In this document: piece by piece, positions 1-64,000 of the stretch
How positions within the stretch are numbered: the stretch's first letter is position 1
Layout of the letters: each line of letters opens with the position of its first letter
Assembly: GCF_021869535.1 (NCBI RefSeq)
Contig: NW_026262734.1
Coordinates: forward strand, 39,960,487-40,024,486
Direction: 5' to 3'
DNA: 64,000 nt
Source: Mytilus californianus
Lineage: Eukaryota
Program-made: the position numbers and the translations under genes
The notes under the pieces: model-generated
The model's input: the letters and a program-made list of their open reading frames with translations, nothing else
The model's database searches: none
What the model was told of the DNA's origin: nothing

Positions 1-1079
1 TCCAATTTTGAATATATGTGCATGCTCTTTTAGTTCAAAGTAGTGACATTTAAAGTGTTTTATTAACTTTTAAGAGTCAAGAAAAAAAGAAGGTCATAGA
101 TTTATAAAAAGTATTAGTAAGAAGATGTGGTATGCTTGCCAATGAGACAACTCTCCACAAGAGACCAAATGACACAAAAAATATGCATATACATATCATA
201 AAATTGTGTAGGACTTGAGTCATATTTTGTATCATATTAAAACATTATTTGTTTTATAAAATAGTACGTCTGAAAAAGTAATTTTGCTATAAAATTAGAG
301 ATCTGTGGTGTGACTGACAATATGACATTTATATATCCACAAATGGTAAAATAATATATCTTTATATATACATGTATAGTATATACATGTACACTACCCA
401 CCAAAAGTATGATATAAAACATGGGCAAGACCCATTATGTTATAGTACAATGATTATGAAAAACAAATATTAAACAAAAAAGAAAGGACAACCTCTTTAT
501 TTCTAGGGACAGTCACTTATTATAATGATGATAATTTAGTACTGACATGAGGTTTAATGTATTGTACAGTTATATATCAGCTGCTGAACCAGGGTGGTGG
601 TGGTGGCAATTAAGTCAACATTAGGAGTAAGACTTATAAAACTTCTATGCAATAAGTTATGTAGCTCTAAAGCTCAGAAAGGGGGAGCCCCTTTCCTAAA
701 TCCACCTCTGAATATTAAATTTCTAGAAGGATTTGACACTCTTAGAAATTGACCCTGCAAGTGACACATTAATACAAATCTTTTCAAAAAGTGTTATTTT
801 CATTTGATTGATAATTTCAGAATTGACAACAAATGTAACTAACTTTATATCTGTACAATGTTAACTTATTCTTTTATATGCTAGATTCTTTTACTTTTAT
901 TTTGCAGAATTTGCCATCAACAAATTCAACTTTAAGGACAGCGAGTTCAATGGGACACTGAACGAAAAGATACACACATGTAACAGGACTACCTATAGAC
1001 GACAGAGAACAAATATTGTTTTATTAAATCACAGAAAATGCCATAAATGGAAAGATTTTCTAAAGACATTCTCCTTACT

Positions 1080-1420
1080 CATCCATCAAATTCCATCTGA
1101 TGGTCAATTCTCCATCAAGTTTCCATGCATTTTACATGTGATGGAAATATTCCATTGGTTTTCCATCAGATGGCAAAAAGACCATCAATTATCCATCAGA
1201 TGGCAAAAATACCATCAATTATCCATCAGATGGAAATTATGCCATCCATTTTCCATCATCATGAACACAAATTCCATCAAACCTTTTCCATCAACCATTT
1301 TCCAGCATTGATGGAAAGTTGATGGAAAGTTGTTCCAATACTCCATCAATATGATGGAATGTGATGGCATTTTTTCCATCACAAAATTCCATCATGTTTG
1401 ATGGAAAATCTAGGGAAGGG
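1080..1420. repeat. ~30-bp minisatellite built around the palindrome CCATCAGATGG (units like atccatcagatggcaaaaataccatcaatt)
   Basis: Direct reading of tandem units; each unit contains ccatcagatgg (ccatc/gatgg inverted with a 1-nt spacer). Confidence 0.8.
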
Positions 1421-1639
1421 CCACCAATGAGACAGCAACTAAAAGACAAAAATAATCATCTATTAAAACATCTAAAGAGCAACATATTACAGTCTTCAAC
1501 AATAGACAGGTGTCTGTATACATATATGTCAAGCTCTAAAACAAAGGTATGCCATAACATGGGAGGGGTGTATATATACTATGATTATTCCCTATAAGGA
1601 TAAGTGTAACTTTTTATATCATTAATTAAAAAAAATTTA

Positions 1640-2040
1640 TGCCCCCACCGCAGTGGAGGGGGCATTTACTGTTTCCCTTGTACGTCTGTACATCCAGAAA
1701 TTGGTTTCTGTTCTCTAACTTTAGTTTAACTCAACCAAATATTATGAAACTTACACACAATGCTTATTAACACAAAACACAGATCAAGCGTGAATTTGGG
1801 TGGCATCACTTTTACTGTTCTAGAGTAATGCCCCTTTACAAATGGAAAACATTGCTGAATTTTTCATTTCCATTCTCTAACTTAAGTTTGCCTCAACCAA
1901 ATGTTATGAAACTTAAACACAATGCTTATTACCACAAAACTGACAGATCAAGTTTGAATTTTGGTGGCGTCACTTTTACTGTTCTTGAGTTATGTTCCTT
2001 TATAATGTTATATGCAAGCAGGGGCATCATCTGTGTCCCA
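1640..2040 (-). repeat. ~170-bp satellite-bearing repeat in reverse orientation, ending in the GC hairpin tttatgcccccaccgcagtggagggggcat; same family as 55300-56380
   Basis: Reverse-complement match to the units at 55300-56290 and to the hairpin aatgccccctccgctacggcgggggcat at 56340. Confidence 0.7.
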
Positions 2041-2705
2041 TGAACACATTCTCCATTTATACTTTGTTATGAATTATACTAACATTGTCTACTGAAATAT
2101 GGAAATGTTATGAATTATACTAACATTGTCTACTGAAATGTGGAAACTCTTACAAAAGGAGTTTGAATTTAAAAACCGTGCACAAAAAGGTTAATGGTAA
2201 TTGAAATTATAAGAACTTAGAGTTGTCTCATTGGCACTCATACCACATCTTCTTATATCTATTAGAACTAAGAGTTATATATTTTGTTCTGAGTGTGTAA
2301 TGTCTAAATTGGTCAAACTGCTCATACACGTCTCTAAATTTTGTTCAGTTTGTGAGCTTAATTTACACATCAATAAATTAATAAAAAGTAACATTTTATC
2401 CTAAACCAATGTTTGATGAATAAAAGGAGATCAAAGAGACAGCAACCAAACAACACAGAAAAACAAAAAGTCATTTAGAGGGCAACATACAATCTTCAAC
2501 AATAGACAGCTGGTTTCTATATGATTGGAAAAGCTCTAAATCATCTTATGTCTAAAAAGGTAAATAAATTAAATAGAAACCATCAAAGATCTGTCATTAA
2601 TTATGAATTTTCCATATAAAAAAAATTATATTAAAAAATGGCAATTGGCAGGATTCTGACTTGGGACAGGCACTTGAATGTGTAACAGGGTAAAACTAGT
2701 TTTTT

Positions 2706-3660
2706 AGCTCACCTGGCCCGTCGTTGTTAGCTTTTTACAAAAATCTTCTCCTCTGAAACCACTGGGCCAAATTTAACCAAACTTGGCCACAATCATCATT
2801 AGGGTATCTAGTTTAAAAAATGTGTCCGATGACCCTGCCTTTCAACCAAGATGGCCGCCATGGCTAAAAATAGAACATAGGGGTAAAATGTAGATTTTGG
2901 CTTATATCTCTGAAACCAAAGCATTTAGAGTAAATCTGACAATGGTAAAACTGATTATCAGGTCAGGATCTATCTGCTCTGAAATTTTCAGACAAATTTG
3001 ACAACCTGTTGTTAGGTTGCTGCCCCTGAATTGGTAATTTTAAGGAAATTTTGCAGTTTTTGGTTATTATCTTGAATATTATTATAGATAGAGATAAACT
3101 GTAAACAGCAATAATGTTCAGCAAAGTAAGATCTACAAATAAGTCGTCATGACCAAAATTGTCAGTCGACCCCTTTAGGAGCTATTGCCCTTTATAGTAA
3201 ATTTTTAACAAATTTTCGTAAATTTTTGTAATCTTTTACAAAAATCTTCTTCTCTGAAACGACTGAGACAAATTTAACCATACTTGGCCATAATCATTAT
3301 TAGGGTATCTAGTTTAAAAAATGTGTCCCGCCTTCCAACCATCATGGCCGACTTGGTTAAAAATAGAACATAGGGGTAAAATGCAGTTTTTGGTTTATAT
3401 CTCTGAAACTAAAGCATTTAGAGCAAATCTGACAGGTGGCAAAAATGTTCATCAGATTTAGAAATCCGACAACCTGTTGTTGGGTTGCTGCCCCTGAGTT
3501 AGTAATTTTACAGAAATTTTGCAGTTTTTTGTTATTATCTTAGATATCATTATAATATCTAATATCTAATACTATTAATTATGATTTTAACCTTATTTTA
3601 CATGATTTCCAAAGTATCAGTAAATACAGGTGAGCGACACAGGCTCTTGAGAGCCTCTAG
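2706..3660 (+). mobile_element. Non-autonomous repeat element (family A), copy 1: termini AGCTCACCTG...CAGGTGAGCG, internal ~480-bp unit tandemly duplicated
   Basis: Internal tandem duplication 2740-3220 / 3222-3560. Inverted terminal motifs gctcacctg / caggtgagc. A copy of the same family occurs at 23258-43680. Flanking tagttttt on both sides is a possible 8-bp TSD. Confidence 0.6.
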
Positions 3661-3930
3661 TTTTTATACCTATCTCTACCCTCCCCCTTTTCAATCTCAA
3701 TCATTGAAATAACATAAGGTACACTACAGAACATACAACAAAAATCAGTGCAGGAAAAGTGTTTTACTCTAAAATAAATGTAAAATAGATAACAAAGACA
3801 CAAGCACAAAGAAAAAAATCAACTAAGCAATATGATAGTGTATCAAAGAATGCTATCAGTTCCTTAAAGAAAATTTATAGTATACTTAACCTGCTGATAT
3901 GAAATCATGTCATTCTACATGTCTATTTAG

Positions 3931-4063
3931 AATGAAAGTAAAGAAACAGAGACAAAGAAACACTTGGACTTCCTGGATATTTTAATAACAGCCAAAGATG
4001 ATAATGGTATAGGAATGACTGATGATGAAATCAGGGCTGAAGTGGATACCTTCCTTTTTGCTG
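3931..4063 (+). CDS. CYP4-like cytochrome P450 (gene 1, 5'-partial), exon encoding NESKETETKKHLDFLDILITAKDDNGIGMTDDEIRAEVDTFLFAG
   Basis: AG acceptor at 3929-30, GT donor at 4064-65. Protein matches the CYP4 motif DFLDILL..KDE.G..L.DE.IRAE.DTFMFEG. Paralogous exon at 53677-53809. Confidence 0.85.
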
Positions 4064-6188
4064 GTAATTTTTTGTGTTTATGAAAGATTTCCATGTAGTT
4101 GGCATAATGTGGATGCACTTAAATTACCCAGGGTGCAGCATATAGAACACACTTATTCTATTTTGAAATACATTCTTTTCTATATCAATTTTTCCTTCTT
4201 TGGACAATTTGAATTCCATGGGTGATAAGGCATCTCTCCTGTTAAAGCATAATTGGTGGCTGAAAGGTTTAATCTTTATCTTTAATTTCACCCATATCTG
4301 AGTCTACATGTCAAATATCACCTGCATCCAACAACATACCTGTCAACTGACCCAATTTTTGCAGGTCACACCAGGGAATTTAACAGGTCACCCGAGATTT
4401 TTCAATACCTGCCAGGGTCATCAAATAACCTGGGATTAAATCAAATGACCAGTATTTTAGAGCCTTGCGACTTTTAAAGTTTAAAATGATAGATTTTCCT
4501 CTAAAAAAAATAAAAGGCAAATTTGAAATTTTTTCTGGGCAGGAAGCATACCTGCCAACTTTTCAAAATGCTCCTCTTATATTGTCGTAAGTGTTTTTAA
4601 TCTGCTACTTTATTGTTTGAATGAGTACATTGTATGTATCATGCTTAAATACCCTTTTAACTCATTTGAATTCCTGTTTTTGAGGTGTTTAGTTTATAAA
4701 ATAAAGACTTTCAAAATTCAGGTCAACACTTCTCATGGGACAAATCCCCCATAAATCATGAATGTTGGCAGGTCTGAGGAAGTTCGATAATTTGACCTCA
4801 ATTGAATGATCACACCCAAGCCAAAGTGAACTGCCTATTTAAACAGTTGAAAGGCAGTTAAGAAAAAATAATCAGTTTTCAGATAGTTCCAAGCAGTTTA
4901 GTAAATTCTGTAATCACTTTGCAAAAACTGTCTAAATATCAAGTTTTTTTAATTAGAAGGTTTTGAAGAAATGCCTATTTAACCGGTTTTTAATTTTTTA
5001 GTTTGCATTGACTGCCTAATTTAACAGCAGTATTACCGGTAGTCTTTGTACATGAAGATCATGACATCATCTTGATTCTTTTATTATTGTACTATATTAT
5101 AAATATTCACATAAAGTAAAAGACAGTTATAAAACAGTTCTAATAAATATTCATAAAGAAATAGGCAGTTACAGGTAGCTAATTTAAATTTTTTGTGAAA
5201 ATAAATGCTTATGAACTGCCTATGAACTGTGAAGGTTTAACAAACTACCTATTTTTCTAATGGTTGCATATCATATGGAACTGGCTAATTTTCTAGAGCT
5301 TTAAAACTGCCTGCAGAACTACTTATTTTTAAGGTCACGACCTGCATTTTTATTTTCAGAGGTTTACAGGTATGGAACAAATGTTTTTAGATTTTAATTA
5401 GTCTTTTCAACTTTTTCTTTTTCTAAAGTAAAAGTCAAGTCCAATATTATAAATGAATATTATTTTGAGATAGTCATTCAGTAACCTATAAAAATAAGGA
5501 GATGTGATATGATTGCCAATTAACAAGTATCTACCAGAGACCAAAGGACGAGGATGTAAACAACTGCTGGTCATCATATGACCTTCAACAATGAGTGACT
5601 TAGTCTATTTTAGCCAAAATTACAAGGTTTACTTTGATTTTAATGACCTCCAATTATACTTTTTCTTAAGTTATGGATAATTGAGACCAGTTAGAATAAA
5701 ACATTCATACCCCTCACTAGCTTCCTTTTTTGAAAATTTTAACTACATAGGATAATATAAACAAACATTTGTATTATTTTATTATTCTTTTTTTTTTTTA
5801 ACTAACTATAAAAAGTACAAAACTATACATTATTTCAATTTATTCCAACTTATTGTTCCAATTCATTATTACAAAAGAAAAAAAATTAATTATGAATATT
5901 GATTTGGAATATATAGAAATATTTCATTATTGCCATACATATACATTGAAACATTTCATGCACTAAGTTGGTACAAGCAACTCTGTAACATTACTGACAT
6001 TGTTATAGAGTTTTGAATTCAAACTTTTAAATTATGAAGCATCAGTTTTGAAATCACATAATCAACTCTGATTAAATAAAATTGTAAGACTTAGTTCAAT
6101 TGAAGTATGGATTATCAGTTTTAAATGAATGAGTAAATACAAATTACTAGTGGTCTTTACACTGTCATGTTTATTTTTTATATTCCAG

Positions 6189-6312
6189 GCCATGATACAA
6201 CATCCAGTGTATTGAGCTGGAGTATGTATTGTTTAGGTAAATACAAAGATATACAGGACAAAGTTTACCAAGAGGTCAAAGAGGTCACAGGCAGCAAGAA
6301 AATGATTGACAG
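6189..6312 (+). CDS. CYP4-like P450 gene 1 exon: (G)HDTTSSVLSWSMYCLGKYKDIQDKVYQEVKEVTGSKKMID (I-helix AGHDTT)
   Basis: Acceptor ag 6187-88, donor gt 6313-14. Phase is continuous with the previous exon (g+gc=Gly). Confidence 0.85.
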
Positions 6313-6973
6313 GTAAAGGTTTCTATTATCTTAATAATGTATAATTCACCGATTAAGCTAATAGTTGACCACATACCATATGCACCGATCCATTGGCATT
6401 TTGCTAAATTTCAGATAGCTTGCAACAGCAACTACTAGTATCATCAGGCAATGAGAAACTTTAAATTAACAAATTAAATCAGTCTAGAGAAGATCCTTAA
6501 TTGAATATTGAATGTTTATCATGGGGGAAAAAGTGTTGAATGACACACTAAAGTGTTTCATACTATAATGTTTACATCTTCACCCCTATATAACCCTGTA
6601 AAACTACCAACAAAAGTAGCAGTTAATACTTATTATGAAAATGCTAGTTGAATCAAACTTTTTTTATTTATTTTTTTATATTCCCAAGGATTGTTGTAAT
6701 GTTGTCATGGAGAGCACCTACACATATGTATGTTGCATTTTATTTGGACATAAAACATCACTTATAAACACCATTGATTGTTGTCTGCCAATAAAAAATG
6801 AGGGAATGCATATGAAACATCTATGTGATTGTAAAATGTTAAACAGTAAACCAAAGACTCAGAGACAGGAGTATAAATATGTAAAGGTAGAGATCAAGTT
6901 CTCATTGTTTCCAAATTAGGAATTTGAATAATTGATGCTCTATTATATTTGTACTATATTTTTCAATGTATAG

Positions 6974-7169
6974 TGAAGATCTACCAAAGTTGAAATACCT
7001 GACCTGTTTCCTGAAGGAAGTTATGAGAGTTCATACACCAGTACCAGTCACAAACAGGACATTAGATGAAGACATTGTTTTGGATGGGTATGAAATCCCT
7101 GCTGGAGTTATGGTAGACTTTGGTATTTATCATTGTCATAACCATCCCGATGTTTGGGAAAATCCAACA
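6974..7169 (+). CDS. CYP4-like P450 gene 1 exon: EDLPKLKYLTCFLKEVMRVHTPVPVTNRTLDEDIVLDGYEIPAGVMVDFGIYHCHNHPDVWENPT (K-helix ExxR)
   Basis: Acceptor ag 6972-73, donor GTAAGT at 7170. CYP4 hallmark LKYL..F.KE..R..PPVP ... HHNP.VW..P. Confidence 0.85.
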
Positions 7170-8289
7170 GTAAGTTTGAGTAATAAATAATTTGAAGATC
7201 AGGAATATGCAATGTGTATAAAAGTTATGATTATTGTTCCCAGCGTGACACATTTGGGGGACATATAAATACCTGGCAGCCGTCCATCCTTCTGTCCAGT
7301 TTTGTTAGCACTCTCACATGTACAATTCTTGCCAGATTATATCATAGATTTATATCAGCAATGTCTGGGACGAGTTTGAAAATCAGTGCAGATCAATAAT
7401 TTTTAAAGAGTGATGGCCCTTAGAAATATTAATAATATGGAAAATTGCATTGTTAGCGCTCTCATGTGTACAATTCTTGCCAGTTTTTTATGAAATTTAT
7501 ATTGTAGGTTTATATCAGCAATTTCTCAGATGAGTTAAAAAATCATTGCCGATCAATCATTTTTAAAAGAGTTAATTACCTCATATAATAGGTTTATATT
7601 AACAATGTCTCGAATATTTTTGAAATAAGTGCCGATCAAATATATTAAATGAGTTATACCCCTTCGAAATATTAAATATATCGGAAATTGCTCTCAAGTC
7701 TTCAACTCTCTAAGATAATTTCAAGAATTATTTTTTTAGTTATTACCCTTGGATAGATAAAGTATATGCAACGTGGGGGACATTTGAACTCTGTTCTTTT
7801 ATTTATTTATATGTGTCGGTTCTTGACGGAAAACATTGTAAGACTTTTTATACTATTACTGTCAGGGTTGAAGTTTTTGCACAAAAGGTAGTTTTTCCTT
7901 ATTTCTGATGAAGCTCAAACTAGATGTGTAACTTATTTTATTATTTTGAAAGCTTTTGAATGCATAATTATAAAGTTTCACACCTATACACCTATACTGC
8001 CTTGTGTAAATAACATGGTTTTGTTAATTTCAATTATTAGCTCCAAAACCTTTATAATTTAATAAGTTTAAATAATATTTTGACAAAATTAACCATTTGT
8101 TTCTTAAATTATTTAGTTGCAATCTATTTAAACATGACTTTGAAAGATTGGTAAATGTCCAGTACAAAAGTGTTCTTGTCTTGATTGACAAATATATAAA
8201 AAGGACTGGCAAGTACAAACATCATGATTGTTTTTGATGGACAGTTTTGAATGTTTATAATTTATTTATTTTATTTCCACTATTTTCAG

Positions 8290-8372
8290 GAGTTTAAACC
8301 AGAGAGATTTGAAGGAGACAAACACCACGAGATGGATCCTTATAGTTTTACTCCATTTTCTGCTGGACCAAG
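8290..8372 (+). CDS. CYP4-like P450 gene 1 exon: EFKPERFEGDKHHEMDPYSFTPFSAGP(R) (PERF and start of the heme loop FSAGPR)
   Basis: Acceptor ag 8288-89, donor gt 8373-74. The codon split ag|a is completed in the next exon. Confidence 0.85.
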
Positions 8373-8376
8373 GTAA

Positions 8377-11300
8377 AAATGAATTATCCCCCCTATAATG
8401 AATGGAGATGAACATCATAAAAAATAATAATATGAATCATGAAACATGATAATATGAATTATCTCCCCTATAATGAATGGAGATGAACATCATGAAACAT
8501 AATAATATGAATTATCTCCCCTATAATGAATGGAGATGAACATCATGAAACATAATAATATGAATTATCTCCCCTATAATGAATGGCGATGAACATCATG
8601 AAACATAATAATATGAATCATGAAACATAATGATATGAATTATCTCCCCTATAATGAATGGAAATGAACATCATGAAAAAAATAATATGAATTGTCTCCC
8701 CTATAATGAATTGAGATGAACATCATGACACATAATAATATGAATCATGAAACATAATAATATGAATTATCTCCCCTATATTGAATGGAGATGAACATCA
8801 TGAAACATAATAATATGAATCATGAAACATAATAATATGAATTATCTCCCCTATAATGAATGGAGATGAACATCATGAAACATAATAATATGAATTATCT
8901 CCCCTATAATGAATGGAGATGAACATCATGAAACATAATAATATGAATTATCTCCCCTATAATGAATGAAGATGAACATCATGACAGATAATAATATGAA
9001 TTATCTCCCCTATAATGAATGGAGATGAACATCATGAAACATAATAATATGAATTATCTCCCCTATAATGAATGGAGATGAACATCATAAAACATAATAA
9101 TATGAAATATCTCCCCTATAATGAATGGAGATGAACATCATGAAACATAATAATATGAATTATCTCCCCTATAATGAATGGCGATGCACATTATGAAACA
9201 TAATAATATGAATTATCTCCGCTATAATGAATGGAGATGAACATCATGAAACATAATAATATGAAATATCTCCCCTATAATGAATGGAGATGAACATCAT
9301 GAAACATAATAATATGAATTATGAAATAGAATAATATGAATTATCTCCCCTATTATGAATGGAGATGAACATCATGAAACATAATAATATGAATTATCTC
9401 CCCTACAAGGAATGGAGATGAACATCATGAAAAATAATAATATGAATCATGAAACAAAATAATATGAATTTTTGCTCTATAATGAGTGTAGATGAACATC
9501 ATGCAACATAGTAATATGAATTATCTCCCCTATAATGAATGGAGATTAACATCATGACACATAATAATATGAATTATCTCCCCTATAATGAATGTCGATG
9601 CACATCATGAAACATAATAATATGAATTATCTCCCCTATAATGAATGGAGATGAACATCATGACACATAATAATATGAATCATGAAACAATGATATGAAT
9701 TATCTCCCCTATAATGAATGCAGATGAACATCATGACACATAATAATATGAATTATCTCCCCTATAATGAATGGCGATGCACATCATGAAACATAGTAAT
9801 ATGAATTATCTCCCCTATAATGAATGGAGATGAACATCATGACACATAATAATATGAATTATCTCCCCTATAATGAATGGAGATGAACATCATGACACAT
9901 AATAGTATGAATTATCTCCCCTATAATGAATGGAGATGAAGATCATGACACATAATAATATGAATTATCTCCCCTATAATGAATGGAGATGAACATCATG
10001 ACACATAATAATATGAATTATCTCCCCTATAGTGAATGGAGATGAACATCATGAAACATAATAATATGAATTATCTCCCCTATAATGAATGGAGATGAAC
10101 ATCATGAAAAATAATAATATGAATCATGAAACAAAATAATATGAATTATTTACTCTATAATGAGTGTAGATGAACATCATGCAACATAGTAATATGAATT
10201 ATCTCCCCTATAATGAATGGAGATGAACATAATGAAACATAATAATATGAAATATCTCCCCTATAATGAATGGAGATGAACATCATGAAACATAATAATA
10301 TGAATTATCTCCCCTATAATGAATGGAGATGCACATTATGAAACATAATAATATGAATTATCTCCCCTATAATGAATGGAGATGAACATCATGACACATA
10401 ATAGTATGAATTATCTCCCCTAAAATGAATGGAGATGAACATCATGAAAAATAATAATATGAATAATGAAACAAAATAATATGATTTATCTCCCCTATAA
10501 TGAATGGCGATACACATCATGAAACATAATAATATGAATTATCTCCCCTATAATGAATGGAGATGAACATCATGAAACATAATAATATGAATTATCTCCC
10601 CTATAATGAATGGAGATGAACATCATGAAAAATAATAATATGAATCATGAAACGAAATAATATGAATTATTTCCTCTATAATGAGTGTAGATGAACATCA
10701 TGCAACATAGTAATATGAATTATCTCCCCTATAATGAATGGAGATGAACATAATGAAACATAATAATATGAAATATCTCCCCTATAATGAATGGAGATGA
10801 ACATCATGAAACATAATAATATGAATTATCTCCCCTATAATGAATGGCGATGCACATTATGAAACATAATATTATGAATTATCTCCCCTATAATGAATGG
10901 AGATGAACATCATGACACATAATAGTATGAATTATCTCCCCTATAATGAATGGAGATGAATATCATGAAAAATAATAATATGAATAATGAAACATAATAA
11001 TATGAATTATTTCCCTTATAATGAATGGAGATGAACATCATGAAACATAATAATATGAATTATCTCCCCTATAATGAATGGAGATGAACATCATGAAACA
11101 TAATAATATGAATTATCTCCCCTATAATGAATGGAGATGAACATCATGAAACATAATAATATGAATCATGAAACATAATAATATGAATTATCTCCCCTAT
11201 AATGAATGGAGATGAACATCATGACACATAATGATATGAATTATCTCCCCTATCATAAATGGAGATGAACATCATGACACATAATAATATGAATTATCTC

Positions 11301-12420
11301 CCCTATAATGAATGGAGATGCACATCATGAAACATAATAATATGAATTATCTCCCCTATAATGAATGGAGATGAACATCATGAAACATAATAATATGAAT
11401 TATCTCCCCTATAATGAATGGAGATGAACATCATGACACATAATAATATGAATCATGAAACAATGATATGAATTATCTCCCCTATGATGAATGGAGATGA
11501 ACATCATGACACATAATAATATGAATTATCTCCCCTATAATGAATGGAGATGAACATCATGAAACATAATAATATGAATCATGAAACAATGATATGAATT
11601 ATCTCCCCTATGATGAATGGAGATGAACATCATGACACATAATAATATGAATTATCTCCCCTATAATCAATGGAGATGAACATCATGACACATAATAATA
11701 TGAAATATCTCCCCTATAATGAATGGAGATGAACATCATGACACAAAATAATATGAATCATGAAACAATGATATGAATTATCTCCCCTATGATGAATGGA
11801 GATGAACATCATGACACATAATAATATGAATTATCTCCCCTATAATCAATGGAGATGAACATCATGAAACATAATAATATGAATTATCTCCCCTATAATC
11901 AATGGAGATGAACATCATGAAACATAATAATATGAATTATCTCCCCTATAATCAATGGAGATGAACATCATGAAAAATAATAATATGAATCATGAAACAA
12001 AATAATATGAATTATTTCCTCTATAATGAGTGTAGATGAACATCATGCAACATAATAATATGAATTATCTCCCCTATAATGAATAGAGATGAACATCATG
12101 AAACATAATAATATGAATCATGAAACATAATAATATGAATTATCTCCCCTATAATGAATGGAGATGAACATCATGAAACATAATAATATGAATCATGAAA
12201 CATAATAATTTGAATTATTTCCCTTATAATGAGTGTAGATGAACATCATGACACATAATAATATGAATTATCTCCCCTATAATGAATGGCAATGAACATC
12301 ATGAAACATAATAATATGAATTATCTCCCCTATAATGAATGGAGATGAACATCATGAAACATAATAATATGAATTATCTCCCCTATAATGCATACAGATG
12401 AACATCATGAAACAGATTCA
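8377..12420. repeat. Intronic satellite of about 75 copies of a 53-bp unit (atgaattatctcccctataatgaatggagatgaacatcatgaaacataataat) with 75-bp variants
   Basis: Direct reading. The array begins 5 nt after the exon donor at 8372 and ends ~430 bp before the next exon. Confidence 0.95.
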
Positions 12421-12850
12421 TAGTTTTACTGGGACCTAGTTAAGTATGGGTTATCTCCCTTATAAACTGGCTGGATTTTAAAGAGACAACAATCGTTGGA
12501 TTGATCTCTATATTTCACACAATTTTCTACTGGAAAGGGATTTTAAACCAGGGCTCCCGGTCTTAAAACTTTGGAGTATGATTATCGTACTCAGACTCAG
12601 AATTCAACCTATCAAAATACTGGATTTGGTGTTTCGAGCGCTAATTTTGTACTCCAAGTTCAGAGTAAAGTGTTATGACCGAGAGTCCTGATGCATTGTA
12701 TTTAGAGAATGGCTTGCTCATCAGAACATACATTACATCAAAGCAAAATAAGTAAGTGTCATTAAAACATTTTTATAGAAAGAAAGCCATTATTTTGAAA
12801 ATTTCATTGTACTTTTATCTGTATGCTATATAAGTGAATTTATGTTACAG

Positions 12851-12916
12851 AAACTGTATAGGATTAAACTTTGCACAGAATGAAGAAAAAGTGTTGATAG
12901 CAAGAATTGTAGAAAG
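12851..12916 (+). CDS. CYP4-like P450 gene 1 exon: (R)NCIGLNFAQNEEKVLIARIVE(R) (heme-binding Cys, FSAGPRNCIG)
   Basis: Acceptor ag 12849-50, donor gt 12917-18. Completes the FxxGxRxCxG heme signature begun at 8290-8372. Confidence 0.85.
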
Positions 12917-13608
12917 GTATGCGTTGAAATTACACAGAAGCAGTTAAATCAGTGTTGACAATAAAATCAATACTGAAATTATGAATGCAAGTGTTTAGAT
13001 ACTTTCACATTCATTAAAAAATCACACAGTTTTGTATTCATATTATTTTGATAATGATACTTCTGAAAACTTTGAAATATCCATTTAATAGAAATCTGTA
13101 ATTGTCATCCAAAGACAGTAATATATAATTTTATTGAAGACACACAAGATTTGCTGTACATTATTGTTACCTAGCATAATTTACATCTGATGAGTCTTGA
13201 TAACATCAAATATGGCCACCATTATTGATCATATAGTTGTACATTATAAAACACGACAGAAATCATGATAAAAATCAACTATTCAATCACAAGCATTTAA
13301 CTATAATCGATCTGAATATTTACTGTGCAAATTTTGCTAAAAGATTCTCCAATTAACTACATGACAAACTTACATGTCCAATATACATGTGTAACTCGTA
13401 AATAGAAAGAAAAAAAAATGTTCTCAGGAATTTAAAGAAATGAATTAAGAAAGATGTGGGGTAAAATCAATGATCCACGAGACAGCAACCTAACATCACC
13501 CCCCCCCCCCCCCCACCAATAAAAAACCAAAAAAACATTTAAAAGTCAACTAGATGTATTTAATAATAAAAATGTTCGAAAGATATTTTCAAATAACTAA
13601 CACTTAAT

Positions 13609-13818
13609 GAGGGTCTGGACGGGGTCCTTCATGTCTGAATTCTTTAATTTTTAGGCCATTTTTTTTCTCTATTCTTTATATTTTTGGTCCATTTTTCTCT
13701 ATTCTTTAAATTTTTAGCCCATTATTCCCTATTCTTTATATTTTTGGTCCATTTTTCTCTATTCTTTATATTTTTTGCCCATTATTCCCTATTCTGCAAA
13801 CCCCCATCCACACCCTCC
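13609..13818. mobile_element. MITE with termini GAGGGTCTGGACGGGG ... CCCCATCCACACCCTC and internal ~35-bp repeats (ttctctattctttata...). Flanked by CTTAAT on both sides
   Basis: The termini are inverted repeats. Same family at 23192-23257 plus 43681-43835 (split), 44272-44510, 45118-45375, 51636-51835 and 51895-52045. Confidence 0.6.
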
Positions 13819-14006
13819 TTAATTCTGTCAGAGTTTTGTAGAGTCATCAATCTGGTTTGATTGTTAGTTGTGACAGATCTAACAGAAAAAAAGATATTTC
13901 ACCAAGCATAATTAGATCAACAGTAATGTCTATTTTGTAATCATCAATTTGAAATATCTGATTGAATCATATCACTTAATCTTAGTATCATTTTATCTTT
14001 TTTAAG

Positions 14007-14112
14007 GTTTGAAATCTCCTTGGATCCGGACCATACAGTGATACCATTTCTTGAGGTTGTAATGAGAGCCAAAACTGGTATTATGGTCAACTTTAAAGAA
14101 AGAAGCTCCTGA
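14007..14112 (+). CDS. CYP4-like P450 gene 1 terminal exon: (R)FEISLDPDHTVIPFLEVVMRAKTGIMVNFKERSS, stop TGA at 14110-14112
   Basis: Acceptor ag 14005-06. In-frame stop. Typical CYP4 C-terminus. Confidence 0.8.
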
Positions 14113-14150
14113 GTAGTCAAGAAGAAGTGAAAAGTGAAATCTAGATTTTA

Positions 14151-14156
14151 AATAAA
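14151..14156 (+). promoter_or_regulatory. Candidate polyadenylation signal AATAAA for CYP4-like gene 1
   Basis: AATAAA 39 nt after the stop codon. Confidence 0.5.
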
Positions 14157-14949
14157 GAAGTTCCTGAATTGTACTTTATGCCCAATTGATAGATTGTTTA
14201 AATTTAATTTTCATTGTTTAATTTTTTCCAAACTTGTAGATTTTATCAATGGTTACTTAGGGACAAGGCATATTTTAGTTGGTGAATTGGACAAAGAAGA
14301 GTCTTCCTTTCCCTCATTTTGACTTATTTTACTAGCAAAAGATAATTTTAATCCTAATGAATGAGCATGCAATTTTTCATCACTTTAGAACAATTTGATA
14401 TTTGTATACTAGTGAGTTGTACCATGAAATAGATTTTCAGACCTCATTGGCAGTCATTTTCTGTTTGTATATACTTTGAATTTTTTGAATCCAATATGTA
14501 CAGTGCATTGAATTTTTCATTACATATAACTGAGTGTGTGTATTAAGGAATAATTGGACATATTTGGTGTGGTACTTCATATTGATAATGTCTATCCTGT
14601 AAGTGATTTTTAGATCTGCATTGTAGTCACTTCCTGTTAAACTACTGATAATTTGAATTTTTATTTTATCATCTTTGCACAGGATTTTCACTTCATATTA
14701 CACAACTTCTGTATAAGGGCCTTTGGTTTTCTCTTTTGAATTGTTTCACATTTTCTATCCAGGGGCCTATACAATATTGGTCTCATTGACATTATTATCA
14801 CATCTCCTTATTTTTGAACCAGCCAATCTGACAAGCTCACAGGCTCTATCTTAAATAGCAAATTACAGATCTAACAGACATTCTCTTCTTGATTGATTAT
14901 AATTATACTTTTATTTTTTAATTATACCTGATGAGCATGTAAATTTTCA

Positions 14950-15260
14950 TTAATTAAGCTAAAGGAATGACTAATATTTTTTCAGTCTATGAAGAAATAT
15001 CATCAAAAATGTGGTGCACACTGAATAACTAGCATAGCTGGTTATTTAAAAGAGTGCAGCACATTTTTTATGTTATTTCTAATAGACAGAAAAAATATTA
15101 CAGTCTTTCCCTATAATTTAATTCTAAATTCCATTTTTAAGAAGTAAATCTGTATTTAATCATGAAAAAACGTTGATGATGTCATAGTCACATGACAAAA
15201 TTATGTCTATGAGCTGATAGACAAAAAAACTTTCAGCCAATCAGAAGACGTATTACATCC
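14950..15260 (+). mobile_element. MITE-like element with a ~60-bp perfect-arm hairpin (aaaatgtggtgcacac...gtgtgcaccacattttt) and an arm carrying TGATGTCAT / CAGCCAATCAGAAGACG (CCAAT Y-box)
   Basis: Reverse-complement copy at 28020-28300. Confidence 0.6.
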
Positions 15261-15959
15261 AAAATTAAATTAATGCCTAATAACAAGTTGGAGTATACTT
15301 ACATGACTGACATCTAGAACAACTTCTTGTTTACTTATTTTCGTCAAAATTTGATTTACAACACAGCTGAATGTCATAGCATGAAGGTTGGTTTGTTTGT
15401 TTGTTTATGTGTGACAACACTTTCAGCATCCTTGGCTATATCATTAGGACCATTTTTTGTTGGTGGAGATTGTGTTATTTTTTATGATTGAGTTCATTAT
15501 TGATTGTATTGTTAACGATTTCTCAATTAGAGAAGATGAATATTTGATTTCTGTTTATTAGACTTATATTGATATTTATGATTTATACTCAACTATATTC
15601 TAGATACATAATTTAGTTTTAAAAATTGTAGCAGGTCAAATTTTTAAAATGACTGAGGAGAAGTTACATCGAAGGTCTCAATTGGCCATGTAAATTCAAT
15701 GAAAAATAAAATATTGCATATTAGGTAGTTATTATTGATCAAATTCTATGAGCTTTAAAAGAAAGGCTATATAAAAATGTGTATATTTGCCAAACCTTCT
15801 TGACACAATTTATCTGTAACTTCATTAAAGTAATGTCATAGGGAGATTTTCAAGTTTTTCAGCAAAAATAGGCTAATTTCAGAGAATTTAGCTAGATTAA
15901 CTTAGTGCATATGCATCATCCAAAATTATATTTTGCCAATGAATAAATAAACACATTAG

Positions 15960-16230
15960 GTGATCCAGGTTAATTTTTAGTTTGTGAGTCTACTATGATG
16001 AGTTACAGATTGAGTTTATGTTTCTGCTAAGCTGAATTGTTGCTGAAATTACGGGCTTTGGACTTTGAAAATTTCTAGAAAATAACAGTTAAAGGACTTT
16101 TTTTCTAAATGCCTTCACATATTGAGCTGATTTTTAGTATGTGGGTCAACCATGATCAGTTACAGGTCGAGTTTATGTTTGCTTCTGCTCCACTGATTTT
16201 TGCTGAAATTACGGGCATTAGACTTTGAAA
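15960..16230. repeat. Tandem duplication of a ~120-bp unit (ttttagt.tg.gtc.ac.atgat.agttacag.t.gagtttatgtt...gctgaaattacgggc.t.gactttgaaaat)
   Basis: Direct reading of two adjacent copies. Confidence 0.7.
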
Positions 16231-18975
16231 ATTGCCACTCTTAAAAATGGCTTCAAGCTTTTTTTGTGTGCAGGGCTATTCGTGTTGTTCCAACACATCT
16301 AGTATGATGAAGGTTATGCACAACTTTCTATCTATTCATTTAGAGAATTTTATTGCAGCTTTTGGTGGATTAGTCAAGTTAAATTATCTCCCCTGTGTAA
16401 CGTTGGATTGGAATTTATTTTTTATTTTATACTAGTTTGTGGCAGCTAATCCATCAGGTATTTTTGTAAACTTATCTAATTACAGGTTTTTCTTTCACCC
16501 CAGGGTACCACCATTTAAATTGTGAAAAGTGTTAAAGACCTGTTTTAGTGTGTGTTTATAAACCCTGTTTATATTTCGGTAGAGACAATATTGATGAAGA
16601 AGATATATTTTTAAAATAGTTGGACAAAAAATTACGCTGAATGGATTTTCATAAACCAATGTACAACGATTTCAAGATTTATATAAACAACAGAAAATAT
16701 ATTTAAAAAAGACAGAAAAGTGTAAATAGACCATTTTAGTTTGAATCTGTATTAAAAATTTACAGACCTCATACTCGATAAATTTGTTTAAACATGAAAT
16801 AAATCATTTTGATTATTTTTGTAATTGTTTGTTTGTTATATTTCATTGCATTTCATGAGGGCCTCAGGGAAGATTAGTGTTAGAGCTAACTGTGTAACCC
16901 TCTTTAAATAAAGAATTAATATGTCACCTGATTGACAATGTCGGGTGACATATTGCTTTTCCTCTGTTTCTTTTTCTCCTTTTATTATTATTTTTCTTCC
17001 ACCTGAATTTGTCCGGCAGGTTTCTCAGAGGCAATGGAACCAATCTTCATGATTGTTGAGCATAATAAGGACCACCATCAGTAGAGTTGCAGTGAAACTC
17101 TGGAACTTTAAAATGGCCGCCGTTTCCATGGAAACAGCAAAAGTGTGAAAAATATTTTTTTTGTTTTTGATGACTAATTTGAGAATGCCTGAACTAAATA
17201 TCATCAAATTTTTATACAACATAGGTATCCACTATATACAGGTTTTGGATGTTTTTGAGCATCATCGGAACTACTGTATTGCCATGGAAACTGGGGAAAG
17301 GTTTCCCATTATAACCCTATGGGAAAAACCTAAAGTAGCATTTTCTCTCTTAAAACGGTAGGTCAAATCCATTGAAACTTTGATGGTATGTTCCCTCCCA
17401 TGTACCAATGTGGCATCTGTCATTATAATTTTGGAAATGGTCTTTGTTACCATGGAAACCAGAAAAAATATCAAAAATTTCAAAATGCACCAAACTTAAT
17501 GTAACTTTATATTAATGCTAACTGGCATGTATAGATAAGACTTTTGACTTTGGAATTTCCAAAATGGTCACCGTTGCCATGGAAACAGCAAAAATGTGAA
17601 AATTTCAAAATGCCCCAAATGTTCTAAAAATTTACAGAAAGATGTATTGCCATGCATATATGTGCATTCACTGTTTAAATTGTTTTAAATGGATGCCACT
17701 TAGTGGCAATGGGGGGAAGGGTGACATCTGCTATTGCTTGCAATGGCAAATCTAGTTATTATTATTATATTATTATTATTCTTATGAATGTCATAATGAT
17801 GTCTTAACTGTAGAATTTTGTAAAATAATAGCTGCTCATTCTGCCATATAATGTTTAATAATGTTTTTTGCCATACTTTTGGCCATTCAAATATTTACGG
17901 AATATTTCAAGAATATGGCACAGTAAGAAAATCAATATTAGGCTTTGAAATTGAGAATTCTTTTGCTGAAAAATTACCTTTAATGAAAATGTATAGCTTG
18001 AATAATACAGGTTAAAATGAAAATATGTCTACTACTTAGTAGATGCATTACATCAAGAAAAAATTGATAAAAAGCTACCACACTTTTCTTATGAAAGAGT
18101 ATTATGCATTTTCAATATTGATTTGTCCTATTTCAGAATGATTTTGATATTTAGATTAGATGCAGAGTCATACACTTTATGGTACTATATAGAGGGAATT
18201 TGAGATAAACTTTTTTACAGTTTATTATACAGAATTGGGTTTGCTCATTGTTGAAGGCTGTATGGTAAACTGTTATTTGTTCACTTCTTTGTCCTTTGGT
18301 CTTTATGGATAGTTTTCTCATTGGCAATTATACCACATTTCCTCATTTTTTATTTTATAGTTATTGTTAGATTTGGTTGTATATACATTAGTTAGGTTTT
18401 TTTTTATTTACTCTTTATAATCAAAGCAATACAGTATTAAATGCCAATGCAATTTGTTGTGTGTCTGTTTAACTGCATTATTTATAACTCTTATATTAAT
18501 ATTAAACATATATAGGGAGTGTTTGTGCTTTTTTACAATGCCATGCTTTTCAGACTTTTATATCAGACATAAGTCAGAGTTGTGTATCTGCATTTTAAAA
18601 ACTTTTAATTACCCAAAAAAATTTTATTTGACAGGCTTTTTTATTATCTTAACTTACTGTCAGCAAAATGTTGTGGAATCTTTTTGTAAATTTTGTTGTG
18701 TTTTTAATGTGTATGGCACATTCTTTTGTATCTGGGAAATTTGCATTATCATGTAATCAAGTACTTCTTATTTAAAAATTAAATACAGATTAAATGAATT
18801 ATAAGTCATACCTGCTCTCTCTAAACAAAGAATGGAAAACATGGATAAGAATATCTTTTATAAGGAAGAGATAATCATACTTTGTAAAAAAAAAGTTTTA
18901 TTTGTGGCAGTCTGAATTCTGAACATTTTCTGAAAATAACCATCATCAAGGTGTTGAGTTATGATTGACAACATA

Positions 18976-19195
18976 CTGTGGATTCATTATTATTCTTGGG
19001 ATACTATTTGTATGTGGATTACATGGGTATAGGTTACCAGGGTAACCTCAAATTTAAATGTTTAACATTGTACGAATTCTACAGGCTTGTTTGCAAACTT
19101 TGGCACAACCATCATCAGATCTCAAATATCCATGAAAATACAATTTTTCATCAATCCATGAAAATTAGTGTCCACGAAAATAAATGAATCCACAG
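18976..19195. mobile_element. Tc1/mariner-type MITE: TIR CTGTGGATTCAT...ATGAATCCACAG flanked by TA on both sides
   Basis: 12-bp perfect TIRs with TA flanks. Second copy at 52953-53160 and a partial one at 19916-20000. Confidence 0.6.
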
Positions 19196-22100
19196 TATTT
19201 TTTTCAAAGTAAGATGGAATTGTTTATTAACAGACTCTGCATGCAATCCTCTTGGAATCTACTGCAATCCTCTTCTTGCCAACTTGACTTTTATTAGTAT
19301 GAGGTCTAATTCATTCAGTAATTCATTCAGGAATTTCTTTAATTAAGGATGTAGTCATGTCAGGTTTAGGAGTTTTTGTCAGATGTTCGGACTCCTTGGT
19401 TTTTTTCCTACGATACAGGGTAAAATATTTTGCCCCATATTACCCACATTTCTTTTCATATAAGACTTCAATAGCTAATAAAAGGTCATTTACCAAAATT
19501 TAAGCAGATTCTAGATTTCTTTTCTTACAATTTGCAACCCAAAATGAAATAATGCCAAAACTAAATATAAGGTAAAAGTCTGAGTCAGCCTTTTCCCACC
19601 ATTTTTTTTAAATCAAATATCTCGAAAAGGAGTTCCATAATCCATCAATATTTTTAGCTTATTTTGTTCCTAAACTAATGTTCTTTTGATTTATAGTATC
19701 AATTTTAAATTCCACCGATTTTTTTTTTTATTTCACCCGACTACATCCTTAAGCATCATAAAACAAACATCAACTTCACTGAGTCTGCTTCAAAGATGCG
19801 GTCCTTTCACAGAATAGTCACAGAGAACCATTACGGCATTAATTTACACAAACAGGATGGTGAAATTAGGTGCTACAGAAAAGTAAGCAATTCCTGCTCT
19901 ATTAATGGCACCCAGGAATGTATGGGATACTGTGGATTCATTGTTAATTGTGGGATACCAGATTTCGTGGGTATAGGATAACCACAAATTTAAATGTTCA
20001 ACAAAGTACAAATGTTCTGTAGGGGTTCTGTTATTGTAAAGAACAAGATTATACTGTTCTGTCTCAGTTATTTTTATAATAAGCCCTTAACATACATGTG
20101 ATGGACTGTGAAACTCAGATCAGGAGATTGGGAAATTTTGGTCAGGAGATTAGGACTCAGATCAGGAGGTTTTTTATCGACATAAATTTTGTCGTAAATT
20201 TAACCGTATGATGTAGAAATTGTCTTGTAAAGTGTTTTTTCTTCAACTTTCCCTCAGAATGTAATATGTTTATAGTACTCTTGTTGCCTTTCTATTTGAA
20301 TGATATCATATTAAAAAAAAATATTGAGGATGTTCTGTTTCTTGTTTTGTTTTGGATAATTGATTGTTGACTGCTTGTAAATAAAGCTTTATGACGTTTT
20401 CTTTGTGTATAGATTTGTATTCATGTCTCTTGTAACTGTATAGACAAATAAGAAAGAAATATGCTATACATGTATATTGATAACATGATAAAAAGATTAA
20501 AAAAGTAACAAACAATAACAATAGTAATGCATGGTGTTTAGCATTATGACAGTCTTATTTCTAGAAAAATTAAAAAACTCAAACAGTTTGAAATATTTAG
20601 TTATTTACAGATAGATCACTAAATTTATAATATTGAGAAATATTATTTATTATCTGGGTCATGCTAGAGGTGTTTTTTTTTTATCATGCTATTATAAGAG
20701 GGGTTTTTTTACATCGCGATGACCTTGGGGTCATTCAGATGTATTGCTATCGCCTAGATTTCCATTATGTAAATTAGTTTTGGGTTTGTAACCGATCTAT
20801 AAACATGATAAATATGCGCACATAAACGAATGCAAAATAACATTCCTTATCGTTTGATATAAATACATCTCTTCAATGAATACTGATAAAAATATTTTTG
20901 TTTACAAAATAAATTAATAATATGAAAATGTTTTGTAGTTAGATATATATATATAAGTAAAAAATCATTGATAATATCAATGCAGACGTACCGAAAAATT
21001 GTGTTAAAGCATGCGGAAGAATATCTCAGAGAACTTTTTGCGAGGACCGGTAACTCTGTAATTGTTTTTGCGGGAAAATATGAATGCCTACTCGTATCCA
21101 ATCTTAGAAAAATCGAATTTTTACAGAAAAGTGTCCACCATGTATACTGATTTGTATCACTACAATATAATAGTTATTACGGTGAAGTTGAATTTCCTGT
21201 CATTTATTCATCATCCACGTACGAACTTGTCTCAGAAAAAAATATATCTCTGTACATTAACCTCAGTTTCAGGTAAAGAGATATGTTGTTTTTTTCTGAG
21301 ACAAGTGCTTTTGACCATCCTCAAGAACTTGTGGTCATCCGATGTTCAGTACTTCAGTACTTTGATTTATCTTTATTATTATCATGCTAGAGGTAACCGA
21401 CATGATCAAAACCTCATCAAATATTTTGTAGGTCAGTCTTACTATATAAATTTTAATTTAAGCCTTGAAAATAAGTCTAGATTCCTCAAATAATTTTTAA
21501 ATTTATATTTTCTTATTTGTCCCAAAACATTTAAAATCTTTTAATTACAATCCTTATATGACTATTTGATTAAAATAATATTCATTTATATTCTTTTTAC
21601 AATTTAAATTATTGATAGAAAAATAACTTAAAACAGGATAAATCAAAGGGAAGTGACCAAAATTTATTTCAATTATTTTTCAATACACATAGTTTTTATT
21701 ACACAACGGCAGTTAGCCAGAGGTAAACATCGTTGATTACCAGTATGTTTGACACCCAAGCTGTCACGTAAAGCCATATAATTATACATCTTCTTTGATT
21801 TACAGGTAAAATTTAACACAGGTGTGAGTTACACCCGTAGTAAGAAATTATCAAAAATGGTGTCTGAAAATTTCATTCATGAAGTATTTCATACAAGGGA
21901 TTTTTTTTCTCCTTAACGGGAGGACAGGAGGATACCCCTGAAAACGGGATTATTGTCCTCCCGTCGGGAGGTTCACATGTATGCCTTAAAGATGTGGTAT
22001 GCTTGCAAATGAGACAACTATCCTCCAGAGACCAAATGATGTAGATATAATCAACTATAGGTCACCATATGGCCTTCAACAATGAGCAAAACTCATATCA

Positions 22101-23767
22101 TATACATGTAGTAAAATACATCACAGAATTTTACATGCTTGTAGTTTTCCTAAGCTTTCTTTCATACCTCAACATTATCTGTCAAAGCTGTGCACACCTT
22201 CAATGAACAAACTTAGAGTTCATAAAAGTCAAGTTTGGTTTCATATTAATTTATAAGTATAGATTCAGAGGAAAAGATATTGATGTATAATAAATACCGG
22301 TATTGTGGATTTCATTTATTTTTGAGGATACTCAGATTTTTGTGGTTTGAGGAAGCATTGTATTTTAGTGGATATTTGATTTTGTGGTTTTTACAAAGTC
22401 TGCACACAAGTATACAGACCAAATGATGGTGAAATGGTCTTATGATAATAAACATTCAGGAATAATTTATTCATTTAATCAAATTGTTATACATAATTAA
22501 GTATTCAAGGAGAACTTTCAGATTATTATAGGTGGCCAGCATCAGCAGTCCACAAAATACTTCACGGAAAATCAAAGATTAGGAACAGGAACCCCACCAA
22601 ACACCAAAGGGAGAACTAAGATGATCCAGAATGAGAAACAGTTCCAGCTCTACTAATGCCACCTGTCTTGTTACTCATCCCAATTAAATATTTGGTGATA
22701 ATAATTAGTCATATTTGAGATAAGGAAGACTTGAGATGAATTCCAATTTACCATTAAGAACCCTTGGTTAAAAAGCTTCACTTAAAGCAGCAACCATCCA
22801 CCAAGGAAACCCTAGCACTTGGCTATTGTATCAACACCCATAGCCAGGGGGTTTGGATGACCCCTAAAAAATACTATGACAGACTATTCAAGTCAGATAC
22901 AGAAAGAACTTTGAATATTAAAGTCAGTGTCATGACCCAAAATAGCACCCCTAAGTGAATCCCTTACAAGGAGATACTCCAAATGTTTCTACATAAAAAT
23001 GGGAAATTCCCAAAGGAAAAATTGAATTAACTCCATTGTGAAAAAGTTTGGTTCTCAACCGACCCTCCAATATATTATTGATTTTAATAATAAATATATG
23101 ACCCAAAATGCATATTATATATATATCTACTTGATCAGCCTTCAAAGGAAAAAACCTAAACTAAGAAAAAAAATTTAGCATCAATGAGTGTCCCAGTCTA
23201 GATGTGGTCCTTCATTTCTGTATTTTTTTATTTTTGATGCCATTTTTCTCTATTTTTAGCTCACCGGGGCCCGAAGGGCACCATGTGAGCTTATGCCATC
23301 ACTTGGCGTCCGTCGTCGTCCGTCGTCTGTCGTCGTCGTCTGTTGTCGTCTTCTGTCGTCTGTCGTCGTCCGTCGTCGTCGTCTGTCATCGTCTGTCGTC
23401 GTAAACTATTTAAAAAATCTTCTCTGAAACTACTGGGCCAAATACCTTCAAACTTTAATTAAATGTTCCTTAGGGTATCTAGTTTATAAATTGTATCCGA
23501 AGTTTTGATCCATCGACAAACATGGCCGCCATGGCTAAAAATAGAACATAGGGGTCAAATGCAGTTTTTGGCTTATATCTCAAAAACTAAAGCTTTTAGA
23601 GCAAATCTGACAAGGGGTAAAATTGTTCAGTTGGTCAAGATCTATCAGCTCTGACATTTTCAGACGAATCAAACAACCCATTGTTGGGTTGCTGCCACCG
23701 AATTGGTAGTTTTAACAAAATTTTGCAGTTTTTTGTTATTATTTTGAATACTATTATAGATATATAT

Positions 23768-23920
23768 GTAGGACTCCGAACCGCGATGGTCACGCTGATG
23801 TGCGATGGTTTGACGATGAAGTGCATTTTTAATCACGCTGAAGTGCGATAGTGGCATTGTGACGCTATATTGTTGATAGCTACGCCGAAGTGCGATGGTG
23901 GTTACGCTGAAGTGCGATGG
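23768..23920 (+). repeat. Left TIR with subterminal tandem repeats (acgctgaagtgcgatgg x4-5)
   Basis: Direct alignment with the reverse complement of 42866-42977. Confidence 0.8.
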
Positions 23921-24889
23921 ATTACGTAAACTATATTTTCAATATTTTTCATGTTCACATGCAACGGTTATTTACCATAAAAACCAGTGACTAAAAATGT
24001 GATAGCTGTTTAAAATACAATTCCACATTTCCATTCTCAATTTTAATATAATAAGGTCCTAATAAACTTATCACCGTCGGTGGTTTTTATTGCGACTGAA
24101 AAAAAATGGAAAGTTTTTTTTCATATTTAAGATTAAGGTAGAGAAGGACACTGTAGGCCAAAAAAATCTAGCCAATGAACTTTCTTAAATTTCCCATATA
24201 TTGTTCATTGGGGTGTACCTAACAAAATATCAAAATTTGAGAATAGGTTTCCAGGCTATTTTTAGAAATATTCTTTGAAAAAGTTACCTCCCTTTGCAGT
24301 CCTAAAAATGTCATTTTTTTGCCATTTTTAAGCTATAAAGGTACCTGCCAAAAATGGCATATATATTTTTTTTTACTTTTTCTCTTAACAATATGATAAA
24401 TGAATATTTTGAAATATTTTAGACATAATATTTAAAAAAAAAATATATTTTTTTCAAAATGGCTACCCTTTTTTGTAATATGCCTGTTGCCGGCTTGTGT
24501 AAAATTTTGCCAAAAAAATATTTTAAAAGTAAAAAAAAAAAAAATTGTGTCAATGAATTTTTTTTTAAATTGGTATATAAAATACTTTATATCCATGCTA
24601 CAAGTCATAAAAAAATAAAGATATGTTTCCAGGGAAAATAAAAAGTTACGGGGGTAGAATGACACCCTGTCACACTCCCTTTTATGCATATTTCATGAAA
24701 AATATCAAAATTTTTCACTTATTTTTTCAACTCTCTTAACTAAAGGTGGGATTATTTCTTAAATGAGCATTGGTTTTGCAGCATCCATGTCTTTGTAATA
24801 TTATTTTATCCTTTCAATTAACCTTAAAATAAAACGACATTTTTCCTGTACATTTTTCAATACAGACGTTCCTAAAAACAGTCCCGCTG

Positions 24890-25190
24890 CAAATGTTTAC
24901 ACCTGTCCTAAGTCAGGAATCTGATGTACAGTAGTTGTCGTCTGTTTATGTAGTTCATACGTGTTTCTCGTTTCTCGTTTTTATATAGATTAGACCGTTG
25001 GTTTTCCCGTTTGAATGATTTTACACTAGTAATTTTTGGGGCCCTTTATAGCTTGCTGTTCGGTGTGAGCCAATGCTCCGTGTTGAAGGCCGTACCTTGA
25101 CCTATAATGGTTTACTTTTATAAATTGTAACTTGGATGGAGAGTTGTCTCATTGGCACTCATACCACATCTTCCTATATCTATATAGACT
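24890..25190 (+). mobile_element. SINE/MITE-like dispersed repeat (~300 bp) ending ggagagttgtctcattggcactcataccacatcttcctatatct
   Basis: Near-identical copy at 52405-52690. Terminal fragments in either orientation at 100-180, 2215-2260, 5495-5600, 21985-22110, 38860-38925, 40795-40965 and 63395-63440. Confidence 0.6.
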
Positions 25191-27021
25191 AGTGTGATGT
25201 TTGATCTGAATGATTGTTGTGAAAGTCTTGGAAGTGTAAAAATCAACATACTCATTAATCACTGTTCATGATTATAATGATGCAGCAAAAAAGAATATAT
25301 ATATATATGTAAAATAAATTTTATTTTTACGTCATTTTTTTTTATGTAATTACCATCCACATTCATAAATGTAAACAAAACTCAAGAGCAGACATTTTAC
25401 AGACACCAATTGATTTTTATCTAGATGGACCATGTCTCAATGATATAAAACAAACCACTGTAATTATCAAAACATTATGATAATATAACATCAATTTACA
25501 AAAAATATCCAGAATGAGAATGTGGATGACACTTGCAAAAGTGTATATTCTCAAAAACAAAAAAATAAATATGGGGCAGATTCAGTTTCCAAGGGACTCA
25601 CTGAAACGTTTAATTTGTCCAATTTCATGAAAACTACAATCTCTGAAAATATATTTGCGAGTGACTTGATCCAGTTTATACACCAATAAATTCCTTTAAA
25701 AAAGCGTTTAATCATATTATTCTTTAATTTTTTACCAAAAAAAATATTTTTCCACACTCGTAATCATCATCATACGTCAATACATGTAGTATATGTGTGT
25801 CATTGAATTGGCCAGGCGCATGAATTTATTTGTTGGTTAACGCAAAAATATGTACTCGTGTAATTTGTTATCTGATAAAAAAATAAACTACAAAAAGTTT
25901 TATTTTCATTCAAATGAATTTTTTGTGTTTGTATTCAATTTAAAGATTAATGCAAAGTGAAAATAAATAGTTTTAACATTGAGTCGGATTGTGTTACTAT
26001 CGCCTCATTGATTACAAAAAGAAGTTCGGTCAACATCGTCTATTGAAAAATAAACAATTTCAAGAACAACTACCCGAGGTCCTCTCGACCAATTATATCA
26101 AAGTATTCCCTAATATGCAAATCATATAAGAAGTATGATAATATAACATCAATTTACAATACATATCCAGGATGAGAATGTGGATTAAACTTGCAAAAGT
26201 GTATATTCTCAAAAATAAAAAATAAATATGGGGCAGATTCAGTTTCCAAGGGACTCACTGAAACGTTTGTCCAATTTCATGAAAACTGCAATCTCTGAAA
26301 AATATTCCATTAAAACTTTATATAAAACAATAGTCTTGCCCTTAGATCAGATTGCTACAACAAATCTTACAAAAATGTGGAAAAAGGGGTGAGGTAGGGA
26401 AGGGCAAGATGGTAAAACTTTGGAACTGATACATTACAATATTGTTACTTTTATTCAACCTTATGAGTCCCCTCATTTCTGATTTATGGCCTAGCCTAAT
26501 GCTTATTATGTTGGTTCATGTAAATGAATTGAAGTTATCTCCCCTTTATTAATATTAAGTTGACTTGTATTGTGACATAAGCACCTACTTTTGTATAAAA
26601 GTTCATAAAAATCTGTTGAAAAATTTGTCAATCAAAATAAAAATCTGTAAAAGAAATAATCCTTGAGGCTTCAGAAATATTGACTAAATGGAAAATATTT
26701 ATATGTCATGTGATACTTATTGTTGCGTATCTGTCGAGGCAAACTTGGGTTATTGTACAAAATAGGAAACTGTGACAGATGTACAGACAGAGTAATTACT
26801 AAAGGATGCTGCAATTTTATAACAGATCCCTAATTCTTATATATTTGAAGTGTAAGTACTCTTTGGTTACTCAAATTTTAGTAAAAACTTCAATTTATTC
26901 ATAATCAACTTTTAGCAAGGGTTGTTTCAAAGGGTTAGATTTTTAGATAGGCAGAACCAATTTTTCTACTGAATTATAGCATATAAATATCAAATTTTCA
27001 GTCTTTAACCACATATACAGT

Positions 27022-27942
27022 CTATTCCTCTTTTTCAGAAAAAAACTTCTTGAACACATTTGCCGTTTTCCCTTTCAAACCATGTTCCTGCATGATGGAT
27101 TTTACGCCATCTTCATTGTTTCTTTTGTAAGCAAGCTCCAAGTGATGAAGGCTGAGACCTGTGCAGGAAAGTTTCCTTGCAGTGTCTTTTGAAATAACTT
27201 TTTTAACAATGACACTAGAAAAACCCTCTACAATTGACAAATAATTAAACGGAAATAAATCCTTTGCAGAACATGTCTGTTTCAGTTTAAGATGGAACAG
27301 TTTGTATAAACTTCTTACATCCTCCTCAGAATTATGAGCATCATAAACAATCTCCAGAAACTTTTGAACTAATGTTTGTTGCTTATAATTTTGAACATCA
27401 GCTTTTGGTATTTCACGTTTTGCAATTTTCAAAGTGTCAATGCATCCATAAATAAGGTTATCAAAAGAACTCAGCAGATTAAACTCTTGCAACAAATTTC
27501 TTAGTACAGGTACATCATATGAATGGATGTTATGACCAACAAGCACAGGACGAGATTTTTTCTGTATCATTTCAATTAGTTGAAGTAAGGCTTTTCTTAT
27601 ACATACGCTTTCAACTGGAACACCATGGCAATACATTTGGTTTCTCTCAAAAGAGAAAGTAATGCCGGTAACATCACTGGCCTTTGATGAAATAGGTTGT
27701 CGTGGAGACACATAAAGATTTAGCATGTTGGTCCCATCATATGCTGATATTTGTGTTATATCAGAGGTTCTTGATAACCCAGTTGTTTCTAAATCAAACA
27801 CGACATATTCTTCTATGCCTTCCAAAGAATATTTAGTTGGAATCTTTTCAATGTCTCTTACCGACACATTTTCTTCAATTTGTGGTTGATATGTTTCTCC
27901 TTCTATAACTGCTGCTTTAATTTGTTGAAAAGTTTTCTTATG
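27022..27942 (-). CDS. DEDDh 3'-5' exonuclease (DnaQ/TREX-like) main exon: ...VVFDLETTGL (Exo I) ... LVGHNIHSYDVPVL (Exo II) ... YDAHNSEEDV (Exo III), stop at 27022-27024
   Basis: The 306-codon open frame begins directly after a polypyrimidine-AG acceptor at 27943-44. No ATG precedes the Exo I motif, so an upstream start exon is required. Confidence 0.7.
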   Translation of the reverse strand, partial: HKKTFQQIKAAVIEGETYQPQIEENVSVRDIEKIPTKYSLEGIEEYVVFDLETTGLSRTSDITQISAYDGTNMLNLYVSPRQPISSKASDVTGITFSFERNQMYCHGVPVESVCIRKALLQLIEMIQKKSRPVLVGHNIHSYDVPVLRNLLQEFNLLSSFDNLIYGCIDTLKIAKREIPKADVQNYKQQTLVQKFLEIVYDAHNSEEDVRSLYKLFHLKLKQTCSAKDLFPFNYLSIVEGFSSVIVKKVISKDTARKLSCTGLSLHHLELAYKRNNEDGVKSIMQEHGLKGKTANVFKKFFSEKEE

Positions 27943-27989
27943 CTAAAAAAAGACAAAAAGAAAATATTCAGAAAAATCTTTTGTTTATA

Positions 27990-28037
27990 CCTTAATAATT
28001 TGATTTTGGATGTAACGCGTCTTCTGATTGGCTGACA
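27990..28037 (-). CDS. Hypothetical first coding exon of the exonuclease gene (MSANQKTRYIQNQIIK), joined to 27942 by a 47-nt intron (donor AAG|GTATAA)
   Basis: ATG with A at -3 (aaaacaATGt). Phase-0 junction reads ...QIIK|HKKTFQQ. The exon lies inside the arm of the hairpin MITE copy (contains CCAATCAG). Confidence 0.3.
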
Positions 28038-28300
28038 TTGTTTTGTTTATCAGCTCATAGACATAATTTTGTCATGTGACCGTGACGTCATCAACATTTT
28101 TTCATGATTTACTCCGGTTTAAAATGGAATTTAGAACTAAATTATAAGAAATGACTGTAATATTTTTTCTGTCTATTCGAAATAACATAAAAAATGTGGT
28201 GCACACTTTAAAATAAACCACTACGCGAGTTATTCAGTGTGCACCACATTTTTGATGTTATTTCTTCATAGACAGAAAAAATATTACAGTCATTCCTTAA
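28020..28300 (-). mobile_element. Second copy (reverse orientation) of the hairpin MITE seen at 14950-15260. The arm holds TGACGTCA (CRE-like) and GCCAATCAG
   Basis: Reverse-complement similarity to 14950-15260. ~60-bp hairpin at 28130-28290. Confidence 0.6.
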
Positions 28301-30599
28301 TTGTGTTGTTACATGTACATTGTAAAATAAAGGGAATATAACTCTTTATAACCATATTTTTCTTTTGAAATGTCATCATCTTGTTTTCTCTCTATTTTTG
28401 GCCAAATTGCAATTCATATTGTCTTTGGCAATTTATATTATAGTTTACAGATTTAACAATTTAACATAATTCATGTAAGTTTCACCATGTCCCTGTGCTT
28501 ATTAATATGTTGGTCTTCTAGTCCAGTCAAACTAATTGCAACAGAAAATGTTTAAGTTCTAATCTATAGCATTAAGCCCTAAATATACACAGAAAAAAGT
28601 CCCATAAAATCTAACTTGAGGAAAACTCAAAATCAGCATTTTTTAAAATTTCCTATGGAAATTAGCATTGGAAGGGGAGATAACTCCACAAAAATGAGTC
28701 TTCTTTTGTCAGTTTTTGGTTGATTTTTATCAAAATTTATGTAAAGGATGATACTTAGATGGGGTTATAAGTTTATATTTGACTATATTATATAATCTTC
28801 TGCTCATGAAATGTACAAAACCGAAGTGTTATGGGTATTTTTATTTTTTTTGGTGCATTTTTCATTAAAGAAATTGCAAATTTGTTGCTTTGTGACCATT
28901 TTGAAAAAAAATGTGAAAATTTGGTATTGTTTATATCTGTATATTATATTTGTTCAGCATCTACCTTGTTTAAAGAAAATTTAATCAACAAAAAGAAGAA
29001 TGAATGCTGAATTATTTTTATCAAATTTGATATTCTTTACCTTGACATGTTGAAAAATTCAATAAATGGTCAACTAATGAATTATGAAATCTAGATTGTA
29101 GCTTGATAAAAGATATGAAAACACCTTTAGAGTTGTTTGTTATACTCTAAAGACGGCTAAAATATCAAGAATCAATACATTTTGTTGAATAGAAGCGGTA
29201 AAGTTATAATTTTTTATCAATTTTCATTGATATTTCTGCCTTTTTTGCAGACTTATCTCCCTTTTCAATGCAAATCTCCATAGGAATTTTAAATCGTGAT
29301 TTTTTTAGTCTTCCTTTAGTAAGATTTTATGGGACTTTTTTCTGTGTATATTTTGGGTATAATGCTGAAGATAAAAACTTAAAAATCTTCAGTTGCAATT
29401 ACTTTAAGGTTAGGGTCAAATTTATGCTAGATTGACTGGACTATCCTGTATTTTTAAAGTTGTGGTGTAATTATTCTTGAGATAACTTCTCTTATATATG
29501 CCACATCATGCTTTCAATTGTAAGGTAGTTAATATACTAAAATCTAAATAAGACACACACCACCTATTCTTGGCCCTCGTTCCTATCCACATTGAAATTT
29601 TCACTTCAAAACATTTCATGGAAGCGAGATCAATAGACCTGTATTTATACAGGAGGGGGTACTGCACTGGTTAATAGAATTTTGGATACACCTAACAAGG
29701 CACTTCATATCTGAGAAACAGGCTAAATATGCCTCCAATTTTAGAATTCAATCATATATTTCTGTATTATTAAAAATTATCACTAAATTGCAGTGAGATG
29801 AGACTTATATATTTCTTCCTGTTGAGGCTTTAATGTGACTTTGAGATGAAGAACCTCAATAAAAGAGCTGTTCCTTTTCTTTTTGTGTGTTTTTTGTTGT
29901 ACATGTACTGGATACCCCATATCCTTTGTTTTTTCTGTTATATGGCTGTCACTAAATTGACTAATTATATGCCATGAAGTTTTACCTTTCTTTTAAATCT
30001 GTCACGTTTGAAATGAACTGAGGAGCTATTCTTCTTTTGCCAGAGTCTCTTTCTGTCAATCCTCTGTCCAACTCTAACAGTAATTGTGCCTGGTGACAGC
30101 AATGCTTTCTTGTTAACCTAAAACAAGGTAAACTAGTGAGAAATGTTTTAGATGACAAAAATCATAAACCTTCCCTTTAAATTCTATATTCGACCTTTGG
30201 ATAAGGTCACATGAAGGTCAACCACACACTGCTTTATATTCAAACAATTAAAAACCAAATTAACATCATTTATGGTGTGGACAAGTATTGCTGAGAAAAA
30301 GTTGATTAAAAAAATACAATTAAGTCCAATTTGAACTTGATCACCTTTGTAAGGTCATTCACCTTTGTATATAATTTGACAACAAGAGGCTGTCAGAGTG
30401 ACAGCAAACCGGATTTTCCTGCAGAGGTCGAACCCTGAACAGTTGAGCAAGTATGGACACTACATTTAAGCTTAAAACAGCTCTGAATTTGGATTGTGAT
30501 TGAATATTTGACACAGCATAGGTTTGTGACACAAATTGAATGTGGTTTAAGAACTGAAATACTTGAAATTGGACATTTAAATACCTATTATGGTCAAAT

Positions 30600-31350
30600 A
30601 GCAAAAATCTAAGTACATATTAGAATCAGCATATCAAAGAACCCCAAGAATTCAATTTTTGATGAAATCAGACAAAAGTTTAATTTAAGACCCTTTGGAC
30701 CTCAATGTGGACCAACTTGATAAAGGAGCCCACAATCCAAAATCTCTCAATACATGTTAGATTCAGCATTTCAAAGAACCCCATAAATAATTTTTTTGTT
30801 GAATCAAACAAAGTTTAATTTTGGACCCTGATTTGGACCAACTTGAAAACTGGGCCCAAAAATCTAATATTTAAATACAGGTTTAGATTCAGCATTTGAA
30901 AGAACCCTATATATATTTAATTTGTGTTGAAATGAAACACAGGTTAATTTTATCCATAATATTTTCTGTGCAAAGGGAAATAACTCAAACTGGATAAATA
31001 GTTCTCTAAAATAAGATATGATGCAATTTTTCAAATTATAACCAATAATATAATAACAACAACCAGTGATGACTAAGTTCTCTAAAATTAGATATCATTT
31101 ATCACTCAAACATTGCTAGAATCAGCATATCAAAGAACCAAAGAATTCAATTTTTGATGAAATTAATCAAAAGTGTAATTTAGGACCCTTTGGACCTCAA
31201 TGTGGTATTATCTTATTAATAATGAAAAGAAATACAGGTTTAGATTAAGCATTTCAAAGAACCCTATATGTATTCAATTTATGTTGAAATCAAACACAGT
31301 TTAATTTTGGACCCTAATTTGGACCAACTTGAAAACTGGGCCCAAAATCA
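30600..31350. repeat. ~140-bp satellite (unit ...agaaccccaagaattcaatttttgatgaaatcaaacaaagtttaattttggaccctttggacctcaatgtggaccaacttga...)
   Basis: About 5 units. Same family at 48150-48540, 58860-59100 and 60880-61900. Flanking unique segment 30380-30600 is the reverse complement of 61880-62040. Confidence 0.8.
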
Positions 31351-31739
31351 GAAATCTAAATATATGTTTATTAATAGACAATAAAAGCTTAGTTTTTAAA
31401 GGAGTTTACTCCATCAAAAAAAAAATATATATAGCATTCAGAAAATGTTTTTTACAGAATAACAAACAAACTTGCCACAAAATTCTACAAACAATTTACC
31501 AAAGAAAAGAAGAAAAAAATCCAAAATTTTATTTATCATTAATACAATTTCATTTCAAAATCTATAAAACTTATCAGTAACAAGAAATAATTGTAACAGA
31601 ATGCTGTTACGAAGTATCCCAAACAAAGCTCCAATAATTCGTCATTCCCATTGTCCCTTGACATTGGGCAATGTCCAGTACAAATTGGTTTATGATATGC
31701 ATTAGTGACGCCTATGGATTGACCCTGTATGTCATTCAA

Positions 31740-32800
31740 ATCTTCTTGAAATTAAGAACAGGAATTTATTTTTTATGGTTTAGGGGTGGAGATCTCGACC
31801 GTTTACAAGTTCATATATGGTTTAGGGGTAGGGATCTTGACCATTTACAAGTTCTTAAACAGGAGGGGGTGGGGGTGACCCCAGGGGACTCGCCTTATAT
31901 TTCATTTGATTTGTTTTATTGTCCCATTCAAGAATATATATGGTTTAGGGGTGGGGATCTCAACGGTTTACAAGTTCTTAAACAGGATGGGGTGGGGTGA
32001 CCCCAGGGGACTCGCCTTTTATTTCATTAGATTTGTTTTATTGTCCCATTCAAGAATATATATGGTTTCGGGGTGGGGATCTCGACTGTTTACAAGTTAT
32101 CAAAAAGAAGGGGGGTGGGGGTGACCCCCATGGACTTCCCCTATATATCATTTGATTTGTTTTATTGTCCAATTCTAGAATATATATGGTTTAGGGGTAG
32201 GGATCTTGACCATTTACAAGTTCTTAAACAGGAGTGGGTGGGGGTGACCCCAGGGGACTCGCCTTATATTTCATTTGATTTGTTTTATTGTCCCATTCAA
32301 GAATATATATGGTTTCGGGGTGGGGATCTTGACCGTTTACAAGTTTTCAAAAAGAAGGGGGTGGGGGTTTCCGCATGGGGATCTTGACCGTTTACAAGTT
32401 TTCAAAAAGATAGGGGTGAGGGTTACCCCAGGGGATTTCATCTCAATTTCATTTGATTTGTTTTATTGTCCCATTCAAGAATATATATGGTTTAGGGGTG
32501 GGGATCTCGACTATTAACAAGTTATCAAAAAGAAGGGGGGTGGGGGTGACCCCCATGGACTTCAACTATATATCATTTGATTTGTTTTATTTTCCCATTC
32601 AAGAATATATATGGTTTAGGGGTGGGGATCTCGACGGTTTACAAGTTCTTAAACAGGATGGGGTGGGGTGACCCCAGGGGACTCGCCTTTTATTTCATTT
32701 GATTTGTTTTATTGTCCCATACAAGAATATATATGGTTTAGGGGTGGGGATATCAACCGTTTACAAGATAAAAGCACATTCTCAAATTGAAGGGGGGTGG
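31740..32800. repeat. ~185-bp satellite (ggtttaggggtggggatctcgaccgtttacaagttcttaaacagga...ggtgaccccaggggactcgcc...), ~6 units
   Basis: Direct reading. The six-frame ORFs at 31671-32671 are periodic artefacts of this array. Confidence 0.85.
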
Positions 32801-34120
32801 GGGTAAGAATATATATGGTTCAGGGATACTTAATTATCTACAAAATGTCTAATAATGAACAGTAAATTTCAAATTTCATTTATACAGTCCTACTAGTAAA
32901 TTTCAAACTTTATATATACAGTCCTACAGATCTTATCAGGAAACAGAAAATTTTCAAATAAATCTGTCACTCCAATGATATTATATGTTAAGATATAACC
33001 CAGATCTAATTAATAATTAATAATGTAATTAACTTCAAAATGTCTAATAATATAGCTTATCATCATTACCACTTAGGAAATAGATAATTTTCAAATAAAT
33101 CTGTCACTCCAATTTTTATTGTGAGATAAGACATTATGCTTAGTCATAAAAAAGATAACAAGAGTAAAATATTTAAAAATTCCACTTTTGGATATTAAAA
33201 ATGGCTAAAACACAAAGGAGATATACTTATATCTTGAAAATTGAACTAGACCTTCATTAAGTCCCAGGAAACAACATATTTAAATTTGAAAAAAATTTGT
33301 AAAAGCGTTTTCATGTTATTGTGCTGACACTGTTTGGCAGCCGCCCGTAGGCCCGCCCAGCCGCCCGCCATACATCACCATTTTAATAACCAATAATTCC
33401 TTCCAAAATCAGGTTAAAAATCACTGTGTCAGTTTTCAAATTATTGTTTAGAAACCTAAAATGACAGGTCACAAACATTATACTATGTTTATGTTACATG
33501 GGGTAAAATAAAACAGGAAATACACAGTATTTATAATATATAAGCTGTAACACAATACCTTGTTAACCCAGGTATAACCTTCATTCTTCTGAAGAACTGC
33601 AGCTGAAACTCTTGCTTTTAATGAGCTGGTTCCACCATATGATCTACAAAAAGAAATTTCACAGTTAATATTGTAAAGCAGCTGTCAGAAGATTAAACTA
33701 GCTAAAATTATTATAAAACTGTTTCAGGGGGAATAACTGTTCAAACATTTTTGAATTGTTCACTTTTGTTTCATAAGATCTCATATTAGTTTTTAAAATT
33801 TTGAAATTATATCTTTAAAAGTTTTGGAGTTGAATCACAATACCTTTGCCACCTGTCGTCTCCTAGGCCTGCCCCCCTCATATCAAAAATTTAATTTTAT
33901 AAAGTGAAACTTAAATTCATGTTAAACTGTTTGCACTGTTGGTTATTTTTTTGTTAATACAGTGATATCAAAATGAAGGATTGTTTTTTAAGAATATGTT
34001 AATGATCATAGTTTAAAAAAGAATTCTGCTAAGTCAGTTTTCAGAGAAAAAAATTCTGAAATAGTCAATTTTCTAATGACAGATAAACAGCAATCATCTC
34101 CCTTTGAAATTGAAAGAATT

Positions 34121-34394
34121 CTATTTTGTATTGCTATGTTTATAATCATTTTCTTTGTGTTTGATGTTGGAATCATTTTGGGATGTTACTGAAAGGTTAT
34201 AATCAATGTTTTTAGTTACTGACCTATTTTTTGGAGCCTTGCTTGCAACTATATTGTTGAAGTTTTCATTGCTCTGTGTTGAGCCTAAATCTACAAGTTG
34301 GCTTGATCTTTTCTTGTAATTTTCTGTCACTGTCTCTAACTGCTTACGCAGGTTCTCATTTGTCAATGGTTCACCTTTTGGGAGATGTTTATAT
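34121..34394 (-). CDS. Transposase-like gene candidate terminal exon: (R)YKHLPKGEPLTNENLRKQLETVTENYKKRSSQLVDLGSTQSNENFNNIVASKAPKNRSV...*. Contains an SQSxxxNxxEN-like catalytic Glu block
   Basis: Acceptor catttcag| at 34395-97. Phase compatible with the 35499 donor. Stop at 34121. Confidence 0.35.
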
Positions 34395-34559
34395 CTGAAA
34401 TGATATCAAAGAAAATAGTTGAAATGTCATACATTATATGAATGTTGATTTATGGCAATGTTTCAAATTGATCTATACTGTACAATTTTATTTACCTGTC
34501 CATTTAGTTAAATAGCTTGCTTGAATATTCCTAAAGAGGACGAACTGTGTTATTCATTT

Positions 34560-35075
34560 TGTATTGTAATGCATTTTTTTTTATAACAAGGATTTTGATT
34601 GGACAACATCGCATATCTTCAGGGGGTAAAACTGATGATGTACCTGTTGGATGAAATTTTTTGCGCTGTGCCAGATGACATTTCCAAAATATAAAAACAA
34701 CAAGAATGTGTCCCAAGTACATGGATGCCCCATCCGCACTATCATTTTCTATGTTCAGTGGACCGTAAAAATGGGACAAAATCTCTAATTTGGCATTAAA
34801 ATTAGAAGGATCATATCATAGGGAACATGTGTACTAAGTTTCAAGTTGATTGGACTTCATCAAAAACTACCTCAACCAAACACTTTAACCTGAAGCGGGA
34901 CAGCCGAAAGGACGAACGGACGGACGAACGAACCGACATATGGACGAACGGACGCACAGACAGACCAGAAAACATAATGCCCATAAATGGGGCATAAAAA
35001 TTTATTGAGAAAATAAGACTTGTGCATAACAATAACTGTGTTGTATTTGAATATTTGCTGATGGTTTTATCTTGC
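34560..35075 (+). mobile_element. SINE/MITE-like repeat ending ...gacgaacggacg.acagacagacc...aatgcccataaatggggcataaaaa (hairpin tail). Related to the 170-bp satellite elements
   Basis: The tail motif (GACGNACGGACG)n + ATGCCC..GGGCAT hairpin is shared with 56290-56375 and, reverse-complemented, 1640-1690. Confidence 0.5.
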
Positions 35076-35498
35076 ATTTTTTAGTCACCCGAAAACTCAT
35101 TTGGTGATAGTAACATCACAGATGGAATAGTCCATTGGCAAGTATTCAAATACAACACAATTATTGTTCAATTCCAGGAAAAAATGTTCTTCAATTAACC
35201 ATTACAAGTCTTTTTATTGTCTGTAAATTATTTTGGTACTAATGATCCTATAATTGTATTTACCTGGAGAAAAACCTTTTGTTTTTGTTTGTTTTATAGA
35301 ATGAGAGGATGTACTTGTTTTATTGTATATTGTTTTTTTTTTCTGCATTTATATGACAAAACTGGTTGTCAGCATTTAAAATAGCAATAACAGCTCCCAA
35401 ACTTAACTTTTGTTCTGGCATATATCACTCGTAATAAAAATTAAAAAAAAACGTTCATATATATGTATAACATCCTTCAAATTTAAAAAAATTCAAAC

Positions 35499-35898
35499 CT
35501 GTATGTTGATGGTTGCTTGGAATATGTGCACCAATCCCCAGAACAGCCTGAATGGTCTCCAAAGAGGTGTGGAACTATACTGTCTAATCTTTCACAAAGT
35601 TCATTCTCCTTTGACTGTTTTGAACTTATAGCATACATATAGCATCTAAGTATGTAAGGAATAACTCCTTTCCCCTTCAGCCCTCTGTACTTATTTGCTG
35701 CTGCATACAGTTGTTTCGACAGATTTTTCTTGACATGGTTCTTGTCGTCTCTTTTTTTAATTTTTTCAAATTTTTGCTTCAGCCTTGATGTTGTTGTAGA
35801 GTCATTATCTGCGTGAATAATGCCAACTGTGCACCCTCTGTCGTCCATCCTTGTAACCATGGATAAAGCCATGTCAGGCTCCATGCCTTTACTTGACC
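35499..35898 (-). CDS. Transposase-like gene exon 4: (G)[48 protein letters not shown]...[23 protein letters not shown]. Holds the DNDxxxTSxLxxxF block. The frame alternatively runs to a stop at 35483
   Basis: Acceptor ttttttgttacag| at 35899-901. 132 open codons in AT-rich DNA. Weak donor AG|GTTTGA at 35498. Confidence 0.45.
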
Positions 35899-36039
35899 CT
35901 GTAACAAAAAAGGACATTGTAATTAATACAATTAATTACGTGAGAACTGTTTTGGATGACTGAAACATATTTCATCTCCCTTCTTATAACTTACACAAGA
36001 GTGCACACACTGAAATGTCTCGCCTTCTTTACTAATCAT

Positions 36040-37330
36040 TGATATTATGTTGATAGTCCTAAATATAAAGCTTTATTACAACTGTCACATAAACTTAACA
36101 TTAACCAAGTAAACTAAACATTGACCAATGAACCATGAAAATGAGGTCAAGGTCAGATGAACCATGCTAGGCAGGCATGTACAGCTAACAGTTCTTCCAT
36201 ACAACAAATATAGTTGACCTATTGCTTATAGTTTAAGAAAAACAGACCAAAACACAAAAACTTAACACTGAGCAATGAACCTTGAAAATGAGGTCAAGGT
36301 CAAATAAAACCTGCGTGACTGCCAAATAGATCATAAAATATTTCCATACACCAAATATAGTTGAACTATTGCATATAGTATTAGAAAAAAAGACCAAAAC
36401 TCAAAAAACTTAACTTTGACCACTGAACCATGAAAATGAGGTCAAGGTCAGATGACACCTGCCCGCTAGACATGTACACCTTACAATCATTCCATACACC
36501 AAATATAGTAGACCTATGGCATACAGTATAAGAAAAACAGACCAAAACACAAAAACTTAACTATAACCACTGAACCATGAAAATGAGGTCAAGGTCAGAT
36601 GACACCTGCCAGTTGGACATGTACACCTTACAGTCCTTCCATACACCGAATATACTAGACCTATTGCTTATAGTATCTGAGATATGGACTTGACCACCAA
36701 AACTTAACCTTGTTCATTGATCCATGAAATGAGGTCGAGGTCAAGTGAAAACTGTCTGACGGGCATGAGGACCTTGCAAGGTACGCACATACCAAATGTA
36801 GTTGAACTATTGCATATAGTATAAGAAAAAAAGACCAAAACTCAAAAACTTAACTTTGACCACTGAACCATGAAAATGAGGTCAAGGTCAGATGACACCT
36901 GCCCGCTAGACATGTACACCTTACAATCATTCCATAATCCAAATATAGTAGACCTATGGCATACAGTATAAGAAAAACAGACCAAAACACAAAAACTTAA
37001 CTATAACCACTGAACCATGAAAATGAGGTCAAGGTCAGATGACACCTGCCAGTTGGACATGTACACCTTACAGTCCTTCCATACACCGAATATACTAGAC
37101 CTATTGCTTATAGTATCTGAGATATGGACTTGACCACCAAAACTTAACCTTGTTCACTGATCCATGAAATGAGGTTGAGGTCAAGTGAAAACTGTCTGAC
37201 GGGCATGAGGAACTTGAAAGGTACGCACATACCAAATATAGTTATCCTATTACTTATAATAAGAGAGAATCTAACATTACAAAAAATCTTAACTTTTTTT
37301 TTTCAAGTAGTCACTGAACCATGAAAATGA
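36040..37330. repeat. ~120-bp satellite, ~11 units (...ccactgaaccatgaaaatgaggtcaaggtcagatgacacctgcc...), with a ~420-bp higher-order duplication (36410-36790 / 36830-37210). Every unit contains AGGTCAAGGTCA
   Basis: Direct reading. Lies in the intron between transposase-like exons 3 and 4. Confidence 0.85.
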
Positions 37331-39352
37331 GGTCAAGGACATTGGACATGTGACTGACGGAAAATTCGTAACATAAGGCATCCATATACAAAGTATGAAG
37401 CATCCAGACCTTCCACCTTCTAAAATATAAAGCTTTTAAGAAGTTAGCTAACGCCGCCGCCGCCGGATCACTATCCCTATGTCGAGCTTTCTGCGACAAA
37501 AGTCGCAGGCTCGACAAAAACTAAATTATTTGACATTGTAGTCTAAGAATAAGGTAATTTAAAGGTCATGGTGGTACACAACACACATACTTGATTTGTA
37601 AGTGCATAGCCATAAGGCGGTGTTATGACTATGCAATCATAAACCAAATATCATTGTCCTTTTTTCAAGGACCAAAACAAAAAGTTATGTTTTTGTAACT
37701 GTAATAATTAAAACTAGACTCATTGAGATGGAAGCCATCTCTGTGGGCCTCGCTGTGAATAATGTGTGGAAATTTGTTTGTATCTTTACCATTATGGTCA
37801 TGTGATTGTCAACAGAACCAAAGTTTTTTTACCTTGACCTTTGACCTAGGAAGTTGTACATACATAAAGACACACCCTCTGGTGTTGGTTAATATACATG
37901 TTAAGTATAAACTTTGAAATCATAATGGTTCTGAAGATATAGAGCAGACACAATCTTCACCATAGGACATGGGTTGTCAACTGAAACCCAAGTATGAAAT
38001 CATAATGATTTTCTAGATATAGAGGGGACACAACTTGTTACAGACGGACAGACTGGTCACTATAGGGCAACCTCCATTCGGAAAGATTGCTATAAAAAAT
38101 TAATTGTTACAAATGTATGTGCTAGCTATAGTTACGACTTGTGATATTCTTATTGTTGCCTGGATGACTAATTTGCATAAACTAAAACAGATTGTGGATA
38201 TGGTGACGTTTTCACAGAAGGCTGGATTAACCTTAAATCTTTGGATTTTGATGGAAAAAAACGTTTTAAAAAAATTGTTGTTTGTGTACCTTGCCAATTA
38301 CTGTTGCATTGATGATTTGGAATTGTTTCCTTTCTTCCCAAATGATGCTGGCATATACTGCAAAGTTTAGTTCTTATATCATAGTCTAGAATTTTCCCTG
38401 TCTTTACACCAACTAGACTGGAATGTCCTGAAATATACGAAGTCCGTGTCCTTTTTAGTCACATAAGAAAAGGTCAAAAGCAGTTTCTGATAATTATATT
38501 CAAAATAGAAAAAAAAGGATAATGTTTGCAAATATAACTTAAAAGGTTTATCTATATGACACAGATGTAAATGTGAGTTTTGCTTAGCTTTTTTTGCTGT
38601 TTAGCCACAAGTTACAAATAAACCTAAAAATTCCAATGTCAGGTATCTGTTCCAATATCACAATCTACCTTATTACCAAATTTCATTGAAATAAAATAGT
38701 AGCTGAGAAATGGACCTTTAATTAGGCCATTAGTTTTCTTGTTTGAATTGTTTTACATTGTCATTTCTGGGCCCTAAATAGCTGACAATGTGGTATGGAC
38801 TTTACTCATTGTTGAAGGCTGTACAGTGACCTATAGTTGTTAATTTCTGTGTCATTTGGTCTCTTGTGGAGAGTTGTCTCATTGGCAATCATTATGAATC
38901 ATACCACATCTTCTTTTTTATACTCAACACATTACTATAGGGTAGAATGGCCTACTTTTTAGTGAACCCCAATGTGCAGTACTACTAGTTATTCATATGG
39001 TATATCTATTGATCAAATATCATTGGTCTACCATGTACAGTAGGTGAGATATGGACTTAAACATAAAAACTTAACTTAAATTGGGAATGGAAGGAAAGGA
39101 CAGATATACAGAGGGACAAGGGTAAACCTAAATGTACCTATGATTTTCATAGTTGGAACCTAAATAGTTATTTTGGACGAGTTTATTAATGTGTAAACCT
39201 GACAGAATTAAAGACTAACATGCATATTTTAATTTTTACATAAAGTCCTTCTGACTTGATTCAGTTTATATGCAATTCAGTAACCTAGTGAGCACACATC
39301 AATAAACTCCTCCACTTTTATTTCTATAATATTACTGATGTTGACATGATAC

Positions 39353-39607
39353 CTGTGTTACTGTTATATTGCCAACCAGAGCCTCTTGTTTGCCAGCCAG
39401 CATCAAAACTGCATTCTAATTCATCACTTGGGGAAATAGCTTTTTCTTCTGTACTAGCAGTTTTACAGGAATCAGATGCCTCATCCATAAGTGACAATGC
39501 TATACATTTCTCCTTCTTTTTCAGTGTCTTGGGATCAGGTGGGGGTATGTTACATGTGCTGAGAAAATTCACAACATGATCAGGACCCATTCCAGAGTGC
39601 ATCATTG
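39353..39607 (-). CDS. Transposase-like gene exon 3: (A)[23 protein letters not shown]...[23 protein letters not shown] (candidate first catalytic Asp, Tc1-like DESKF..GSDG)
   Basis: Acceptor tgatttcag|, donor ACAG|GTATCA. Phase compatible (g+ca=Ala). Confidence 0.5.
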
Positions 39608-40295
39608 CTGAAATCATTATGATTTACTATGATTATCAATTTTTACCACCTACATACTGCATATATATATCTTTATCAATTAAATTAAATACAATTCAAT
39701 AATAGAGCTCAGGTGACAATTGATAAAGCTACAACCTAGTGAGCTCACAAAATTCAATGTCAAAGTTCATTATGACATTTTTAATATTCAAGCAGAAATA
39801 CATAGAAATTATAACTTCCTTACTTAAATCAATTTAAGGCCACCTTTAATAAATTATTGGTTTGCTGTTTACCAACTAGTGTGGGTATAAAGATAAGATT
39901 TTTTTTTCTTTTCTGAATGATGCTTAAAACCCTCTTAATTCAAAATAGTGTTATAAAAAAATAAAATAAAATTTTCATCCCAGGAAATGAGAAAATCTTT
40001 TTCTTAGTTTACTTAGGCAAGTTTTAAATTAGAAAGAACAATATATACATCCCCTGCAGTGATTTGTAATAGCTACGCTGTAAGCCATAGACATATTAGC
40101 AATCCTTGGTGTAAGCAACACTGTAAATAATAAATTACACTACATAGTACACAAATTTGAACACCCCATACCCATGTCATGAGTTTGAAAGAAACTACTT
40201 TAAAAAACATTAAACGTGTCAGAATGATAAATAAAATAGAATTAATAATCTAACTTTCCTACTTTTTTTCTTACAATAAAGCTTTTTGCACATAC

Positions 40296-40414
40296 CAAGA
40301 GCAACTTTTGAGTTGATATCAAATGCTCCTTTTTCATTCCGCTTGCCTGTAGATACCAGTTTCATACCAGAGCATATCTGACATACCACCTCCAAAAGAC
40401 TTCCTAAGCCGTAC
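40296..40414 (-). CDS. Transposase-like gene exon 2: (R)YGLGSLLEVVCQICSGMKLVSTGKRNEKGAFDINSKVAL. Completes the C-x2-C...C-x2-C zinc ribbon
   Basis: Acceptor tttttatcttacag|, donor G|GTATGT. Phase compatible with exon 1. Confidence 0.5.
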
Positions 40415-41094
40415 CTGTAAGATAAAAATTTAATTTTCTGAAAGGTAGCTGATATCATTTTGTTTTATCGTGAGGCCAAACTTAAAATATATGTTGTTTC
40501 CCCTTTTTAGACCCAAATTTTATATAGTGGGTAAGTACTGGGTAGGTACATGTACAAAAATGTACCTGAAGGTTCATGTAGGAAAAATATCTTATCTAAC
40601 ATTTATGAAAGGAAATTTACAAAAATGTCATGAAATTTACATTTTTTATTATTTATCAAGAGACTTGAAAGAAAACAACTACATTTTGTATTTCTATTTA
40701 GAATGTCAAAACAAAACTTTTTGAGTAGGGACATTTTTCTTGTGTAGGTTGCATTATATAAGGGGAAGGGAAAAGAAACAAAATTCTATTTATATAAGAT
40801 GTGGTATGATTTCCAATGAGACAACTCTCTAAACAAATCTCAACAAGAGACCAAATGACACTGAATTTAACAACTATCGGTGAGTCAGGGCCTACAAAAA
40901 TGAGTAAAACCCATATCGCATAGTGAGCTAAAATGTATAATAGGCAAAGAAACAATCGCTGTCCTGTTAGTATTGATTTCCTACAAGGGTTTGGATTGAG
41001 AGAAAAATTGTAAAGATTTCTGCCAGCAGGACATATTTGAAAGTGAATTGCAATCATATTCCTACAAACTTCACATGGTTTTGATAGTTTGTAA

Positions 41095-42015
41095 AAAATG
41101 AAGGGGTGCTAAAAATTGAATGCATGTCGTTTCGTAACCTGGTCGATTCGTAACTACGTTGTTTTGTAACTGAGACGTTTCGTACCTGGTGTAATTATAT
41201 ATGGTTATAAAGTGTTAGTTTAAATCAATTAGTTTAAATGAAACAGTTAAAGTTATTATTTAAAAATGATCAAATTGTTCATCTAATAATAACAATATTG
41301 TAATATTTTTAATTTAAAACTTTCTTAAATCTTTTTAATTATTGGCGAATTGGTAATTAGCTCGTTGACAGCTTTTATGGTTTTATGACAACTAATGACA
41401 GGTAATAAAAAAGTAATTACAGTAGGTGTAAAATGATTAAGTAGATTAATGGCACACGACCTGAAAAAAATAAATATTTTCTCCTTTTTTTCACTTTTAC
41501 ATACAATTGCATAACCCTCCTCCTTTTTCACCAGGGCTGGGGACCGGCGTTGGCAGAGTTAAAGTATTTTTTTTTTTAGAACACTTTATCTTACTCTATT
41601 CTTTTTCTTTCTTTCATATACATCACTTTGTTGTCCTTTGTTTGCATGTTTATACTGGCATAAAGCCTGATTTTTCATCCGAAAAACCCTGGTACAAACA
41701 TGAAACAAAGTCTTAGTTGGCCCAGAGACATATGTGTATATATGTCTCTGATTTCACGGAGTTGCTAATCTCTGTGTATATATGTCTCTGGTTGGCCGGA
41801 GCAGCAGCAGCAGTTGGTCCGTAAACAAAAGCACACCTCCTTTACAATGTACTACATGACATCTGGGTTTGAGTGTATTTATCCCAGAATGAGAAACCTA
41901 CGACTCATATTGTTATTATATATTGATATAAGGTTACAAAACGTCTCAGGTACGAAAGGACATAGTAAGTTACGAATCGACTAGTTACGAAACGACCAGG
42001 TTACGAAACGGCCTG
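41095..42015. mobile_element. ~920-bp MITE in intron 1 of the transposase-like gene. Inverted termini made of repeated CGTTTCGTAAC motifs
   Basis: 41100-41165 is the reverse complement of 41940-42012. Confidence 0.6.
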
Positions 42016-42037
42016 CACCCTAAAAATTATTGTTTAC

Positions 42038-42393
42038 CTCATTTCACCTACTATATCCTTCAGATGGAGTGGGGTGTTGCATCTGTTGCAGAAGAGTTGT
42101 TCCGCTAGCACTTCCAACTCAACAACCCTCCTACCTTCATTCCATAAGATGTTTTTACTGTGTCCGATATCAGTTGAAACAGTAACATTGGAGGCTATGT
42201 TCTCAACTGATACCGGTGTCTCTTGAATCATTGTCGGTTCTAATGGCAATTCTCCCCTCGTACCGTAATCATGGTCTCCCCATTGAGTAAATTTATCTCT
42301 CTCGTTCAAAGTGTTCATCCTTTTAGATTTTTTGAATCTGTCGTTCTTAATAAACCGACCGCGAACACGAAGGCGGTCGCAGTCGTCTGCCAT
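42038..42393 (-). CDS. Transposase-like gene exon 1 (ATG 42393): MADDCDRLRVRGRFIKN...RVVELEVLAEQLFCNRCNTPLHLKDIVGEM(R)
   Basis: ATG lies ~470 bp inside the right TIR and reads inward. Donor AG|GTAAAC at 42037-36. Confidence 0.5.
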
Positions 42394-42865
42394 TTTCTTT
42401 GTTTACCTTGTCTACCTATTGCGTAAAAAAAGAATCGGAACCGATTTTAATTACGCAAAATGCACGTGCTATAATAGGTCATGTGATACCCGTCCGTCTC
42501 TACCTTAATACAAATAAATAAATTTTTAATACCACCGGAAACGGCGAATAATTAGTAGACGGGGGGAAATTAGACTCTGTAGTAGATCCTATTTTTGAAA
42601 TCTACAGGAGTTTTGTTTTTTACGTACGATGGAGCTTGGAATTCTCTAACTACATATGGTTCCGCAGACAGACTCTCCGTATTATGATATTACGGTAAAC
42701 GTGGAACTCATGAGAGCATGAAGCTGAGAATACTTTAAGACATAATTATAGTTATCTCAGATGAGAGGTAGAAAGTAAAGATAAACTGTTAGCGCAGGAT
42801 AATGTTCACATGCAGCAAATTTAAAGAGAACGATTTCTCATTTAGTATGGAACTGTGACAGATGA

Positions 42866-42977
42866 CATATATAGACCATCGCACTTCAGCGAACAGACCA
42901 TCGCACTTCGGCGTAGACCATCGCACTTCAGCGTGACCATCGCACTTCAGCGTCCCCATCGCACCTCCGAGTCCTAC
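42866..42977 (-). repeat. Right TIR with subterminal tandem repeats (ccatcgcacttcagcg x5), terminal CGGAGTCCTAC
   Basis: Reverse complement of the left TIR. Confidence 0.8.
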
Positions 42978-45962
42978 ATATATAAACTGTAAGCAGCAAT
43001 AATGTTCAGCAAAGTAAGATCTACAAAAAAGTTAATATGACCATAATTGTCAATTGACCCCTTAAGGAGTTATTGCCCTTTAAAGCCAATTTTACACAAT
43101 TTGTTCATCAAGTTTGCTAACATTTAAAAATCTTCTCCTCTGAAACTACTGGGCCAATTACCTTCAAACTTTAACTAAATGTTCCTTAGTGTATCTTGTT
43201 TATAAATTGTATCCGAAGTTTTGATCCATTGACAAACATGGCCGCCACGGCTAAAAATAGAACATAAGGGTCAAATGCAGTTTTTGGCTTATATCTCAAA
43301 AACTAAATCTTTTAGAGCAAATGTGACATGGGGTAAATTTGTTTAATTGATCAAGATCTACTGGCCCTGAAATTATCAGACGAATTGAACAACCCATTGT
43401 TGGGTTGCTGCCACCGAATTGGTAGTTTTAACAAAATTTTGCAGTTTTTTGCTATTATTTTGAATATTATTATAGATATATATAAACTGTAAGCAGCAAT
43501 AATGTTCAGCAAAGTAAGATCTACAAAAAAGTTAATGTGACCATACTTGTCAATTGACCCCTTAAGGAGTTATTGCCTTTTAAAGACAATTTTACACAAT
43601 TTGTTCATCAAGTTTGCTAACATTTAAAAATCTTCTCCTCTGAAATGCAGGTGAGCGATTGAGGCTCTTGAGACCCTCTTGTTCATTTTCTTGGCCATTA
43701 TTCTCTATTCTTTTTATTTTGGCCCATTTCTCTTTTTTCTATATTTTTTTTGGGCCCTTTATGTGGTATTTTTTGTCCATCATTCTCTATTCTGTAGACA
43801 GTCTTTCCAAACCCTTATTCATTATTCATGCATGAGCTACTTCTGTGATTCAGGTCATATTTCATTTATCCTCCAATAATTTATTTTATTTTTTTTATTT
43901 TCTATTATGCAACGTACTACTAGTAGACCAAACTGGTCTAAACATGGCAAATATAAAGAACAAATGCAAATTTGTGTAAAATGTTTCAAATTATTGTTCT
44001 TGATTTCACAGTTCACAGTGAAAGATGATCACAATTTTTCTGTTTCTGTATGTCCTAATTTTATTAATGCTATTACCCCTTATGATAAATTATCAAGTGA
44101 TAAAAATATGTTTGAAGTCATTTGAATAAATTTCCAGCATAATTTAATTAAGCTGTGAAAATTATGCATTAAACAAACTAGAGTTTAAGAAAGAGTTTCA
44201 AGAAATCTGCAAGGAATTTGGACAATGTTTGCATCACTTAATATAAGGTATGATGCAAGTAACATAATAGGGTCTAGATAGGGGGTGCTTCATTTCCATG
44301 ATTTCATTATTCTTTTCAGACCATTTTTCTCTATTCTTTATTTATTTTTTCCCCTTATTCTCTATTCTTTAAATTTCAGCACCCCATTATTCTTTAATCT
44401 TTATTTCTTTTTGCCTATTTTTCTCTATTCCTTATATATATTTTCACTTTATTCTGCACTTTTTGCCCATTATTCTCTATTCTGTAAACCCCATCAGCAA
44501 TAAATGCTCCTTGGAGCCTCTTGTTCTAGTAAATTAAGAATACAAAGTTACTATAAGAACCAGTACTAATAAGACAATTAACACTAAGTAAAATGTGATT
44601 TTCTAAACAAAATATTATTAACTAAAGAATTTATTTCAGGATACTGTAATTGTAAGTAAACTATAAATAGAATACATTAATTTACAGATGCATTCATGTG
44701 TAATATGTTTTGGAATATTTTAAGACTTTAATGTCAATATATAGGTCTATAACATTGAAGGCAGATGTTTGTTGCAGTTTGACATTAGATTGTGTTGCAG
44801 TAGTGTGAAAACAAGATGACTTAACTAACAGTAGAAAATTGCAGATTTGTATTAGGATTTCATTGAATATATAGTTATAGTTAAGTACCATTCTTTGCAG
44901 GTATGTATTAATTGTGTCAATGAAAAACAATATATTAAGTATTCTATATAAAATTTTTCCCAATTAGTCAGTATTTATTTCAGTCTTTGATACAAGTTTC
45001 ACAACATTTAACATAATAATCTACACAATAAGTATTATCAAATGTAGCAGGTGTCAAAGCTGTCTATTAAGATGAAAGTTCATTTTATTACATTTTATTG
45101 TTACCATGTATGAGAGTCAGGTCAGGGGTTACAGACCTTCAAAATTTTGTATTCTTTAGTTGTTTTAAATTCCATTTGTCTCTAGTCTTTATTTTTTCGT
45201 CCATTAATTATTTTCTTTTCATTTTATTTTAATTAGCACCCATAATATTCTCTATTGTTTGGTTTGGTTTTTTTTTGCCTATATTTTCTATTCTCTATAT
45301 TCTTTTGCCCTTTATTCTGTATTTTTTGACGATTATATATTTTCTATTGTAAGCCCCATCCAGACCCTCATCATTACTGCTTTATTGGGTTTCTAATTAA
45401 TCACTGTTTCTCAACTTCAAATATATCAGGAAAATTTAATATCAATGTGCCACCATTTTTTTTCTTCAAATTATGAAATGTATCATAGATAGATCATTTA
45501 CACTTAAGATATCTTTAATTCCTCTTTAAGTATTAAGAATTAGCTTCTTTAAGCCCCGAAGATATGAGACGACTATACATCTGATTTACATAGAAGTAAT
45601 AAATAATTATTTTATCTTTTCTCTAAAAAGAGCAATTAGTTTCAATAAAACAGGAATTCATTAAGTGTCATTATATATCTCAAATTTTCCATATTCAGTA
45701 ACACTTTCAGAAGATGTTTCATAGGTATGGATTTGGAATGAAATCTTTAAATTTTCTGTCATCAAATTGATACCTTATCACTGCTTTTGTATGGTAATAT
45801 GAATCACTGCACTAGCTATCTTGTCTTTTTCTGGTTTGATTGCCAAAACTTGAACTTTATGCTGATAAATGATATATATTAACACTTCTATGTAAATTAA
45901 GAAAAAAAAGATTCATACATATAATTTTCATGATTGCAATTAATAACTCATTATTTTTCTCT

Positions 45963-45970
45963 TTATAGAT
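45963..45970 (+). promoter_or_regulatory. Weak TATA-like element (TTTATAGA) ~65 bp upstream of the ATG of CYP4-like gene 2
   Basis: Position relative to ATG 46034 only. Confidence 0.2.
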
Positions 45971-46033
45971 GCTTTAATCACTTGTGCATCATAATTTTAT
46001 TTGAAGAGACAATATATGTGACATAGTAGAGCA

Positions 46034-46198
46034 ATGGGTACTATAACATGGACATTTGTAGTTGGTGCCGTTACCATGGTGATGACATACATTGGAATAA
46101 AGCTGTATAGATATTTGAAATGGCTGAGATATGTCACTAAAATTTTATCTAAATTACCCGGTCCAAAACCACACTGGTTATTTGGAAATATTTTTCAG
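46034..46198 (+). CDS. CYP4-like P450 gene 2 exon 1: MGTITWTFVVGAVTMVMTYIGIKLYRYLKWLRYVTKILSKLPGPKPHWLFGNIFQ (signal-anchor plus PGP hinge)
   Basis: ATG at 46034. Donor CAG|GT at 46199. N-terminal hydrophobic anchor plus PGPxxHWLFG is typical of microsomal CYP4. Confidence 0.85.
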
Positions 46199-47088
46199 GT
46201 AATTTAATAACAATTCAGCAAATATATCATAAATATTGAAATTTCACATCTTTTATTTGTCTTTTGTCATTTAAAAAAAGATACATGTAATAGCTATAAG
46301 TAGTTGCATGTTGCTTTTTAATCATGTTGAAGATCATATACTTTTGATGGCAAGCAGGAAACCAGTATTTGTAAATATAGGGTGGTGTGGGGTATATATG
46401 TCATTTAGATATCAAACCAAACAGACAAAAACAAAAGAAATCTAGAGGTCAACATAGATAATAGTCTTCAAAAAATAAACATGCTTGACTGAGCCAAATT
46501 GAATTATAAAAATTTTCAAAAGACTTGTTATCTTTATTCATGATCGAAGTCTGCTTAAACCAACATTTTTTTAAAATTTATAATCAATTATTATTCAAAC
46601 AACTTAAAATGATATACTGTGCTTGGAATTCAGAGACCCCTCTCAAAGAGGTAGGGATTTATCACCCTTTAATTTATTTAAATCACAGGGTAAAATCCGC
46701 AACTTGTTAAAACCTACTGGAATTTAATTATTACAGAGTCTAAAGATATTACGCTATAGTGTAACACATGTCTGTAAAATCAAAATGTAATTCAACACTA
46801 TATATTGAAAATGCATCACACAGTGTAGCATAGTCACATGAAGCTTAATACCAAATATCAGGATGCTCTAATTTGTAGTTCCTGATAAAAATGCTCCCAA
46901 AATTTTAATGGGACAAACTGATGGATTGCATGACTGACTGATGGAAACATGGACAGACCAAAGGATGGTGATTTTTAAAGTTAAATTCAATTCTTGAACT
47001 CTCTTTGATTCCATTCATGTTGGGTTGAGGTTCAATTTAATTCAGAGTCAACTTTATTAATCGTGTTACAATTTTTTTTGTTTTTCAG

Positions 47089-47290
47089 ATAGGAAATTTT
47101 AGTGATTTCCAATATAAATGTCATGAAGAATTCATAGTACAGAAAAGAGAGAAGATATATGTGTTTTGGTTGTCAATGTTGTTTCCCACTGTGATGCTTG
47201 CACATCCAGATACCATCAAAGAAGTGATGAGGTCTAATTCACCAAAGCCTACAGTAGGACCAGGGTATCCATTCCTTGTACCCTGGCTAG
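47089..47290 (+). CDS. CYP4-like gene 2 exon 2: IGNFSDFQYKCHEEFIVQKREKIYVFWLSMLFPTVMLAHPDTIKEVMRSNSPKPTVGPGYPFLVPWL(G)
   Basis: Acceptor ag 47087-88, donor gt 47291-92. Confidence 0.8.
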
Positions 47291-48149
47291 GTATGAAGCC
47301 ATTTCAGATCATTTCAATATTGGTGTTTTTCCATAAGTACCATAAGAATAAAAAGGTGATATGGGGTGACAAACTAATTCTAACAAATTTTAGTTTGTTT
47401 GATGTTTTTCTGCTTTGTATCAATCTGATGAGTTAAGCCTTTTTCAACTGATTTTTAACTGGATTTTCGAAAGAAAAAATCGGTTATTGATTTTGGGATG
47501 TACGGCGAGCGGTCGGGCGGGCGGCTGCCAAACAGTGTCTGTTCATTAATATGAAAACGCTTTGACGAAATCTTTACAAATTTAGATATGTTGTTTCCTG
47601 TGACTAAATGAAGGTCAAGTTCAATTTTCATGATTTTAGCTGTTCTTGTTGTTGAGTTGTAGACCTTTCAGTAGCAAAAGTGATTCTTATTATATGATTT
47701 ATTTATTTTGAGTTATTTCCCTTTGAATAGAAATGGTGTAATTAATAAGTATATGGATAGATAGTCTATCAATGATTGTATCTGTTCAATTGATTTTAGT
47801 CAGGAGTTGTCAAAAATTTCTTTATAACTATTTTTTTTAAAGTTTTGTGTTTTAAAGGTAGATGTCACAGTTGTTATGTGGTATTTTCTTTTTGTTGTAT
47901 GTGTTAATGTTTCATTTTTACTTGATCCTGTTTGGGGATCAAGATTTGCAAATATCATTTTCATTAGACATTTTTATTCTTCCTATAAAACTACACACAA
48001 TTTGTATAATAGATTTTTACAATTAACTAAATATACACATTTGTACATGTATTTGGATTAGGACAATGTATTTACTATTAATTAATTCATGCAATAATTT
48101 CCACCTTTTATCAAGATAACAAACATGTGGTAATTATCAAATAACAAAA

Positions 48150-49060
48150 TTATAATTGGAATGACAGATTTATTTTTGATTTTGGACCCAGTTTTCAAGT
48201 TGGTCCAAATTGGGGTCCAAAATTAAACTGTGTTTGATTTCAACATAAATTGAATATATATAGGGTTCTTTCAAATGCTGAATCTAAACCTGTATTAAAA
48301 TTTTGGATTTTTGGGCCCAGTTTTCAAGTTGGTCCAAATCAGGTTGCAAAATTAAACTTTGTTTGATTTCAACAAAAATTGAATTTATGGAGTTCTTTGA
48401 AATACTGAATCTAACCATGTATTTAGAGATTTTGGATTATTGGCTCCTTTATCAAATTGGTCCACATTGAGGTCCAAAGGTCCTAAATTATACTTTTGTT
48501 TGATTTCATCAAAAATTGAATTCTTGGGGTTCTTTGTCGTCTGTGTTGTCGTCTGTGTCGTCGTACGAAGACATTTGGTTTCCGGACAATAATTTAAGTT
48601 TAAGTGTATGGATCTCTATGAAATTTTACAAAAAGGTTTAATATCACCAAAGAAAGGTTGGGATTGTTTTGGGGGGTGATGGTCCCAAGCGTTTAGGTAT
48701 AAGGGGCCAAAAAGGGGCCCAAAACAAGCATTTTTCTAGTTTCAGGACAATAACTTGTGTATAAGTATGTTGATTGCTCTGAAATTGTACCACAAGGTTC
48801 AATATCACAAGTTGAAGGTTGGGATTCATTTTGGGGGTAATTGTCCAAACCGTTCAGGAATTAGGGGCCAAAAAGTGTCTAAAACAAGTATTTTCTAGTT
48901 TTCAGACAATAACTTGTGTTTAAGTGTAATGATGTCTCTTAAAATGTACCACATTTTACAAAAAGAAAATTTTCTTCAAATGTTATTTTTTTTTTTTTAG
49001 AAAAGGGGAAGGGGGGGGGGGGGGGGGGGTGGTTAAAAAAAATTGGGGGGGGGTGTCAAT
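48150..49060. repeat. Composite repeat: ~140-bp satellite (48150-48540), then ~165-bp units (48600-48960), then G18 and G9 homopolymer tracts (48995-49060). A partial copy of the foldback-element arm family
   Basis: Similarity to 58860-61900. Confidence 0.6.
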
Positions 49061-49387
49061 TTTTTTTCTTCAAGATTTAAGAAATTGTCAATTTTCCAAA
49101 GAAAAATTGGGGGTCACAATTGCTAATTCTTTGTAGGGTTAATATTCATATTAAATTAACATGTTCTCGTCCTGAATAATGCATATTAATTTGCCGCTGG
49201 ACGTTAAGCAGCCATTCATCATCATCATCATCATCTTTTAAGACAGCGCATCAGTATAAATGATAAATCTATTCTATTATCTATAATTGCTGCATTATTA
49301 CCAGTATAAAATGACAAACTTGTACATTTATTCTTTCTTTATGTCCTACAAAATTGTTTTCATTTTCCATTCCTTTTCCTTTTATAG

Positions 49388-49515
49388 GTCAAAGCCTTCT
49401 TGTATCAAATGGACTTAAATGGGAGAGAAATCGTCGATTGTTGACACCAGCTTTCCACTTTAGTATATTGGCAGGGTATTTCAAGATTTACAACGAAGTA
49501 ACTGATGTATTATTG
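49388..49515 (+). CDS. CYP4-like gene 2 exon 3: (G)QSLLVSNGLKWERNRRLLTPAFHFSILAGYFKIYNEVTDVLL
   Basis: Acceptor ag 49386-87, donor GTGAGT at 49516. CYP4 motif W..RR.LTPAFHF.IL. Confidence 0.85.
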
Positions 49516-50209
49516 GTGAGTAAAACATTAGTACCTTTCTTCAATTTTCCACTAATAGTGTATTTTATGGTCTACAAAGGGGTGGCTGATATGTTATCAT
49601 TTAGAAACACCAGAAAGATTTTTGCAGTTTAAATTTATTGGCTCACAGACTCTTACCTGCAATTTAAATTATCGTTGAAAGGTATTGGTCGGTAACCTCT
49701 GAGCTGTCTACGCCAGTACATTTAAGCAATAATGTAATATATGGAAGATAATTTGGCTGATGAGTTATAGGTGAGTTAAACCCCAGTCTATTTCGTACAG
49801 GGATTGGGAATTTCAAGGTCTACATAAGAATGTTATTGTTAACATCATTTTGCCACTAAATATTCTTTATCCAAAAGGAAATAAAAAGAACAACAATACC
49901 TAGCCCTAATTCCAATAGAGTTCTGTTTTGGTTAAGAATTTCCTTCTTATACATATTTGGATAACTACCCAGTACCAAAATTTTGCCAAAATCTATCAGA
50001 ATTGTAGTTCTGATCATTTTTAGACATTTATAATTCGGTCATATATTTGGAAATATGAAAAATGCTGTTATAAGCTTAAAGTAGTCACATTTGAATCTCT
50101 GATACTGTGAGTTTAAGTAAAGATTGAAGGAATTTTAGAAAATGTTCCTGTTGAGAAATGAATAAAGGGGAAGTTGTACCTACCTAAGAATGATCATAAC
50201 AATTGCAGT

Positions 50210-50455
50210 TTTATCATGGAGCCTCCTCATGGGGTTTTTGATTATATGATTACTTGGCTGTTTTTATAGTGATTATTTGATAACCAGACCAAATATTTCA
50301 TGATTATTTGATTATTTGATAATCTAGGACTGTATTTTTGATTATTTGATTTTTTTTTTTTTAAATAATTAATGATTATGTGATTATATTAGCCAAAAAT
50401 TGTGATTATGTGATTACATGGACATCCCCATGAGGGGCCTCATCATATTGATAAT
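50210..50455. mobile_element. ~245-bp MITE with TIR GAGCCTCCTCATGGGG...CCCCATGAGGGGCCTC
   Basis: Inverted termini. Same family at 55140-55300 plus 56380-56455, split by a satellite-bearing insertion. Confidence 0.6.
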
Positions 50456-50670
50456 GTAGTACATTTGTTAAATATAATAAGATTTTCAAGGTTCTATAAT
50501 TCACATGCTTTTTGATAATAAACAGTACATGTGCATGCTGAAGTTTAAAAAATTAGGGCATTTAATTACAATTGAATACAAAAAGGAACAAGTATATGTA
50601 AAATCCTGACTGGTCAAGAGTGTTTTCACATATAGCAACCACATAATTCATGTAAAAACATTTATTTTAG

Positions 50671-50795
50671 GATAAATTGGCAACTATTTGTGAAAAGAGA
50701 AAATACATAGATATTTTCAAACCAGCTAGCATGGCTACTTTAGACACTCTACTTCAGTGTGCCTTAGGATATAAGGGAGATGTACAACAAGTTGG
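50671..50795 (+). CDS. CYP4-like gene 2 exon 4: DKLATICEKRKYIDIFKPASMATLDTLLQCALGYKGDVQQV(G)
   Basis: Acceptor ag 50669-70, donor GG|GTATGT. Confidence 0.75.
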
Positions 50796-51140
50796 GTATG
50801 TGAAATTTTATGTACCGGTTCATAGTTTTCCAAAATTGTAGTACATGTATGATATTGCTTTTCATCTTCAAAATGAACAAAAAATTGATGAAAAAGATAA
50901 AATCTTGTGCAATGCCCAGAATAAATTTGTGAAGATTTCCATGCAGAAAAAATGGAAGGAAGCATTTGAGTTTTAATTCAAACTAATACACTAGCAAAAT
51001 GAATTGTTCACCCCAAAGAATACTAGACACAATAATTGAACAACAAAAATATAATTATTACCTTATTTAACTGTTTTTTAATTTGTACATGTAAGATCAC
51101 AGATCACATAGACATAAAGAACGGTTTTCCTTGTTTTCAG

Positions 51141-51203
51141 AGAAAACCATCCATATGTAATAGCAGTGAATCGACTTGGTTTTCACATTCAGGAAAGATG
51201 TTT
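51141..51203 (+). CDS. CYP4-like gene 2 exon 5: (G)ENHPYVIAVNRLGFHIQERC(L)
   Basis: Acceptor ag 51139-40, donor GTAAGT at 51204. Confidence 0.75.
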
Positions 51204-52107
51204 GTAAGTACTATCAAGTAATATTACTATACAAATCCTTGGGAAGATGTCGTCTTTTTCTTTCTGGAAAAGGAGGGCAATATTTTTCTTTCTTGTGACA
51301 AACAACTTTTTTAAAACTTAAATAAAAAAAGAACATTTTTTTCAATAACATATTTTTTTTAAATAAATGTAGTTGTTTTTTCTTTTAACTTATTTTCAAT
51401 AGAAACAAATCATTTTGTTCAATTCCCTGCTGAAACAAATTACTTTTTTTCAAGAAATTAAGAATGAAACAATAAATTAAAAAAAATATGAATTCAAATG
51501 GAATCCAATTGTAATGTATAAGGGTTTGTTTCAAGACCCTTTTTATTTTGGCTCATACCACAATTGAGTATTAGTTTTTGATTCACTATTGAAAACCTTG
51601 TATTAGAATTTGTGGTTTTGATTCACCATGGAGGGTCTAGATTGGGGATGGGGTCCTTTATTTCTGTATTCTTAAAATCTGTATTTCATTTTTCTCTATT
51701 CTTTATATTGTTGCCAATTTTTCTAAATTCTTTATATTTTAGCACCCTATTATTTTTTATTAGCTTATTATTATTCTAACATTTTTCTCCAACCTTTGTC
51801 CATTATTCTGCTAACCCCATCCAGATCTTCATGGAAAATGCTCAAATAAAAGAACTTTCACAGAAACTTAGTTTTCTTTTAGGACAAAGATATGGGGATT
51901 TACCGAATAGAGAATAATGGGCAAAAAATATAAAGAATAGAGAAAAATGGACCAAAAAAATAAAGAATAGAGAATAATGAGGTAAAATATAAAGAATAGA
52001 GAATAATGGGCAGAAATGAAGGACCCCCATCCAGACCCTCAGATATAAACAGTTTTTGCATATTTTTTTATGTACATGTATAACTTTATTGAATATATTT
52101 TGGGTAG

Positions 52108-52234
52108 ATATATTCACCACTACCCAGAGTTCATATACAGATACCTTACAGCTAATGGCAGAGAATTCTTCCAACTTTGTGATTATGTTCATAAATTCTC
52201 AAAAGATATCATCTCTACAAGAAGAAAAGAACTG
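52108..52234 (+). CDS. CYP4-like gene 2 exon 6: (L)YIHHYPEFIYRYLTANGREFFQLCDYVHKFSKDIISTRRKEL
   Basis: Acceptor ag 52106-07, donor GTAGGT at 52235. Confidence 0.75.
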
Positions 52235-52952
52235 GTAGGTACTCTCATGGGGAGGGGGAATTGTGGGGGCACCCTTTTCAATTATTTTGAATAGCAAAAA
52301 TGCAATCACTTTCATATATATTTTTTGACAAAAATTATACCTACAGCTTATTGGCTATCATGATTATGCTATTTCAAGGAGAGATAAATAGATTCTGCAA
52401 ATGTTTGCACCTGTCCTAAGTCAGGAATCTGATTACAGTAGTTGTCGTCTGTTTATGTAGTTCATATGTGTTTCTCGTTTCTCGTTTCTATATAGATTAG
52501 ACCGTTGGTTTTTCCGTTTGAATGGTTTTACACTAGTAATTTTTTGGGGCCCTTTATAGCTTGCTGTTCGGTGTGAGCCAATGCTCCATGTTGAAGGCCG
52601 TACCTTGACCTATAATGGTTTACTTTAATAAATTGTAACTTGGATGGAGAGTTGTCTCATTGGCACTCATACCACATCTTCCTATATCTATTGTCAAATA
52701 TCTGATGGCTGTGGATTAAATGGCATCTGAGAAACATATTTGACATTTGATTAGTTTCAGATACTTATGATTCAATCAGAAGCCTCAATTTCTTAACCTT
52801 ATTATATATCATTGAATAAGTAACCTATTCCACTACTCTACCTGTGACTCATTATAAAAGTAAGCGCACCCCTCAATAGATATTGCATTATATTATAGAA
52901 GACAATTCTAGACAGTGTAAATGAAAAACATAGTACATCATTAGATATTTAC

Positions 52953-53160
52953 TGTGAATTCAGTATTATTTGTGGGATACCTTTCATGGAATTGGTGGAT
53001 ACACTTGAATCACAAATTTAAATGTTTAACGAAGTTTTAATTTTTTATAGGCTTGTATGCAGACTTTGGCAAAACCACGAAATCAAATATCCACGATAAA
53101 AAATATAGATTTCCCTCAATCCAAGAAAATTGGTACCCATGGAAATAAATGAATCCACAG
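52953..53160. mobile_element. Second copy of the TA-flanked Tc1/mariner-type MITE (CTGTGAATTCAG...ATGAATCCACAG)
   Basis: Similarity to 18976-19195. TA flanks. Confidence 0.55.
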
Positions 53161-53676
53161 TATACTAAAGAATCTCTTCTATATTTTAAAGTTAGCAAAA
53201 CTCGGGTTTATTCATTTAATTGCATTCTCTACAAATAAAAATTGATCTAAGGTAAAACAATATTTATAAGTTATCAATTCTGAAAAATCAGTCAGCTTTA
53301 CAAAATTTGTTCTACTTGGCTTTTATAAAAAGACATACATCTGCACAAAATAAAATTATATTTTGCAGGGGAGATAATTGACTTCACTCGTAATGTTACA
53401 CAAAACTCAACATAACCAAAACAACATTATAAAAGAAACATAAGAAATTACTAATATTTAAACACAAATTTAAATAATGCAAATTCTAAATAAAAGTATG
53501 TTGTGATATAATGCAATAATTTCTTTCAATGGTTAGTACTTCAACTTGACAGAACATACCTTATAGTTACAGGATCAATTAGCGTAGAAACTATTTTGAC
53601 CTATTTTTTACTATGATTATCAAGAAATGATAGAATCAAGATAAAATCTAATATATTTTATAAATGATCATCAAAG

Positions 53677-53809
53677 AATGAAAGTAAAGAAACAGAGAAA
53701 AAGAAACACTTGGACTTCCTGGATATTTTAATAACAGCAAAAGATGATAATGGTGTAGGACTGACAGATGATGAAATCAGGGCAGAAGTCGATACCTTCC
53801 TTTTTGCTG
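53677..53809 (+). CDS. CYP4-like gene 2 exon 7: NESKETEKKKHLDFLDILITAKDDNGVGLTDDEIRAEVDTFLFA(G)
   Basis: Acceptor ag 53675-76, donor gt 53810-11. Near-identical to gene 1 exon 3931-4063. Confidence 0.85.
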
Positions 53810-54469
53810 GTAACTTTTTAACAATGAATTTCTAATGAATTCAATATTGGATAACCACCAATCATTTGACTATTGCACATATATGTATTAAAATTAATTG
53901 ATTTATTTTTCCAGATGCTGCCATCTGACCTATCAACGAATTTAAGTTGAAGAAAACTTAGCTTTTGATAGATTTGTGGTATTCATTCCTATCCTTCTCA
54001 ATGATTATTTCTGTTTAGATATATTTATTATTTCTATCCTTTTCAAAGATTATTTCTGTTTGGATATATTATTTCTCTAATCTTTGTGCTATTTTCACAT
54101 TTCTTGATCAGTGTGAGAAAAATATTTTTACTCACTAGTGAAATATCTGTTCTCGGCAAATGATTGATCGAAATTTAATTATGATGTCAAATTTTCTTGG
54201 TTTCTTCTGAATTTCCCTATTGTGATGTCATGAAAAAAGGCGACCATTCCTGATAACGTCACATATAAAGAACACAGCTTTCTGCAAATCTTTGAAAAGG
54301 AAGGATGAAATTCAGTAGAGAAACAGATTCCACCACTTAATAACTCGTGTATTACTACATTTCTCCACTCTCAACAGTTAAATTTTAATCATTTAAAAAG
54401 TTCGGCAAACCTAGCGCTTTGAATATTAAAACTTAACTGTCTTTAGTGGAGAAATATCTTAACACACTT

Positions 54470-54700
54470 GTTGCAGTGGTGGAATCTATATGTATATCCT
54501 TCTTAAAGATTATTTCTGTTTGGATATATTATTTCTATCCTTCTCAAAGATTATATCTGTTTGGATATATTATTTATATCTTTCTCAAAGATTATTTCTG
54601 TTTGGATATATTATTTCTGTTTGGATATATTATTTCTGTTTGGATATATTATTTCTATCATTCTCAAAGATTATTTCTGTTTGGGTATATCTTCCAGTAC
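54470..54700. repeat. 41-bp minisatellite (tatccttctcaaagattatttctgtttggatatattatttc) of ~5 units. Diverged copies at 53940-54100
   Basis: Direct reading. Overlapping six-frame ORFs here are periodic artefacts. Confidence 0.85.
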
Positions 54701-55139
54701 CAAAGTGAAGTCTTGTGAAAGGAATATTAGATTTTGTCAGCCAGGATGAAACAAACAAGCAAAACGGAAACTGAAAACTATGCTTACAGATATGATTGTA
54801 AGGAGATGTGGGTATACATTAATGAGACAGAAACCCAGCCAAAAAAATAACCTAAAGACATCTGGAGGGCAACTTACAGTCTTCAACAAAAGACAGGTGT
54901 CTAAACAATATGTCAAGGTCTAAATTGTCCTGAGTCTATAAAAGTTGTGAATAACAGAAACACATTTGTACATTTATAGACTGCAGTTGTCTAAGTTATA
55001 CTGAGATATATCATAATAAATTATTTGTTTGAACATTGGTATAATATTACAATATTATGGTACACTTGTAGTAATTTTAAGCATTTGTTTCTTTCTTTTT
55101 ATCTGCCATCTAGATATTCTTATAGAAATAGGTGTTGTA

Positions 55140-56455
55140 AAACTGAGCCTCCTCATTGGGTTTTTGATTATGTGATTACTTGGCCGTTTTTATAGTGATT
55201 ATTTGATTACCAGACCAAATATTTCATGATTATTTGATTATTTGATAATCTAGGACTGTATTTTTGATTATTTGATTTTCTTGTTTAAAATAAATGGGGA
55301 ATGTGTCCATGGGACACAGATGATGCCCCCGCTTGCATATAAAGTTGTGAAGGGACATAACTCAGGAACTGTAAAAGTGATGCTACCCAAATTTGTACTT
55401 GATCTGAGTTTTGTGGTAATAAGTATTGTGTATACATTTCATAACATTTAGTTGAGGCAAACTTAAGTTAGAGAATGGAAACAAAAAATCCAGCAATTTT
55501 TCCATTTAGAAATGGGCATAACTCTAGAACAGTATAGATGACGCCAACAAAAATCAAACTTGATCTGTGTTTTGTGGTAATAAGCATTGTGAATTAGTTT
55601 CATAACATTTGGTTGAGGCAAACTAAAGTTAGAGAACAGAAACAAAAAATTCAGCAATTTTTCCATTTGTAAAGGGGCATAACTCTAGAACGTTATAAGT
55701 GACGCCACCAAAATTCAAACTTGATATGAGTTTTGTGGTAATAAGCATTGTGTATAAGTTTCATAACATTTGGTAGAGGCAAACTAAAATTAGAGAAGGG
55801 AAACAAAAAAATTAGAAATTTTTCCATTTGTAAAGGGGCATAACTCTAGAACGGTATAGGTGACGCAACCAAAATTCGAACTTGATCTGAGTTTTGTGGT
55901 AATAAGCATTGTGTATATGTTTCATAACATATGGATGAGGCAAACTAAAGTAAGAGAACGGAAACGAAAAATTTAGTAATTTTTCCATTTGTAAAGGGGC
56001 ATAACTCTAGAACGGTAAAAGTGACACCACCAAAATTCAAACTTGATCTGAGTTTTGTGGTAATAAGCATTGTGTATAAGTTTCATAATATTTGGTTGAG
56101 GCAAACTAAAGTTAGAGAAGGGAAACAAAAAATTTAGCAAATTTTTCCATTTGTAAAGGGGCAAAACTCTAGAACGGCAAAAGTGACGCCACCAAAATTC
56201 AAACTTGATCTGTGTTTTGTGGTAAGAAGCATTGTATATAAGTTTCATAACATTTGGTTAAGGCAAACTAAAGTTAGAGAACAGAAACCAATTTTGGGAC
56301 GTACGTACGGACGTACAGACAGACAAGGGTAAAACTTAATGCCCCCTCCGCTACGGCGGGGGCATAAAAATAAAATAATGATTATGTGATTATATTGGCA
56401 AACAATTTGTGATTATGTGATAACTTGAACACCCCCATGAGGGGCCTCAAAACTC
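55140..56455. mobile_element. MITE (GAGCCTCCTCAT... family) carrying a nested element. The nested element starts ...gatgcccccgcttgcat, holds a 5-unit ~170-bp satellite (55300-56290) and ends ...ggacgtacgtacggacgtacagacagac...aatgccccctccgctacggcgggggcat
   Basis: MITE termini at 55140-55300 and 56380-56455 match 50210-50455. Internal array read directly. Confidence 0.55.
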
Positions 56456-56508
56456 AGGTCTAAACTATATTTTGCATACTTCTTAATATTGTAGAGTTTA
56501 TGTTCTAG

Positions 56509-56632
56509 GTCATGACACAACATCCTGTTTACTCAGTTGGAGTATGTATTGTTTGAGTAAATTCCAAGACATCCAGGACAAAGTTTACCAGGAAATTAAG
56601 GAGGTCATTGGCAACAAAAATACTGTTGACAG
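56509..56632 (+). CDS. CYP4-like gene 2 exon 8: (G)HDTTSCLLSWSMYCLSKFQDIQDKVYQEIKEVIGNKNTVD
   Basis: Acceptor ag 56507-08, donor gt 56633-34. Confidence 0.85.
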
Positions 56633-57980
56633 GTAAAATTGTATTTTATTTTAAAGAATGAAGTATTATCGAGAATTGTAATTTATCTTTGGAATCCTAA
56701 TTCCCAATAATCAAACAGACAATTAATGATTTGCTTGACAACTTGACATGGTCATGGTAATAGTTTTTTTCAAACACATTATGATTAACTTTAGGACCAT
56801 TCAAAATGAAAATAACACATGATAAATTTAGTGCGTCCAAATTACTTTTCAGGATTTGCCTTTATCAGAAAGCCTAATTTTACCCAAAAATTTGAAAGCC
56901 AAGATACTTTTTATTTCTTCTTATGACCAAAGACAATTCTAAGCTACATTGCATTTAATATAGACATTTAACATTGTCATCATCCTTATATGTTCATTAA
57001 CAAATTGTACTACTGTGTAAATAAAACATGATACTGGAGTTGCAATCTATGTTTTTTGTAAAGTTTATTGAAAAGGATAGGTACATGTATTGTCAGCCCA
57101 TTAACAGTTAAAAAGCAAAGTTACATACTTTCAAGAATGGTTGATTCGTTTTAAATTGGGTCAGATACCTCCAACACCTGCTTGCGAAGAGGGTCCAGGC
57201 AGATTTCAATATGAATGTAAACTTTTAAGGTAATTTCTATGAGTTTTTTTAAACAACTTTGACCAATTTAGATAAGCATTGGTATATTGTCAAATAATGT
57301 TAATTTTTCTTGACAGAGAATGAAACATATGACATACCTGGTGAAATATATTAAGGTACTATGGGTTCTGCAGACAACTTTGATCGTAAAATAGCAGAAA
57401 ACAAGATTTTGTAATGAAAAAATCAAAATTTGGAAAGAGGAATGCAATTTATTCGGAAGACTTTCATTTGAAGGAAAAAAATTATGTTATTTTATCTTAT
57501 TATTATGACTAGATTTACAGAGTCAGAGTATTTTTTGTTAGAGTTATTGGTTTTTAAACTAAGCCTTTTAAAGGGAGATAACTCAGATAATTGATTTAAA
57601 AAGGAATGTACAGTAATTTTTTTATTTTATTTTATAGCAGTTACCCCATTTTTCTTTGAAATTTCGCAAAGCATTTCATAAGAACTATCATTTAATTTCA
57701 TTCGGTTATTGACTTTTCTTTCTATACACATAATAAGGCCTTTTCTCTGTGTAATTCTTACAAATTGTGTCATTTTTTCACAACTCGAAGCTTTAAAACA
57801 AAGAAAATAATGCCATTTTTGCAAAGTTTTACAAAATTCTGAAAATGTCTATACCCCTATACTACCTTGATAAGGTTTATATTGGGGAAGGTTGTTCTTA
57901 CAATAAGAGCTTTATTATCATTAATAGTCCTTCTTCAATATCATGTTTAAGTTTACAATTAATACCATTGTTTTATATAG

Positions 57981-58176
57981 TGAAGATCTACCAAATTTGA
58001 AATACTTGACATGTTTCCTGAAGGAAGTAATGAGATTACATTCACCAGTATCGATAGTTAACAGAATGCTTGAACAACCAGTTGTTATTAACGGTTTAGA
58101 GATACCTGCTGGTATATTAATAGATCTTGGTATTTATCATGCTCAAAACCATCCTGATGTCTGGCAAAATCCCACG
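57981..58176 (+). CDS. CYP4-like gene 2 exon 9: (S)EDLPNLKYLTCFLKEVMRLHSPVSIVNRMLEQPVVINGLEIPAGILIDLGIYHAQNHPDVWQNPT
   Basis: Acceptor ag 57979-80, donor GTAGGT at 58177. Confidence 0.85.
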
Positions 58177-58859
58177 GTAGGTCTTAATCAAACAATGTAT
58201 TGTAAAGGTTTTAAAAATGCCTTCCCATGTTCAACCAACACATTGTCATAGATTTGCTGCATCAAACAATTATATTTTTGAATTCATGAGATACTGTTAC
58301 TAGTTTGCAAATATTATACCTCAGTTTTTATTTCTTTATAAAATTGTAGACAATTAAATTTACTAATTTTACGAAATTGTCTGAAAAAGACTTATGGGTT
58401 TTTTTAACGACCTTGACTGGCTATAAAGCCCTTGCACGGTCGGTAACCGAAAAACTGGTTAATAGTTTTAAAAACAATTTACTGGATATGAACTATTTAC
58501 TGGAAGCAAACATTTTCCTGTAAAAAGACTATTAACCGGTGCAAATAATGGTTTGCATCAGGAAATAGTCTAAGGGACAATAAACTTGCTATTGTCCTCA
58601 TAGCCAGTAAATAAGTGTAAACTAGTACTGGTTGGAATACAAATCTAACCTGGAATCTTGGACAGGAAACATAAGACATATATTTAAATTCCTAGATTTA
58701 GACTATCTATTTGTAAACCAGTCAAACTTGAAGCAAAAAAAGTGAAAAACTATCTAACAATAAAATTTAGATAAATTTGGGTAGCTAATTTAGAAAGCAA
58801 TTCTGGGAAGAGTACCAATATACAGTCAGGCAATAAATTAAGAACTAACAGAAAATTTA

Positions 58860-61800
58860 AAAATATATAAACTAAGTTTAATTTTGGACCCTTTGGACCT
58901 TAATGTAGACCAATTTGAAAACGGAACCAAAATTTAAGAATCTAAATACACGGTTAGATTCGGCATATCAAAGAACCCCAATAATTCAATTTTTGATGAA
59001 ATCAAACAAAGTTTAATTTTGGACCCTTTGGACCTCAATGTGGACCAATTAAAAAACGGGGCCTAAAATCAAAAAACTAAATACACGGTTAGATTCAGCA
59101 TATTAAAGAACCCCAAGAATTCAAGAATAAAACCCCATTGAAATTGGTCAAGAAATAAGCAATTTATATGAAGTATCTTCTTTTGCACAATACTGTGCAA
59201 TTAAATATTTCTTGCTATTGCGCAATACTGTAAAATTGACCATTTCTTCTATTGCGCAATATTGTGCTATTGCATATTTCTTGCTATTGCGCAATACTGT
59301 GCAATTGAAGATTTCTTGCTATTGCGCAATACTGTGCAATTGAAGATTTCTTGCTATTGTGCAATACTGTGCAATTGAAAATTTCTTGCTATTGCACAAT
59401 ACTTATTATATAATAATTTACACATCCTTTTTGGTGTGTATCTCCTACCATATCATTATTATTTACTTTTAAATATAAATCAGAAATAACCAACTTAAAA
59501 TGGAAAATTTAAAAAAAAGAAAAAAAAAGGGAAAAAAAAAAATCCCCCCCCCAAATTTTTTGAACCCCCTTATGATTCATCACCCCCAAACTCAATCCCA
59601 GCCTTCCCTTTGTGGTATGGTACCTTGCAGTACAATTTCAGAGAGATCCATACACTTGAACACAAGTTATTGTCTGGAAACTAGAAAAATGTGTTTTTTG
59701 GCCCCTTTTTGGCCCCAAATTCCTTAACATTTAGGGCAATTACCCCAAAACTCAAACCCAGCTTTCCCTTTGTGATATGCAACCTTGTAGTACAATTTCA
59801 GAAAGATCCATACACTTGCACACAAGTTATTGTCCTGAAGCTAGAAAAATGCTTGTTTTTTGCCCCTTTTTGGCCCCTTATTCCTAAACTATTGAGGCAA
59901 TTACCCCCATCATCAATCCCAGCCTTCCCTTTGTGGTATGGTACCTTGCAGTACAATTTCAGAGAGATCCATACACTTGAACACAAGTTATTGTCTGGAA
60001 ACTAAAAAAATGCTTATTTTTTGGCCCCTTTTTGGCCCCAAATTCCTAAACGTTTCGGTAATTACCCCCAAACTCAATTCCAGCTTTCCCTTTGTGATAT
60101 GGAACCTTGTAGTACAATTTCAGAAAGATCCATACACTTACACACAAGTTATTGTCATGAAACTAGAAAAATGCTTGTTTTTTGCCCCTTTTTTGGCCCC
60201 TAATTCCTAAAATTTTGAGGCAATTACCCCCAAAATCAATCCCAGCATTCCTTTTGTGATATGGAACCTTGTGGTACAATGTCAGAGAGATCCATACACT
60301 AACACACAAGTTATGTCTGGAAGTTACAAAAATGCATTTTTTTCTAGTTTCCAGACAATAACTTGTGTTCAAGTGTATGGATCTCTCTGAAATTGTACTG
60401 CAAGGTACCATACCACAAAGGGAAGGCTGGGATTGAGTTTGGGGGTGATGAATCATAATGGGGGTTCAAAAAATTTTGGGGGGGGGTTTATTTTTTTTTC
60501 CTTTTTTTTCTTTTTTTCCTTTTTTGTTTCTTTTAAAATTTTCCATTTTAAGTTTGTTATTTCTGATTTATATTTAAAATCAAATAATAATAAATTATTA
60601 TATAATAAGTATTGTGCAATAGCAAGAAATTTTCAATTGCACAGTATTGCACAATAGCAAGAAATCTTCAATTGCACAGTATTGCGCAATAGCAAGAAAT
60701 CTTCAATTGCACAGTATTGCGCAATAGCAAGAAATATCCAATAGCACAATATTGCGCAATAGCAAGAAATTGTCAATTGTACAGTATTGCGCAATAGCAA
60801 GAAATATTTAATAGCACAGGATTGTGCAAAAGAAGATACTTCCTATAAATTGCTTATTTCTTGACCAATTTCAATGGGGTTTTATTCTTGATTTCATGGG
60901 GTTCTTTAATATGCTGAATCTAACCGTGTATTTAGTTTTTGGATTTTGGGCCCCGTTTTTAAATTGGTCCACATTGAGGTCCAAAGGGTCCAAAATTAAA
61001 CTTTGTTTGATTTCATCAAAAATTGAATTATTGGGGTTCTTTGATATGCCGAATCTAACTGTGTATTTAGATTCTTAAATTTTGGTTCCGTTTTCAAATT
61101 GGTCTACATTAAGGTCCAAAGGGTCCAAAATTAAACTTAGTTTGATTTTAACAAAAATTGAATTCTTAGGGTTCTTTGATATGCTGAATCTAAACATGTA
61201 TTTAGATTTTTGATTATGGGCCCAGTTTTCAAGTTGGTCCAAATCGGGGTCCAAAATTAAACTTTGTTTGATTTCAACAAAAATTGAATATATGGGGTTC
61301 TTTGATATGCTGAATCTAACCATGTATTTAGATTTTTGATTTTTGGGCCCCGTTATCAACTTTGTCCACATTGAGGTCAAAAGGGTCCAAAATTAAACTT
61401 TGTTTGATTTCATCAAAAATTGAATTATTGGGGTTCTTTGATATGCCGAATCTAACCGTGTATTTAGATTCTTAATTTTTGGTTCCGTTTTCAAATTTGT
61501 CTACATTAAGGTCCAAAGGGTCCAAAATTAAACTTAGTTTGATTTTAATAAAAATTGAATTCTTAGGGTTCTTTGATATGCTGAATCTAAACATGTATTT
61601 AGATTTTTGATTATGGGCCCAGTTTTCAAGTTGGTCCAAATCGGGGTCCAAAATTAAACTTTGTTTGATTTCAACAAAAATTGAATATATGGGGTTCTTT
61701 GATATGCTGAATCTAACCATGTATTTAGATTTTTGATTTTTGGGCCCCGTTATCAACTTTGTCCACATTGAGGTCAAAAGGGTCCAAAATTAAACTTTGT

Positions 61801-61905
61801 TTGATTTCATCAAAAATTGAATTCTTGGGGTTCTTTGATATGCTGAATCTAACCATGTATTTAGATTTTGGATATTGGACCATAATAGGTGAATGTCCAA
61901 TTTAA
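58860..61905. mobile_element. Foldback-like palindromic element of ~3 kb. Each arm runs 140-bp satellite units, then a unique ~60-bp segment, then 41-bp subrepeats (cttgctattgcgcaatactgtgcaattgaagatttc) and a poly-C/G segment. ~165-bp tandem units (59540-60330) sit inside the left arm, and the fold centre is near 60330
   Basis: 59100-59540 is the reverse complement of 60480-60890. The 58860-59100 satellite is the reverse complement of 60890-61900. Lies in the intron between CYP gene 2 exons 9 and 10. Confidence 0.65.
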
Positions 61906-63119
61906 AATTTTTAAGTTCTTAGACCACATTCAATCTGTGTTAGAAACCTATGCTGTGTCAAATATTTAATCACAATCCAAATCCAAAGCTGTATCAAGCT
62001 TGAATGTTGTGTCCATACTTCCCCCAACTGTTCAGGGTTCGACCTCTGCGGTCGTATCAAGCTGCGCCCTGCGGAGCATTTTATTGAATTTGATTTCACA
62101 CTTTTGGGTTAGGCCTTTAATCTTCTTGCATTTAAAGAAAGACTGCAATATAGCCTTACTTGAGATCTTGTCTTTATTTAGATCGTAGCAACAGTGCTTA
62201 CCTCACCTATTATAGACATTTTGCCACAAGATGTCTTTATACAAAGTTGTTAATGTAAGCATGATGCTATACAGTAGTGTTTGATAATAGCTGAAGGCAG
62301 TGATCTATAAATTTAAACCATTGTTGTGAATCAGCCTATTCATTTACCGTGGATTCTTTTTCTAGAATCCTAAATCTGTCGCTTAAATGGACTCGCCAAA
62401 TTATATTCAATTGTTTCCTTTGTATCGAACCCCTCCTTGAAATCTGTTATGAGTGACTGACATCAACACATCGACGAAACCCCGCGGCTACCAATATAAA
62501 TGTCTATTTTATATATATAAATAATTATAAATAAACATTAGCACACATATGTACAACAGATACTCAGGGCTTGTACCTTTATGTATACATAATAGACAAT
62601 CGTATAGTATAAGTTGGTAGCCGCGAGGTTAACATGGTTAATATCAATGAGTTAAAGAGTCAAGTTAAAGGTAGAGACTTGTTCGTTTAGGTTCGAATCC
62701 CTGTATTCTCTTTGTTGTCCTTATTCTTTAGTTTTTCTGTTTTTCTAATTTTGTATGTTACTGTGGATATTTTTGTAATAATAGCGGGTTTTCCCGTTTC
62801 TTTTTGGATTATTATTGGCTATTTCGCATATTTGAAAAGAAAATGATTACATTCAATTTGTCCATTTTTATTTTATGAATATAGTATGCTTTCGTCTGTT
62901 TGACTACATATCTTTACAAATGTTTATTCACAAATCCCTATTCGAGTAACATGAGTAAATCGTGATGTGCCTAGAATTAGACTTCTTGATAGAATTTTCA
63001 GTAGCATACTTATTATATATACTTAGAAATAAGTTTGAATATGTCTTATTTTGTAAATTACAGATGATATTCAGATGATTTAAAGACAGACGTGTTATGT
63101 TATATTTGTATTTTTCTAA

Positions 63120-63260
63120 CCAATTAATTGTGAACTTAGATTTATTAATGCATCGTTGAACACGATAATTAATTGTGAACTTAGATTTATTAATGCATCG
63201 TTGAACACGATAATTTATTGTGAACTTAGATTTATTAATGCATCGTTGAACACGATAACA
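63120..63260. repeat. 49-bp unit tandemly triplicated (caattaattgtgaacttagatttattaatgcatcgttgaacacgataat)
   Basis: Direct reading. Confidence 0.85.
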
Positions 63261-63624
63261 TGATTATTTAAACTCACTTACAATACCTTCTAATTAAGAA
63301 AAGACATCAACACAATAGTTTAAGTTAGAGATACAATGGATAAGCGTTGATTCATTGTATCTATAATACATATCAACATCATTTGGACTCAGGTGGATGA
63401 TTGTCAAATTGGCAATCATACCAAATCTTCTTATTCTTTATAAAGTATCTTTTTTCTGTATGGCTGATTATCATATTTGACTTTATCACCAACAACAATG
63501 TGTTATTTTAAAATGGCTCTTTTCTTTCAAATATGTAAATTCTAATAATTTATAACATGAAAGTGACAAGCAAATAATAGAAAAACAAAAGCCTTCATCA
63601 TATTCACAGCTAAGCCTATTTCAG

Positions 63625-63707
63625 GAGTTTAAACCAGAGAGATTTGAGGGAGACAAACATCATGAAATGGATCCATATAGCTTTACTCCATTTTCAGCTG
63701 GACCCAG
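63625..63707 (+). CDS. CYP4-like gene 2 exon 10: EFKPERFEGDKHHEMDPYSFTPFSAGP(R). The gene continues beyond the window
   Basis: Acceptor ag 63623-24, donor GTAAGC at 63708. Confidence 0.85.
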
Positions 63708-64000
63708 GTAAGCATTTATTTATCCTTGGTATGGGAGATAACTCATTACTGGTAATAACTTACTGGTACCTTTTCTTAAAACTTTTTTCTGTGTAAGAAG
63801 GTAAATATAAACTTTTTCTCTTATAAATCAATGAGATTTGAGGGAGACAAACAATATGAGAAGGATCTGTATAGTTTGATCATGGATTAAGATTAGGTAC
63901 CAAGTTATCAATGAGTTATCTCCCATATGAAGGACAGCTAATTTCCCTTATCAACATTAAGACATGAATCCTTGAAATTTTAATATATTTTTACCTGGCC

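Follow-up and report, generated by a model that had tools for sequence, protein, structure and literature searches.

A 19.2-kb segment bounded by inverted repeats in the genome of the mussel Mytilus californianus, itself lying within other repeats, raises the question of how many mobile elements it comprises and in what order they arrived. The window analysed here (the whole stretch of DNA, 64 kb) contains a genuine stack of transposons, each inserted in another, as the initial annotation had observed, and the positions it gave for the inverted ends, the subterminal repeats and the flanks that rejoin are correct. The three levels which it proposed become at least five once a KolobokD transposon is separated from the small element around it and the window-specific insertions in the KolobokD introns are counted. 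This is an ordinary transposon nest, but a neatly resolvable one, and all its members are of known kinds, except for the small TIR element with GTAGGACTC ends, to which no class is given. The best explanation, with a probability of roughly 85%, is a succession from a MITE through a Helentron-type element (HINE), the small TIR element and KolobokD to later insertions in the introns of the latter.

The outer MITE and the HINE within it

The two outermost levels comprise the following features:
23186..23257, + strand: left half of a GGGTCTGG-type MITE, colinear with four intact window copies
43684..43815 (end approximate), + strand: right half of the same MITE, colinear with intact window copies
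23258..23767, + strand: 5' part of the HINE; head and tail shared with other copies, anatomy like that of Cg_HINE
42984..43683, + strand: 3' part of the HINE, with the remaining ~500-bp central repeats, 3' subTIR, palindrome and end, and no target duplication

The outermost flanks represent two halves of one GGGTCTGG-type MITE, as originally proposed, with 23186-23257 and 43684-~43815 aligning colinearly with four uninterrupted copies near 13611, 44271, 51634 and 52040 of the same window. Both termini are degenerate at the nest locus; the left (GAGTGTCCCAGTCTAGATGTGG) is followed by T-rich internal units of ~31 bp, while the right end is approximate because of its degenerate terminus. This MITE, with its ~31-bp internal repeats, would be the earliest occupant of the locus.

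The element inserted in the MITE ("family A") measures 1.2 kb and is assigned, from its anatomy, to the non-autonomous Helentron-type elements. The subTIR AGCTCACC (23258) is followed by the complementary inverted repeat GTGAGCT (23285), a (CGT)n microsatellite (23307-23402) and the first segment of the central repeats, while beyond the interruption the 3' subTIR CAGGTGAGC (43648) precedes a palindrome and the end, CTCTTGTT. Identity among the central repeats is 98% between 42978-43145 and 43478-43645 and 92% between 23418-23717 and 43134-43433. The palindrome reads AGGCTCT-TG-AGAGCCT in two reference copies and is degenerate in the nest copy. At the junctions with the MITE (...ctctattttt/AGCTCACC and ...CTCTTGTT/cattttc) no target duplication is found, and the MITE is colinear across the insertion point, a T-rich (TT) site. 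Copies sharing its head and tail, with differing central repeats, also occur at 2705-3660 of the window and 17335-19049 of locus L001, the central repeat unit being ~500 bp in the nest copy versus 165 bp in the L001 copy. The ~1.2-kb non-autonomous element of the initial annotation is thus of Helentron type and not a TIR element, with its subTIR, microsatellite, central repeats, 3' palindrome and missing target duplication. The HINE would have inserted by rolling-circle transposition at the T-rich site, leaving no duplication.

A small TIR element with a 6-bp target duplication

One central repeat of the HINE is interrupted by a further element:
23762..23767, unstranded: ATATAT, left copy of the 6-bp target duplication, with a gap-free junction on removal and ATATTT/ATATTT at L008
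23768..24132, + strand: left arm, with terminal GTAGGACTCCGA and four subterminal CGCTGAAGTGCGATGG copies; homologous ends in L006, L007 and L008
42509..42977, + strand: right arm, with five subterminal repeats and terminus ...TCCGAGTCCTAC
42978..42983, unstranded: ATATAT, right copy of the target duplication, on the same basis as the left

The element carrying the GTAGGACTC ends is non-autonomous, 838 bp in length and itself interrupted by KolobokD. The ends read GTAGGACTC[C/G]GA, and the terminal 12-mers, GTAGGACTCCGA (23768-23779) and the reverse-complemented GTAGGACTCGGA (42966-42977), match at 11/12 positions. The motif CGCTGAAGTGCGATGG occurs four times on the + strand (23793-23920) and five times on the - strand (42876-42971), in agreement with the 4-5 subterminal copies first noticed, and nowhere else in the 64-kb window; the nine occurrences compare with 0.03 expected, and 0/100 shuffles gave nine. 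These subterminal 16-mers (4-5 per end) are presumably bound by the transposase of the element. The inverted repeats, which had been called precise, are correctly located and inverted, but they are only 86% complementary across 49 nt and unequal in length, as additional sequence separates the repeat copies of the left arm and extends it by ~50 bp.

Excision of 23768-42983, the element together with exactly 6 bp, yields a gap-free junction identical at 495 of 527 positions to the adjacent intact repeat unit 43119-43645, while removal of 0, 2, 4 or 8 bp instead of 6 gives poorer scores at the rejoined junction. The flanks outside the inverted repeats therefore rejoin as claimed. Three more copies of the small element are present on unrelated contigs (L006, L007 and L008), of which that in L008 is complete at 1,202 bp, is flanked by ATATTT/ATATTT and lacks Kolobok content. 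As this duplication is 6 bp long and a 6-bp removal restores the HINE repeat, the target duplication is set at 6 bp (ATATAT here), which settles the earlier ambiguity of 2-6 bp. The interiors of the copies differ, with only ~110-150 bp per end in common, and all four copies found are non-coding. A search for other copies sharing both termini had been suggested as a check; such copies exist, and the GTAGGACTC repeats are consequently true transposon ends and the small element a real mobile family. No intact copy of the nest's own subfamily was found, and only the TTAA and the termini indicate what the element would have been before the arrival of KolobokD. The small TIR element, which now measures 838 bp, would have entered an ATATAT of one HINE central repeat by cut-and-paste transposition, duplicating 6 bp.

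The KolobokD transposon and its gene

The following features lie within the small TIR element:
24133..24136, unstranded: TTAA, left copy of the KolobokD target duplication, from comparison of termini
24137..42504, - strand: KolobokD transposon, 18,368 bp, with sharp homology ends in four independent TTAA-flanked Mytilus copies with differing flanks
42505..42508, unstranded: TTAA, right copy of the target duplication, from comparison of termini
27022..42393, - strand: KolobokD gene, nine exons, colinear with a homologue and with GT-AG introns

The "19.2-kb element" of the initial annotation is two elements, an 18.4-kb KolobokD within a 0.84-kb small element. The homology of the window to the KolobokD copies in L001, L003, L004 and L005 is confined to 24137-42504, and their outer flanks are unrelated. 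The homology stops 365 bp and 473 bp inside the GTAGGACTC repeats, at the transposon's own TIRs with TTAA, and none of the five KolobokD loci has the GTAGGACTC or CGCTGAAGTGCGATGG ends. The termini (TTAA/GGTAGAGA…TCTCTACC/TTAA) are shared with the four independent Mytilus paralogues, TTAA being present on both sides in the window and at all termini of the four copies. They are of the GG..CC form, in keeping with the 5'-RR...YY-3' pattern of Kolobok elements, and form a 13-bp TIR, GGTAGAGA[A/C]GGAC, at 24137-24149 and 42492-42504. The TTAA duplication and RR..YY termini are defining features of Kolobok in Kojima & Bao 2022 (Mob DNA 13:24, PMC9587614), which also defines KolobokD. The transposon would have integrated at a TTAA within the small TIR element.

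The gene is intact. Its nine exons (42393-42038, 40414-40296, 39607-39353, 38427-38290, 35898-35499, 34394-34224, 33643-33559, 30117-29986 and 27942-27022) are colinear with an 841-aa homologue (P0005) and separated by introns that all have GT-AG boundaries, and no stop codon interrupts the 858-aa ORF; this copy may still be active. The Kolobok transposase domain (PF20700, named 'Mutator-like') spans aa 87-413 (2e-89), the DEDDh exonuclease aa 599-768 and PML_C aa 797-844, with RNase_T, Exu_RNase_H_like and PML_C matches at aa 598-844. In a match of the exonuclease to structures of zebrafish Plex9.1 (6e-34), the catalytic DEDDh motifs align. [quoted passage not shown] A CCHC finger follows the first catalytic D, with C266/C269/C284 nearly invariant and H at 282 in the window sequence (CSICQHH...NHQC). 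The protein is thus predicted to join a Kolobok DDE transposase to a DEDDh 3'-5' exonuclease resembling TREX and Plex9 and followed by a PML_C-type tail, and the same transposase-exonuclease fusion is found in many bivalve homologues of 830-840 aa. On this architecture and these signature residues the element is assigned to KolobokD. An aphid homologue (P0101) combines PF20700 with a YqaJ/lambda-exonuclease domain, the KolobokE architecture.

Later insertions in the KolobokD introns

The KolobokD paralogues are ~13 kb in length versus 18.4 kb here, and the introns of the window copy contain the following additional sequences:
30379..33416, - strand: 3-kb HINE in intron 7, absent from five paralogues, without target duplication
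41118..42020, unstranded: 903-bp TIR element in intron 1, with 36-nt inverted arms, 8-bp target duplication and an empty site
28503..29448, unstranded: ~946-bp insertion with 104-nt inverted arms; empty site in L003 and L005
27993..28300 (approximate), unstranded: ~308-bp insertion in intron 8; empty site in L003 and L004
35989..37980 (boundaries not clean), unstranded: unclassified ~2-kb block in intron 4, where paralogues have only 130-160 bp

The intron-7 HINE has inverted subTIRs (AACCGGATTTT at ~30407 and AAAATCAGGTT at 33405), a GCTGTCA..TGACAGC palindrome (30389-30405) a GC-rich microsatellite and 123-bp tandem repeats (31813-32767). The 903-bp element is flanked by TAAAAATT at 41110-41117 and 42021-42028, and its empty site in L001 and L003 reads TGAAAATT. 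The ~308-bp insertion may have duplicated TAA. The intron-4 block includes a 147-bp satellite array (36111-37243), with a related array elsewhere in L005. At least five further insertions, including the 3-kb HINE and the 903-bp element with its 8-bp duplication, would thus have gathered in the introns and enlarged KolobokD from the ~13 kb of its paralogues to 18.4 kb.

Order of insertion and alternative explanations

The boundaries, target duplications, empty sites and intact gene are visible in the data, and the nesting proposed in the initial annotation is real. The full order is not directly readable as it had supposed, because either the small element arrived before KolobokD or it brought KolobokD along with it; we infer the former. 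In the latter case KolobokD would have entered the small element elsewhere and the transposase of the small element would have carried the 19.2-kb whole into the HINE via the GTAGGACTC ends, so that the 19.2-kb unit originally described would be what transposed here. Intact GTAGGACTC ends and a 6-bp duplication do flank the entire block, and the sequence offers no relative dating of the two events. Such composite mobilisation is nevertheless unlikely, as cut-and-paste elements of this size rarely transpose, the sole complete relative found is 1.2 kb without Kolobok content and 0/5 KolobokD loci are bounded by GTAGGACTC ends.

Far less probable is a single autonomous 19.2-kb TIR transposon whose internal Mutator-like transposase recognises the GTAGGACTC ends and subterminal 16-mers. 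A coding gene does sit between the inverted repeats, the Pfam domain is named 'Mutator-like' and subterminal repeats are typical of transposase binding sites, but the four independent paralogues end 365 bp and 473 bp inside the repeats with their own TIRs and TTAA, none has GTAGGACTC ends, gene-free copies of the GTAGGACTC element exist and a 6-bp duplication fits neither Kolobok (TTAA) nor MULEs (8-11 bp). Mussel genomes are rich in repeats and difficult to assemble, and a collapsed or chimeric inverted duplication might be suspected behind the inverted segments. This is scarcely credible given that the arms are short (100-150 bp), imperfect, unequal in length, flanked by a 6-bp direct duplication and found again on three independent contigs of other assemblies, and that a canonical target duplication or empty site accounts for each junction. 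Successive insertion, with the small TIR element preceding KolobokD, remains the favoured history, the mechanisms of transposition being those expected from family membership.

Comparison with known systems

Target duplications of 6 bp occur in the Polinton/Maverick, IS3EU and Dada superfamilies of the Repbase scheme, while those of hAT (8 bp), P (7-8 bp), CACTA (3 bp) and MULE (8-11 bp) elements differ. The small element resembles the former group in its 6-bp duplication (ATATAT, ATATTT) and TIRs, with no protein tied to it, and its multiple subterminal direct repeats resemble the ends of the latter, from which its duplication length sets it apart.

The HINE resembles Cg_HINE of Crassostrea gigas, for which PMC7492417 is the anatomical reference, as well as pearl/CvE, MgE of Mytilus galloprovincialis and DINE-1, in its 5' subTIR with a nearby complementary inverted repeat, GTC-type microsatellite, central tandem repeats varying among copies with common flanks, palindrome after the 3' subTIR and T-rich target without target duplication (PMC7492417, PMC4067079). 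The unit of the nest copy is unlike that of the L001 copy, and the likeness to MgE and Cg_HINE is one of anatomy.

The KolobokD lineage, which occurs in molluscs, shares with the present element the TTAA duplication, 5'-GG..CC-3' (RR..YY) termini, short TIRs, a DDE transposase in which DxxH is accompanied by one zinc finger ahead of the last E and by an additional one, of CCHC type, past the first D, and a DEDDh (DnaQ-type), TREX- and Exuperantia-like exonuclease downstream of the transposase (PMC9587614). The present copy differs in its very large size (18.4 kb), which results from ~8 kb of later insertions in its eight introns, and its exonuclease is fused in one 858-aa ORF with a PML_C-type C-terminal module. 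A DDE transposase of the hAT/P/MuDR/Kolobok group with a C/DxxH motif is shared with Mutator/MULE elements, but the 4-bp TTAA in place of an 8-11-bp duplication, the 13-bp rather than long TIR and the Kolobok-specific zinc fingers are not; MULE identity is rejected on the duplication and TIR, despite the Pfam label of PF20700. With piggyBac the element shares the TTAA target duplication, while its termini are GG..CC rather than CCC..GGG and its transposase carries PF20700 in place of the piggyBac DDE domain.

Composite structure of the 19.2-kb block

The initial annotation described positions 23768-42977 as a single 19.2-kb TIR element. The DNA around five close homologues of its coding element was compared (L001, L004 and L005 in M. 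edulis, L003 in M. galloprovincialis and L002 in the scallop Mizuhopecten), and both the GTAGGACTC terminus and the subterminal 16-mer CGCTGAAGTGCGATGG of the block are absent from all five loci, exposing the composite nature of the block. Homology between these loci and the window breaks off sharply at 24137 and 42504, and the alignments place the true termini of the coding element at TTAA followed by GGTAGAGACGGAC... (5') and at ...GTCCTTCTCTACC followed by TTAA (3'), outside of which the sequence is unrelated in every copy. These ends carry GGTAGAGA. The sharp stop in homology, together with the TTAA-flanked ends, delimits a coding element of 18,368 bp, and the 19.2-kb block is a composite of two elements rather than one.

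Elements making up the block
24137-42504 (gene on the minus strand): KolobokD, 18,368 bp, 13-bp TIR, TTAA target duplication
23768-24132 and 42509-42977, plus one TTAA: small element with GTAGGACTC arms, 838 bp, non-coding

In L003 (17138-19064) the 3' terminal ~700 bp of KolobokD is tandemly duplicated with its TTAA-flanked end, the duplicated ends lying at 17825 and 19064 with an identical outer flank; this repeat either arose by local duplication or reflects a problem in the assembly.

The coding element is a KolobokD transposon

The window is AT-rich (GC ~31%), soft-masked eukaryotic DNA with one ORF of at least 150 aa in its 64 kb. The KolobokD gene lies on the minus strand, where nine exons are colinear with an 841-aa bivalve protein, and a gene model in which all introns are GT-AG yields an uninterrupted 858-aa ORF. 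Its nearest protein homologues all belong to Mytilus species, which marks the window as mussel DNA. Dozens of fusion proteins of 830-840 aa with the same architecture are found in mussels, oysters and scallops. According to Pfam, the predicted protein combines a complete PF20700 "Mutator-like transposase" domain (aa 87-413, 2e-89) with a DEDDh exonuclease (aa 599-768) and a PML_C module (aa 797-844, 5e-11); the DEDDh residues include D/E in FDLETTG and H/D in AHNSEED. The Kolobok superfamily is defined by TTAA and 5'-RR..YY-3' termini, and KolobokD is a lineage of molluscs, arthropods and cnidarians encoding a DEDDh exonuclease like those of TREX and Exuperantia (PMC9587614); no KolobokD reference sequences were found in the supplements of that paper. 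The published Kolobok signature was found at conserved residues of the window protein, comprising the DDE residues (D227, D320/D322, E466), the C/DxxH motif (D341-H344), a zinc finger ahead of the last E (H400/H405/C408/C413) and an extra CCHC finger past the first D (C266/C269/C284). Judged by its architecture and signature residues, the coding element is a KolobokD. The MULE identity suggested by the Pfam name was ruled out by the target duplication, the TIR and the signature residues, and piggyBac, considered for its TTAA, by the termini and the transposase. The aphid homologue P0101 (Uroleucon formosanum) joins PF20700 to a YqaJ/lambda-exonuclease-like domain, an architecture which corresponds to KolobokE as described by Kojima & Bao, and this domain pairing supports the view that PF20700 in fact represents the Kolobok transposase.

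The ends, target duplications and gene of the window copy are all intact, and it is apparently a potentially autonomous element. Set against the paralogues, exon sequence has diverged less than intron sequence; in the comparison with L005, for instance, 27310-27992 (most of the last exon) is 96.6% identical, while the adjacent, mostly non-coding 3' region (25137-27314) is 86.7% identical. This pattern fits a lineage kept functional by transposition. A role in 3'-end processing of transposition intermediates has been proposed by inference in the literature for the exonuclease.

A copy of KolobokD is also carried by a Mizuhopecten yessoensis contig (L002, NEDP02002170.1, 2050-13179). Counting introns, its nucleotide identity to the mussel copies is 80-92%, and its protein identity is 86%; it is as close to them as the Mytilus paralogues are to one another, a similarity far too high for vertical descent. 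When the 5.3 kb of flanking sequence in L002 was compared with 230 kb of Mytilus DNA, no shared repeats were found. Gaps are frequent in this contig, and both ends of the element fall within N runs. The high identity and the lack of shared repeats in the flanks point to a candidate horizontal transfer, or else to contamination.

A new TIR family with a 6-bp target duplication

The inverted termini of the small element occur where the initial annotation had placed them, where GTAGGACTCCGA at 23768 matches, in 11/12 positions, a near-complement that ends at 42977. The 16-mer CGCTGAAGTGCGATGG occurs four times inside the left end and five times, inverted, inside the right end, and nowhere else in the window; these nine matches compare to 0.03 expected and were reached in 0/100 shuffles. 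The description of the arms as precise was overstated, as they are 86% complementary over 49 nt and of unequal length. Removal of the block and exactly 6 bp rejoins the outer flanks in a gap-free junction relative to the adjacent repeat unit (43119-43645), while removal of 0, 2, 4 or 8 bp produces a worse junction.

For the identification of further copies, the right arm and TIR were translated in a frame free of stops, and the product was searched against a protein database. Three short "proteins" on ENA contigs proved to be further copies of the small element (L006, L007 and L008), which all share the terminus and carry between 4 and 6 subterminal repeats, so that the absence of other copies sharing both termini, which the initial annotation had named as grounds for rejecting its nest, does not apply. 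L008 holds a complete copy of 1,202 bp flanked by ATATTT/ATATTT. As these flanks are direct and not inverted, they settle what the palindromic TA run had left ambiguous: the duplication, previously given as 2-6 bp, is 6 bp (ATATAT in the window). Judging from these copies, the family is real and mobile. Their similarity to the window copy is restricted to the terminal ~110-150 bp, and no JGI metagenome contig matched an exact pattern made up of two adjacent subterminal repeats.

No coding partner was found among the copies of the small element. An rve-type integrase gene (PF00665/PF24764) is located at 1630-2820 in L006, 300 bp beyond the terminus of the small-element copy; it was rejected as a partner because the terminus separates it from the small element and places it in the flank, and it is probably part of a neighbouring element. 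In the Repbase scheme, Polinton, IS3EU and Dada elements typically produce 6-bp target duplications. The small element is a new, unclassified TIR family with a 6-bp target duplication and defined termini.

Host elements and deeper insertions

The element hosting the small element, which had been taken for a TIR element ("family A"), proved to be of another kind. Further copies occur in the window (2705-3660) and in L001 (17335-19049, in an intron of a different KolobokD copy). Both share the head TTTTTAGCTCACCTGGCCCGAAGG... followed by (CGT)n and the tail CAGGTGAGCGA..AGGCTCTTGAGAGCCTCTAGTT, while the central tandem repeats differ among copies, with ~500-bp units in the window copy versus ~9 units of 165 bp in L001. 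The family combines a 5' subTIR, near which lies a complementary inverted repeat, with a GTC-type microsatellite, central satellite-like repeats and a 3' subTIR that has a palindrome behind it, and its insertion into T-rich DNA leaves no target duplication. The layout is that described for non-autonomous Helentron elements (HINEs) such as Cg_HINE, pearl and MgE (PMC7492417), identifying the family as a rolling-circle derivative. The outer MITE was borne out, its joined halves being colinear with four intact copies that start with GAGGGTCTGGA and contain ~31-bp T-rich units. Its termini at the nest locus are degenerate, and the flanks of the four copies suggest inconsistent target duplications (TTAA, 6 bp or 3 bp are all possible).

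The introns of the window KolobokD contain ~8 kb of extra sequence relative to the paralogues, in which empty sites are evident.

Insertions in the KolobokD introns
27993-28300: ~308-bp insertion
28503-29448: insertion with 104-nt inverted arms
30379-33416 (reverse orientation): 3-kb HINE with inverted subTIRs, palindrome, GC-rich microsatellite and 123-bp repeats
35989-37980: ~2-kb block with 147-bp satellite, without clean boundaries or class
41118-42020: 903-bp TIR element with 8-bp duplication TAAAAATT

The satellite array in intron 4 (36111-37243) comprises ~7 units of 147 bp and shows higher-order periodicity at 293 and 440 bp. It recurs at an unrelated position in L005 (5908-6991, 89-94% identical), which indicates that it is part of a further mobile element carrying repeats. 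A short dispersed repeat with TGGAGAGTTGTCTCATTGGCAC is found in both orientations in the KolobokD introns (25125-25183, 38829-38911 and 40796-40881), at paralogous loci and in the L008 small-element copy (~1200-1260), and probably represents a SINE or MITE that is abundant in Mytilus.

With the intron insertions for which the paralogues have empty sites, the nest, initially described as three-level, comprises at least five levels. The claim that the order of insertion can be read off directly holds in part: containment shows that the MITE predates the HINE, which in turn predates the small element, and that KolobokD predates its intron insertions, but the order of small-element arrival and KolobokD entry into it does not follow from containment. 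Movement of the composite to this site as one unit is a reading to which we give little credence; KolobokD has its own TTAA-bounded termini at loci where the small-element ends are absent. The nest is real, and its components all belong to known classes except for the unclassified small element.

Significance and comparison with known systems

For a bivalve genome the finding is an ordinary one, and it leaves the current understanding of these element classes unchanged. The locus illustrates that a transposase gene framed by good inverted repeats need not form one element with them, as the inner TTAA-bounded KolobokD was revealed only by paralogue comparison, and that the Pfam "Mutator-like" label conceals a Kolobok. 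It provides mussel genomics with an exact-ended, apparently intact KolobokD with an 858-aa, nine-exon gene. Two HINE families are caught entering other transposons, which is thought to be a route for the spread of satellite-like repeats in bivalves.

The side observation with the most potential concerns the exonuclease (27022-27942, minus strand, aa ~552-858), which matches the crystal structures of zebrafish Plex9.1 (9MRC/9MRD) with E = 6e-34 and ~44% identity over 174 aa, compared to only 1e-5 to 1e-2 for TREX1, TREX2 and Exuperantia. Its best vertebrate matches are the fish plex9.1/'TREX4' proteins, and by these matches the module would be the closest invertebrate relative of the fish Plex9/'TREX4' exonucleases. 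In jawed vertebrates, the exonuclease(-like) domain of PML-I/Plex9 has been described as a retroelement restriction factor. It is conceivable, if somewhat doubtful, that this domain was domesticated from a KolobokD-type DNA transposon; alternatively, a host gene may have been captured by the transposon. In the texts searched, this link is absent both from the KolobokD paper and from the PML/Plex9 papers, which do not mention transposons. The PML_C-like tail alone gave 0 matches as a PDB query. The KolobokD protein resembles vertebrate PML-I in carrying a PML_C-type tail, here located after the exonuclease.
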